Below, piece after piece: positions 1-64,000 of a stretch of DNA of 64,000 nucleotides; position 1 is the first letter of the stretch; every line of letters begins with the position of its first letter. The stretch covers positions 5,396,001 to 5,460,000 of the forward strand of contig CM075996.1 in NCBI GenBank assembly GCA_038087875.1, given 5' to 3'. Source of the stretch: Malacoraja senta (lineage: Eukaryota). Below the pieces are notes generated by a model, which was not told the DNA's origin, made no database searches, and saw only the letters and a program-made list of their open reading frames with translations. The translations under genes and the position numbers were made by a program.

Positions 1-370
1 TGAACCTGGCCGTTGTAGTCTTCAGGCTCCTGTACCTTCTACCTGAAGGTAGCGGGGAGATGAGTGTGTGGCCAGGATGTTGTGGGTCATTGATGATACT
101 GCCAGCCTTTTTGAGGCTGCGATAGATCCCCTCGATGGAAGGAAGGTCAGAGCCGATGATGGACTGGGCAGTGTTTAATACTTTTTGTGGTCTTTTCCTC
201 TCCAGGGCGCTCAAGTTGCCGAACCAAGCCACGATCAGCAACCGGTCAGCATGCTCTCTACTGTGCACCTGTAGAAGTTAGAGAGAGTCCTCCTTGACAA
301 ACCGACTCTCCGTAATCTTCTCAGGAAGTAGAGGCGCTGATGTGCTTTCTTGATAATTGCATCAGTGTTC
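1..370 (-). mobile_element. Rex1/Babar-type LINE fragment
   Basis: Close match to the copies at 42.5-42.7 kb and 55.5-55.7 kb, whose minus strand encodes IIKDPHHPGH...LPSGRRYRS. Confidence 0.75.
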
Positions 371-374
371 TCGG

Positions 375-525
375 ACAAGGCCTGCTGGATCTCCCGATTG
401 CTAACCATTTTATCTTACCTCCCCCATTCCCATGCCGACCTTTCTGTCCTGGGCCTCCTCCATTGCCAGATCGAGGTCACACGCATACTGGAGGAACAGC
501 ACCTCATATTCTGCTTGGGTAGCTC
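375..525 (+). mobile_element. Degenerate Penelope GIY-YIG C-terminal fragment (other degenerate pieces at ~13200-13570 minus and ~22860-23080 plus)
   Basis: LPIANHF / SHADLSVLGLLHCQ...LEEQHLIFCLGS aligns by eye to the 20.2-20.5 kb ORF. Confidence 0.75.
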
Positions 526-3500
526 TCAAAAAACACTTGCAAGTTAACAAAGATCAAACTCTGTAATAAGAGTTGCACAACATTTCGCAAGTCAGCTGGG
601 CAGAGTTTTTGAAATACTGATTTAAAAAAAAACAACCACATTAGCTCCCCACCAAAGAGGAGTGGAATTTTCCATTACTGCATTCCAAGGATTTCCACTC
701 CTGGCCAAAAGCTTTGCTCTTTTCATCACCACTGCTGCTAAACAAACACAACACTCCAGTACTCAGGGGCACATCCACACAGAAACAGCGACGGACCAGT
801 TTGCTCTCATACTAATGTTCCATTCAACACGAACAACCACCATTTCTTCCGAGGAGATAATTATTCCTCAAATATTTCAGACTGAAGTTATCGCCAAGAC
901 ACAGCATTTTTTTTATTAAGCTGCTATGTTAGAACATTCTGTGAGCAAAATCCATAGACACAAAGTGCTGGAGTAACTCAGCGGATCAGGAAGCATCCAT
1001 GGAGAACATGGATAATAGACAATAGACAATAGGTGCAGGAGTAGGCCATTCGGCCCTTCATGCCAGCACCGCCATTCAATGTGATCATGACTGATCATCC
1101 CCAATCAGTACTCCGTTCCCGCCTTCTCCCCATATCCCCTGAAAAGGCTATCTTTAAGAGCCCTATCTAGCTCTTGATAGGTAAGTGATGTTATCTAGAT
1201 AGGTGAGGCTCCAGGTCAGAACCCTTCTTCCTCAACTGCTAGAAGTCCATTGCTCCACAGAGCCTGTCATCAAAGTGAAGAGAGACACAAAAAACTGGAG
1301 TAACTCAGCGGGTCAGACAGCATCTTTGGAGAAAAGGAATAGGTGATGTTTCGGGTTGAGACCGTTCATCAGACTTGTCCTCAAAGTGGTCTTTTCTGCC
1401 TTGATGTCAAACTCCTTGCATTTTTTGAAGCCCAAAGCCGGTCATCCTCGTGATAACATTTTGCCCCTACATTGTCCATTCCGCGGCGTTTCTGGCTACC
1501 CAGAATTGACAGTCCTTTTCTTTATCGCCCTGTTTTCTCTCTCCCTCCCAAACGTGCCACTGTGGGAGGCTGCAACTCATGGAGAGAGATTAGGAAAACC
1601 GGCCCTATATGCCTGTTCAATGAACAGAAATGTCAAATAGTGCTGTTCAAAGTAGTTGGGGGTGTCTGCAATCATTAGCCAACTTTCTTCATTCAACCAA
1701 AACAAATTAAATGGTCATTCATTTGATTATGTACGTGGAACCTTGCCAGGTGCAAAGTGGTTGCCACAATCTTCGACATAACAGCTCAGAAAGCAATTAA
1801 CTGACTGAGATGCAGTCTGGGGCATTCTGATGACACAAGTAACACTATACAAATGGAATTATTTTCTCCTTTCCTTAACATAGTCAACATCGGAGAAATC
1901 AATTGTACAGCAGAGGAAGAGGATATCAGGCAGAACACACTGAGAAAATTTAATACTGAATCAAAGGGAGACTTGGCAAAATAGGTACTGTAGTTAACAA
2001 TTTATTGGTCTATTATTGTCATGTGTACAGTGGAAAACTGTTTTGCATGTTAACCAGGCAGATCGTACTAAATATGATAGTGCAAAATAGAAAGGAAACA
2101 GAACACAGAATATAGTGTTATGGCTACAGAAGAAAGTGCAGATTAAAACAAAAAGTACAAAGGTCACAATAGGGTAGATTGGAAGATCGAGAATACTTCC
2201 TGAGAGGTCCATTTGAGAGGCTGATAACAGGGAAGAAGCCGTCTTGAATCTATTGATACGTGCTTTGCCGAAGGGCCTGTTTCCCCGCTGTATCACTAAC
2301 AAAGGGAGAAGAGTGAATGATCGGGGCGTGGGTAATTCTTGATTTTGTTGGCTGCTTTCCTGAGGCAGCATGAAGTGTAGATGGAGTTGTTGGAGGGAGA
2401 CTGGTTTGCACAATGGTCTGGGTTGCACCCACAACTCCCTGCAATTTCTTATGATTCTTGGGCAGATCAATTGCAACACCAAGGTGCGATGCGTCCCAAT
2501 GGTACGGTGCCTGGATAGAAACTTGCAGGAGTCATTGGAGTCATGCTGAATTTCCTTAGTGTTCTGAGGAAGTGAAGGCATTTCAAATTGTTGATATTTA
2601 GTTTAGTTTAGAGATACAGGCCCTTCGGCCCACTGACTCCGCGTCGACCAGCGATCCCCACACACTAACACTAGCCGACACACACTTTTACCGAAGCCAA
2701 GTAACCTACCAACCTGTACGTCTTTGGAGCGTGGGAGGACACCAGAGATCCTGGAGAAAACCCATGCAGGTCAAGGGGAGAATGTACAAACTCCGTACAT
2801 ACAGCACCCATGGTCAGGATCTCTGGCGCTGTAAGGCAGTAACTCTACCACTATGCCGCCCAAGGATGCCGAGGATCTTGAAGCTCTTGACCATCTTTAC
2901 TTCAGTGCCAAACTAGGGTGTGGGCACTCCACCTTGCTTCCTGAAGTTGATGACCAGCTCCTTCATTTTGCTGACACTGAGGGAGAAGCGTCTTGGCGCA
3001 AGAAATCCCCAGAATCGGACAGTTTCAATGGCTTTAAAAGCTGTATGTAGGAACATTACACTTGTACGTAGGAACATTAGGGCCTAAAAATAATGTTCCA
3101 ATGTTCCCTTGACTTGGGAACAAGTGACAATTGGAAAACTCTGCACATTACACTAAATGGTAGGAATGATCTTAGACCACTTACCCCAAAAATGTTAAAT
3201 TTTAGGAAATTTAATCGAGCCAAGATTCTAATGTCCTTGGAAATATTTTGTTTCGAGAGCAGGTATGATGCACAAATATTTGTGCATAAATAGATTATGA
3301 TGAGCCGATGACACAGAGTCTGGCTGTATTGTATGCTGTGTGGACAGAACATTAAATTGCAAAGAGATATTAATAGATTGAACAACCGGGTACAATTGTG
3401 CCAAATGGATTTCATCTTAGGCAATGTGAGGCCATCCATTTTGGATTAATTAGGAAAGAACAGAGGACTTGCAAAATGGTGAAAATCCAGAAGCAATCAC

Positions 3501-6500
3501 AGCCCAGAGAGATTTAAGAGCTTATAGGCATAGGTTAGTAAATTGTCATGGGCAGAAAGTAAGTAGACTAATGGAATGTGTAGAAAAGAACTGCAGATGC
3601 TGGTATATACCGAAAATAGACACAGTGCTGGAGTAACTCAGTGGGTCAGGGCAGCATCTCTGGAGAAAAAGGATGGGTGACGTTTTGGATGGGATTTGAA
3701 GAAGGGTCCCAACCCAAAACATCACAGCTGATGTCACTGGAAATACAGCAGTCTGTCTCAAGGAAGGTTGATACCTCTGCACTTAGTGTCATAGAGAGAT
3801 ACAGCATGGAAACAGGCCCTTCAGTCCAAATTGCCCACACCAGGCAACGTGTCCCAGCTACACTAGTCCCACCTACCCGCATTTGATCCATATACCTCCA
3901 AAAACTGTCCGATCCATGTACCTGTAACTGTTTCTGTTGAGATAGCCTCCGCCTCAAACACCTCCTGTGGCAGCTTGTTCCATACACCCACCACCCTTTG
4001 TGTGGGAAAAGCAACCCCTCAGATTCCTTATCCCCTTCACCTTAAACCTATGTCCACTGGTCCTCGATTCCCCTACTCTGGGCAAGAGACTCTGTGCATC
4101 TACCCGATCTATATACACCTCTCTATAGGATTACCCCTCATCCTCCTGCGCTCCAAGGAATGGAGTCCCAGCCTACTCAACCTCTCCCTATAGCTAAGAC
4201 TCTCTAGTCCTGGCAACATCCTCGTAAAAACTTTGACCTCAACTGAAATTATCAACCAGTCCAGTCAAACACGTAATTTTATCTACAGCAATGACTGGAT
4301 GACAGCAGATTAACAACTACTTTGCTTGGATTGATCGCACAGACAGCTGCACTCGGCAGGTCGACTGACTGACTGCCATCTGCTCACCAACTTCAACAAA
4401 ACTCAAACATATTACAGATTATCCTCTTCCTCTCTGTAACTGCGATACGAGTACAAAACCAAATATCACCTGGAAAGGCATCCATCTCACTCACAGCAAG
4501 TTCTCAGTTTATCTCAGGTGAAACGTTGCCCAACTGAGAGAATGAATAGTAGATGTGAAAAATCATAAGGTGCTTGCAAGCTCAAAATGGCAGGTACATC
4601 CACTCACCATTAAAACTTCCACATGTGCCCCGTGTTACTGCAGTGCCAAATAAGCTTGCTTTGTGGGAGAACACCGAGCCCAAAAAAACTACCCAGTGCT
4701 AAATGACAGTTGTAGGACCTTACACGAATGAACATCAACAGTTTGCTCGTCCTCATTGCAGTAGCACCATTAGAGTTGTGGCCAGTTATGTAGAAAATAA
4801 GTTTAGTTTGGAGACACAGTGTGGAAACAGGCCATTGGGCCCACCCAGTCCGCGATCTCCTACACTAACACTATCCTACACACACTAGGGACAAGTTATA
4901 TCAAACCAATGAGCCTGCAAACCTGTATGCTTTGGAGTGTGGGGGGAAACCAGAGATCCCAGAGTAAACCCACGCAGACCAACAGGGAGAAAGTACAAAC
5001 TCCGTACAGACAGCACAAAAATTTGCTTGGCTGTATTTTTATTTAACAACTCCTTCGGCATCACACTAAGTGTCAAACCAATGCCAGGCACCTTCTACAC
5101 CATCACGCGGCTGCAGAAAGAGTCAAGCTAGAGCTTCTTCATGACAACAGATGGCCACGCTAAGTGTGATGACTTGTGATGGGCTTGACTTTAACACATT
5201 CTGGTGAATGAGAGTGGGACGAGGGACATGGGGGTAGGTTAGCCCAGGTACAGGGGCAAGTCAGCAGTTTCCTGCAGGAGTAAAGGAGAAAACGATGTAA
5301 AAGGCATGAAGCTGCCTTGACCCCAAGCTGTGTTGAAAAGGATCAACGTTGGAATGGAGCTGCATTATTACACGGTGATTGCACCGAGGAGCAAGCAACA
5401 CCCTCTGGTTTTCCCAGCGTTTGAAGATGCACAATGCGTGTGGGATTTTGCCAAGTCTCTGAGATCTGTGCATTGTGCCCATCAACAGGAAGATCTAGGG
5501 ATCTGGTCGATGAATGAAGGAAGGAAGGGGTACTATGGAGATTTATTGGGATTGACACCATCAAGGATTAAATCACGGGGAGAGATTATACAAACTGCAA
5601 TTGAGATGTCTAAACGTGATTCGAGTGATGTTGTCAAAATATTAAAGAGACCCGATAGCATTCACCACTCAAATGCACAGATGGCTCTGCAGTATATCTG
5701 CTGCTTCAAGTCTCTTATTATGGAATGGGTATGAAGGAACTGCAGATGCCGGTTTAAACCGAAGATAGACACAAACGCTGGTGAAACTCAGCAGGACAGG
5801 CAGCATCTCTGAAGAGAAGGAAAGGGTGACGTTTCGGGGTCAAGACAAGTCTCTCGACCGCGAAACGTCACCATTCCTTCTCTCCAGAGATGCTGCCTGT
5901 CCCGCTGAGTTACTCCAGCACTTTGTGTCCATCTCTTTAATTATGGAATCTCATTCAAGCAAAAGATTCCATCCCAGTAGGTGCCACTGAAATGTCCTCT
6001 TGCATTTTGAAGTGACATTCATCTGATTTATGTTTAAGAAAGAACTGCAGATGCTGGAAATATCTAAGGTAGATCAGTCTGAAGAAGGGTCTCGACCTGA
6101 AACGTCACCTCCATAGATGCTGCCTCACCCGCTAAGTTTCCCCAGCATTTGTGTCTACCTTCATCTGATTTAGGCAACATCCCTTCTTCCTCCAAATAAT
6201 ATGTACCTGTGCGATGAAACCTGGCTTTGCTGCAAGCTGTTCCGAGAGGGGAAACCATTATCATGAAGGTTAACTGCTTCTACGCTCATCAGAAGATTGC
6301 TGCAGACCAGTTCTGCTCCATTACACACAAACCGTTGCTGCAGCAAAAACATTTGAGCTCCCATTTTTCGAATTCACCAAAAACACAGGTTTTTCCCCAC
6401 ACCAGTGTTAAGCGGAATGGTTTGCTGATATTGCAAGATTAAAATAAAAATATAGACAATTCACCAGGAAAGGAAGAAATACAGAACTGGGGCATGGCTG

Positions 6501-7349
6501 TGCAGTTTATAAAGTGACCTTGAATTTTCCAGGCAGAAAACTCCAGCGACGTTAGTATTTTGATAGGTCAAGGGTTGAAGCTGAAGATGGGAAGAGAGCC
6601 AGAACATCGATAGAACATCAAAGGAATGCAGAGGAAATGCGAACCCATCATCTAACTAAGGTCAGCTCTTTCTTTTGCTTCTATAAAACACAAAGCTTGT
6701 ATCCTCTGCCTGGGAGATTTGTCCTTACTGCCCGGATTCCCATGGTGCACTTACTCCAGTGTCGGGCAGAGTTATGTGCCAACTAATGCCAACCCTTATT
6801 TATAATAGGAACATTTACTCAGGGACAAGCTCAATCCTCGCAGATTTGTGTTTCAAACATGAAATACGGCCCAGTTTTCTTTCCACATCGTCAGCCTAAG
6901 CTTCAATTGGATCTTTACTGAGAAATGGTAATCCTGCTGGCTCGGGGACAGAAAGCAGTGAATCGAGCTTACTGTGTAGTAATTACATGATGGAACGTAG
7001 AAAAATAAGAACATTGCCGGCTTGAATAAACTTTTGTTTGCATTCATTAAGCTCCGGCGACTTGCAATAGTTCACTCAAAGGAGACACCTTGGTCCAAAT
7101 TTAAATGTTGTTCTCTCCCTCTTTGCTCAATAAGGAAGCTGGAACACTTACTCACCATTAAACGGTCAAATGCAGAAAAGCTAAATCACGTTGCCAGCTT
7201 TTGATTATGCCTGAAAGGGAGGGGGAGTTGGCAGTCGGGAAGGAAGGACAAGCTCACATAGAGGCTTCCGTATCCTTGTCATGTGCTCCGGCAACCACGC
7301 AGGCGATAAATTATCTTTAAAATGTGTTGACTGCTGCACCATAGGCAAT

Positions 7350-7592
7350 CGGAGCAAGCAATTTGCTCAGAGCAAGGCTCCACAAATAGTCAGCAGATAG
7401 ATGACCTGTAAATCTGTATTCCTTTGGTGGCGTTGGTTGAGACATAAATGTGGGCCAGGACACCAGATGAAACCTCCTGTGTTTCTGTGAAGAGTGCCAA
7501 GGGATCTTTCCCAGCAATTTACGAAGATGAATGGGACCTCTGTTCAGTGTTCCTTTTACTGAAAAGACAGCACTTCCTACAGCCCAGCATTC
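7350..7592 (-). mobile_element. Old Deu-domain SINE (SacSINE1-like) remnant; similar remnants at ~1630-1860 plus and ~12200-12495 minus
   Basis: GTTGGTTGAGACATAAATGTGGGCCAGGACACCAG...AGTGCCAAGGGATCTTT resembles the reverse complement of the Deu-SINE core (recognised from memory). Confidence 0.55.
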
Positions 7593-9195
7593 ATTCAATA
7601 AGCTGGGACGAGTCGAACAACCCAGTCCCTTTAAATACGACATTGGAAGACTGATAGGATGAAGGTGCCAGATAGGAAATATCCACATTATTGATCAAGC
7701 GCTGTAAAAGAGGGGAATCATGGAGCCAAAAAAGTTACCATTTTGAGTAAAGTGAGATGGTGGGGTAGTCTAATAACTTGAATCAATGCAGTGATGAGGA
7801 GAGGGAGAGAAAAAAAATCTAGTCTTGGCTCTCAGTCTTAAATCATGCTCTATTGACTTCAACTCAATAAAGGATTGAGGATCAACTACTGGTGCAGTGC
7901 TTTCCACAACTTATCCAAAACTCAGCGGCACACACTTGTGAAGTAAGGCACCTGAATGACATTAGAAAGCGGCCAGTGATCCTAGTCAGTGCCTTCAAAC
8001 AAAAACACACCAAAGGCAAAAGAAAATCAAAGCTGGCAACAGAAAAGCAGATTGCAAGAACGTCGACTTGAAAGCCTGAAAGTCCTTATGAAATTAAATC
8101 TCTGCTGTAATGACCAAAAGTGCTCCTTCACACAGCACAATGATAAGATGCAGATGCAGGCTGTCCTTGGGTTAGGTATGCCCGACTTATGGACACCTCG
8201 AAATGCGATTGAGCCCCCGTATTATTAAATTCCAACTTTGATGTACATGTGTACATACATACGAGTGGTAGAACTCATGTTTTCTATAGTAGCCCAAGAT
8301 CTTTTATAGTAGCCCAAGGAGCTGGTTTACTGTGGGGGAAAAAAGAACTGCAGATGCTGGTTTACAAAGACAAAGGCACTAAGTGCTGAAGTAGCTCAGG
8401 CAGCAAATCTGGAGAACATGGATAGGCGACGTTTCCGGTCAGGACCTTTCTTCTGACTGACTAATCGGAAAGATGGAACACAATTACGAGCGAACAGGCA
8501 AGAGTGGAAATAGTAGAGCTTGAAAAACAGTTTATGTTGCAAGCTTTGGGAATATTCTTGGATTTATTTTTGGTTTAAAAAAAAATCAGAACAGAGCTGT
8601 GAAATGTGACAACAATATTAACATCACATCTACTGTATAAATTCAATGCTATTATGTGGAATTTGGTAAAGTTCAAGCTTGCTGGAAGCATTCAAACGCC
8701 TACATTTATATAGTATTTTAATGCAGTAAAATATCCAAGGCATTTTGCAGGGGCATAATCAGATTAGTGAAAGAGATTAGATTTAAGATAAGAGATAGGA
8801 GCAGAATTAGGCCATTTGGCCCATCTACTCCGCTATTCAATCATATCTGATCTATCTCTCTCTCTCCGAACCCCATTCACCCGCCTTCTCCCTATAACCT
8901 CTGACACCTGTATTAATCAAGAATCTATATCTCTGCCTTAAAAATATCTGCGAATTTGGCCTCCACAGCCTTCTGTGGCAAAGAATTCCACAGATTCACC
9001 ACCCTCTGACTAAAGAAATTCCTCCTCATCTCCTTCTGAGGCTATGACCTCTAGTCCTAGACTCTCCCACTAGTGGAAACCTCTCCACATCCACTCTATC
9101 CAAGCCTTTCACTATTCTGTACATTTCTATGAGGCCCCCCTATTTCTTCTAAACTCCAGCGAGTATAGGCCCAGTACCGTCAAATGTCAAACTTA

Positions 9196-9362
9196 AGGGC
9201 CTGTCCCATTTGGGCGTTATTTGCGCGACATCATTTACGCGTCACGACGCATGGCGCGTGGTGACGTAGGCAGTGACGCGCGGCGTCCCAGGATTTGGGG
9301 ATTCTCAAAATCCTCGTGCGCCACCTGCGTGCCGCGCAAATGACGCCCAAGTGGGACAGGCC
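9196..9362. mobile_element. PIF/Harbinger-like MITE
   Basis: AGGGCCTGTCCCATTTGGGCG ... CGCCCAAGTGGGACAGGCC, CpG-rich interior. Confidence 0.7.
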
Positions 9363-10077
9363 ATCAGAGGGGCCAAAGGGAGAATAGCAGTGTTCAGAAA
9401 CCACGTCACTTTGTTTTAGCAACTCTAATCATAACATTCAGCAATACAATTAGATTACAGTTTGTGTCCTATTCTTGTAGTGTGAAGCAGAGGTATTTAT
9501 AAGTTGGATACTGATAATTACAATGATATCACAAAGGAACAATTTACAATATCAAACATTTATACCTGCAAACACTGCCTTGCATTCTCCACTGCGCCCA
9601 GGGTAAACTATTTAAGTGGATTCGTTCATTGTGAAGTTGCTGCAGTGCTACAGCTGGTCAGGAGGTGTCACGAACAGCTAACAATTTCTGCTGTATATGT
9701 GAACAGAAGCATCAGACAAACTCCTACAAAATACAATTCAGTGGATATTACAGTTCCAACAACATTAGGTCTCTGCTGCTGTCTTTTTTTAAACTTGGGC
9801 TGTCAATTCTAAGTGCTGCATTGTTCCTTCACACACTTCAACCTCACTTCCACATGCAGAAACAACAGTGGTTGCATCTCTGGCGGTGCCAGGGAGTTGG
9901 CCCATGCAGGTGGTGAGAGGTAGGCACCAAGACAGCGGGCCTTATCACCAGTGCCCAATCAGGCTGACAAATGGGGTTTTTGTGTAGGAAGGAACTGCAG
10001 AAGCCGGTTTACAGCAATGATAGACACAAAATGCTGGAGTAACTCAGTGGGAGTATCTCTAGATAGAAGGAATGGAT

Positions 10078-10462
10078 GACAATAGACAATAGGTGCAGGA
10101 GTAGGCCATTTGGCCCTTCGAGCCAGCACCGCCATTCAATGTGATCATGGCTGAACATCCCCAATCAGTACCCCGCCGTTCCTGCCTTATCCCCATTTCC
10201 CCTGACTCCGCTATCTTTAAGAGCCCTATCTAGCTCTCTCTTGAAAGTATCCAGAGAACCGGCCTCCACCGCCCTCTGAGGCAGAGAATTCCACAGACTC
10301 ACAACTCTCTGTGAGAAAAAGTGTTTCCTCGTCTCCGTTCTAAATGGCTTACCCCTTATTCTTAAACTGTGGCCCCTGGTTCTGGACTCTCCCAACATCG
10401 GGAACATGTTTCCTGTCTCTAGCGTGTCCAAGCCCTTAACAATCTTATATGTTTCAATGAGA
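10078..10462 (-). mobile_element. CR1 3' fragment nested in a Penelope-derived repeat (similar short CR1 3' ends at ~1015-1172, 8790-9185, 37118-37272, 38605-38988, 46495-46770, 52139-52570, 59245-59630, 62483-63110)
   Basis: Shared RVVSLWNSLPQRAVEA-type coding end and the 3' UTR TGAATGGCGGTGCTGGCTCGAAGGGCCGAATGGCCTACTCCTGCACC. Confidence 0.88.
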
Positions 10463-11672
10463 TAATAATGATGACGTTTCGGGTCGAGACCCCGAAGGGT
10501 TAGGGTTAGGGTTAACCTTAACCCTAACGTTACCCATTCCTTCTATCCAGAGATGCTCCCGCTCAGTTACTCCAGCATTTTGTGTCTAATTGGGGATTTT
10601 CCTTCCCAAGCCTGTAGCAAAGCAGCCACCTCCTGGCCATCAAAGCAGAGTGTTGTCCCTCTCACTCCTTGGTCCTCACTGAAAGATGTCAACTGACAGC
10701 TGAGGAACAACAGTGGCTGGTTTTCAATGAGAGTCACAGAACACCCCCATTATTAGCAACGAACAATGTGTTTGTTCGCTGAATTAACACACACCGCACT
10801 CCTAAAAGGAAAATGTAAGATAGAGTCACACAGCGTGGAAACAGGCCCTTCGGCCTAACTTGCCCACACCACCCAATATGGCCCATCTACACTAGTCCCA
10901 CCTGCCTGTGTTTGGCCTATTTCTCTCTAAACTTACACTATCCATGTAGCTGTTTAAATGTTTCTTAATATATTGCAATAGTACCTGCCTCGACTACCTC
11001 CACCTGCAGCTCGTTCCGTACAACCACCACCATTTGTGTAAATAACTTACCCCTCAGATTCCTTTTAAATCTTTCCCCCCTCACCTTGAAACATTGCTAA
11101 CTGTCTCCTGATTTTTAGAATTACTGCCATGTCCAAAAATAATTATTACTATTACATTTTTTGCCATCTTGTCAGCAATTTAGCTACAATGTTTGTGAAG
11201 TTCATCACACAATTTAGAGCTTTGGATACATGGAAGCAATCGTACAATGAATGCCTGTATTACCTTATGACTATTTGGATTGACTCCCACTGAAAATTGA
11301 TTGGTGCTTTAAATAAAACCTATTATAAAGCTATAATTATCTTCTCTGCTGTCTGGATTTATAGAAAATTAGTAGGGCGGCACCGTGGTACAGCTGCTGC
11401 CACGCAGTGCCAGTAACCTGGGTTCAATCCTCTCTGTGTGGAGTTTGGACACTCTCAATGACTGCATCGGTTTCCTCCGGGTGCTCTGGCTTCCGCCTAC
11501 ATCCCAAAGACACGCGGGATTGCAAGTTAATTGGCCTCTGTAAAAATGGGATCATACAGAACTAGTGTAAACAGATGATCAATGGTCAGCATGGAACGGG
11601 TGGGCCGAAGGGTCTGTTTCCATGGCGTATCTCTAAAACGAAACTAAAATCAACTCATGAACACGTTGAGGG

Positions 11673-11955
11673 AGGCACAGAGGTGCAGCGGTAGAGTTGC
11701 TGCCTCGCCACACCAGAGACCCGGCTTCGATCTTGACTGCAGGTTCTGTCTGTACAGAGTTTGTCCGTTTGCCCCCGTGACCGCTCGGTTTCCCCCGGGT
11801 GCTCCGGCTTCTTCCCACATTCCAAAGAAGTGTGGGTTTGCGGGTTAATTGGCTTCTGTAAATTGTGTAGGAGAGTGCGAGTGTATTGCTGGTCGGCGTG
11901 GACTCGGTGGGCTGGAGGGCCCGTTTCCATGCTGTATCTCTAAGCTAAACTAAAC
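11673..11955 (+). mobile_element. tRNA-derived V-domain SINE (HE1-like) with a CR1-type tail. Other copies at ~2597-2860, 4800-5015, 11375-11640, 18740-19045, 26785-27090, 27230-27435, 28386-28650, 29218-29525, 48063-48360 and 49795-50210.
   Basis: A-box/B-box-like head (GTGCAGCGGTAG...GGCTTCGATCTT), central GAGTTTG..CGTT..CCCCGTG core, tail GGGCCCGTTTCCATGCTGTATCTCTAAGCTAAACTAAAC. Confidence 0.8.
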
Positions 11956-14900
11956 ACAAATCTGGATGAAGACCAGGTATGAGGAGTGGGATGATCGTAG
12001 CCATGTCCCTCCGTGGTTCAATAACATGCCAACTGGCAGGGTTCAGCTGTGCAGAACAATCACTTCACTGGTCTTCCACCTGTGGAACTGATTTTGCCAA
12101 AGATCGAAGGACAGGCAGTGAGATAACTATTTCAGTAAAATGCAATGGAGGATTTATGTCGAAGGACAGACGAGCATTCATGCAGCGCCATCTTATATTT
12201 CTCTGAAACATCCTACGGCACCACGCAGCAAATTACTTAGAAACTCAGTGGCTGCTACATGGGCAAATGTAGCTGTCACTGTGCACAGAAGATTTAATAA
12301 GCAGTTAATCTGTTTTTGGCAAAGTTATCGATGGAATTTAGCCAGCCTACCAACTGAGCACATTACTCATCCACAAAGCAATGGCACTAAGTCAATTTTT
12401 ATATAAAGAAATGGAACAGGTCAATGGGCTTTAATGCTCAACACCTCACATGAAGGACAGCACCTCGAAGAGTGCAACAGCAGTACTGCACCAAGATGTT
12501 CCAAACCAGGAATCTGATTCAAAGTTGGTCAGCAACTTGTCACACCCATTCCCCATAACATACAGCTAAGACGGTCATTCACATCCCTTGTACCAGCCTC
12601 AACGCTTAATCAAGATATGTATAGGAAGGAACTGCAGATGCTTGTTTAATTTGCCCCAGTGCACAAATTATCCCATCATGAGGTGGACACAAAATGCTGG
12701 AGTAATTCAGCGGGTCAGGCAGCATCTCTGGAGAGAAGGAATGGGTGACGTGTCGGGTCAACTGAAACGTCACGGATTCCTTCTCTCCAGAGATGCTGCC
12801 TGTCCTACTTAATCAAGATAAACTGAGACCCCTGGACTATCTTCAGTCAAGCTTTACTGAACTCTATCTTGCATTAAACATTTTCCCCCTTTATCATGTA
12901 TCTGTACACTGTGGACGGCTCGATTGTAATCATGTATAGTCCTTCCACTGACTGGTTGGCACGCAACAAAAGCTTTTCACTGCACCGCGGTTTATATGAC
13001 AATAATCTAAACTATGGCAGTCTGAAGCGTTGCCTATTCCTTCTCTCCATAGATGCTGCCTCATCCGCTGAGTTCCTCCAGCATTTTTGTCTATCTAAAA
13101 TAAGGCAGATGTTTCTTTCCCTGTGTTGGGAGAAGAAAGATGCTGAAGGAGGAAGAGCGAACCGAGATATAGCAGAAGGAATGGCGAAAGGGAAGAGGTA
13201 GATGTGTCTGGTGGTGGCACTGCTTTAGAGGTGGGAGAATTTACGGAAGGAAAGGGGGAACCGTATCCTTGCTCTGGGTGGGCAAGATCACATATGCGAG
13301 GTGAAACAGGAGGCGAAACCCCTACGTACACGGAGAGGAAACCACGGTTAAAACTAAAGGAAGATAAGTCAGAACCACTGGTGGAGAAGGTGTGCTAACA
13401 TAATAGTGATGACAGAGCCAGAGAAAATGGCAGAATGGAATCCTCACAGAAAGCAGGCTGGGTGGAGATGTAGTCAATGTAGCCACGGGAGTCCGTGGGC
13501 TTAAATAAAGGTCGATCACTGATCTATTTCCTGAGATGGTGACAGAAGTTGGGAAAGAGGCAGAATATGGACAGGCAGCAACATTTATACAACAAACAAT
13601 CAATCTGCTGGAGGAAAGCAGCAAGTCGAGTATCATCTGTGGGTGGAAAAGAATAATCAATGCTTCGGGTCAAAACCTGCATAAGGACTCATTTCTTTCC
13701 ACCCACAGATGTTACTCAACCCAATGATTTCCTCCAGCAGATTGTTTGTTGTTCCAGATTCCAGTTCTTATGTGACGAGCAGCATCTGTACAGTTATCAA
13801 TGCACTAGGGGAGAAACAAAGACAAGGCGAGGGTCTGAGTTGGACCAATCCATTGATTTGGACCCATGTGGCCTCCTATGGCTGTGCATTCGAGTTGGAA
13901 GAAGTGAATGGAGTTGAAGAAATAGTCATTTCATGTTGGAACGGGTTCAACTACACTTGGGAGAATGGCGGTGCAGAAGAGAGATTGGGGCCTGAGGAAT
14001 GGGCAAGCTAGGGGCAGCACTGATTCATTAGAAATGTGGAAGGCCATTCTGGTGCGCGATATGGATGCACAGGGATTGGACATCCGTGGTGAAAATAAGT
14101 CAGATGGGACAAGAAAACTGCAAACAATTAAAGTGGCAGAGGACATCAGAAACATAGAAAAATCGGTGCAGGAGTAGGCCATTCGGCCCTTTGAGCCAGC
14201 ACCACCATTTGCATTGTGGTGTTTTCAAGAGAGAGTTAGATTTAGCTCCGAGGGCTAAAGGAATCAAAGGATTTGGGGGAAAAGCAGGAACGGAATACTG
14301 ATTTTCGATGATCATGGCTGATCCTGCTTCCCCCCCTTTTCCTTTGATTCTTTTAGCCCCCAGAGCTAAATCTAACTCTCTCTTGAAAACACCACAATGC
14401 AAATAGGAGAAAAGACAACAGAAGACAGAATAGTGTCAGAGTGTCACAGAGAAATACAGCAAGAAAACAGGCCCCTTGGTTCACCAAGTTCAAGCTATCA
14501 ATACAATACAATACCGTTTATTGTCATTTGAACCTCAAATGAAGTTCAAACGAAATTTGGTTTCTGCTACCCACTTACACCAATTCCTCATTAATCATAG
14601 TTTTTGTATTCTACTCACATTCCTATCAACACCCCCGACCCTCCACCCAATTCTGCCTCACAGTTAGAGGATGAAATCCACACAGTGAGGGAGAGAAAGT
14701 GCACACAGACAACACCAAAGGTCAAGATTGTGTCCGAGTCTCTGCGGCTGTGTGTCGTTCTACCAGCTGTACTACGATATCGCGTTACAGAATCGAGGTA
14801 GAAATACATGTGTTATGTGATATAAGAACAGGCTTAAACAATTATTCCACCCTGGCAATCCTTGATGAGGAGACATAATTGGATTTGCATAGTTGGGGCC

Positions 14901-15540
14901 AGAGGTAGGAGGCTACAGAGAGAAAAGGAATATAGGTTGATGACTGTCAAGACAATGATATTCAATGGATGGGAATACTACAGAGGGAAGTAAATAAATG
15001 TTTAACTTTATTATCAACTCGATTATATTATCCATAAAAAGGCTATATTCAGGGCTCTGCAAGCTAATTGTATACAGTCTTCCCCCTTAATTACGGACCT
15101 CTTTACAACGGATTTTGGTTAGATAGAGCGTCTCCATAGTAATCAGACACCAGTTTCTCTTTACGAACGCAGGCTGCTAGTTACACTGAGGGAGGTTATT
15201 GACATTGGCAAGCAATTGCTTCGATCGACACTTGTGCAATGATACTCTATTCAACAATGTAACAAACAGCCTTTAGTATTTTTAACTTGCAATAACAAAA
15301 ATACATTTTTTAGCTGTTGATTTGAAAGCAACCTGTTGTTTCACAGAGTGACCGCTAAGTAGTTGGAGCGCATCCCTTACTCAGTTATAGCGGACACCCG
15401 GCAATAATGGACAACACTTCCCCCCATTATGGCCAGTTATAACAAGGGTCAGCAGTATAACCTGTTCTGTACTGGCTGAGGACCTGGCACATTTCTAGTG
15501 AATCAGTGCTGCCTCCCTCCCACCCACTTTGTGTCCAATA

Positions 15541-17023
15541 CAGCGCCCTCCATAATGTTTGGGACAAAGACCCATCATTTATTTATTTGCCTCTGTACTC
15601 CACAATTTGAGATTTGTAATAGAAAAAACATCACATGTGGTTAAAGTGCACATTGTCAGATATTACTAAAGGGTATTTTTATACATTTTGGTTTCACCTT
15701 GTAGAAATTACAGCTGTGTTTATATATAGTCCGCCCATTTCAGGGCACCATAATGTTTGGGACACATGGCTTCACAGTTGTTTGTAGTTGTTCAGGTGTG
15801 TTTAAATGCCTCCTTAATTTAGGTATAAGAGAGCTCTCAGCACCTAGTCTTTCCTCCAGTCTTTCCATCACCTTTGGAAACTTTTATTGCTGTTTATCAA
15901 CATGAGGACCAAAGTTGTGCCAATGAAAGTCAAAGAAGCCATTATAATACTGAGAAACAAGAATAAAACTGTTAAAGACATCAGCCAAACCTTAGGCTTA
16001 CCAAAATCAACTGTTTAGAACATCATTAAAAAAGAAAGAGAGCACTGGTGAGCTTACTAATCGCAAATGGACTGGCAGGCCAAGGAAAACCTCCACAGCT
16101 GATGAGAGAAGAATTCTCTCTATAATAAAGAAGAGTCAGGTGTGGATTTGTCAATGACCACTGTCCGCAGAAGACTTCATGAACAGAAATACAGAGGCTA
16201 CACTGCAAGATGCAAGCCACTAATTAGCCGCAAAAATAGGATGGCCAGGTTACAGTTTGCCAAAAAGTACTTAAAAGAGCAACCACAGTTCTGGAAAAAG
16301 TCTTGTGGACAGATGAGACTAAGATTAACTTATATCAGATTGATAGCAAGAGCAAAGTATGGAGGAGAGAAGGAACTGCCCAAGATCCAAAGCATACCAC
16401 CTCATCTGTGAAACACGGTGGTGGGGGTGTTTTGGCCTGGGCATGTATGGCTGCTGAAGGTACTGGCTCACTTATCTTCATTGATGATACAACTGCTGAT
16501 GGTAGTAGCATAATGAATTTGGAAGTGTATAGACACATCCTATCTGCTCAAGTTCAAACAAATACCTCAAAACTCATTGGCCGGCGGTTCATTCAACAGC
16601 AAGACAATGATCCCAAACATACTGCTAAAGCAACAAAGGAGTTCTTCAAAACTAAAAAATGGTCAATTCTTGAGTGGCCAAGTCAATCACCCGATCTGAA
16701 CCCAATTGGGCATGCCTTTTATATGCTGGAGAGAAAACTGAAGGGGACTAGCCCACAAATCAAGCATAAGCTAAAGATGGCTGCAATACAGGCCTGGCAG
16801 AGCATCACCAGAGAAGAAACCCAGCAACTGGTGATGTCCATGAATCGCAGACTTCAAGCAGTCATTGCATGAAACCAAAATGTATAAAAATGGCCTTTAT
16901 TAAAATCTGACAATGTGCACTTTAACCACATGTGAATTTTTCTATTACAAATCTCAAATTGTGGAGTACAGAGGCAAATAAATAAATGACGGGTCTTTGT
17001 CCCAAACATTATGGGGGGCACTG
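15541..17023 (+). mobile_element. Tc1-family DNA transposon relic with IR-DR-type ends and a defective transposase
   Basis: TA flanks and long TIRs (CAGCGCCCTCCATAATGTTTGGGACAAAGAC / reverse complement). The DR CATAATGTTTGGGACA repeats near 15749. ORF pieces contain WTDETK, QQDNDPKH and SPDLNPIG (catalytic E replaced by G), with a stop and frameshifts. Confidence 0.95.
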
Positions 17024-17301
17024 TAGGTTTATGATGAAGGCGAAAAGATTTAATAGGAATCTAATGAGTAACCATTTTCACATAAAGGGTGGCGGGTGTT
17101 TGGAACAACTGCCAGAGGAGGTTGAGGCTGCGACTATCCCAACATTTAAGAAACAGTTAGACAGGTATATCGATAGGATGAGTTTGGCGGGATATGGGCC
17201 AAATGCGGGCAGGTGGGACTGGTGTAGCTGGGACATGTTGGCCGGTGTGGGCAAGTTCGGCCGAAGGGCTTGTTTCTACGCTGTATCACTCTATGACTAT
17301 A

Positions 17302-17715
17302 TCTATCTATCTATATTTAAAACTGTGTGTGTGTGTGTGTGTTTCTGCCTGTGTGTGTGTGTTTCTGCCTGTCTTGTGGGTGCCAGCCTTCTTTTGATTC
17401 GTTGCTACGCCAACACCACACGCAGAAACGCCGAGATTTTTTCCATTTCGGTAGAGATTTCACTTTTCATTCCAAGTATCCACTCCTGATTAAATTTCGG
17501 CGTGTTCATGTAGACATTTTTAATAAAATCCTTCTCCCCCCCCCCCCCCCCACGCACTCATTATGTCTCCTCCTGCTGGCCAGCCACCATAACGGCTGCT
17601 GCCGACCGGCTCTGCTCCAAAAACAACTCAATTTTTATTTTTTCGCTAGTGATTTTCGCCCCAGGGTCTGGAGCACGTTGGTGGTCCAGACCCAACGGGT
17701 CTGCACTTGGTCTAG
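17302..17715 (+). mobile_element. Non-autonomous Helitron-like element
   Basis: A|TC 5' end, subterminal hairpin CAGACCC-AAC-GGGTCTG (17687-17703), CTAG|T 3' end, no TSD. Confidence 0.7.
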
Positions 17716-18068
17716 TATTTTTCTAAAAAGATGTAACTAACAAGACATCTTTCTGGCTGTTTTCTGTACCACTCGTTCATATAAATGCTGAGCATAATAA
17801 ACGGATCTGCTCCAACTCAATAGTTGATTCACCAGTGATTGTCAAAAACATTCCAGTAGGTTTATGCCAGAGAGGAGACTTTGAACGTTGAGCAGCACCT
17901 TCCAATGTTGTCAGCACTTTATGCTCTCCTGCAGTTTCAAATACATGCTAAAACCATAAAGAACCTGTGAATATTTGCTGACTTTTCTAATTAGGAGAAA
18001 ACATGCAGGGAACCTATAGCTTGAAAAAGAGATGGTTAGGAAAATAATCAAGAGGCAAAAGTACTTAC

Positions 18069-18092
18069 ATTTTTCACACAATCGCCCAATAG
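18069..18092 (-). CDS. PHF5A: PHF5A coding exon 2 (24-nt micro-exon, (A)IGRLCEK(C))
   Basis: ttttgcag|CTATTGGGCGATTGTGTGAAAAAT|gtaagt. Phase 1-1, continues exon 1 in frame to give GVAIGRLCEKC. Confidence 0.93.
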
Positions 18093-18235
18093 CTGCAAAA
18101 GAAATAGAAACTCAAGTTAGATTAACATTGCCACTTACTTTCCCCCCCGAAAAAGTGATGATCTTTGGAAGATAGACACAAAATGCTGGAGTAACTTAGT
18201 GGGACAGGCAGCATCTCTGGGAGAAGGAATGGGGT

Positions 18236-18263
18236 CTGAAGAAGGGTCTCGACCCGAAATGTC
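18236..18263 (+). ncRNA. Minimal hammerhead-ribozyme-like motif with a long stem I
   Basis: GGAATGGGGT-CTGAAGA-A-GGGT(CTCG)ACCC-GAAA-TG-TC-ACCCATTCC. Confidence 0.6.
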
Positions 18264-20129
18264 ACCCATTCCTTCCCTCCAGAGATGCTGCCTGTCCCGC
18301 TGAGTTACTCCAGTATTTTGTGTCTATCTTCGATTTAAACCAGCATCTGCAGTTCCACCCTGCACGTGATGATTTTTGGCACAGGGTATAAGTGACCATA
18401 GATTCAATAAGCCAACAGAGATGTGGGAGAAGTAGAGAAATTGCTTTTGCTGCTACTCAACATTGAAGAGTGTATATTTGTAACAATGACATTCTTACTT
18501 GCTGCAACTTTACAGGCACAGTAGGTGCAACAATGATAAATATACATTAAATTAAGTTAGTTCAAGTAATCTATACCATAACAGTGCAAAAGCCAAAGTA
18601 TACACAGTGACCATAGTAGTACAACGTCTGTAATGGTTCAATGCTGATTTATTTACTTATTGTGATATTTTCCCCAAGTTGAGGAATCTCACTTCATTTT
18701 GCATAATAACACAGCATTTTAAACTAGCAAAGGACCATACTTTAGATTTTAGAAATACAGCGCGGAAACAGGCCCTTCGACCCAAGTGTCTGCACCGACC
18801 AGTACGACAGTCACCGCGTACACTGACACTATCCCACACACTAGGGACAATTTTACAACTTACAACCAAAGCCAATTAACCTATAAACCTGTACGTCTTC
18901 GGAATGTGGGAGGAAAACGGAGTACCCGGGGAAAACCCGCGCGGTCACGGGGAGAGCGTACAAACTTCGTACAGACAGCACCGGCAGTCCAGATCAATCC
19001 CGAGTCTCTGGCACGGTAAGGCACCAACTCTACCGTTGCAGCACTCTAACAACAATCTAACAACAATATCTAACAATACTCATGGGCAACATCTATCAAT
19101 CACCCTTTTCCTAATGCGTTCACTTCCCAAGCCACTTCTTAAGATGGAAGTGGAAAGAAATTGAACTGTAGACACAGTCATCCATTGCACATTCCTGGTG
19201 TTCAGTTCAGAGCCTTCTGAATAGGATTTTGCAGCACTAAAGGTGATGAAACTATTCGCATTTAATGTAATTATTCCATCAAACCAACAGCAATTTCAGG
19301 ATTTCAAAACACGGTTAACATTAAAATTTCTTAATGTTATCCCTGCCAAGTTGGCTTGATGACAGTGTTACTGGCTCTCCGTATGAATCCTCTTTGAACA
19401 GATGCCTGACAAAGGCAGGCATTAATAAAAGGGAAGCTCGTCACAGAGTTCAAGGTTTCAAGGTCAGTTTATTGTCACATGTACCGATTTAGGTACAGTG
19501 AAATTTGAGTTACCATTGTTTGGGGGTTACTTGCAGGATGGATGCCATATACATAGTTAGTCTGTTACATTCCAGCTGACTGCAAAATCTGTGCCACTCA
19601 GACATCTCAAAACACATGGTAAAATTGAAGTGGGCTGGTCCTTGAAAAAGAACTGAAAATTGATTTTTAGCTTCAGAAACAAACTAGAATGATATTGGTT
19701 ATGTTTAAGAAGGAACTGCAGATGCTGGAAAATCGAAGGTAGACAAAAATGCTGGAGAAACTCAGCGGGTGAGGCAGCATCTATGGAGCGAAGGAAATAG
19801 GCGACGTTTCGGGTCAAGACCCTTCTTCAGTCTGAGAATTATATTGGTAGGACTTTTGAAATCAGCTGAGTTCTTGACGAAACAGTAGTTAACTTTTGTG
19901 TGTACTGCAGATGCTGATTTATACCAAAGATAGACACAAAATGCTGGAGTAACTTAGTTCGTCGGGCAGCATCTCTGGAGAAAAAGAATAGGTGACGTTT
20001 CAAGTTGGGTCTAAGAAAGGTTCAGACCCAAAATGACAGCTATTCTTTTTCTCCCGAGATGCTTCCTGACTCGCTAAGCTACTCCAATATGTTGTGTCTA
20101 TCTTCGTAGTTTTTACTTTTGGCTTTTCA

Positions 20130-20737
20130 GCAACAGCAAGAGATGCAACACTTGTCCCTTCATCTACCCCCTCGACTCCATTCAAGGACCCAAGCAGTCG
20201 TTCCAGGTGCGACAGAGGTTCACCTGCATCTCCTCCAACCTCATCTATTGCATCCGCTGCTCTAGATGTCAGCTGATCTACATCGGTGAGACCAAGCGTA
20301 GGCTTGGCGATCGTTTCGCCGAACACCTCCGCTCGGTCCGCAATAACCAACCTGACCTCCCGATGGCTCAGCACTTCAACTCCCCCTCCCATTCCGTATC
20401 CGACCTCTCTGTCCTGGGTCTCCTCCATGGCCAGAGCGAGCAACACCGGAAATTGGAGGAACAGCACCTCATATTCCGCTTGGGGAGTCTGCATCCTGGG
20501 GGCATGAACATTGAATTCTCCCAATTTTGTTGGCCCTTGCTGTCTCCTCCCCTTCCTCAGCCCTCGGGCTGTCTCCTCCCATCCCTCAGCCCTCGGGCTC
20601 CTCCTCCGCCTTTTTCCTTTCTTCTCCCCACCCCCCATCAGTCTGAAGAAGGGTTTCGGCCCGAAACTTTGCCTATTTCCTTCGCTCCATAGATGCTGCT
20701 GCACCCACTGAGTTTCTCCAGCATTTTTGTGTACCTT
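20130..20737 (+). mobile_element. Penelope-like retroelement 3' portion: GIY-YIG endonuclease domain + pseudo-LTR
   Basis: In-frame KRCNTCP...NLIYCIRCSRCQLIYIGET...RFAEH...HFN...LEEQHLIFRLGSLHPGGMN, followed by the terminal repeat that recurs across the window. Confidence 0.9.
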
Positions 20738-21170
20738 CTTTACTCTGCCTTACTGGTTAGTTAGGTGCTGCGGTCAACAAGGTTGCCACTTATACACCAT
20801 CAGAGCTGTTTCCATGGCTCAGATTCTACAGTGGACTCTGCCAGCCAATGCCACCCCTAAACACATTGTTAATCCCATTATATTTTTATTTACTTTCCTT
20901 TTGACACAGATAACCATTCTGCCCATCAAGTCTATGTCTCTGAGATTTCCAATTTATTTCCTATGAGCTATTCACTCTCACTTGCTCATTAACTCGCCAC
21001 TGGTTTTCTGATCACCCACCTACATATGGGGCTATTTACTGAAGTCAATTAACCTATCAATCAGATGGACGCTCATGGGAAGAACCTAATGGTCACAGGG
21101 AGAACATGCAAACTCCACACAAGCACCATCCGAAGGTCGGGATTGAACCTGGGTCTCTGGAGTTGTGAGT

Positions 21171-22302
21171 TAGACAATAGACAATAGGTGCAGGAGTAGG
21201 CCATTCGGCCCTTCGAGCCAGCACCGCCATTCAATGTGATCATGGCTGATCATCCCCAATCAGTACCCCGTTCCTGCCTTTTCCCCATATCCCCTGACTC
21301 CGCTATCTTTAAGAGCCCTATCCAGCTCGCTCTTGAAAGCATCCAGAGAACCTGCCTCCACCGCCCTCTGAGGCAGAGAATTCCACAGACTCACAACTGT
21401 CTGTGAGAAAAAGTGTTTCCTCGTCTCCGTTCTAAATGGCTTACCCCTTATTCTTAAACTGTGGCCTCTGGTTCTGGACTCCCCCATCATCGGGAACATG
21501 TTTCCTGCCTCCAGCGTGTCCAAACCCTTAACAATCTTATATGTTTCAATCAGATTCCCTCTCATCCTTCTAAACTCCAGAGTGTACAAGCCCAGCTGCT
21601 TCATTCTCTCATCATATGACAGTCCCGCCATCCCGGGAATTAACCTTGTAAACCTACGCTGCACTCCCTCAATAACAAGAATGTCCTTCCTAAAATTAGG
21701 GGACCAAAACTGCACACAATACTCCAGGTGTGGTCTCACTAGGGCTCTGGACAACTGCAGAAGATCCTCTTTGCTCCTATACTCGACTCCTCTTGTTATA
21801 AAGGCCAACATGCCATTCGCTTTCTTCACTGCCTGCTGTACCTGCATGCTTACTTTCATAGACTGATGAACAAGGACCCCCAGATCCCACTGTACATCCC
21901 CTTTTCCCAACTTGACGCCATTTAGATAGTAATCTGCCTTCCTGTATTTGCTACCAAAGTGGATAACCTCACATTTCTCCACATTAAACGTCACCTGCCA
22001 TGCATCCGCCCACTCCCCCAACTTGTCCAAGTCACCCTGCATTCTCATAGCATCCTCCTCACAGTTCACACTGCCACCCAGCTTTGTGTCATCTGCAAAT
22101 TTACTAATGTTACTTTGAATCCCTTCATCCAAATCATTGATGTATACTGTAAATAGCTGCGGTCCCAGCACCGAGCCTTGTGGTACCCCACTAGTCACTG
22201 CCTGCCATTCTGAAAGGGACCGTTAATCCCCACTCTCTGTTTCTTGTCTGCCAACCAATTTTCTATCCATGTCAGCACTCCACCCCCAATACCATGTGCC
22301 CT
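21171..22302 (-). mobile_element. CR1 LINE 3' fragment (RT C-terminal half + 3' UTR)
   Basis: 312-aa ORF with GVPQGSVLGP and FADD, followed by a (CTATTGT)-type tail. Confidence 0.93.
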
Positions 22303-23694
22303 AGAATGTTACTCATTCTATCTCTTGAATTTAACTCTTTGATCCATGTTTGGTCTAAAGCTGCAATGTGGTTTGGTGGGAAGTCAGCATTCCCTCAGCA
22401 TGTATAGGAAGGGGCGGCAGATGCTGGTTTATACCGATGATAAACACAAAGTTCTGGAGCAACTCAGGCAGCATCTCTGCAGCAAGGAACAGGTGACGTT
22501 TCAGGTCAGACTGAGTGTGAGGAAGGGCTTCGATACAAAACATCACCTGTACCTTTTCCCCCAGAGATGCCACCTGACCCACTGAGTTGCTCCAGCACCT
22601 TGTGTCTGCATTCCCTCAGCATGACTCTACTCATGGAGGTAGTTGATGGGGGAACTGCAACTCAAACCTAAGCGGCCTCAAGGCAAAGAGTAGAGTGGGG
22701 CTGTGGGAGAAGGAGTTAAGAATACCAGGGGGGTGAAGAGAGAGATGTGAAGATGTGATTTTGGATGATCAGCCATGATCATATTGAATGGTGGTGCTGG
22801 CTCGAACGGCCGAATGGCCTACTCCTACACCTATTTTCTGTGTTTCTAAGTGGGTGGAGAGGTCCCGATCCTTGTTCCCATCCTCACAGTAACCCCCACG
22901 TTTCCCTCTCATACTTCAACTCGGACAACTTACAACCCAGTAGCATGGTAATTATATTTCTCTAACCTCACGTCACCCCTGCATTCCCTTTCTCTCAATC
23001 CCTCCTCCCCCACCCAAGTCACACCTGACCAGGTCCCCGTTCTCACCCAGTAAACAGCTAACAAAGGTCTGTTTCAATCATAGATCACTCCTTCTAAATG
23101 CAATGGGCTGACGTGTAGTACGCAACGGAACGGGGGCATTTTTTTCATCCATTTCCGTAACCCGACCCGAATCCCAGTGTACTACACGTCAGCCCATTGC
23201 ATTTGGGCTGACGAGTAGTACACTGGGATTCGGGTCGGGTGTACACCGACCCGAAACGCCACCATGCCCGATTCCTTCTCTCCAGAGCCCCACCCCCATG
23301 AACTGTCTCCCTCGGATGGTCACGTGGCACATCGACCCAGCACAGACCTATTTGCACTTTTTTTAGAGGGAACTGCAGATGCTGGAAAATCGAAGGTACA
23401 CAAAAGTGCTCGAGAAACTCAACGGGTGCAGCAGCATCTATGGAGCGAAGGAGATAGGCAACGTTTCGGGCCGAAACCCTTCTTCAGAATATTTACACTT
23501 TACTGTTTTACTGATTTTTAAAAAAAATCATGTTTCTCTGGGTATCTAAATTTTTAGTTGTTTAAGTTATGACATCGGATGGAAGCTGCATACCAAACCT
23601 CGTTGCACCTATGTGCAATGACAATAAAATGTATTATTATTATTATTAGATGCTGCCTGTCCCCTGCTGAGTTACGCCGGCATTTTGTGTCTTA

Positions 23695-25280
23695 TCTTCA
23701 TAGCAAAAGGATTTGAGTATAGGAGCAGGGAGGTTCTACTGCAGTTGTACAGGGTCTTGGTGAGACCACACCTGGAGTATAGGGAGGTTTCACGGCAGTC
23801 GGGTCACGACCCATGACCCGTACTGTTGCTTTGCTACGCCAAATGGATTACACGCGATGAACTGCAGGTAAGTACTTACCATTGTTTCCAGCGTAGCGGG
23901 CCCGTTAAAACCCGCCGAAATTGTCAATTTTTGCGCTGTAAATAATTATGGAAATCGGGATAAGCGTGGGAGACATTTAGCCTACTTCAGAATTCAAAAA
24001 GTGAGGAGAAATGACGGTAGATTGAAGCGAGAGCTGAAGGGACAACAACAGCCAAAGTGCTTGGCGAACATTGGCCGTTTGCTCACTGCATTTCATCAAC
24101 TAAGGCATTATTTGTGTTTTTTCTTTATTCCTTTGTCATCTAAAAAGTTTCAGAAGGGATAAATCTGGCTGTAAAATTTTAAAATCGCCCATGGTTCTCA
24201 AGTGGGTTTTTACATACAAAAAGAAAATGCCTCTGAAGCAAAATTTACAACCAGATTTATCACTTCTGAGACTTTTTAGATACCAAAGGAATCAAGAAAA
24301 AACACAAATAATGCCTTACCGTTGATGAAGTGCAGTGAGCAAACGCGATAAATCCCAATATTTTCAATTCCGATATCTGCACGGCCAATGTTCGCCAAGC
24401 AATTTAGCTGTAGTTGTCCCTTCAGCTGTCGCTTCTCTTTACCTTCATTTCCCTTCACTTTTGGAATTCTGAAGTTGGGTACATGTCTCTCACACTTACC
24501 CCGACTTCCACAATTTTTTACAGTGAAAAATTCAAAATTTTGGCGGTTTTTAACAGGTAGGAAAGTACGTGTTTCTTGCATTAATAACATATACCGGAAG
24601 TTACATATGTCCTCCAGATGGATTGAGCAGCTCCATGCGTCAAGCCCTATGGGTCATACTGTACGCAATAGCCCTACTGTACACAATAGGGGGGTTGCAC
24701 GTAAAGTCACCGGGTCGGTGACCTTACGTGCAACCCCCCCATTGCGTACAGTTTTGGTCTCCAAATCCGAGGAAAGACATTCTTGCCATAGAGGGAGTAC
24801 AGAGAAGGTTCACCAGACCGATTCCTGGGATGTCAAGACTTTCATATGAAGAAAGACTGGATAGACTCGGCTTGTACTCACTAGAATTTAGAAGATTGAG
24901 GGGGGATCTTATAGAAACTTACACAATTCTTAAGGGGTTGGACAGGCTAGATGCAGGAAGATTGTTCCCGATGTCGGGGAAGTCCAGGACAAGGGGTCAC
25001 AGTTTAAGGATAAAGGGGAAATCCTTTAGGACCGAGATGAGAAAAACATTTTTCACACCGAGAGTGGTGAATCTCTGGAACTCTCTGCCACAGAAGGTAG
25101 TTGAGGCCAGTTCATTGGCTAATATTTAAGAGGGAGTTAGATGTGGCCCTTGTGGCTAAAGGGATCAGGGGGTATGGAGAGTAGGCAGGTACGGGATACT
25201 GAGTTGGATGACCATATTGAATGGCGGTGCAGGCTCGAAGGGCCGAATGGCCTGTACTCCTGCGCCTATTTTCTGTTTCT
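23695..25280 (+). mobile_element. CR1 LINE 3' fragment split by the element at 23781-24740
   Basis: ...CACCTGGAGTAT [insert] ATTGCGTACAGTTTTGG... rebuilds HLEYCVQFW; 24728-25129 ORF. Confidence 0.9.
23781..24740. mobile_element. ISL2EU-like non-autonomous fold-back DNA transposon carrying THAP-domain remnants in both arms
   Basis: 2-bp AT duplication in the CR1 host. Termini AGGGAGGTTTCACG / CGTGCAACCCCCCC. Arms encode VNFCAVNN...YFRI and ...RVCSLHFING. Confidence 0.7.
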
Positions 25281-25440
25281 ATCTTCGGTCCAAACCAGCA
25301 GCTGCAGTTCCTTGAACCTCCGCCCCCTCCACACACGTGTTCGGGGGTCGAGTTCCCCGAAAACTCCAAATTAAACTCATCCGAAACCCCCGGGTAGGAC
25401 CCGGTGAACAAAGCAGCCGCTAACTCACTCACTCACTCAC

Positions 25441-25492
25441 CCACTCCCGCCTGTTTGCGGCAGAAGATCAAGTCAGGATGATGCTTCGCCAT
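25441..25492 (-). CDS. PHF5A: PHF5A (SF3b subunit 7) coding exon 1, [17 protein letters not shown] + 1 nt
   Basis: Minus strand reads ATGGCGAAGCATCATCCTGACTTGATCTTCTGCCGCAAACAGGCGGGAGTGG|gtgagt. The peptide matches the vertebrate PHF5A N-terminus, the donor is consensus, and the gene is head-to-head with ACO2 as in mammals. Confidence 0.97.
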
Positions 25493-25985
25493 CACGAACT
25501 CCAACCGCCACCAGCAGCAGCCGCCGGAAGCACCACCTGCTCTTTGACCTCTTCACTAATCATATTTAAAAAAAACTAACCCAAGTATAACCCAAACAGA
25601 CGGGAGCAACTCATACAAAAAACAATTTCTAAAAATTTAGAAAAAAAATTCAGGTGACAGCATAAAGTGTTTTTTTTATTTAACAAATGCACTTGCCCCC
25701 TGTGAATACGTCACATCCGGTGGAAGGATATTTTGTGCTAAACGTTTGAAATAAATTGTGATTTTAGCAACAGGTTTCACAGGACGCTTGGTTTTGTGCT
25801 TCACCGGGACGAGTTAGCTGGAGATTGATTGTGTATATTTATATGTTGCTGAGAAGAGGGGTGGGGGATGGGGGTTGGTGATGTGAGTGGATGTTTGTAG
25901 CTCAGCTTTTAGGACCTGCCTGGGGTGGTATTAAAAGGCCGCGCTGTGACGTCATATCCACGCGGCATCTTTGTCAGTGAACAAA
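25493..25985. promoter_or_regulatory. Bidirectional PHF5A/ACO2 promoter and 5' UTRs
   Basis: 493 bp between divergent ATGs. Full CRE TGACGTCA at 25947-25954, ETS-CRE-like ACGTCACATCCGG at 25708-25720, CCGGAAG near 25524, TATA-like TATTAAAA at 25929-25936. Flanks are CpG-rich. Confidence 0.85.
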
Positions 25986-25991
25986 ATGGCG
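25961..25991 (+). promoter_or_regulatory. Iron-responsive element (IRE) in the ACO2 5' UTR, overlapping the start codon
   Basis: CAT-C(bulge)-TTTGT-CAGTGA-ACAAA-ATG: CAGUGN loop, 5-bp upper stem, unpaired C, lower stem CAU/AUG. Confidence 0.95.
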
Positions 25992-26021
25992 ACGTACGTC
26001 CTGACCGCCAGGAGGCTGCAG
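25986..26021 (+). CDS. ACO2: ACO2 mitochondrial aconitase coding exon 1 (MATYVLTARRLQ, presequence start)
   Basis: AAAATGGCG Kozak context, 36 nt, CAG|gtaaag donor, IRE directly upstream. Resembles the mammalian MAPYSLLVTRLQ exon 1. Confidence 0.93.
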
Positions 26022-29000
26022 GTAAAGAGCGCAGCCGGGCGGCCATGGGAGCGGTGGGGTGGGGGCACGGTTAGCCGGGGGATGGGGGGTGGAGGGTGGA
26101 AAGTCTTTTCCGTGGCCGCGGGGAGTCCGCTCCCTTCCATTGACCTTCTTCAGTTCACCCGCTCTCCAGCGGCGACCACTGCCTCTTCCTCCCACACACA
26201 CACACACAGCCGGTGCCGGAGCTGCTGCTGCTGCTGCATTCCCATGGTAACCGGCTCGGCTTCGGGATTCCACCCCCTCGATTAAAACCCACACACAAGA
26301 GAGGAAAACAAAAAATCTAAAACCGGGGGAAAAAAAATCACAGGGGTTCTAACTAAGCCTGCTCCGGGGAGCCAAGGTGACAACAAGGTTACACCGCGCC
26401 GGTTGCATTCCGGAGGAGGCCGTCTCATTCTTAAATCACAGCACATGATTAGTGATCGCGGTACCTTAATATCAACTGAATGCGCAGCTTAAAGACGTAA
26501 TTTCCCCTCAGTTGATAAAGCTACTTGGAAAACCAGCTTAAGTACAGTGGAATCAAGTTTTCAAGTGTTGACGCGCTTAACTACTGAACTGTCAAAGCCT
26601 CATATTTTTGGGTCCGAGTCCTTCGTTATTCACTGGTGGATGTCTGGGCCAGGCCAGCATATTAACGTTGTCCTTCAGAAGGTGAATCACCCTGCAGTCA
26701 TTTTGGTGAAAGTTATGCCTGCCTACTTTATGAACAGATTTCTAAGAGGAAGGAAAGATTGTCGGTACTTTTCAAAATAACATGTCGCCGTGGTGCAGCT
26801 CGTAGCGCTGCTGTCTCACAGCACCACAGACCTGGGTTTGATCCTGAACTTGGGTGCTCTCTGTGTGTACGTTCTCTTTGTGACATGTGGATTTCCTTTG
26901 GAGACTCCAGTTTCCTCCCAGATCACAAAGATGTCTAGTCGGAAGGTTAATTGGCCTCTGTTAAAGTTGTCCCTACAGTTTAGGGAGTGGATGTAAATGT
27001 GAGATGACATAAACCTAGAGTGAATGGGTGATCGATGGACAGCATGGAATCGATGGGCTGAAGGACCTGTTTCATGCTGTATTTTTCAATCAGTCAGTCA
27101 GAAATGTGAACAACATGGAAGAGCTTTATAGATGATGGTATTCTCATGCACTTGCTGCCTTACACGGTGGGAGAGGTCAAGAGAAGTTGTTGGATGTTAG
27201 CAAGTAGGTGCATGCAGTTTGTTGATGGCGCACATCCACTCCCTACACAATTTATGGAGGCCCATTAACCTACAAATCCACATGCCTTTTGGATGTGGGA
27301 GGAAAGTGGAGCTCCCTGAAGAAATCCATTCCATTACAGGGAGAGTGTGCAAACTCCACAGAGTCGGCACCTGAGGTCGGATCGAACCAGGGTCTCTGAC
27401 GCAGTGAGGTAACAGCTCTACCAGCTGCGCCATTGTCGTTGATAGTGACAAGGAACCAATTTTTTTTTTCAGAGCTGCACTTTTGTCAAGCACTTATGCA
27501 ATTTAGCATGTTTGAACCTGGATATGCCATATAAACCAGAGTTTTTTTCTCTTTGCTAACTGAGTACAGTTCTTGCTGCTTGTGGCCTGGAATTGAAAGG
27601 TAGTCTGATCAGTCAATTTACTGAATGGAGGGAGTCCCAGTTAAATGGTTGCGGTCAGATGCATCTGTTTACTTTTTCTGGAAAATGTTTTATTAACTGT
27701 AGAATATTCCATTCTTTGGGTAGATGTCATTTGATCTGCATTGATTTAGGATTTGTGTTTTCCTGGAATAGAATAAATAGTTTCATTATTTCCCCTCTTT
27801 TTTTCTCTCCCCAATTGATTTGGTGTGATTGGGGGATAAAGAATGACTTTCATGTTATAGTGGCATGGCGTTTAAGATTATACAAATTATATGCATGAAT
27901 ATGCACAGTTTTTTTAAATTTCTTAATAATTTTGTGTCTATATTATTTCACTAAATGCAATGTTATCCTTTGAAGAATGTAGTGCATGACTGACTTTACC
28001 ATGGAGAAAGTTGGCCGTGTTACAAACTGAGCGCAAGGCTGAAAATTAGTAACTAAGGTGATTCCAAGGACAGAGAGTGCAAGTTTTTTTCTCTCTTGAC
28101 TCGCTCACGGCAGCTTCATGGGTTGAGAAGGCTGAACAATGCCGAGGCTGAATTCACTTGTTAAAATTGTGCTTTTGCTTAAATTTTGACATACGCCTAG
28201 TTTAGTTGGTCAATTATCTTGCCAATCATCGGAATAGGGAGTGTCCTGCAATGTGAACGACAGAACAGTTCACAGCTGCTTGAAAGACCACACTGGGAGG
28301 TGAACAGGTTGTTGCAAGTAATTTCACATTAGTGTTCAACGCTTTAAAAGTTTTAAAATTTAAGTTGTGAGAGTACAGTGCTGATTTGTTTTAGTTTTGG
28401 GGATATAGCATGGAAACAGGCCCACCGAGTCCACACCGACCTGTGCACTAGTTCTATCCTACATACTAGGGACAATTTACAGAAACCAATTAACCTTAAA
28501 ACCTGTACGTCTTTGGAGTGTGGGAGGAAACTGGAACACCCAGCCAAAACAGGGAGAACGTACAAGCTCCGTACAGCCAGCGCCTGTAGTCAGGATCAAA
28601 CCCGGGTCTCTTGCACTGAAAGGCAGCTACTCTACCTCTATACTACTGTACAACCCATTTCATTTAATTAAATTTGGTTTCTCAATGTTGGAGGTAATTC
28701 AAAATACTTAAATTTAAATATTAAATGTGGGAGCTGAGCCACGTTATTGCAAAAATAAGCAACCTTATTACAAAAAAAAGACTTTGAAGGTGTTCATTCA
28801 ACGGCAACCCTCTAGGACACCTGAGATAGGAAGTTGCCATTGTTTCAGAATCTATTCAAAGTGGACATTTTGGGATCACCTTTGTTTTCCATCGTGTGAC
28901 CTTGTGTTGAAGAAATGGTTCTATCAAAACTGGACCATCTATTAACCTTTGCCGGGAGAAGGGGCGATGTTATCATCCATCTTAAATATCCAACATAACT

Positions 29001-29908
29001 CATTGAGCGGTAGTTGTTTTCCCTTGGGTTGCATTGCCTTTGTGACCTAAGGCTAGATACTGAGTTTCATATTGGTGTTTAACAGAGCAGAATGGTTCAA
29101 CACAGGAACTGGGCCTGCAGTCTACCATGACTTTTCCCAGGGCGGAAAATGTCAAAGACGAGATGGCATAACTTTAGGCTTAGAGTGGCAACTTTAGGCT
29201 TAGAGCGTGCTTTTTAGAGTTTAGAGATACAGTGCTGAAACAGGCCTTTTGGCCCACCAAGTTTGCGCCGACCAGCGGTGCCCGCACATTAATACTATCC
29301 TACACCCACTAGGGACAATTTTTACATTTACCAAGCCAATTAGCCTGCAAACCTGTATGTCTTTGGAGTGTGGGAGGAAACAGAAGATCTGGGAGAAAAC
29401 CCACACAGATCACGGGGAGAACGTACAAACTCCGTACAGACAGCACCCGTAGTCAGGATTGAACCCGAGTCTCCGACGCTGCATTCGCTGTAAGGCAGCA
29501 ACTCTACCACTGTGCCAGCACGACCGCCCAAGGATGGCGGAGGCAGATATGATAGTAGCATTTAAGAGGCCTATATATTTAGGTCGGTACATGGATACAT
29601 GTGATATGGATCAAATGTAGTCAGAGGAAGATTAGTTTAACTTGACATCATGTTCAGCACAGACATTGTGGACCGAAGGGCCAGTTCCTGTGCTGTACTG
29701 TTCAATGCTCAGCCCACCATGCCTGTGTCAAGCACAATGCCAAATTAAATTGTATTTGTCTGCACATGTCCCATATCCCTCCATTCCCTGTCTGATTACG
29801 TTTGGTAGAAGTCTTAGCAAATTCTCACACTGTTTTACATCAACTGGTGCATTTTCGTGTTGTGGTCACTTGATGTAGGTGAAGGCAGCATTCATTACGT
29901 GTCATAGA

Positions 29909-32705
29909 GCAGGAGTAGGCCATTCGGCCCTTCGAGCCTGCACCGCCATTCAATATGATCATGGCTGATCATCCAACTCAGTATCCCGTACCTGCCTTCT
30001 CTCCATACCCCCTGATCCCCATAGCCACAAGGGCCACATCTAACTCCCTCTTAAATATAGCCAATGAACTGGGCTCAACTACCCTCTGTGGCAGAGAGTT
30101 CCAGAGATTCACCACTCTCTGTGTGAAAATGTTTTTCCTCATCTCGGTCTTAAAGGATTTCCCCCTTATCCTTAAGCTGTGACCCCTTATCCTGGACTTC
30201 CCCAACATTGGGAACAATCTTCCTGCATCTAGCCTGTCCAACCCCATAAGAATTTTGTACGTTTCTATAAGATCCCCTCTCAATCTCCTAAATTCTAGCG
30301 AGTATAAGCCAAGTCTATCCAGTCTTTCTTCATATGAAAGTCCTGACATCCCAGGAATCAGTCTGGTGAACCTTCTCTGCACTCCCTCTATGGCTATTTT
30401 GGAGACCAAAACCGTACGCAATACTCCAGGTGTGGTCTCACCAAGACCCTGTACAACTGCAGTAGAACCTCCCTGCTCCTATACTCAAATCCTCTTGCTA
30501 TGAAGGCCAACATACCATTCGCTTTCTTCACTGCCTGCTGCACCTGCATGCCTACTTTCAATGACTGGTGCACCATGACACCCAGGTCTCGCTGCATCTC
30601 CCCATTTCCTAATCGGCCACCATTTAGATAATAGTCTGCCTTCCCGTTTTTGCCACCAAAGTGGATAACCTCACATTTATCCACATTATACTGCATCTGC
30701 CAAACATTTGCCCACTCACCCAGCCTATCCAAGTCGCCTTGCAGTCTCCTAGCATCCTCCTCACAGCTAACACTGCCCCCCAGCTTAGTGTCATCCGCAA
30801 ACTTGGAGATGTTGCTTTCAATTCCCTCGTCCAGATCATTAATATAAATTGTAAATAGCTGGGGTCCCAGCACTGAGCCTTGCGGTACCCCACTAGTCAC
30901 TGCCTGCCATTGCGAAAAGGACCCGTTTACTCCTACTCTTTGCTTCCTGTTTGCCAGCCAGTTCTCTATCCACATCAATACTGAACCCCCAATACTGTGT
31001 GATTTAAGTTTGTATACTAATCTCTTATGTGGTACCTTATCGAAAGCCTTCTGAAAGTCCAGATACAACACATCCACTGGTTCTCCCCTATCCACTCTAC
31101 TAGTTACATCCTCGAAAAATTCTATAAGATTCGTCAGACACGATTTACCTTTCGTAAATCCATGCTGACTTTGTCCAATGATTTCACCACTTTCCAAATG
31201 TGCTGCTATCCCATCTTTAATAACTGACTCTAGCAGTTTCCCCACTACTGATGTTAGACTAACTGGTCTGTAATTCCCCCTTTTCTCTCTCCCTCCCTTC
31301 TTAAAAAGTGGGGTTACGTTTGCTACCCTCCAATCCTCAGGAACTACTCCAGAATCTAAAGAGTTTTGAAAAATTAGCACTAATGCATCCACTATTTCTG
31401 GAGCTACTTCCTTAAGTACTCTGGGATGCAGCCTATCTGGCCCTGGTGATTTATCGGCCTTTAATCCATTCAATTTACCCAACACCACTTCCCGACTAAC
31501 CTGGATTTCACTCAGTTCCTCCATCTCCTTTGACCCACGGCCCCCTGCTATTTCCGGCAGATTATTTATGTCTTCCTTAGTGAAGACGGAACCAAAGTAG
31601 TTATTCAATTGGTCCGCCATATCCTTGTTCCCCATGATCAATTCACCTGTTTCTGACTGCAAGGGACCTACATTTGTTTTAACTAATCTCTTTCTCTTCA
31701 CATATCTATAAAAACTTTTGCAATCAGTTTTTATGTTCCCTGCCAGTTTCCTTTCATAATCTATTTTCCCTTTCCTAATTAAGCCCTTTGTCCTCCTCTG
31801 CTGGTCTCTGAATTTCTCCCAGTCCTCTGGTATGCTGCTTTTTCTGGCTAATTTGTACGCATCATCTTTTGCTTTGATACTATCCCTGATTTCCCTTGTT
31901 ATCCACGGATGCACTACCTTCCCTGATTTATTCTTTTGCCAAACTGGGATGAACAATTTTTGTAGTTCATCCATGCAGTCTTTAAATGCCTTCCATTGCA
32001 TATCCACCGTCAACCCTTTTAGAACTAATTGCCAGTCAATCTTGGCCAATTCACGTCTCATACCCTCAAAGTTACCTTTCTTTAAGTTCAGAACCGTTGT
32101 TTCTGAATTAACAATGTCACTCTCCATCCTAATGAAGAACTCAACCATATTATGGTCACTCTTGCCCAAGGGGGCACGCACAACAAGTCTGCTAACTAAC
32201 CCTTCCTCATTACTCAATACCCAGTCTAGAATAGCCTGCTCTCTCGTTGGTTCTTCTACATGTTGGTTTAGATAACTATCCCTCATACATTCCAAGAAAT
32301 CCTCTTCCTCGGCACCCCTGCCAATTTGATTCACCCAATCTATATGTAGATTGAAGTCACCCATTATAACTGTTTTGCCTTTGTTGCACGCATTTCTAAT
32401 TTCCTGTTTGATGCCATCCCCAACTTCACTACTACTGCTAGGTGCCCTGTACACAACACCCACCAGCGTTTTCTGCCCCTTAGTGTTTCGCAGCTCTACC
32501 CATACCGATTCCACATCCTCCAAGCTAATGTCCTTCCTTTCCACTGCGTTAATCTCCTCTCTAACCAGCAACGCTACCCCACCTCCTTTTCCTTTCTCTC
32601 TATCCCTCCTGAATATTGAATATCCCTGGATGTTCAGCTCCCAGCCTTGGTCACCCTGGAGCCATGTCTCCGTGATCCCAACTATATCATAATCATTAAT
32701 TGCTA
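29909..32705 (-). mobile_element. CR1-clade LINE, nearly complete ORF2 (APE endonuclease + reverse transcriptase) and 3' UTR, 5'-truncated
   Basis: The 791-aa ORF has GITETW, GDFN and SDH (APE) and YRPVSL, GVPQGSVLGP and FADD (RT). The C-terminus continues in the 29978-30421 ORF after a small frameshifting deletion. Confidence 0.95.
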
Positions 32706-33287
32706 GCCTGCGTAGTTGGAGGCAGTAAAGAGTCAACAGCATTTGGGTGACTCGAATCATGCAGAACATCCTAGAATTATCACAGCACAGACCAAGGCCA
32801 TTTGGTCCGTTATGTCCACACTTTCTTCTTGTAAGCCAAATTATTCAATCCTGTGTTCCTCCACCTTCACTTTCTCCGCAGCTCTGCAAATAATTTTCCC
32901 TCCATGTCCCCATCCTTTTTGAAAGTGCTGATTGAATCTGTCTCTTATAAGCTGAAACTTCTGCATTCTCTGCACAAGGAGTCAAAAGGATTCCATAATA
33001 TTCTATTGTCCATCATTTGACTCACTTGGTCCGAAAACTTCCAGATATTAGGTGCAGCTTTCTTCTGTTCACCCTATCCAGACAATAAGCGAGTTCAGTA
33101 TTCCAAAAACGCAAGGAATCGAGGGATTTTTCAAAGGTCACTCGCGATAAACTCTCTCGGTAACTGTGCCGCCGCATGCACACAGACCTACGCCTCATCC
33201 GCAGCCAGGATCAAACCCGGGTGCCCGGTGCCACAAGCGCTGCCGAACCGCCACTGGACCATCCCTGTCCCTTCTCAATCAAACTAA

Positions 33288-33577
33288 AGGGGCTGTCCCA
33301 CTGTACGAGCTAATTCAAGAGTTCTCCCGAGTTTCCCCTGATTCGAACTCGGAGAATTATGGTAATAGCCGCTCATAGGTACTCGGGGCTCTCGTGGACA
33401 TTTTTCAACATGTTGAAAAATCTTCACGAGCTTACCGCGTTTCCCGAGTACCTGCGTTACGAGCCGCCAAGAGACATCCCGAGCTCCGACGTACCTTCTA
33501 CGTGATTACCACGAGTTTGATGGGGGGTTTTAACTCGGGAGAGCTCTTGAATTAGCTCGTGCAGTGGGACAGCCCCT
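33288..33577. mobile_element. PIF/Harbinger-like MITE
   Basis: TIRs of ~45 bp (AGGGGCTGTCCCACTGTACGAGCTAATTCAAGAG...), flanked by TAA / TTA. Confidence 0.75.
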
Positions 33578-34015
33578 TTAGTTTAAGAGTGTTACATAGT
33601 AAACTCTTGTACCAAAACGGTCTTGCAATAATGGTTAACAAGCCATTTGTCTTCCTAATTACTTGGTATGTTAACTTACAGTGATTTGTGCACTAGGTCA
33701 CCAGGTCCCTCTAGCAAATCCTTCACCACTGAATAAATACTCTATTCTTCTCACTACTTTCTGAAGTGAGGGCAAGTCAGGAGTAAAATTATTCTGGGCT
33801 ACTTCAAAAAGTTTATCCAGTTAGCTGCTGCTTATTGTTCTTGATTACTTGCCATCATTTTCATGGTGTATTATGTAGTGGCACAGTTGATGGTATTTTC
33901 ATGGTATGTTCATTGCCAGACTAAGTTGTATCCATCACCTGTGGACTTTGTAGTTTAATTTAACATGCCCTTTTCTGTGGGTTGTTCATGATGTGTGGTT
34001 TTCATTACGTTTCAG

Positions 34016-34155
34016 CAAGCCTTGAACCATGGGATTCGGAGGTACCATCTTTCCGCTATGTGTCGGCGGGCCAAAGTAGCCATGAGTTACTTTGAGCCCA
34101 ATGAGTACGTCAATTATGAATTACTGCGGAAAAACATTGACATCGTTTACAAAAG
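34016..34155 (+). CDS. ACO2: ACO2 exon 2 ([46 protein letters not shown])
   Basis: tttcag| ... AG|gtaaag, 140 nt, phase 0-2, contains the AKVAMSxFEPNEY motif of ACO2. Confidence 0.93.
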
Positions 34156-34882
34156 GTAAAGAAGGATATTTCAGACATTCAAACAGATTGAGCGGAATGT
34201 TAAACTTCAACCTTGTGGACAACGTGATGCCTATCGGGCAGGGAGGGAAGTACCACCTGGAGCAGAATAGTCCCAATTGTACTGAATGATCTGCTCCTGT
34301 GTCGTAAATATTATCCTGCTTTTGTGTTCCAGTAGTCTTGGATGTGGGATCTCCAAGCTTATTATACCGTGCATTCCAACTCCTTCTCCTTGTGAAAAGG
34401 ACAAAAAGTGCTGGAGTAAACTCAGTGGGTCAGGCAGCATCCCTGGAGGACGTGGATAGGTGATGTCTCGGGTCGGGATCGGTCTGAAGGAGGGTCCCAA
34501 CCTAAAAACGTCACCTATCCATGTTCTCCAGAGATGCCGTCTGGACCCGCTGAGGTACTCCAGCACTTTGTGTCCTTTCGTTTAATCCAACATCTGCAGT
34601 TCCTTGTTTCTACCCTTCACCTCGTGCACTTTTATATTTCTATCATATCTGCTTATGTCTATCTTTCTCCAAAGAAAACAGTCCCAGCCCCACTAATTCA
34701 TCCCATGAACCATTCACAGAATCATTTTATGGATACTCCCCAACATCGTTGCATTCTTCCTACAATTTAGGTGACTAAAATTAGAACATAAGAACGGGCC
34801 CTTAGGTCCACATTGTGTGCTGAACATGATATCAAGATCATATCTTATCTACCTGTGCATAATCTATATCCCTCCATATCCA

Positions 34883-35307
34883 CAGTAGGCCCCTCTCGGT
34901 CATGACTGACCATGGGTGATGCATCCTGGTCGGATGCAAGCCTGGGCGATGTCATATGGAGGACAGGCTGTTGCCCATGCAGCACGTCCCCCCTCTCCAC
35001 GTCGTTGATCGATCCAAAGGAACAGCAGGGCCGTTACAGTTTAGCACCAGCGCCATCACAGGAGCTGCCAGAACGACGTTATAGACAACGATGAACTGCC
35101 TTAGGGGCTCCAACTCCAGATTTTCTTGAGGTTTACTCCAGGAGCCTTTTCCATGACTGGATATGGCCACAAGGCAGTAGAGGTTTTAAATCAGTTTTCC
35201 CTCTCCTAGATGGGCCGCCTTCCCAGGCTGACCAGCCCCATCTGCCCGAGACTCTTGGGGGCGGGAGCGTCTACCTTCCCGTGCAGGTCTATAGCACCTG
35301 CCCACTG
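34883..35307 (-). mobile_element. 425-bp insertion with a 9-bp TSD, probably an RTE-derived non-autonomous element
   Basis: CCATATCCA is duplicated on both sides inside an older repeat. The minus strand has GGGAAGGCGGCCCATCTAGGAGAGGGAAAACT and ends CCATGGTCAGTCATGACCGAGAGGGGCCTAC, reminiscent of RTE 5' and 3' UTRs. Confidence 0.55.
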
Positions 35308-37462
35308 CCATATCCATATACCTATCGAAAAGCCACTTAAATGCCACACTCATAATCTGACAACCACCAAGCCTGGCAGCGGGTTCCTGGCACTTTTAAC
35401 CCTCTGTGTGAAAATAAAAGTTGCCCCACACATCTCCTTTAATTTTTGCCCCTCTCCCCTTAAAGCTGTGCCTTCGAGTATTTGATTTTTTCATCCTAAG
35501 AAAAAGAGTCTGACTGTCTACCCAATCCATGCCTCTCATAATTTTATACGCTTCCACAGCATCCTGCGTTCCAGAGAAAACAACCCAAGTCTGTCCTGTA
35601 GCTAATGCCCCCCTAATCCAGGCAACATTCTGAGAAGTTGAACCCAGCAATCCAGCCTCCACTGGATTATAAAAAACAAGCATAATTTCACTGCTTTTAT
35701 ACTTCATGTTTCTATTGATTAATCCCAGAATTGTGCATATTATATTAATCAATTTGGAAAGGTGCCCAGCCATTTTGAATAAATTGAACTCACAGACCCC
35801 GAGCTTTTGCACTCCCTTGTGGAACACTATCTTTTCTATGTATATTGCCTCGCCTTTCCTCATTCTTCCTGCTAAAATGCATCCTCTCATAATTCTCTGA
35901 ATTAAACTTAATCTGCCAAGTGCCTGCCTATTCTACCAGATTATTTCCAGTTGCAATCTGTTAACACGAAAGCTAAGCTGCTTGAGACCTCATTGGGTCA
36001 CACAGCACGGAACAGGCCCTTCTGCCCAACTTGCTCATGCCGACCAAGATGTCCCATCTGCACTGGTCCCACCTGCTTGCGTTTGGCCCATATCCGTCCA
36101 AACCGTTCTTATCTATGTACCTGTCCAAATTTAATAATTGTGGCTTGCATCCCATGTCCAGGACAGGGCATAGATCAAGAAAACCCAAAGACAAAAGAGT
36201 GTGTGATAAGGCAGTGGAGAAAGGCTTGCTTCCGTGGGAAGACCCAATAAACCAGGTCATTACAGAGCAGCACAGGAGCAGACCCTTTGGCCCACTGCCA
36301 GCAGATATGGTGGATGCAGGTTCCACTGTGGGCTTTTTGGAGGAATTGGATAAATATACATTGCAAGGCTACAGGGAAAGGGCGAGAGTTGGCGGTTGGA
36401 GCTAGCGTGTTCCTTTGGTAGAGAAGTAGCACAGATAAGAGGGGCTAAAACAATGTTATGATGCAGCTTTCAGTAGCTTGGGATAATGTTTATTTACTGT
36501 GAAACACTGAAGAATGTGAAACATGTCACAAAATAACAGGTCCTGTCATATGTCCCAGCCCCACTTCTATTTCCTGCAATGATACATCTACAAAAACATG
36601 TTTCTGTGTAATTATATGCACCTTACATTGGCAGTGCAGAATCAGCAACCTTTGTTATGGATGATAAGTGATTTGTAATGGCAGCACATTATAATTTATT
36701 CTTTGAAACACAGACCGAATTATTTTTGGATTATTTTGTCCAGTTCATTCCACTCTTAAACTTTGCCTTGCGCAGAACAGTGCAGCACAGGACAGGCCCG
36801 TTTGGCCACGAAGCTGTGCCAAACATGATGCCAAATTAAACCAATCCCTTTTGTCTGCACATAATCCGTAAGCCTAGATTCGCTGGATGTTCATGTACCT
36901 ATCCAAGAACCTCTGTGATAATTTATTGTGTATATATCTCCACCACCACGTAAGTGTACGGGGGTCGCTGGTCGGCGAGGACTCAGTGGGCCGAAGGGCC
37001 TGTTCCGCACGGTATCTCTAAAGTAATTCACATGCACAGGTGTTGTCTGCCATGGTAGAGACTCAAATGATTCAAGTCTGTGAAGTCCTCCTGCACCAGC
37101 TCCTTCACCATATATTAGACAATTGACAATAGGTGCAGGAGTAGCCATTCGGCCCTTCGAGCCAGCACCGCCATTCAATGTGATCGTGGCTGATCATCCC
37201 CAATCAGTACCCCGTCCTGCCTTCTCCCCATATCCCCTGACTCTGCTATTTTTAAGAGCCCTATCTCTTGAAAGCTATTGAATTGCAATTTTGTTCTATT
37301 TCTTGTCTCACTAGCTTTGAGCTTCTTTCTGCAGATAGGGATTGTGTTGAGATTTCTGTGAAACTGATGTATGCAGTGGTGTATCTTAATTCATGCAATG
37401 CTTTTCTTCTGAGATCGTTTTTCTCATTTAAGGCTGATTTGTCACATTTTGTCCCATGATAG

Positions 37463-37721
37463 GTTGGACAAGCCCATGACACTTTCAGAAAAGATTGTGT
37501 ACGGCCACTTAGATGACCCCGCCAAGCAGAAGATAGGTCGTGGGGAGACGTACCTGCGCCTGCGTCCAGACCGGGTGGCCATGCAGGATGCCACTGCTCA
37601 GATGGCCATGCTTCAGTTTATCAGCAGCGGCTTGCCCACAGTAGCCGTGCCGTCCACAATCCACTGTGACCACTTAATTGAGGCTCAGATTGGCGGAATA
37701 GAAGACCTGGCAAGAGCTATG
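37463..37721 (+). CDS. ACO2: ACO2 exon 3 ([20 protein letters not shown]...[16 protein letters not shown]...[12 protein letters not shown]...)
   Basis: atag| ... ATG|gtact, 259 nt, aconitase motifs QDATAQ and HCDH. Confidence 0.97.
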
Positions 37722-39224
37722 GTACTTTGGACATAGAGTCATACAGTGTGGAAACTGGCCCTTGGGCCCAACTTGTTGAACATGTCCCGTCTACACTAGT
37801 CCCACCTGCCTGCTTTTGGCCCATATCCCTCTAAACCTACCCTATCCATGTACCTATCTAAAACGTTTCTTAAACATTGCAACAGTACCTGCCTCAATTA
37901 CCTCCTGCAGCAGCTCGTTTCTCACACCCACCACCATTTGTCATAGTCATAGTGTGGAAACAGGCCCTTCAGCCCAACTTGCCCAGACTGACCAACATGT
38001 CCCGGCTACACTAGTTCCACCTGCCCGCGTTTTGACCATATCCCTCCAAACCTGTCCTATCTACGTACCATTTGTGTAAAAATGTTAACCCATGGGTTCC
38101 TATTAAATCTTTCCCCCGCTCACTTTAAACCTCCGTCCTCCAGTTCTCAATTCCCATACTCTGGGCAAGAGTCTCTGTACGTTTACCCAACCTATTCCTC
38201 TCATGATTTTGTCCACAAAGACTTGAGGCTTTAAGGCTTTTGGTGGCGTGATGGGAAGTCATACAATTGAAAATAATCGTTTAGCCGAAGAACAACAACT
38301 CTGAATGCGATGCAATTTTTAAAAATAGAATATGATCCCTTGTTTTTTTTTCTCTCATCCCTTTTCAGCCTGCATCTTCACTTCAGCATTTCTTTCCCTC
38401 ACTTTTTCTTCTCAGATTTCTGACCCCTCCTTTTGTTTTTCCCTTCTGTCAAGAGGACATTCATAAATGATGCTCTTTCTAAATCACTTTAATTGCTGTC
38501 ACCAGGAGGTGATCCTATAACCCCCAGGTTGGCTCCTTCCCCTCTATCGCAAAAATGCGGCTGCTTTGTTTCATTTTGGAGAAATGGGATAGGTCACGTT
38601 TTGGATCTTATAGAAACATAAAATTATAAAAGGACTGGAAAAGCTAGAAGCAGGAAAAATGTTCCCAATGTTGGGCGAGTCCAGAACCAGGGGCCACAGT
38701 CTTAGAATAAAGGGGAGGCCATTTAAGACTGAGGTGAGAAAAAACTTTTTCACCCAGAGAGTTGGGAATTTGTGGAATTCCCTGCCACAGAGGGCAGTGG
38801 AGGCCAAATCACTGGATGGATTTAAGAGAGAGTTAGATAGAGCTCTGGGGGCTAGTGGAATCAAGGGATATTGGTAGAAGGCAGGCACGGGTTATTGATT
38901 CGGGACGATCAGCCATGATCACAATGAATGGCGGTGCTGGCTCGAAGGGCCGAATGGTCTCCTCCTGCACCTATTTTCTATGTTTCTATGAGACCCTGAA
39001 ACGTCACCTATTCCTTCTCTTCAGAGATGCTGCCTGCAGACGCGCTGAATTACTCCAGCATTTTGTGTCTTCCTTCGGCATCTGCAGTTCCTTCCCACAC
39101 ATCAATATCTTTGTGTTGCATAGTTTCCAACCACAAGGTTCGAGGGTTGCACTGAACAACTAATTGGCCTCAATTGCTTGGTTTCATTACTGATCACATG
39201 CCATTTTTTTTTTCTCCTTTGCAG

Positions 39225-39317
39225 GACCAGAATGCAGAAGTTTATAATTTCTTGGCAACGGCAGCAGCAAAGTATGGAGTCGGCTTTTGGAAACCTGGCT
39301 CTGGCATCATCCATCAG
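39225..39317 (+). CDS. ACO2: ACO2 exon 4 ([31 protein letters not shown])
   Basis: ttgcag| ... CAG|gtgaag, 93 nt, PGSGIIHQ motif. Confidence 0.97.
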
Positions 39318-40418
39318 GTGAAGAAGCAAAAACCCATTCCCAGCTCTCGCTTTGAAGCCTGCCGCACTCCACCTCTCCCCCCCCCCAGGAACACCCACTT
39401 AATTAAAAGCTTGGCTTTTCTATTGCACAAACCAAACGCAGCCTTGAGGAGCACAGAGAGATTCATTTTTTTGATTCTTGCCAAACATAACCAAGAGCGG
39501 GCGCCAGTGGCTGAAACAATTCTCACTTTGATGGGAGTGCCTCCTCCCCCTTCAAACAGAAAACAGCCAGCAGAGCGTTGCTGACTCTTGTGTATGCATC
39601 AACTACAAGCAGCCAGCACTTGAGGCTTGCTCAATGCCATTTCGCAAATGAGCATGTAGTTGTTACAAATTGGATGTTGTCAGTCGAAGGCGAGACTGAA
39701 TAGAGCACATCGAAGGCAGCTTTCATCTCTGCGGGGTGAAAGGCGGCATCTTCTCAGCAGCAATGTCCCTGCCTTCCCCATTAATTAACAACTTTCCATT
39801 TGTCTTTCCTACCCTGTGTGGTGCACGCAGGGGTTCTGCTTTGTTTTGGCTCAGTGCCTCTGCAATACAGCCTTTGGCACAGTGCTGGAGCAATACAGCC
39901 TCCACTGGCAACTTGCATCACAGGGATATGTATGTGATATACCCTCCGCTCCAGAGCTGACATTTTAGTTTGCCAAACTAAACATTCCAAATCACAGACG
40001 GTTACCATCTGGTAGGGAGACTTTTTCCTGCTAAGATGCGCTCTCTCCCTTTCTCTCCCCCTTTCTCTTCCCCTTTCCCTCCCCCTCTGTCGTAGTGAAG
40101 CTGTAAATAGCCCACCAGGTCTCTAGCTTTACGCTCTAAGACAATAGATGCAGGAGTAAGCCGTTAGGCTCCTCGAGCCAGCACCGCCATTCAATGTGAT
40201 CATGGCGGATCATCCCCAATCAGTACCCCGTTCCTGCCTTCTCCCCATTTCCCCTGTTGAAGAGTGGGCTACTCTTTTAGAAGGTGACCAGTCTGTAGAT
40301 ATATATATGGGGAGAGAGCAGGAAAGGGGGACTGATTTTGGATGATCATATTGAATGGCATTGCTGACTCGAGGGACCGAGTGGCCTCCTCCTGCACCTA
40401 TTTTCTATGTTTCTATGA

Positions 40419-40694
<276 letters not shown>

Positions 40695-41095
40695 TGATAA
40701 ATGTCTAATCTCCCTTTTTTTTTTCCCCCTTTCCACCCTGACAAAACATGCAAAGGCACTCTGTTTGCTGTTAACACTGTAGCATGGCTGAAGCTTAGAC
40801 CATTCTGCATTCTCTGTTTAAGAAGAACAAATAGTCAATATGTTGTTAAGACCTGTTTTTTTTTTAACTAAAACATTTCTAAGAGCTTCACCAAGCCAGG
40901 GACTATCTCTGATTTGGATTTAAAACCTCCGCTTCATATTGTGTGCACAAGTTGAACATTTTTCACTGTTCTGGTTCAAATCCAGTGCACATGACCAATT
41001 ATGCACTCTTAATTGTTTCACCAAATAAACTACAGTTGGAGCCCACTGCTGATACCTTACTCTGGCAGGAGTTTGTTTCTTGTATTGTAAAATAA

Positions 41096-41464
<369 letters not shown>

Positions 41465-41802
41465 TAATTTTACCAGCATAGTCAAGAGTGTTTTATTGTC
41501 ATATGTCCCGGACGGGACAACGAAATTCTTACTTGCTGCAGCACAACAGAATATGTGAATATGTAAACATTGTATATGACGGGGGGAAAAAAGAAAAAGT
41601 TCAATAAATAACAAATAGAGTGCAAATAACAAATAATAATATAGTCTTTTGCAGTTCAGAGCTCATAGCTTATTCGTTGTGTTTAATAGCCTGATGGCTG
41701 TGGGGAAGAGGCTATTCCTGAATCAACAATAAGTATTGTTTAAGTCTTAAAACCAAAGCTGTTGAAAATGCTTGAAAGCAAGCAGCAACTGTGAAGAAAT
41801 AA

Positions 41803-42022
41803 AAGGCCTGTCCCACTTGGCGATTTTTTTTTGGCGACTGCCGGCATCATTGACTGACGTATCAGGTCACCGAAAAAGTCGCAGCGTGATGACGTATTCA
41901 CGCACGGTGTCTCCTCAAGTGTCACAACATTTTTTATGTCGCCGCTGGATTTTGAAATGTTCTGATACATCAGTCAATGACGCAAGCGGTCGCCGAAAAA
42001 ATCGCCAAGTGCGACAGGCCCT
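41803..42022. mobile_element. PIF/Harbinger-like MITE
   Basis: TIR AAGGCCTGTCCCACTTGGCGATTTTTT / AAAAAATCGCCAAGTGCGACAGGCCCT, with TAA on both sides. Confidence 0.75.
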
Positions 42023-42337
42023 TAAACGAGAGTTAATATTCCAGGGCAGTGATCAGAAAAGTAATCTGTTTGCATTTGCAAAAAAGCTGCCTGATTTTCT
42101 GAGTATTTAGCGTTTTCTGTTTTATTTGAGATGTTTCACATTTTACTGAATTTTGCATTTAGAATTGTTTGTCATTTTGCTGCATTAGTCAATGGCATGA
42201 CAAATATAATTACCCCCAACGGCTCCAATGAAGAGGGGTCCTGCTTCTCACAATCCATTGACTCCCACAAAATGTTGCCTCCAGCCTGGGGTGCTCTATT
42301 GCCACCTTGTGTTCACATTCTGTGTGCCACATGGATA

Positions 42338-42684
42338 AGATTCAAGAGAGTTTATTGTCATGTGTCCCTGATAGGACAATGAAATTCTTGCTTTGCTTCA
42401 GCACAACAGAACATAGTAGGCATTGACTACAAAACAGATCAGTGTTTCCATATACCATTATATAAATATATACACACATGAATAAATAAACTGATAAAGT
42501 GCAAATATCAGATAATGGGCTATTAATGTTCAGAGTTTTGTCCGAGCCAAGTTTAATAGCCTGATGGCTGTGGGGAAGTAGCTATTCCTGAACCTGGTCG
42601 TTGCAGTCTTCAGGCTCCTGTACCTTCTACCTGAAGGTAGCGGGGAGATGAGTGTGTGGCCAGGATGGTGTGGGTCCTTGATGA
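42338..42684 (-). mobile_element. Rex1/Babar-type LINE 3' end
   Basis: ORF IIKDPHHPGHTLISPLPSGRRYRSLKTATTRFRNSYFPTAIRLLN plus a 3' UTR ending GACAATAAA. Confidence 0.8.
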
Positions 42685-43406
42685 TAAAACAGCACAGCAC
42701 AGGGACAGACCCTTTGGCCCACAATGATAACAGTCACCGTGTGAAATGAGGGAGCGATTACCTTCTGGGGACATGGGGCGGGAAGTAACAAAATCGGATA
42801 AGCTAATTATAGTCTCTGCAACTTCACGCATATTGAGAGCAGGGAGCAGACCCACTATCGTAAGGTGGGACGGGCAAATTGGATGGTAAATCTGCATGGC
42901 TTCCCATGAGTTGATTCAGTAGCTAGTTGAATAACAGTGGCTATACCTATGACCGCATGCTCTTCTTCTTTTCGTGTCCATCTTGTTACAAATGTTGGCC
43001 TCACTGTCATCGTCCGTCCTGAAAAGGGCGCAAGCTTCCGGCGACAATCTGTGGAAACCATCACTTGTCGCAATAGATGATGGTGGTAGCAGAATTAGCT
43101 CAGGGTACTTCCAGTTTCCAGCCCCGCGACATGGGTGCTCCTGCTATGGGGCCGACCACATGCTGAGCAACACTAGTACAGCCTCACCCTCTGAAATGCT
43201 CCCAGAATTTTATCTATCTCCAGTGTAAACCAGCATTGCAGTTCCATTGTTATCCTTGCCTTCAAAACGAATTCATTTCCTCCCAGTTCTTGCAGATCTT
43301 CTTTTATTATACACAAGAAATGTTGGATGTGGAAGATGTGTGGTTTCTCTTGAGTGAAAGGATGAAGTCACGGTTTAAACTAAGCTAATCCACTCTCACT
43401 TGTCAG

Positions 43407-43511
43407 GCATGGCTACAATCTGCAACATGGGTGCTGAGATTGGAGCAACCACCTCAATCTTCCCCTACAACCACAGAATGAAGAAATACTTGGAAAAGAC
43501 TGGCAGAAAAG
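43407..43511 (+). CDS. ACO2: ACO2 exon 7 ([35 protein letters not shown])
   Basis: tgtcag| ... AAAG|gtggg, 105 nt, TICNMGAE motif. Confidence 0.97.
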
Positions 43512-43761
43512 GTGGGTTCATGGCGAACGACAACTTTGGCATCCGAGTGGTGAGATTGTACCGAATTATAATACAAGTGTTTCCCAGTGTGTAGGGGGGA
43601 ATGGATCAGAAAGTGGGATAACATAGAACTAGTGTGTGAACGTGTGATTGTTGATCAGCGTGAACTTGGTGGGTCGAAAGGCCAGTTTCCATGTCGTGTC
43701 TTTCATTGAAAGTGGTGATAGAGCAAAAAGAGACTGCAGAAAGTTGTATTACTAGGTTGTA

Positions 43762-44716
43762 TTAAGCATGCAGGTACAGCAGGCAGTGAAGAAAGCGAAT
43801 GGCATGTTGGCCTTTATAACAAGAGGAGTCGAGTATAGGAGCAAAGAGGTCCTTCTGCAGTTGTACAGGGCCCTAGTGAGACCACATCTGGAGTATGGTG
43901 TGCAGTTTTGGTCCCCTAATTTGTGGAAGGATATTCTTGCTATTGAGGGAGTGCAGCGTAGTTTTACAAGGTTAATTCCTGGGATGGCGGGACTGTCATA
44001 TGCTGAGAGAATGAAGCAGCTTGGCTTGTACACTCTGGAGTTTAGAAGAATGAGAGGGGATCTTATTGAAACATATAAGATTGTGAAGGGTTTGGACATG
44101 CGAGAGGCAGGAAACATGTTCCCGATGTTGGGGGAGTCCAGAATCAGGGGCCACAGTTTAAGAATAAGGGGTAAGCCATTTAGAACGGAGATGAGGAAAC
44201 ACATTTTCTCACAGAGAGTGGTGAGTCTGTGGAATTCTCTGCTTCAGAGGGCGGTGGAGGCTGGTTCTCTGGATACTTTATTTTTTATTTTATTATTTTT
44301 TTTTTTTTAATTAGAAGTATTGTACATTGCAGTGATATCAAGCAAAAATAAAATGATACATTTCTTGTACCACTTCTTATTTGAAACTTTAAAAAGAAGA
44401 AAGATAGAAAGAGTTAGCAAAGATAGTGAGTGAGTGAAAGAGTGGTCCAGGGAAACCCGTAGGGACATAAACCACAAGAGAGAGTTAAACAGAAAACCAT
44501 AGAGAAAGAAAGAAAAAAAATAGAGAACAGAAAGTAAGATAATATAAGATAAGATAAGAGAAAAGAGTTAGATAGGGCTCTTAAAGATAGCGGAGTCAGG
44601 GGATATGGGGAGAAGGCAGGAACGGGGTAGTGATTGGGGATGATCAGGCATGATCACATTGAATGGCGGTGCTGGCTCGAAGGGCCGAATGGCCTACTCC
44701 TGCACCTATTGTCTAT
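43762..44716 (+). mobile_element. CR1 LINE 3' fragment interrupted by a secondary insertion (~44279-44565)
   Basis: ORF MQVQQAVKKANGML...RVVSLWNSL. The CR1 sequence resumes at agttagatagggctct after a T-rich/A-rich insert. Confidence 0.9.
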
Positions 44717-44832
44717 AGGCAGCGTCCATGGTCAGGATCAAACCATGGTCTCCGGAGCTGTGAGGCGGCTGTGCTATCCGGAGTGCTGGAAATGAATAGG
44801 CTATCAAATGTTCATTCTTTTACAATTTTCAG

Positions 44833-44924
44833 AGGTTGCTGCTTTGTCTGAAGAGTTCAAGGACTTGCTTGTTCCTGATGAGGGTTGTGAATACGATCAA
44901 CTCATTGAAATCAACCTCTCCGAG
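44833..44924 (+). CDS. ACO2: ACO2 exon 8 ([31 protein letters not shown])
   Basis: tttcag| ... GAG|gtaagg, 92 nt, in frame. Confidence 0.95.
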
Positions 44925-45267
44925 GTAAGGATACCTTGCAGTTTTTGTATTAACTTCCATTTAACATCAACAAGCGTACGTTGTTCTTAAACAAGGGGTT
45001 CCTTCTCCCTTGGCTTATTATTTTCACTAAGGAAGGGAAATATATTTTCTTCACACTTATCATAATCTCTTTATCAGATTGTAACATTGAGAAATACAGC
45101 AGATAATCCGAATACAGCAAAGTTTCATCATGCGATAAATAACTACGTTTTTTTAGTTTAAGAAAGAACTGCCGATGCTGGAAAAATCGAAGGTAGACAA
45201 AATTGCTGGAGGAACTCGGCAGGTGAGGCAGCATCTATGGAGAGAAGGAATAGGCAACGTTACGGGT

Positions 45268-45295
45268 CTGAAGAAGGGTCTCGACCCGAAACGTC
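45268..45295 (+). ncRNA. Minimal hammerhead-ribozyme-like motif in a Penelope pseudo-LTR (ACO2 intron 8, sense)
   Basis: CTGAAGA-A-GGGT(CTCG)ACCC-GAAA-CG-TC. Flanks GGGT/GCCT can form stem I. Confidence 0.65.
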
Positions 45296-47029
45296 GCCTA
45301 TTCCTTCTCTCCATAGATGCTGCCTCACCCGCTGAGTTCCACCAGCATTTTTGTCCACCGCTCATTTTTTATAGTAATATCTTTTGAGGATTAAATGTCG
45401 ATCACTACATATCTGATGGGATGAAATGGGTTGTAAGAAAGAAACGCATACAGCATGAACATGGTATAAACCACTAGGGCTGAACAACCTGGTTCTGTAG
45501 AGGGTCATCTGTGTGACTCCCCACTGATATGGAATATGCTGCTGGTGATAATTCTCTAGGCTTGGGTGGTTTGAAGTTCTCTAGGCTTGGGTGGTTTGAA
45601 GTACCAGAAGGTAACTCGCAGTAGTAGGCCATTTAGCTCTTCATTGAAGAGCAGAGATTTTAATTTAATAAGACTACTTGGTTTAAGTTCAGTAAGGCGC
45701 CATTTAAATGGCTGCAATTGTGGAATCAACAGAGAACACCGAGAAGTACAGCACGGGAACAGGCCCTTCGGCCCACAAAGCCTGTGCTGAACATGATGTT
45801 GAGTTAGTCTCCTCTGTCTGCACATCATCCGCATCCCTCCATTCCATGCATATCCATGTGCCCATCTAAAAGATGTATGTTAATAGTGCCAGCCAACTGC
45901 AAAGTAAATGGTTATTAATCTATTATTGTGGGTCATGTAATTATAATTTGTGACCAACAATCAATGTTTGTTGTTTGTAACGAATAATTTAATTGGGGGG
46001 AAAAAATATGTGGGTCTGAGTTTGTTTTGATGTGTGACCACACTACCTCCTCTCTTTCTAAACTTAATTATCTACTGAAAATTGTATTGGGCCTACTGCA
46101 GAAACTAATTGATTTCAACCTGTACACATCTTTTTAAAATGTGTTTGCAAAACATCTATTTGCATGCACTTCCAGGGACTTGAGTGCACAGAGGTGGATT
46201 TTGTCATCCTTTCCATGCTTGTACTCGGAGCAGGAGGGAGTAATTTGTTCCACCTGGTCTTGAAGAACGTCAGGATTGTTGATCGGTCTGCTGAGCTTCA
46301 ATCCCACAGGAGTAAACATCCTCGTCAACAGCTTCATGGGATTAAGCTGTTGACTGGCTGGTTTCCTCATGGCTTTGAAATCCTTTTTATTTTTGTGGGC
46401 CTGCCAAACTCTGTGTGCCCAAAGGTGCAGTATCACAGAAAAATAACACTGAACATTTGAAGCAGGAATCAAATGTACCCTTTGGATGGATGTCATAAGG
46501 AATAGGAGCAGAATTAGGCCATTCGGCCCAACAAGTCTACTCCGCCATTCAATCATGGCTGATCTATCTCTCCCTCCTAACCCCATTCTCTTGCCTTCTC
46601 CCTATAACCTCTGACACATGTACTAATCAAGAATCTATCTATCTCTGCCTTAAAAATATCCACTGACTTGGCCTCTACAGCCGTCTGTGGCAAAGAATTC
46701 CACAGATTCACCACCCTCTGACTAAAGACATTTCTCCTCATCTCCTCCCTAAAAGAACATCCTTTAATTCTGTCACTGCTCTCTTCCTCTGACGTTGGCC
46801 GATTTGTGTTTGCCTCGTGTCCAGTTCACAAGACATTTGTCTGTAAGCCTGCTACTGACACGCAAGTCCTCGACCTCAATTGGTGTTAAGTGGTCAAGCT
46901 ATGGTTCCATGGTCAAGTTATAATTCACTCCTCTGACCCTTCTTCGGTCCCTTTCCTGGGGAGGGATACGTTTCCTGCTTTGTTTACATGGTGTCAGAAG
47001 GGTCGGGGATTGGTTTTGGCTGCGTTACC

Positions 47030-47240
47030 GATGTATTGTGCACCGAGGACCTGTGCTGCAGAACCCGCTGCACCTCGACCCACGTTGTTACAATGCACCC
47101 GGCACCTCTCTGATAATGGGGGAAATCTTCCCAGGTACATCCCGATCACAAAAAAGCAGGACAAATCCAATCCAACTAATCGCCACAGAATCCATCTACT
47201 TTCTCATCATAATGATGGAAGCCGTTGTGAGCCATTCTAC
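47030..47240 (+). mobile_element. Highly degenerate LINE reverse-transcriptase fragment
   Basis: PITKKQDKSNPTN..RIHLLS resembles the RT motif PVxKKxxxxxxxNYRPISLL. Confidence 0.5.
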
Positions 47241-47409
47241 AAATTACAGACATGAAAGTGATTTAACATCCGAATGGAGGTCAAGAATCAAGAGTCGAGT
47301 GCGTTTTATTGTCATGTCCCCCAACAGAACGATCAAATTCCTAAGATAGACACAAAATGCTGGAGTAACTCAGAGGGACAGGCAGCATCTCTGGAGAGAA
47401 GGAATGGGT

Positions 47410-47437
47410 GACGTTTCGGGTCGAGACCCTTCTTCAG
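47410..47437 (-). ncRNA. Minimal hammerhead-like core (further intact cores: 6079-6106 plus; 19803-19830, 23460-23487 and 48825-48852 minus)
   Basis: Reverse complement reads CTGAAGA-A-GGGT(CTCG)ACCC-GAAA-CG-TC. Confidence 0.55.
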
Positions 47438-47840
47438 ACTGCTTGAGCTTCTTTTTCTTTTATTATATTGTTTACAGAGTAATACGTTTACGTATTCTGT
47501 TGTGCTGCTGCAAGTAGGAATGTCAGACAGGGTCTCGACCAGAAACGTCACCCATTCCTTCTCTCCAGATATGCTGCCTCACCCGCTGAGTCACTCCAGC
47601 ATTCTGTGTCTATCTTCAAATATATAGATAATTTTGAACATTCCGGCCCAAATCACTTGTTATCTGCCAGGTGCTGGTTTTCTCTATTTTACGTACTTTG
47701 TGTCTGTTATTTTAGTTTTCCAGTTGTGTTTATTTTTGTCTCGCTCTTAACCCTGTTAAAAGTATACGATCTTTTCAAGCCAGCCATGGCACTTTTTTTT
47801 TTACTATGTTGCTAGAAGATGTTTCTTTGTCTTGTTTCAG

Positions 47841-47946
47841 CTTAAACCGCTTATTAATGGTCCTTTCACCCCCGACCTTGCGCACACAGTGTCCGAGATT
47901 GGGGCAACAGCTGAGAAAAATGGTTGGCCTCTTGATATTCGAGTAG
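47841..47946 (+). CDS. ACO2: ACO2 exon 9 ([35 protein letters not shown])
   Basis: tttcag| ... GTAG|gtaag, 106 nt, NGPFTPD motif. Confidence 0.97.
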
Positions 47947-50900
47947 GTAAGAACAGTTTGATTTTAAGACCAACCCTGTTTTGCCAGGCCTGCTGGTGCT
48001 TGGTCAATAGACTGTGACCTCTTGATAGCTGAGATAGCGGTGACCTGTTGATAGAGCAGCAAGGATGCGCAGTGGTAGAGTTGCTGCCTTACTGCACCGG
48101 AGACCTGGGTTCGATCCTGACCAGGGGTGCCTGTCTGTACGGAGTTTGTACATTCTCCGTTTCCTGCGTGGGTTTTCTCCGGGATCTCCGGTTTCCTCCC
48201 ACGCTCCAAAGACATCCAGGTTTTTAGGTTAATTGGCTTGGTATATTTGTAAATTGTCGCTGGAGTGTGTAGGATAGCGTTGATGTGCGGGGATCAGTGG
48301 TCGGCACAGACTCGGTGGGCCGAAGTGCCTGTTTCCTTGCTGTATCTGTAAACTTAACTCAACCAAATCTGCAAGGGACTTATCTGAACACATTATTGAT
48401 TTTTTATTGAAATCAAGAAAAACTACAGGTGCTGGAAATCTGCACCACAAAAACTGGAAACGCTCACCAGGTCGGGCAGTATCTGCGGAAAGAGAAACTG
48501 ACATAAAGTGCTGGAGTAACTCGGTGAATCAGCGAGCATCTCTGGAGGACTTGAATATGGAACATTTTGGGTCAGAACCTTTGTTCAGACTGCAGTTCCT
48601 TCGTTTGACATTTTCTCCACAGCAAATTCTCCTCAAGATATGCCTACTTTGAAGTTTCCCCCCTCTCTCCGGCAGGGGTTCTGTAAGACCTCTGACGTTT
48701 TGGGTCAGGACGCTTTTTCAGACTGTTTAAGAAGGAACTGCAGATGCTGGAAAATCGAAGGTAGACAAAAATGCTGGAGAAACTCAGCGGGTGAGGCAGC
48801 ATCTATGGAGCGAAGGAAATAGGCAACGTTTCGGGTCGAAACCCTTCTTCAGACCCGAAACGTTGCCTATTTCCTTCGCTCCATAGATGCTGCCTCACTT
48901 GCTGAGTTTCTCCAGCATTTTTGTCTACTCCCGCTTCTTTAGACTGATTGTTGTAGGGGGGAAGGAAGCTGGAAACGAGATTGGGGGGGAGACAAAGCTT
49001 GGCAGGAAAGTTAATTTCAGGCTGAACACTGTTCTGCAAAACTGAAAGAAAATAATAGTTACGGGGAGAGATGGGATAAAGGGAATATTTCTGATATCTT
49101 GGGCTCGGGATTCTGTAATAGGCTGCTGACGAAGCCACCTGGTTGATAGATTAGTGAGGGTACTTAGAGAGGGAGAGAAAACAAAGGAATATGAAAAGGC
49201 TGTGAAGTGCAGACCAGAGTGGTAGGCCTGGGTAGAGTGGATGCGGAGAGGATGTTTCCACTCAGTGGCAGAGTCTAGGACCAGAGGGCATGGCCTCAGA
49301 ATAAAAGGATGTAGCTTTAGAAAGGAGATAAGAAGGAATTAATTTAGTCAGAGGGTGGTGAATCTGTGGAATTCTTGGCCTCAGAAGGCTGTGGAGGCCG
49401 TCAATGGATATTTTTAAGGCGTAGATTGATAAGATTCTTGATCAGTAAGTGTGTCGGGGGTTATGGGGCGATGGCAGGACAATGGGGTTGAGAGGGGAAA
49501 GATTGATCGGCCATGATTGAATGAATGGTGGAATAGACCAAATGCGCCGAGTGGCCTAATTCTGAACTTATGAACTACGAAATGCCCAGCCCATCAGGCG
49601 GCATCAGTGGAGAGGGAAACAGCCTTGTGTAATGTTGTAGATGGGTATCCAACAGCTTAACTGGCCATTTCTGATACAAACAGAGAAAGCGAGTCACCTA
49701 GGAATAGTTGAAATCAATATCATGTTCTGAAGACCGCAGAATGTTATATGATGTGCCGGGTCTGAGTGGAACTGTGCAGGAAGGAATGCACGGATTAGTT
49801 TAGTGATACCGCCTAGAAACAGGCCCTTCAGCCCAGGGAGTCGGCGCCGACCAGCGATCCCCACACAATGGGGGGGCATTTTACAATTTTAACCAAAGCC
49901 AAATAACCTACAAACCTGTTCGTCTTGATCAATGGTGTTTTATCATTAATGTTTTATTATTATTAATTAATGTTTAGTGTTTTCTGAGTCATTCGTAACT
50001 GTCACTATGTCATGTTGTTACTTGTGGGCGGAGCACCAAGGCAAATTCCTTGTATGTGAATACTTGGCCAATAAACTTACTTACTGGTGGTGGAGAAAAC
50101 CCACACAGGTCACGGGGTGAACGTACAAACTCTGTACAGCCAGCACCCGTAGTCGGGGTCGAACGCGGGTCTCTGGCGCTGTGAGGCAGCAAATCTACCG
50201 CCGTGCTGCCAAGGAATGGGGAATTAGAGCTAATTAAATGTAATGAACAGACTTTTATTGTGTGTACTGTAGATGGATGGGGATGGGGTATCATTAGATT
50301 ATAAATTGGCCACAATATTACTGCCTGCATGCGATAACATTCAGAGTTTGAGAGCTACAAGATGCTGAGTATTTTTATACATGCAACCGAGCATAACATT
50401 TACAGAAACAGACAAAACACCTGCTTACTGCATTGTGGCTAATTACTGTTAGGTCTTGTGATCTCATCCTAGGCATAAAGTCATAAATCAGGGAGAAAGC
50501 AAGAGAATGGGGTGAAGAGGGAAAGATCGATCAGCCGTGATTGGATGGCAGAGTAGACTTGATGGGCCGAATGGCCTAAGCTCCTATCACCTGTGAACTT
50601 CTGAAAATGTATATTTTCTTTAGTTTTGCAGGCTGCATTTTGGATTGTAAATTGCAGCATCTTCAGTAATAATCCTCTCAACAGATTCCCCATTAAAATG
50701 CAGATGCTGAGAGTGTACAGTATTCCCTGCGGTAATGGAGCTAGCCTTGGTTGTTCTTACAGCCTGCCTGCCTACTAAAGGCAGAAATTACTGCCTGTTG
50801 GCTGTGTGGGCATGGTTTTAATGCAATGATGTTGTTGTTTTTTCCTGCAGAGGATAGTCAGATGAAGATGTGATTCATTTTGTGCTGACAGTTTGAGTTG

Positions 50901-51145
50901 CTTGCTCAGTAGTGAGTGAGTAGGTCTTTGTTGAGAAGGTTTTTCAGTTTGTCATTGTTAACACTCTTCCTATTCTGGCTTAAAATTTAGGTTTCCGTCT
51001 TCATACCTAAAATTCATGCCTTTGACATCCCCAACATTAAAAATAATATAATTCCAACTCGGTGCATAGCGAGCACAGCTTGTAATGTGCAGAAAGAAAT
51101 TGCACCAGTGTATTCAGCACAACAGCTGAATGCAGACATCTCTAA

Positions 51146-51417
51146 AGGGCCTGTCCCACTTACGTGATTTTTTTCAGCGACTGCCAACACCTGTCATAGT
51201 CGCAGCAGGTCTGCAAAAATCCAACGGCGTCCAGAAAAGGGCACGACTCTTTAGGCAACTACTCACGACCATATGGGCGTCACCCCGCGACATGCCTGAA
51301 AGAGTCGGATCTTTTTCTGGTCGCCGCTGGATTTTCAACATGTTGAAAATTTTCGGAGACCTGCTGCAACTGTGCCGGCAAGTCGCCGAAAAAAATCGCG
51401 TAAGTGGGACAGGTCCT
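51146..51417. mobile_element. PIF/Harbinger-like MITE
   Basis: TIR AGGGCCTGTCCCACTTACG / CGTAAGTGGGACAGGTCCT, TAA / TTA flanks. Confidence 0.75.
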
Positions 51418-53348
51418 TTACTTCCACAATATGTGTTTTATTTTGGCTAGTTAGTTTGGGTTTGAGGCGTACGTACGCTGGATATTGCGGGTTCCTCAAT
51501 TTGTAATGAGCCAAAGGTACAAAATGCTGAAGGATCTTAGTCGGCGTGGATGACTTTATGCTGTCTGCCTCCATGTGACTGCCCTGAATCTCTGAGCTGC
51601 ATTTAAACTGCATATTAAAATAACCTACTTGTGAGCTGTAGTTGATTGACCCTGCCGCTTATTAATTCTCTTTACTAGCAGCTTGTAAAGGAAAAAACAT
51701 GATCATTCTGCTACGATCGCTCTCGCGTACTCCTAAATGAATCAACCATAAATTGTAGTCTCTTGGATTTATTGCTGTTGGGTAAATGGTTCCCTTGCCA
51801 CCCACCAGGGGCTGGATCCTGCACTCTCTTCCCTTCCCTCCACTTCACCCAGAGGCCCTGGATTCCGTGCTCCTTCCTGCCCGCTGGGTCCCGGTTCCTC
51901 TGCACCTGCTTCCCGCCTGGCTACTTTGGGAGTACTGAACCATTTGACAAACTGGGCCTGCTGTAACGTGTCTGGATGTACCTCGGGGGGGGGGGGGGGG
52001 GGGAATGGGTTAAGCATGCCAACCAGGTACAGTGACGTGCAACAGAATGAGAGGAGGTTCAATTGGAGAGCAGTTCAGTCCATCTGGGCTGACTGGCCTG
52101 TTTCCCATTCTACACATTGACTTTAATATTGGCGTGAAGACAATAGACAATAGGTGCAGGAGTAGGTCATTTGGCCCTTTGAGCCAGCACCACCATTCAA
52201 TGTGATCATGGCTGATCTTCCCCAATCAGTACCCCGTTCCTGCCTTCTCCCCATATCTCCTGACTCCACTATTTTTAAGAGCCCTATCTAGCTCTCTCTT
52301 GCAAGCATCCAGAGAACCTGCCTCCACTGCCCTCTGAGGCAGAGAATTCCACAGACTCACCACTCTCTGTGAGAAAAAGTGTTTCCTCGTCTCCGTTCTA
52401 AATGGCTTACACCTTATTCTTAAACTGTGCTCCCTGGTTCTGGACTCCCCCAACATCGGGAACATGTTTCCTGCCTCTAGCGTGTCCAAGCCCTTAACAA
52501 TCTTATACGTTTCAATGAGATACCCTCTCATCCTTCTAAAATCCAGAGTGTACAAGCCCAGCTGCTCCATTCATCATCCTTCTATTTCTGGATTTATTGT
52601 GCTATCATAATTGGTTGGACCAGTTCTGCCTTCATTTGTTTATATATTAAGGGATGGGATAAGCCGTCTGCCCATCCTGTGGGATATTCCCTTGTGTGGG
52701 AATCTTTAATGCCTGTGACGTTTGCTTCCCAGCAGCTCTCAGCATGAACAGATGCCGTTCTCCTGTACCAGACTTCCATTTAATTTGGTTACTCAATCAG
52801 CTATCTGTACCTTTTTATCGTAAACGTCTTGTCTCTTTTTTTTGCTTGACTACTCGAAGTCGTCTTGGTAAATGTTTTTAATTTTGCTCGTGTTTCTTTG
52901 AACTGTTTAAAAGTTTACCCGTCAGTGCAATGAGGCCCAGGAAAATACAATTTTCTTGGGCTCCAATCAGGTGCATCCAAGGTGTAAAAGACAGGATGAT
53001 AGGTAGACAGAAATGCTGGAGAAACTCAGCAGGTGAGGCAGCATCTATCGAGTGAAGGAAATAGGCAACGTTTCGGGTCGAGACCCTTCTTTAAGCAGGA
53101 TGGTAAATTTTTTCTTATAAGCTGCTTGTAAAGAGCGTGGGGATGATCAATCACAGCTCACAAACTGAAGGGTTTTTTTCCCATAGAGTTCAAATGCAGT
53201 TTTTAATAGTTTTTCTTTCATTCTACACTCAATTTTATTTTCGTCGTCCTTTACATTCTCAGTGTCATGGGCTGAGGTTTATTATGGCCACGTGTACCAA
53301 GGTACAGTGGAGAGCTTTGTTTAATATACTCTCCAATCAAATCGGATG

Positions 53349-53588
53349 ATACTATATATATATATACATATATATACATATATATACATATATATACATA
53401 TATATACATATATATACATATATATACATATATATACATATATATATATACATATATATACATATATATACATATACATATACATATATATACATATACA
53501 TATACATATATATACATATATATATACATATATATATACATATATATATACATATATATATACATATATATATACATATATATATACA

Positions 53589-53664
<76 letters not shown>

Positions 53665-53672
53665 CATACATA
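53349..53672. repeat. Compound (TA)n/(TACA) microsatellite abutting the Tc1 left end
   Basis: About 320 bp of TATATATACA-type units. Confidence 0.98.
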
Positions 53673-55210
53673 CAGTGGCTTGCAAAAGTATTCATACCCC
53701 TTGAACTTTTCCACATTTTGTCACGTCACAACCACAAACGTAAATGTATTTTATTGGGATTTTATGTGATAGACCAACACAAAGTGGCGCATAATTGTGA
53801 AGTGGAAAGAAAATGATACATGGTTTTCAAATTTTTTTACAAATAAAAAACTGAAAAGTGTCGTGTGCAAAAGTATATAGCCCCCTTTACTCTGATACCC
53901 CTAAATAAAATCCAGTGCAACCAATTGCCTTCAGAAGTCACCTAATTAGTAAATAGAGTCCACTTGTGTGTAATCTAATCTGAGTATAAATATAGCTGTG
54001 AAGGCCTCAGAGGTTTGTTAGAGAACATTAGTGAACAAACAGCATCATGAAGCCCAAGGGACACACCAGACACGTCAGGGATAAAGTTGTGGAGAAGTTT
54101 AAAGCAGGGTTCGGTTATAAAAAAATATCCCAAGCTTTGAACATCTCACGGAGCACTGTTCAATCCATCATCCGAAAATGGAAAGAGTATGGCACAACTG
54201 CAAACCTACCAAGACATGGCCGTCCATCTAAACTGACAGGCCAGGCAAGGAGAGCATTGATCAAAGAAGCAGCCAAGAGGCCCATGGTAACTCTGGAGGA
54301 GCTGCAGAAATCCACAGCTCAGGTGGGAGAATCTGTCCACAGGACAACTATTAGTCGTGCACTCCACAAATCGGGCCTTTATGGAAGAGTGGCAAGAAGA
54401 AAGCCATTGTTGAAAAAAAGCCATAAGAAGTCCCGTTTGCAGTTTGCCACAAGCCATGTGGGGGACACAGCAAACATGTGGTGGAAGGTGCTCTGGTCAG
54501 ATGAGACCAAAATTGAAGTTTTTGGCCTAAATGAAAAACGCTATGTGTGGCGGAAACCTAACACTGCACATCACCCTGAAAACACCATCCCCACTGTGAA
54601 ACATGGTGGTGGCAGCATCATGCTGTGGGGATGCTTTTCTTCAGCAGGGACAGGGAAGCTGGTCAGAGTTGATGGGAAGATGGATGGAGCCAAATACAGG
54701 GCAATCTTGGAAGAAAACCTGTTAGAGTCTGCAAAAGACTTGAGACTGGGGCGGAGGTTCACCTTCCAGCAGGACAACGACCCTAAACATACAGCCAGAG
54801 CTACAATGGAATGGTTTAGATCAAAGCATATTCATGTGTTAGAATGGCCCAGTCAAAGTCCAGACCTAAATCCAATTGAGAATCTGTGGCAAGACTTGAA
54901 AATTGCTGTTCACAGACGCTCTCCATCCAATCTGACTGAGCTTTAGCTATTTTGCAAAGAAGAATGGGCAAAAATTTCAGTCTCTAGATGTGCAAAGCTG
55001 GTAGAGACATACCCCAAAAGACTTGCAGCGAAAGGTGGTTCTACAAAGTATTGACTCGGGGGGGCTGAATACTTTTGCACGCGACACTTCACAATTATGC
55101 ACCACTTTGTGTTGGTCTATCACATAAAATCCCAATAAAATACATTTACGTTTGTGGTTGTAACGTGACAAAATGTGGAAACGTTCAAGGGGTATGAAAA
55201 CTTTTGCAAG
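53673..55210 (+). mobile_element. Tc1-family (DD34E) transposon with a nearly intact transposase
   Basis: TA|CAGTGGCTTGCAAAAGTATTCATACCCC left TIR and a matching right TIR missing its last few nt. The 299-aa ORF at 54047-54946 has WSDETK, QQDNDPKH and SPDLNPIE and ends at a premature TAG. Confidence 0.96.
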
Positions 55211-55277
55211 TACAATAGGTAGTGCAAGAGAAAGATGCAGCGTGCAGAATGTGGTTCTCAACATTGTACAAGATCAA

Positions 55278-55687
55278 GTTGAAGAGAGTTTATTGTCATG
55301 TGTCCCTGATAGGACAATGAAATTCTTGCTTTGCTTCAGCACAACAGAACATAGTAGGCATTGACTACAAAACAGATCAGTGTGTCCATATACCATTATA
55401 TAAATATATACACACATGAATAAATAAAACCGATAAAGTGCAAATAAACAGATAATGGGCTATTAATGTTCAGAGTTTTGTCCGAGCCGAGTTTAATAGC
55501 CTGATGGCTGTGGGGAAGTAGCTATTCCTGAACCTGGTCGTTGCAGTCTTCAGGCTCCTGTACCTTCTACCTGAAGGTAGCAGGGAGATGAATGTGTGGC
55601 CCGGATGGTGTGGGTCCTTGATGATGCTGCCAGCCTTTTTGAGGCAGCGACTGTGATAGATCCCCTCGATGGGAGGGAGGTCAGGGG
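55278..55687 (-). mobile_element. Rex1/Babar-type LINE 3' end
   Basis: ORF ...RCLKKAGSIIKDPHHPGH...SGRRYRSL...AIRLLN. Nearly identical to the 42.3-42.7 kb copy. Confidence 0.8.
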
Positions 55688-56045
55688 AGTCATAGAGTGA
55701 TACAGTGTGGAAACAGGCCGTTCGGCTCAACTTGTGCAAAGATTGGGGAGAGAGGGTGGGAAGGGGGGGAGGAGAGGGAGTCGGTCTACCCCACAACAGA
55801 AGGGGAGGAGTTGTACAGTTTGATTGCTGCAGGGAAGAAGGATCTGCTGTGGCGTTCTATAACAACATTGAAAAGACATTTGGACAGGAAAGGGTTAGAG
55901 GGATGTGGGTCACAGGCGGGCAGGTGGGACTAGTGCAGGTGGGGAACCTTGGTCAGCATGGACAAGTTGAGCTGAAGGGCCTGTTTCTGTGCTGTATGAC
56001 TCTGTGTCTGTGCCAGTACTAAACAACGTTGTTTCTGTCTTATAG

Positions 56046-56203
56046 GTCTGATCGGCAGCTGCACCAACAGCAGTTATGAGGATATGGGCCGTTCAGCTGC
56101 TGTGGCACAGCAGGCAATCAAGCACGGGCTGAAGTGCAAGTCCCAGTTCACCGTAACCCCGGGCTCCGAGCAGATCCGTGCTACCATTGAGAGAGATGGA
56201 TAT
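56046..56203 (+). CDS. ACO2: ACO2 exon 10 ([20 protein letters not shown]...[17 protein letters not shown]), first 4Fe-4S ligand Cys
   Basis: ttatag| ... TAT|gtgagt, 158 nt, IGSCTN aconitase signature. Confidence 0.97.
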
Positions 56204-56320
56204 GTGAGTATGCAAGTGCACTTCTGAACCAAGGGAACTTCACTGACATCCAGATTAGTCAGATTCATAAGGCTATTGAATTTCTATGCACTAACCTTCA
56301 CATAATTTCCACATGCCTCA

Positions 56321-56720
56321 TCCATATGTTACCAAAACTCTCATCTTGTTTGTTTGTACCTATATTTGTTCCCGAAACTCCGCAAAACGGGAAAACGATA
56401 GCGCAACAATTTTAGGCCCCCCTTCCCAATGTCCTGCGATGTGAACTAGCAAGTTTTGTTCAGATTGATGTTATATTTTACAAGTTATTGACTTTTTAAA
56501 CTTTAATAAACCTGGCAGTCGCGCTCCCACTTGCCGGCCACGCTGCACAGTTGGGGAGGGTTGCCATGGCGTCACAACGGGAACCTGTTAGCCGCGCGTG
56601 CGCGGTCGGGGGAGGGTTGCCGGGCCTTCCGCCATTTTGAGATCGACATTTTGACTCGCGTCACAACGGGGATCTCTGGCGTCGTCAAACGGGGGCCCAA
56701 CGGGTCCACCGGCCGTCTAG
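56321..56720 (+). mobile_element. Non-autonomous Helitron-like element
   Basis: A|TCCATATGTTACCAAAACT 5' end, hairpin GGGCCC-AAC-GGGTCC (56693-56707), CTAG|T 3' end. Confidence 0.7.
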
Positions 56721-57102
56721 TTTAATAATAAACCTGCCTGCAGCGATGGCCCAAAATTCTTTTGAGCAGTTGACGCTGTCGTTGGAAAGATGGGGCGGAT
56801 GGATGGGAAAGGGCAGGAATGATGGAGTGAATTTATATTTTATCCTGTGCTTTCAAATTGGGATCAGACAGACTTGCACAGGGTTGCAAGTGTAGGTATG
56901 TGGCTTTTAAATTTGGAACAAAAATAAAGAATGCAGCAATACCTACCACTTTCAAAATTCCCCAGTTTGGAGTGTAATAAAGGCAGCCAATTAATCTGCA
57001 GAACATTTACTTTTAACTGCTAGATGATTTGGCCTTGTTTTTAAGTTCCGCAGCTTGAAGCAAGGGAGCATTGTACAAGGAGGTGCTTTGTTGTGAGCAT
57101 GA

Positions 57103-57228
<126 letters not shown>

Positions 57229-57370
57229 TAAAGTGTTTTCTTCTCATTGCACTGAGCCCGAGGGTCGTTCAGAAATGAGTTTATCTTGCCGACTGCAGTA
57301 CTGGTTGGTATTGTGCAGGATAAATGCTCGGCAATTCCAAGTTGGAGTTTACTCAGCAAGAAACTCTCCT

Positions 57371-57397
57371 CCCCCCCCCCCCCCCCCCCCCCCCCCC
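57371..57397. repeat. Poly-C run in ACO2 intron 11 (shorter C/G runs near 17535 and 51985)
   Basis: 27 consecutive C. Confidence 0.95.
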
Positions 57398-57568
57398 ACA
57401 AAAAGCTGCTGTTAGATCTTGCAGGTGATGCAAGATCTAACAGCAGGTCCGCAGGTCTCACTGAGCGTTTTCAGATTTCTGGTGCTTTGCCGTTCTTGTT
57501 TTTTTTACTACGGTTTAATCTACTCCTGAGCCTCACTTGATTCTGTACTTTAAAAAATTCCAATCAAG

Positions 57569-57680
57569 GAAGGACGTTAAGATGGGCGAGAAGAACACGA
57601 TTGTGACCTCTTACAACAGGAACTTCACTGGACGCAACGATGCCAACCCCGCCACCCACGCCTTCGTCACATCACCCGAG
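57569..57680 (+). CDS. ACO2: ACO2 exon 12 ([38 protein letters not shown]); gene truncated by the gap after this exon
   Basis: atcaag| ... GAG|gtaaaa, 112 nt, [11 protein letters not shown] motif. Confidence 0.96.
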
Positions 57681-57931
57681 GTAAAACACCACAACGCACG
57701 TGTTGCTGTGTTTTTAACTCTCAAACAAGTCCAGTGAAATACCCAGTCCAGACCAGACGTGATCAATTGCGTTCAACGGAATGGGAGAGAGAAGAAAGGT
57801 GGGAATGTAGGGTACGACAAGCATCGGAGGAGAATACTGACCCAATCCTTGCCCTTCCTTATCTCTGTGTCTCTCCCCCTCTCCCCTGACTCTCAGTCCG
57901 AAGAAGGATCTCGACCCGAAACGTCACCATG

Positions 57932-58131
57932 NNNNNNNNNNNNNNNNNNNNNNNNNNNNNNNNNNNNNNNNNNNNNNNNNNNNNNNNNNNNNNNNNNNNN
58001 NNNNNNNNNNNNNNNNNNNNNNNNNNNNNNNNNNNNNNNNNNNNNNNNNNNNNNNNNNNNNNNNNNNNNNNNNNNNNNNNNNNNNNNNNNNNNNNNNNNN
58101 NNNNNNNNNNNNNNNNNNNNNNNNNNNNNNN
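57932..58131. other. Assembly gap (200 N, placeholder size)
   Basis: Run of exactly 200 N. Confidence 0.99.
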
Positions 58132-58529
58132 GCTTCCGTCTCCGCACTAGTTATCTTTGCTCCGCTGTGATGGGATCTTTGGTGCGGAGACGGAAGCCGG
58201 TTACGGAAATGGGGCCGGAAATTACCCATGAATCTGCCTTGACCGTACTATGTCTTTTTCGTCGAGTGGACTATCTTGCTCTGCTATAGGATCTTTGATT
58301 CTGACTGAGGTGTAATCAATGGCTCGCTCGACAAGATAGTGTTCACGATTAGACAGCATACAATCCATGAATCAGTCCCAAAGGCAAACAATGACTTGCA
58401 TTTACATAGCTCCTCTCACGTACGGAAATATCGCAATGCCAGTCATGTGAGTGAGGTCATTCAAACATGAGACCTAGTAGGTCGAACTTGGGCGGGATGG
58501 GCAACAAAAGGTTTGGTCAGACAGAGAGG

Positions 58530-59100
58530 TGTCAGGGAACAGGTTTTGGGGAAGGGTGTGAAGGACCAAGACAGAGGAACAGGTTGGGGGGGGGAAGGGT
58601 GTTGGAGAACAGGTTGGGGGGGGGAAGAGTCAGGGAACAGGCTTAGAGGAAGGCTGTTAGGGAACAGACCTGGGGAAATGGTGTTTGATATGTGTAGGAA
58701 GGAACTGCAGATGCTGGTTTAAACTGAAGATAGACACAAAATGCTGGAGCAACTCAGGACAGGCAGCATCTCTGGAGGGAAGGAATGGGTGACGTTCAGG
58801 GTCGAGACCCTTACTCCAACATTTTGTGTCCATAAATGGTGTTAGGATCAGGTTTGGGAAGGGTTATGAAATAGGCTTAAAGGAAGGATGTTAGGGAACT
58901 GATCTGGGGAAAGGATGTTAGCATACAGGGAAAAGGTGTTAGGGAGGTTTGGGGAAATGGGAGAAGGAGATTTGAGGAAGAGTTATTGAGGAAGAGTGCA
59001 GGGGAACAGAGATTTTGGCAAGGGTGTTAGCGATGACAAGGTTTGTGGGAAAGGTGGGATGGGATTTAGGGAAGGAATCCTGATGTTTATGGAAGATTGT
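58530..59100. repeat. Degenerate G-rich minisatellite (GGAACAGG..TGGGGAAGGGTGTTA-like units) interrupted by a Penelope-derived repeat
   Basis: Recurrent gggaacagg / ggaagggtgtta motifs at ~25-30-bp spacing. Confidence 0.6.
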
Positions 59101-59867
59101 GGTGGGACATTTCAAATTGGGGGACATTAGTCCCACCTGCCCACGTTTGGTCCATATCCCTCCAAACCTGTCCTAACCACTTACCTGTCTGACTGTTTCT
59201 TAACGTTGAGATAGTTTGAACATTATTTCACGGCAGTGGGCTTAGAAACATAGAAAAATAGGTGCGGGGGTAGGCCATTCGGCCCTTCGAGCCAGCACCG
59301 CCATTCAATATGATCATGGCTGATCATCTAAAATCAGTACCCCGTTCCTGCTTTTCCCCCATACCCCTTGATTCCTTTAGCCCCAAGAGCTAAATCTAAT
59401 TCTCTCTTGAAAACATCCAGTGAATCGGCCTCCACTGCCTTCTGTGGCAGAGAATTCCACAGATTCACAACTCTCTGGGTGAAGAAGTTTTTCCTCATCT
59501 CAGTCCTAAATGGCCTACCCCTTATTCTTAAACTGTGGCCCCTGTTCTGGACTTCCCCCAACATCTCCCTTTTCCTAATCTGACACCATTCAGATAATAA
59601 TCTTCCTGTTCTTGCCACCAAAGTGGATAACCTGACATGTATCCACATTCTGAGGGTCTCAAAATGTGGATACATTGGAACTCCTGTTCCAATGTTAAAT
59701 GTGCTCGATCTGCACCAACAGCGAGAGGAGGCCGTCTTTGCTTGCCTACTTGTGCAGGAAGTGAACTGCAGATGCTGGTTTACACCGAAGACAGACACAA
59801 AACGCTGGAGTAACTCAGCGCGACAGGCAGGTTTCGGGGTCCAGACCCTTTCTTCAGACTGACCTAC

Positions 59868-59959
59868 CTGCGGGCCGGAGTGAGCGTCCCATCCACGTCA
59901 AAGAGGCAGAGAGTGTGAGGGTCGGGCCGGGACCGGGGTCGGGGCTGGGGCTGAGCCAT
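59868..59959 (-). CDS. PMM1: Phosphomannomutase 1 coding exon 1 (MAQPQPRPRSRPDPHTLCLFDVDGTLTPAR)
   Basis: HAD motif I FDVDGT. TLTPAR matches PMM1 rather than PMM2 (TLTAPR). AG|gtaggt donor, CpG-rich context, and synteny and orientation with PHF5A-ACO2 as in human 22q13. The exon appears 1 nt short of the expected phase (see findings). Confidence 0.85.
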
Positions 59960-60059
59960 CACAGCCCGAGGCGACCGCGTCCCGACTGCAACGTCCCAGC
60001 GGCGGTGGCTGCAGCTGCCCAGAGCAGGGAGAGAGCTCACACACTGACTCACACTGACT

Positions 60060-60143
60060 GGGACAGCGGGCGGGCAGAGCGGGCGGGCGGTCACATGCGG
60101 GGAAGTGGCTCACAGGCACGTAGCGGGCGGGGCGGGGCGGAGG
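60060..60143 (-). promoter_or_regulatory. Probable PMM1 proximal promoter with clustered GC boxes
   Basis: Tandem GGGCGG motifs (GCGGGCGGGGCGGGGCGGAGG) ~170 bp upstream of the PMM1 ATG, in a CpG-rich stretch. Confidence 0.6.
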
Positions 60144-61045
60144 GGAGAGAGGGGAGGGGGAGAGGGGAGAGGGGGGGGGGAGAGGGGGGGGAGAGGGGAG
60201 AGGAGAGGGGAGAGGAGAGGGGAGAGGAGGGGGGAGAGGAGGGGGGAGAGGAGGGGGAGGAGAGGGGAGAGGAGAGGGGAGAGGAGGAGGGGGAGGGGGA
60301 GAGGGGGAGAGGAGAGGAGGAGGGGGAGAGGAGGGGGGTGGAGAGCTGGGGAGAGGGGAGGGAGGGAGGGGAGAGGAGGAGGGAGAGAGGAGAGGGGAGA
60401 GGAGGAGGGGGAGGGGAGGGGGGAGGAGAGGGGAGAGGAGGGGGGGAGGGGGAGAAGAGGGGAGGGGGAGAGGGGGAGAGGAGGGGGGGAGAGGGGAGGG
60501 AGAGGGGAGGAGAGAGGAGGGAGAGAGGAGGAGGAAAGGAGGAAGGGAGGGGAGGACAGGAGGGGGAGAGTGGAGGGAGAGAGGAGGGGGAGAGGAGGGG
60601 GGTGGAGAGCGGGGGGAGAGCGGAGGGAGGGGGGAGGAGAGAGGAGGGAGAGAGGAGGAGGAAAGGAGGAAGGGAGGGGAGGACAGGAGGGGGAGAGGAG
60701 GGGGTGGAGAGCGGGGGAGAGCGGAGGGGGGGGGGGAGAGAGGAGGGGAGAGAGGAGGAGGAAAGGAGGAAGGGAGGAGAGGACAGGAGGGGGAGAGTGG
60801 AGGGAGAGAGGGGAAGGAGGGGGAGAGGAGGAGGGAGGAGAGGAAGAGGGGGAGGGGGAGGAGAGGGGGGAGGAGGAGGGAGATGGAGGGAAAGAGGAGG
60901 GGGAGGGGCAGGGGGAGAGGTGGGGAATGGGGACAGGGGAATAAGGAAGGGAGGGGGGTGGAGGAGGGGAGAGGAGGAGGAGAAGGGGAGGGGGAGAAGG
61001 GGGAGGGGAGAGGAGGAGAAGGAAGGGGAGAGGGAGGGGGAGGGG
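60141..61045. repeat. ~900-bp homopurine (G/A) low-complexity tract
   Basis: Almost entirely G and A, with a ~100-130-bp higher-order unit repeated about three times. Confidence 0.97.
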
Positions 61046-64000
61046 ATCGCATGGGCACCTCCGCTCCTCCACTACAGCGGCGGGGGTGGGGGCGAGGGCG
61101 AGGTTCAGGCAGTAAGGTACACACACACACTGTCAGGCTTCCAGCATAAACACATACAGCTCGGCAAACGCGCACAGCTTTGGATCTTTGACCAGATTAT
61201 ATTCCCCCCACGTGCTTGAGCGAGTTTTCCTGCATTCACAAAATAATCCATGTTTACTAGCTGGGTGTCTGTTACGAGACAGAAAGACATGTATCCAATT
61301 GTGTAGGAAGGAACTGCAGATGCTGGATTAAATCGAAGATGGACACAAAATGCTGGAGTAACTCAGCGGGTCAGGCAACATCTCTGGAGAGAAGGAATAG
61401 GTGATTTTTCGGGTCACCTATTCCTTTTCTCCAGAGATGCTGCCTGACCCGCTGAGTTACTCCAGCATTTTGTGTCCATCTTCATGTATCCAAATATTCC
61501 TAATTGCCTTTCTAAATATTCCTAATTACAGTTTTACTGTTCTTTTTTGTTTTATAAACCTTGTTTCTCGGGGTATCTAAATTGTATTAGTTGTTTAAGT
61601 TATGACATCGGATGGAAGCTGCATACCAAATCTCGTTGCACCTATGTGCAATGACAATAAAATATATTATTATTATTAAAGCTGGAGGTGATCAGAATTG
61701 CTCCAGCCCTCCTACTTAAAGCACTACTCTGGGCTAGGAGCTGTGGCATTTAGGATTAGATAAACAATTGTCCCTTTATGATTCTCATTTAGAGTCGTCG
61801 AGTCATAGAACGTGGAAACTGGCCCTTCGGCCCAACTTGCTCACACCGACCAACATGTCTCATGTAGTCCCACCTGTCTGCATTTGGCCCATATCCCTCC
61901 AAACCTGTCCTATCCATGTACCTGTCCAAATGTTTCTGAAACGTTGCGATTGTCCCTGCCTCAACTACCTCTTCCCGGCAGCTCGTTCCATTCACCCATC
62001 AGAACATTTACATTTTAAAAAAAGTTGTGTTCACTAAAAGTTATGGTCACTAACTTCAGAAAGATCTTTCACTGGCACTTCAACCACTTGCCAACCCGTT
62101 TCCTAAGTTTAGGACCAATATTACCCCTTCTTGTGTAGGAGGGAACTGTAGATGCTGGTTTACACCGAAGATAGACACAAAATGCTGGGGTAACTCAGCA
62201 GGATGGGCGGCATCTCTGGAGAGAAGGAATGGAAGGATAGAAGAAACGTCACCCATTCCTTCTATCCAAAGATGCTGCCTGTCCTGCTGAGTTACTCCAG
62301 CATTTTGTGTCTATCTCGCCTTTCTTGGGTCTGACCATCTATGCAGTGGGTCAAAATATCCTCCTGGATGTATTTAAAAAAAAATCCCACTTCCCTCTCT
62401 GCCTTTCACACTGAAGCAATCCCACTTAAAACTGGGAAAGTTAGAAATCCCCTGGGATGTAATCCCATTAGTCTAACACAAGGTCATAAGTGATAGGAGC
62501 AGAATTAGGCTATTCGGCCCAACATTCAATCATGGCTGATCTATCTCTCCCTCCTAACCCCATTCTCCTGCCTTCTCCCTATACCGGTCACCTGTACTAG
62601 TCAAGAATCTATCTATCTCTGCCTTAAAAATATCCATTGACTAGGCCTCCACAGCCTTCTGTGGCAAAGAATTCCACAGATTCACCACCGTCTGACTAAA
62701 GAAATTCCTCCTCATCTCCTTCTTAAAGGAACGTCCTTTAATTCTGAGGTTATGATCTCTAGCCCTAGACTCTCCCTCTTAGACAATAGACAATAGGTGC
62801 AGGAGTAGGCCATTCGGCCCTTCGAGCCAGCACCGCCATTCAATGTGATCATGGCTGATCATCCCCAATCAGTACCGCGTTCCTGCCTTCTCCCCATATC
62901 CCCCGACTCCGCTATTTTTAAGAGCTCTATCTAGCTCTCTGTTGAAAGCATCCAGAGAACCTGCCTCCACCGCCCTCTGAGGCAGAGAATTCCACTTCTC
63001 CTCTTGTGGAAACATCCTCTCTATCCAAGCTTTTCATTATTCGTTAAGTTCCAATGAGGTCCCCCCTTCATCCTTCTAAACTCCAGCGAGTACAGGCCCA
63101 GTGACGTCAAACATTTCTCCTTAATGGTCTACATGTCTGTTCTATCTCCTGCAGACTGTATTGTACCAGAGCAAAATGATGGACCTTTTTTCTGTTTCTA
63201 AGATTCACCCACATCATCTCATTCAAAGAGCTTTCTAAGATATTCTCCCTCATTGCTAGTGTCGGACTCAATCAGAATTCCAATGCCACCTCCCCTACAC
63301 ATCCCACATACACCACAAGATTCTATCCCCGGGATTGTTCTGCGTCTTGTCCTGCCTCCAGTGATGTCCCTGGGATAGTAACCTAGAATCGTAGAGCCAC
63401 GCCGCACAGCACAGGCCCTTCGGCCCAAATCCTCCATGCTGACAGTGATGTCTCTCCGCACTAATCCCATTTGCCCGCGTAATGCCAGTATACCTTCAAT
63501 TTCTTTCCTGTCCAAATGCTTTTAAAATGTTGGAATTGTACCTGCCTCTACCACCACCTTTGGGCAGAAACTATAGAGGACCAGGATGAAAATCACAGTG
63601 AAAGGCCAGGAACACTAAATGATGATTCTGTTCCACTCATCATTCTGATACAATGTCATCATGCTGAAGTGATAACTTCAGAGATGCGACCTGGTGTATG
63701 TTTACATACTCTGTTGTGCAGTAGGAATTTCATTGTCCTATCTGGGACACATGACAATAAAACACTCTTGACTCTTGGTGTGCGAAGGATTTGTTATTCT
63801 TATTATTTATTCATATTGAAGGATGTGAACATCACTGGCATTTAGTGCCCATCCCTGAATGTCCTTGCGATTATGTTGTGGCATCTCTACAGTCCCTCTG
63901 GTGAAGGTTCTCCCACGGTGAAGCTGGGGAGCAAGGGCTGTGTACGGTTGCGATGGCTTCTGCCTTGTCTTTAGCACTCACAGGAGTTCACTGCAACTGA

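Follow-up and report, generated by a model that had tools for sequence, protein, structure and literature searches.

Minimal hammerhead ribozymes (min-HHRs) in the pseudo-LTRs (pLTRs) of Penelope-like retrotransposons (PLEs) were described by Cervera and De la Pena in 2014 (PMC4209133), and the hammerhead motif present in the 64-kb stretch of DNA analysed here (the window) is already published in that work. Shared features are the CUGANGA box with an extra base, the GAAA, ACGU and UH elements, a 4-bp stem II with a G-C first pair, a position ~100 nt behind the endonuclease, and dispersal in single or opposite-strand copies, thousands per genome. The Acropora digitifera Neptune row in the supplement (PMC4209133, Figure S3) matches the main invertebrate family found here, and the 2-bp stem I of the window copies lies at the low end of the range in that paper, where the 2-bp cases include Culex, Drosophila, and Oikopleura. 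No cartilaginous fish appears among the Figure S3 rows inspected, and searching the supplement by word found none (PMC4209133); on the ribozyme side, a cartilaginous fish joining the ~40 animals published in 2014 amounts to a catalogue entry. The anatomy of the insertions is more useful, as it bears on how PLEs make their inverted ends and one-sided tail.

Passages of PMC8557442 and PMC3846280 describe inverted pLTRs, an optional 30–40-bp tail on one end, and target-site duplications (TSDs) of 8–10 bp in PLEs. For the Neptune clade, Craig et al. 2021 (PMC8557442, in part) report a C-terminal GIY-YIG endonuclease with a CX2-5CxxC linker, as in the homologs found here, together with 5′ truncation, an inverted 5′ copy, and a 30–40-bp tail at one end; the window products differ in being chiefly pLTR alone, sharply bounded on the 5′ side, and in having curated targets that are not microsatellites. 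The Anolis Poseidon element PAc (Frangieh et al. 2024, PMC11167929) belongs to a different clade but offers parallels in its two internal RT start sites bounding the tail, in the cutting and extension of both strands, in a hammerhead (protein-assisted in PAc) upstream of the start sites, and in a lack of RNA-seq reads that end at the cut site, for which the window libraries are ill-suited; the portions of that paper drawn on here discuss neither a strict one-tail asymmetry nor twin priming. Non-LTR retrozymes, as characterized in parts of Cervera 2020 (PMC7229834) and Li et al. 2026 (10.64898/2026.07.22.740005), are similarly non-coding, pLTR-related, and equipped with a type I hammerhead, but form tandem arrays with one hammerhead per unit, whereas the copies in the window are scattered, as solos or as head-to-head pairs.

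With a profile derived from copies in the window, 49 pieces were detected at E < 0.01 between positions 953 and 62323 (25 minus-strand and 24 plus-strand), while the reversed window, used as a control with the same profile, gave none. The pieces group into ~33 loci and include 18 head-to-head configurations, bearing out an earlier reading made from the sequence only, which had counted more than 25 copies, often in inverted pairs. Five extra short pieces were recovered with a longer profile (1198–1230, 3694–3725, 6030–6073, 10470–10492, and 48693–48725). At least 80 nt are covered by 35 of the 49 pieces and at least 100 nt by only 16, and just eight run from the core region through to the tail, so the ~130-bp repeat length given in that reading does not describe most copies; its density of one per 2–3 kb likewise falls to about one per 8 kb for intact hammerheads. 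The repeat is the pLTR of a Neptune-type PLE, and its copies are short end-pieces of the element, likely dead, in what is probably a skate genome. Two copies reach beyond the pLTR, one of them into the ORF:

20122–20533, plus strand: 3′ fragment of the PLE ORF, with a remnant C-x4-C-x2-C linker and a GIY-YIG endonuclease (Pfam, homologs, and motif scan)
20534–20637, plus strand: pyrimidine-rich 3′UTR, from the endonuclease to the hammerhead
20638–20738, plus strand: pLTR of the ORF-bearing copy, with a short 3′ end lacking the tail
57860–57928, plus strand: second copy continuing into the 3′UTR, subfamily A, ending just before an assembly gap

The GIY-YIG fragment matches Pfam PF01541 (E = 1.7e-4) at 22.3 bits, just below the 22.6 cut-off, the ORF fragment shares 74% identity with a Leucoraja erinacea PLE fragment, and the endonuclease has 35 homologs (best E = 2.5e-56). 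In all 11 homologs showing both, an RT motif lies upstream of the GIY motif, which makes the endonuclease C-terminal. The telomerase-like RT is seen in the homologs only, the window's ORF copy being cut before the linker, and because the window is without an RT, the Neptune assignment rests on the linker and the homologs. The linker precedes the endonuclease in 21 of the 35 homologs under a strict CX2-5CxxC pattern, and of its cysteines, the last two are retained in the window copy, the first lying at the broken edge; Nematis also carries this linker (PMC8557442, in part). The ORF stop is lost in the window copy, while most reads have an A at 20532, giving the family stop, and 109 nt of pyrimidine-rich 3′UTR separate this stop from the hammerhead. 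One repeat copy does lie behind a GIY-YIG ORF, as first read, but across this UTR rather than directly, and with a GIY-YIG fragment that has a skate relative preceding it, the identification as a PLE terminal repeat holds. In the pLTR of the ORF copy, hammerhead C3 is at 20643, the predicted cut falls between 20670 and 20671, and the ACGU is broken by a G>T change at 20668.

Pieces almost always begin inside the hammerhead or immediately ahead of it. Twenty of them extend to the start of the core; on hand curation, 18 of these end within 8 nt and only two continue into the UTR, and the hand-curated 5′ end rate at this boundary is 0.18 per nt, compared to 0.002 in the body. On the 3′ side, piece ends fall at two positions, ~66 nt or ~100 nt past the cut site. 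Target duplications are ~10–13 bp long, and TSD scores of at least 8 were obtained for 10 of 16 pairs and 5 of 12 other insertions, compared to 1.2% of 756 mismatched controls. The inverted pairs, given without strand, include:

3577–3725: tail arm and hammerhead-only arm
5726–5935: tail/short, TSD score 10
6030–6164: short arm abutting one that is nearly all tail, with hardly any overlap, TSD score 13
9979–10590: tail/short, split by a CR1-type LINE 3′ end, telomere repeats at the apex
12617–12808: tail/cut, TSD score 13
18168–18356: short/tail, TSD score 11
19902–20107: tail/short, subfamily A, immediately next to the ORF copy
22400–22610: tail/short, TSD score 17
34396–34606: short/tail, subfamily C
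38575–39102: cut/tail, junction split by a CR1-type LINE 3′ end
45154–45359: tail/short, junction on a 3-nt overlap, GTC
48497–48604: short arm and a 15-nt tail-only inverted arm
48724–48929: tail/short, mirror image of the 45268 junction
58690–58833: tail/short, TSD score 10
61299–61484: tail/short, TSD score 11
62130–62316: tail/short

Defined 5′ and 3′ ends and TSDs are also found on solo copies, among which are:

953–1375, minus strand: two short solo pLTRs, 953–1230 (split by a LINE end) and 1276–1375 (TSD score 11)
8334–8460, minus strand: solo pLTR with tail, subfamily C
13017–13097, plus strand: short solo pLTR, stem II deleted
41317–41408, plus strand: short solo pLTR in an aconitase gene intron
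53001–53092, minus strand: short solo pLTR, TSD score 8
59750–59862, minus strand: solo pLTR with tail, internal deletion spanning the cut site

The 18 inverted configurations were picked and classed by hand. Exactly one arm carries a tail of 30–40 nt in 15 of them, three were scored as lacking a tail, and none has a tail on both arms, an asymmetry with P ~0.003 under independence. By hand count, the short arm extends further 5′ in six pairs, with the other arm carrying a tail that the short arm lacks. Pair arms are 63–96% alike and are mutual best matches in only 2 of 12 pairs, so that a template common to both arms is an assumption. Pair junctions lie on short self-complementary words, and since they mostly differ between pairs, the palindromes were not amplified as units.

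We consider it probable that these repeats are dead pLTR insertions of a hammerhead-bearing Neptune-type PLE, each copied from the RNA 5′ end by the element's enzyme. Judging from the insertion ends and the initiator consensus YYANWYY, the transcript likely starts at an initiator-like TCAGT three bases ahead of the core; the consensus fits 4 of 8 copies tested, and the main invertebrate family has TCGCT in place of TCAGT. The RT-endonuclease would nick both target strands ~10–13 bp apart, with priming at two internal start sites of the type seen in vitro for the anole element. Reverse transcription on the 5′ pLTR would run off the RNA end after 100–135 nt, leaving solo pLTRs, and where both nicks prime, one per site of a single RNA, the two cDNAs may join via short self-complementary words in and around the hammerhead, such as GTC/GAC and stem II, to give one-tail inverted pairs. 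The TSDs, the 5′ pile-up, and the one-arm tails together suggest such twin priming at two fixed start sites. In LINE-1, twin priming proceeds by two nicks and two primings to a microhomology-joined inversion with flanking TSD, and the internal position of the second priming varies; the two sites proposed for the present pairs would instead be fixed, ~34 nt apart. That single-RNA twin priming accounts for the inverted pLTR and one-sided tail of PLEs at large, with solos as run-off products marking the transcription start, we put forward tentatively, as a possibility somewhat short of an even chance. From the one-tail rule, the nearly abutting arms, and the sharpness of the 5′ boundary follows a prediction that is countable genome-wide in any skate assembly and open to test in the existing in vitro PLE system. 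If the twin-priming reading is true, the very large number of such events in skate genomes would offer an existing archive in which to test how PLEs insert.

The inverted pairs may instead have formed by self-primed fold-back of a single cDNA or on an antisense template, both proposed in a passage of PMC3846280, or from two RNAs held on a protein dimer, which we regard as rather unlikely. The self-complementary junction words would suit these routes, a dimer is predicted for the anole protein (PMC11167929, in part), and arm contents overlap in most pairs, where a single RNA would need strand displacement. However, fold-back cannot add a tail to one arm when the loop-holding arm is without one, and the six pairs described above are thus not fold-back copies of a single cDNA. 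Two independent RNAs would be expected to give ~17% tail/tail pairs, against the 0 of 18 seen (P ~0.03).

A less probable account treats the solo pLTRs as SINE-like non-autonomous elements with their own internal promoter, copied in trans by the PLE protein, in line with the suggestion of the sequence-only reading. The defined ends and TSDs of the solos agree with it, as does the location of both promoter and RT start sites within a solo pLTR, an internal pLTR promoter and trans-mobilisation between pLTRs being described in passages of PMC2377424 and PMC3846280, respectively. By depth, pLTRs exceed ORF pieces about 4–7 to 1; the measured ratio is 3.8–7.5, where contig depth is not copy number and the step between pLTR and UTR is inflated because the UTRs of other subfamilies align poorly at 85%. 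Subfamily C has no UTR-bearing counterpart within the 64-kb window, but subfamilies A and B each have one UTR- or ORF-bearing copy 94% identical to the solos, and run-off would yield identical ends without a separate lineage; on balance, the window leans against spread from solo sources apart from ORF-bearing masters.

The hammerhead lies at the start of the repeat, on the strand shared with the GIY-YIG frame; the ~130-bp repeat text quoted in the sequence-only reading is antisense, with the hammerhead on the opposite strand. Of 71 invertebrate relatives, 33 have the same core 100–213 nt past the endonuclease match, and antisense hammerhead hits were absent. Across 15 rows, 86.7% of cells pair, compared to 62.7% when shuffled and 10–40% when slid. 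Both stem I and stem II show compensatory changes between families, the second pair of stem I being C-G throughout the 10 invertebrate rows and G-C throughout the five from the window. By this comparative measure, the hammerhead is genuine at the family level and the assignment to the minimal type I of PLEs is upheld, with core, stem II, and UH present in the window.

The window motif reads CUGAAGA-A-(4-bp stem II, 4-nt loop)-GAAA-CG-UH. A descriptor returned eight sites, compared to an average of 0.08 (0.02 with UH) over 50 shuffled sequences, and core, stem II, and UH are intact in only 8 of the 49 copies. The palindromic ACGU proposed to replace stem III is present in six of the eight sites and missing from the other two, and the pairing said to be kept while stem II varies shows two-sided covariation across families, but only one-sided or wobble changes among the eight window copies. 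Native stem I in the window family comprises 2 bp, followed by A-C. Descriptor-positive min-HHRs include:

6079–6106, plus strand: native 2-bp stem I, in inverted pair 6030–6164
18236–18263, plus strand: stem III AUGU, apex of a long hairpin from pair 18168–18356
19803–19830, minus strand: first stem I pair lost, in tail-bearing solo pLTR 19700–19836, TSD score 12
23460–23487, minus strand: in tail-bearing solo pLTR 23366–23488, TSD score 10
45268–45295, plus strand: in inverted pair 45154–45359, predicted sequestration by the opposite arm
47410–47437, minus strand: in short solo pLTR 47341–47441
48825–48852, minus strand: in inverted pair 48724–48929, predicted sequestration by the opposite arm

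Among inserted copies, conservation is 257/296 (0.87) in the core and 2426/2816 (0.86) in the flanks (p = 0.79), and the core decays neutrally, at the flank rate; the core-versus-flank comparison set beforehand as a refutation thus gives a split outcome, with a conserved core and covarying stems across families, but a core no better conserved than the flanks among the window copies. Intact cores on the same strand lie 1.4–25 kb apart, so dispersed copies are without a tandem partner for a dimer fold, and where neighbours on one strand do lie within 300 nt, as in six cases, they are separate or nested insertions. Head-to-tail arrays with one hammerhead per unit were absent from the window.

That the dispersed copies are active intronic ribozymes cutting host pre-mRNA, here of the aconitase gene, is very improbable. 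Eight cores are intact, the family is abundant in RNA reads, and in the predicted fold of pair 18168–18356, stem II is formed (P 0.85–1.0) with the core largely open at the hairpin apex. However, stem II probability is at most 0.14 at 11 of the 12 sites folded in context, native stem I has only 2 bp, and two RNA runs displayed no start or end pile-up at the cut site, the libraries being ill-suited to revealing one. PLE hammerhead monomers were also inactive and dimers weak in published work (PMC4209133), and 8 of 9 frog dimers were without cleavage (10.64898/2026.07.22.740005, in part). Non-LTR retrozymes, whose tandem units are processed into circular RNAs, are derived from pLTRs and reported in one chondrichthyan genome (10.64898/2026.07.22.740005, in part), but are extremely unlikely here, given the lack of arrays, same-strand intact cores at least 1.4 kb apart, and RNA reads on none of the 15 joints listed (266 more lie beyond these). 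With eight intact copies, neutral core decay, no arrays, and no RNA start, the window represents neither the very large ribozyme reservoir nor the retrozyme-like family, in the published sense, that had been proposed. Within the PLE-insertion reading, hammerhead activity is likely confined to master elements, where it would need a dimer or the protein, with dispersed copies as passengers.

Genome-wide, loose ends with mixed flanks concentrate before 20640/20641 in both RNA reads (839 and 731) and DNA contigs (177 and 158), figures that are the top of the list, with 2788 further loose ends beyond. On the 3′ side, mixed ends lie behind 20736/20737, and behind 20738 the sequence continues into the tail.

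A profile of the repeat matched 49 pieces at 33 loci in the window and none in the reversed window, and a longer profile added five further short pieces. The ~130-bp repeat described in the sequence-only reading is thus a real family, but the text quoted for it was the antisense strand, and the proposed copy size does not hold, with at least 100 nt in only 16 of the 49 pieces and an extent from core region to tail in 8/49. Read on the sense strand, the pseudo-LTR (pLTR) unit begins with the hammerhead and shares the orientation of the GIY-YIG endonuclease frame (20122-20533), from which a 109-nt pyrimidine-rich UTR separates it. Skates and rays supply the nearest relatives of this GIY-YIG fragment (Leucoraja erinacea, 74%; Rhinoraja longicauda, 70%), and the window, which is of animal origin, is therefore likely to come from a skate. 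In the features tested, the element conforms to a standard EN+ Penelope-like element (PLE; structural background in PMC8969392), the Neptune linker type and the minimal hammerhead (min-HHR) class. The earlier comparison to retrozyme-like elements failed on the tandem arrangement of retrozymes; the solo copies may form a non-autonomous lineage. No paper cataloguing PLE hammerheads in cartilaginous fish was found in the open-licence literature, partly judged from titles. The available sections of PMC6155905 and PMC7229834 do not mention these fish, and those of a 2026 preprint include one chondrichthyan with retrozymes (10.64898/2026.07.22.740005).

Using a descriptor of CUGANGA, a stem II with four or more base pairs, and GAAA, we identified eight sites in the window (0.02-0.08 in shuffles), all followed by UH and six with ACGU. 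An Rfam search of the window at E ≤5 returned 48 matches, with none at the gathering score and none from any hammerhead family, the MIR1507-type matches being merely the inverted pLTR pairs; an exact hammerhead motif scan of viral contigs likewise gave none. With the endonuclease alignment as the query, 80 loci were recovered from metagenomes (41-56% identity), and the same core lay 100-213 nt 3′ of the endonuclease match in 33 of the 71 with enough downstream DNA (antisense, 0), 27 of these 33 having a stem I of at least 3 bp. Across 15 chosen rows, 5 from the window and 10 from invertebrates, 86.7% of cells in the drawn stems were paired, compared to 62.7% in shuffles and 10-40% when the stems were slid. 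Pairing was kept with compensatory change across families, as the sequence-only reading had proposed to check, with two-sided change in six of the eight stem pairs (e.g., at the second stem I pair, every window row has G-C and every invertebrate row C-G); we take this covariation as support rather than as a probability, because the rows share ancestry and the structure was hand-drawn. In the window family, stem I ends after 2 bp; such short cases also appear in the supplement of PMC4209133, where the Acropora digitifera Neptune hammerhead is a match for the main invertebrate family. This places the motif in the published min-HHR class. Judged by sequence comparison, the hammerhead is real at the family level, and its original identification as minimal is borne out there. 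A likeness between window and invertebrate sequences 3′ of the cut site, seen by eye, was marginal (12-663 of 1000 shuffles equal; profile E at least 1.6) and was not counted.

The dispersed window copies are probably not working ribozymes. The sequence-only reading had made its case depend on a core more conserved than its flanks; across families the core is conserved and the stems covary, but among window copies the core does not exceed the flanks (0.87 vs. 0.86, p=0.79) and falls below the 0.91 of those flank columns that have no subfamily split (p=0.04). The very large reservoir of hammerhead-like motifs that it thought possible shrinks, in the window, to the eight intact sites, with cores that decay like their flanks and same-strand neighbours 1.4-25 kb apart. 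Predicted stem II probability was at most 0.14 in 11 of 12 sites folded in context, and five pLTR copies folded alone had no unusual stability (z -0.53 to +0.53) and never a hammerhead fold as the minimum. In a crude two-copy cofold, other pairings (-24.1 kcal/mol) were favoured over the drawn dimer (-9.4 kcal/mol). In the published work available, monomers were inactive and dimers weak (PMC4209133), cleavage was seen only with the element's own protein (PMC11167929), and one of nine frog dimers was active (10.64898/2026.07.22.740005). Over 20110-20760, no pile-up of molecule starts or ends at one place occurred in two RNA runs, from libraries that would not reliably show a 5′-OH end; 93% and 70% of aligned reads, respectively, continued into unlike sequence, as expected from read-through of dispersed copies. 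RNA strand was discarded as evidence, given that run X23 was balanced and the minus excess of run X21 came partly from oligo-dT priming at the UTR tract. The single-cell reads of X21 were mostly minus strand in most ORF and pLTR bins, where library orientation may matter. A possible exception among the copies is the pair at 18168-18356, predicted to form a long hairpin, since the inversion starts at the cut site, with the core largely open at the apex; in the model, this nearly intact core would by chance form a type I hammerhead whose stem I is long. In two other copies (13017-13097 and 22489-22517), short deletions have largely removed the stem II region.

The aspect worth follow-up is the insertion anatomy. 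Window copies are direct insertions, and target-site duplication scores of at least 8 were found in 15 of 28 curated units vs. 1.2% of controls. The pLTR 3′ ends fall into two classes, ~66 nt and ~100 nt 3′ of the cut site, and both also occur outside the window, where aligned reads pass into mixed flanks after 20736/20737 and into the tail after 20738. These two classes correspond to the optional 30-40-bp tail described at one end of PLEs (PMC8557442, PMC3846280), which maps between two reverse transcriptase (RT) start sites (PMC11167929). We noted that, within the pLTR body and tail (e.g., 48724-48805, minus strand), a conserved AGATGCTG has two alternative pairing partners, CAGCAT motifs spaced by ~30 nt, one just upstream of each 3′ end class, and that comparable, statistically marginal spacing occurs in two invertebrate loci (L020 and L023); this pairing is a possible RT start signal.

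The 5′ ends are non-random. Among 51 curated by hand, 18 lay no more than 8 nt from the core start, 21 fell within the hammerhead, 3 were close to the cut site and 7 further downstream, and only 2 continued into the UTR. Reads departing from the window copy into mixed flanks before 20640/20641 were present in bulk RNA and both DNA runs among the top rows listed. The depth of the pLTR was 3.8-7.5x that of the ORF, contig depth giving no copy number. This 5′ boundary cannot be made by the hammerhead, because in type I hammerheads the cut lies downstream of the core. Hammerhead-cut RNA as the template was not supported, with only three of the 51 ends near the cut site and no such departing read among the rows listed. 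The boundary falls on TCAGTCT, which we take to be initiator-like (consensus fit in four of eight copies) and which, from the insertion ends, would be the element RNA's 5′ end. An internal pLTR promoter has been shown for Drosophila Penelope (PMC2377424). Two hammerhead-only pieces (3694-3725 and 48693-48725) stop no more than 2 nt from the predicted cut and could copy a 5′ cleavage product, and 4 of 19 unlinked invertebrate pieces begin 6-12 nt upstream of the core.

The tail motif was on exactly one arm in 15 of 18 head-to-head configurations and never on both (P ~0.003 under independence), and the three without it comprised one old pair, a tail stub of 15 nt missed by the test, and two short copies separated by 82 nt; by hand, all 13 fully classable pairs were one-tailed. 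In LINE-1 twin priming, two nicks are made and each primes. The simplest reading of the inverted pairs is, by analogy, twin priming, in which each of two nicks would prime at one of two start sites on a single RNA. Against it, the arm comparison did not show a common template, overlapping arms would require strand displacement, and an anole assay showed no difference in start site between the strands (PMC11167929). We found no relevant paper on twin priming in the open-licence PLE literature, judged from the listings. Fold-back of one cDNA, which would also yield inverted pairs, cannot make six of them, where the short arm extends further 5′ and its partner has a tail that the short arm lacks; in two pairs (6030-6164 and 48497-48604), which fold-back cannot make either, the tail arm consists of almost nothing but tail. 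Pair junctions vary, often falling on short self-complementary words (e.g., GTC/GAC), and the palindromes were therefore made one at a time. At the apex of the pair at 9979-10590 lie inverted telomere repeats (10493-10530; about three TTAGGG, then CCCTAA-like units), possibly produced when the template was switched at the junction or by telomerase-type repair. In invertebrate Neptune elements, the ORF often has an inverted copy upstream, which is the canonical layout (metagenome loci L001, L004, L006, L011, L019, L028, L030, L033, L038, L047, L055, and L073).

Other features identified in the window were as follows:
39156-39581 and 41096-41464, plus strand, mitochondrial-type aconitase exons (Pfam Aconitase; exon frames checked)
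30394-32844, CR1-type LINE with a long ORF2 of 816 aa (Pfam)
16240-16872 and 54035-54946, two transposase frames of the Tc1/mariner type, of which one is almost full-length (Pfam)

The host gene with the aconitase exons spans 39200-57690 on the plus strand and holds five plus-strand and six minus-strand pLTR pieces, with no strand bias. A preference of CR1 ends for pLTRs was not counted (p ~0.06-0.10); 4 of 20 CR1-type 3′ ends are inside pLTR pieces or abut them (1016, 10078, 25277, and 38992), one with a clear 6-bp duplication across the hammerhead cut region.
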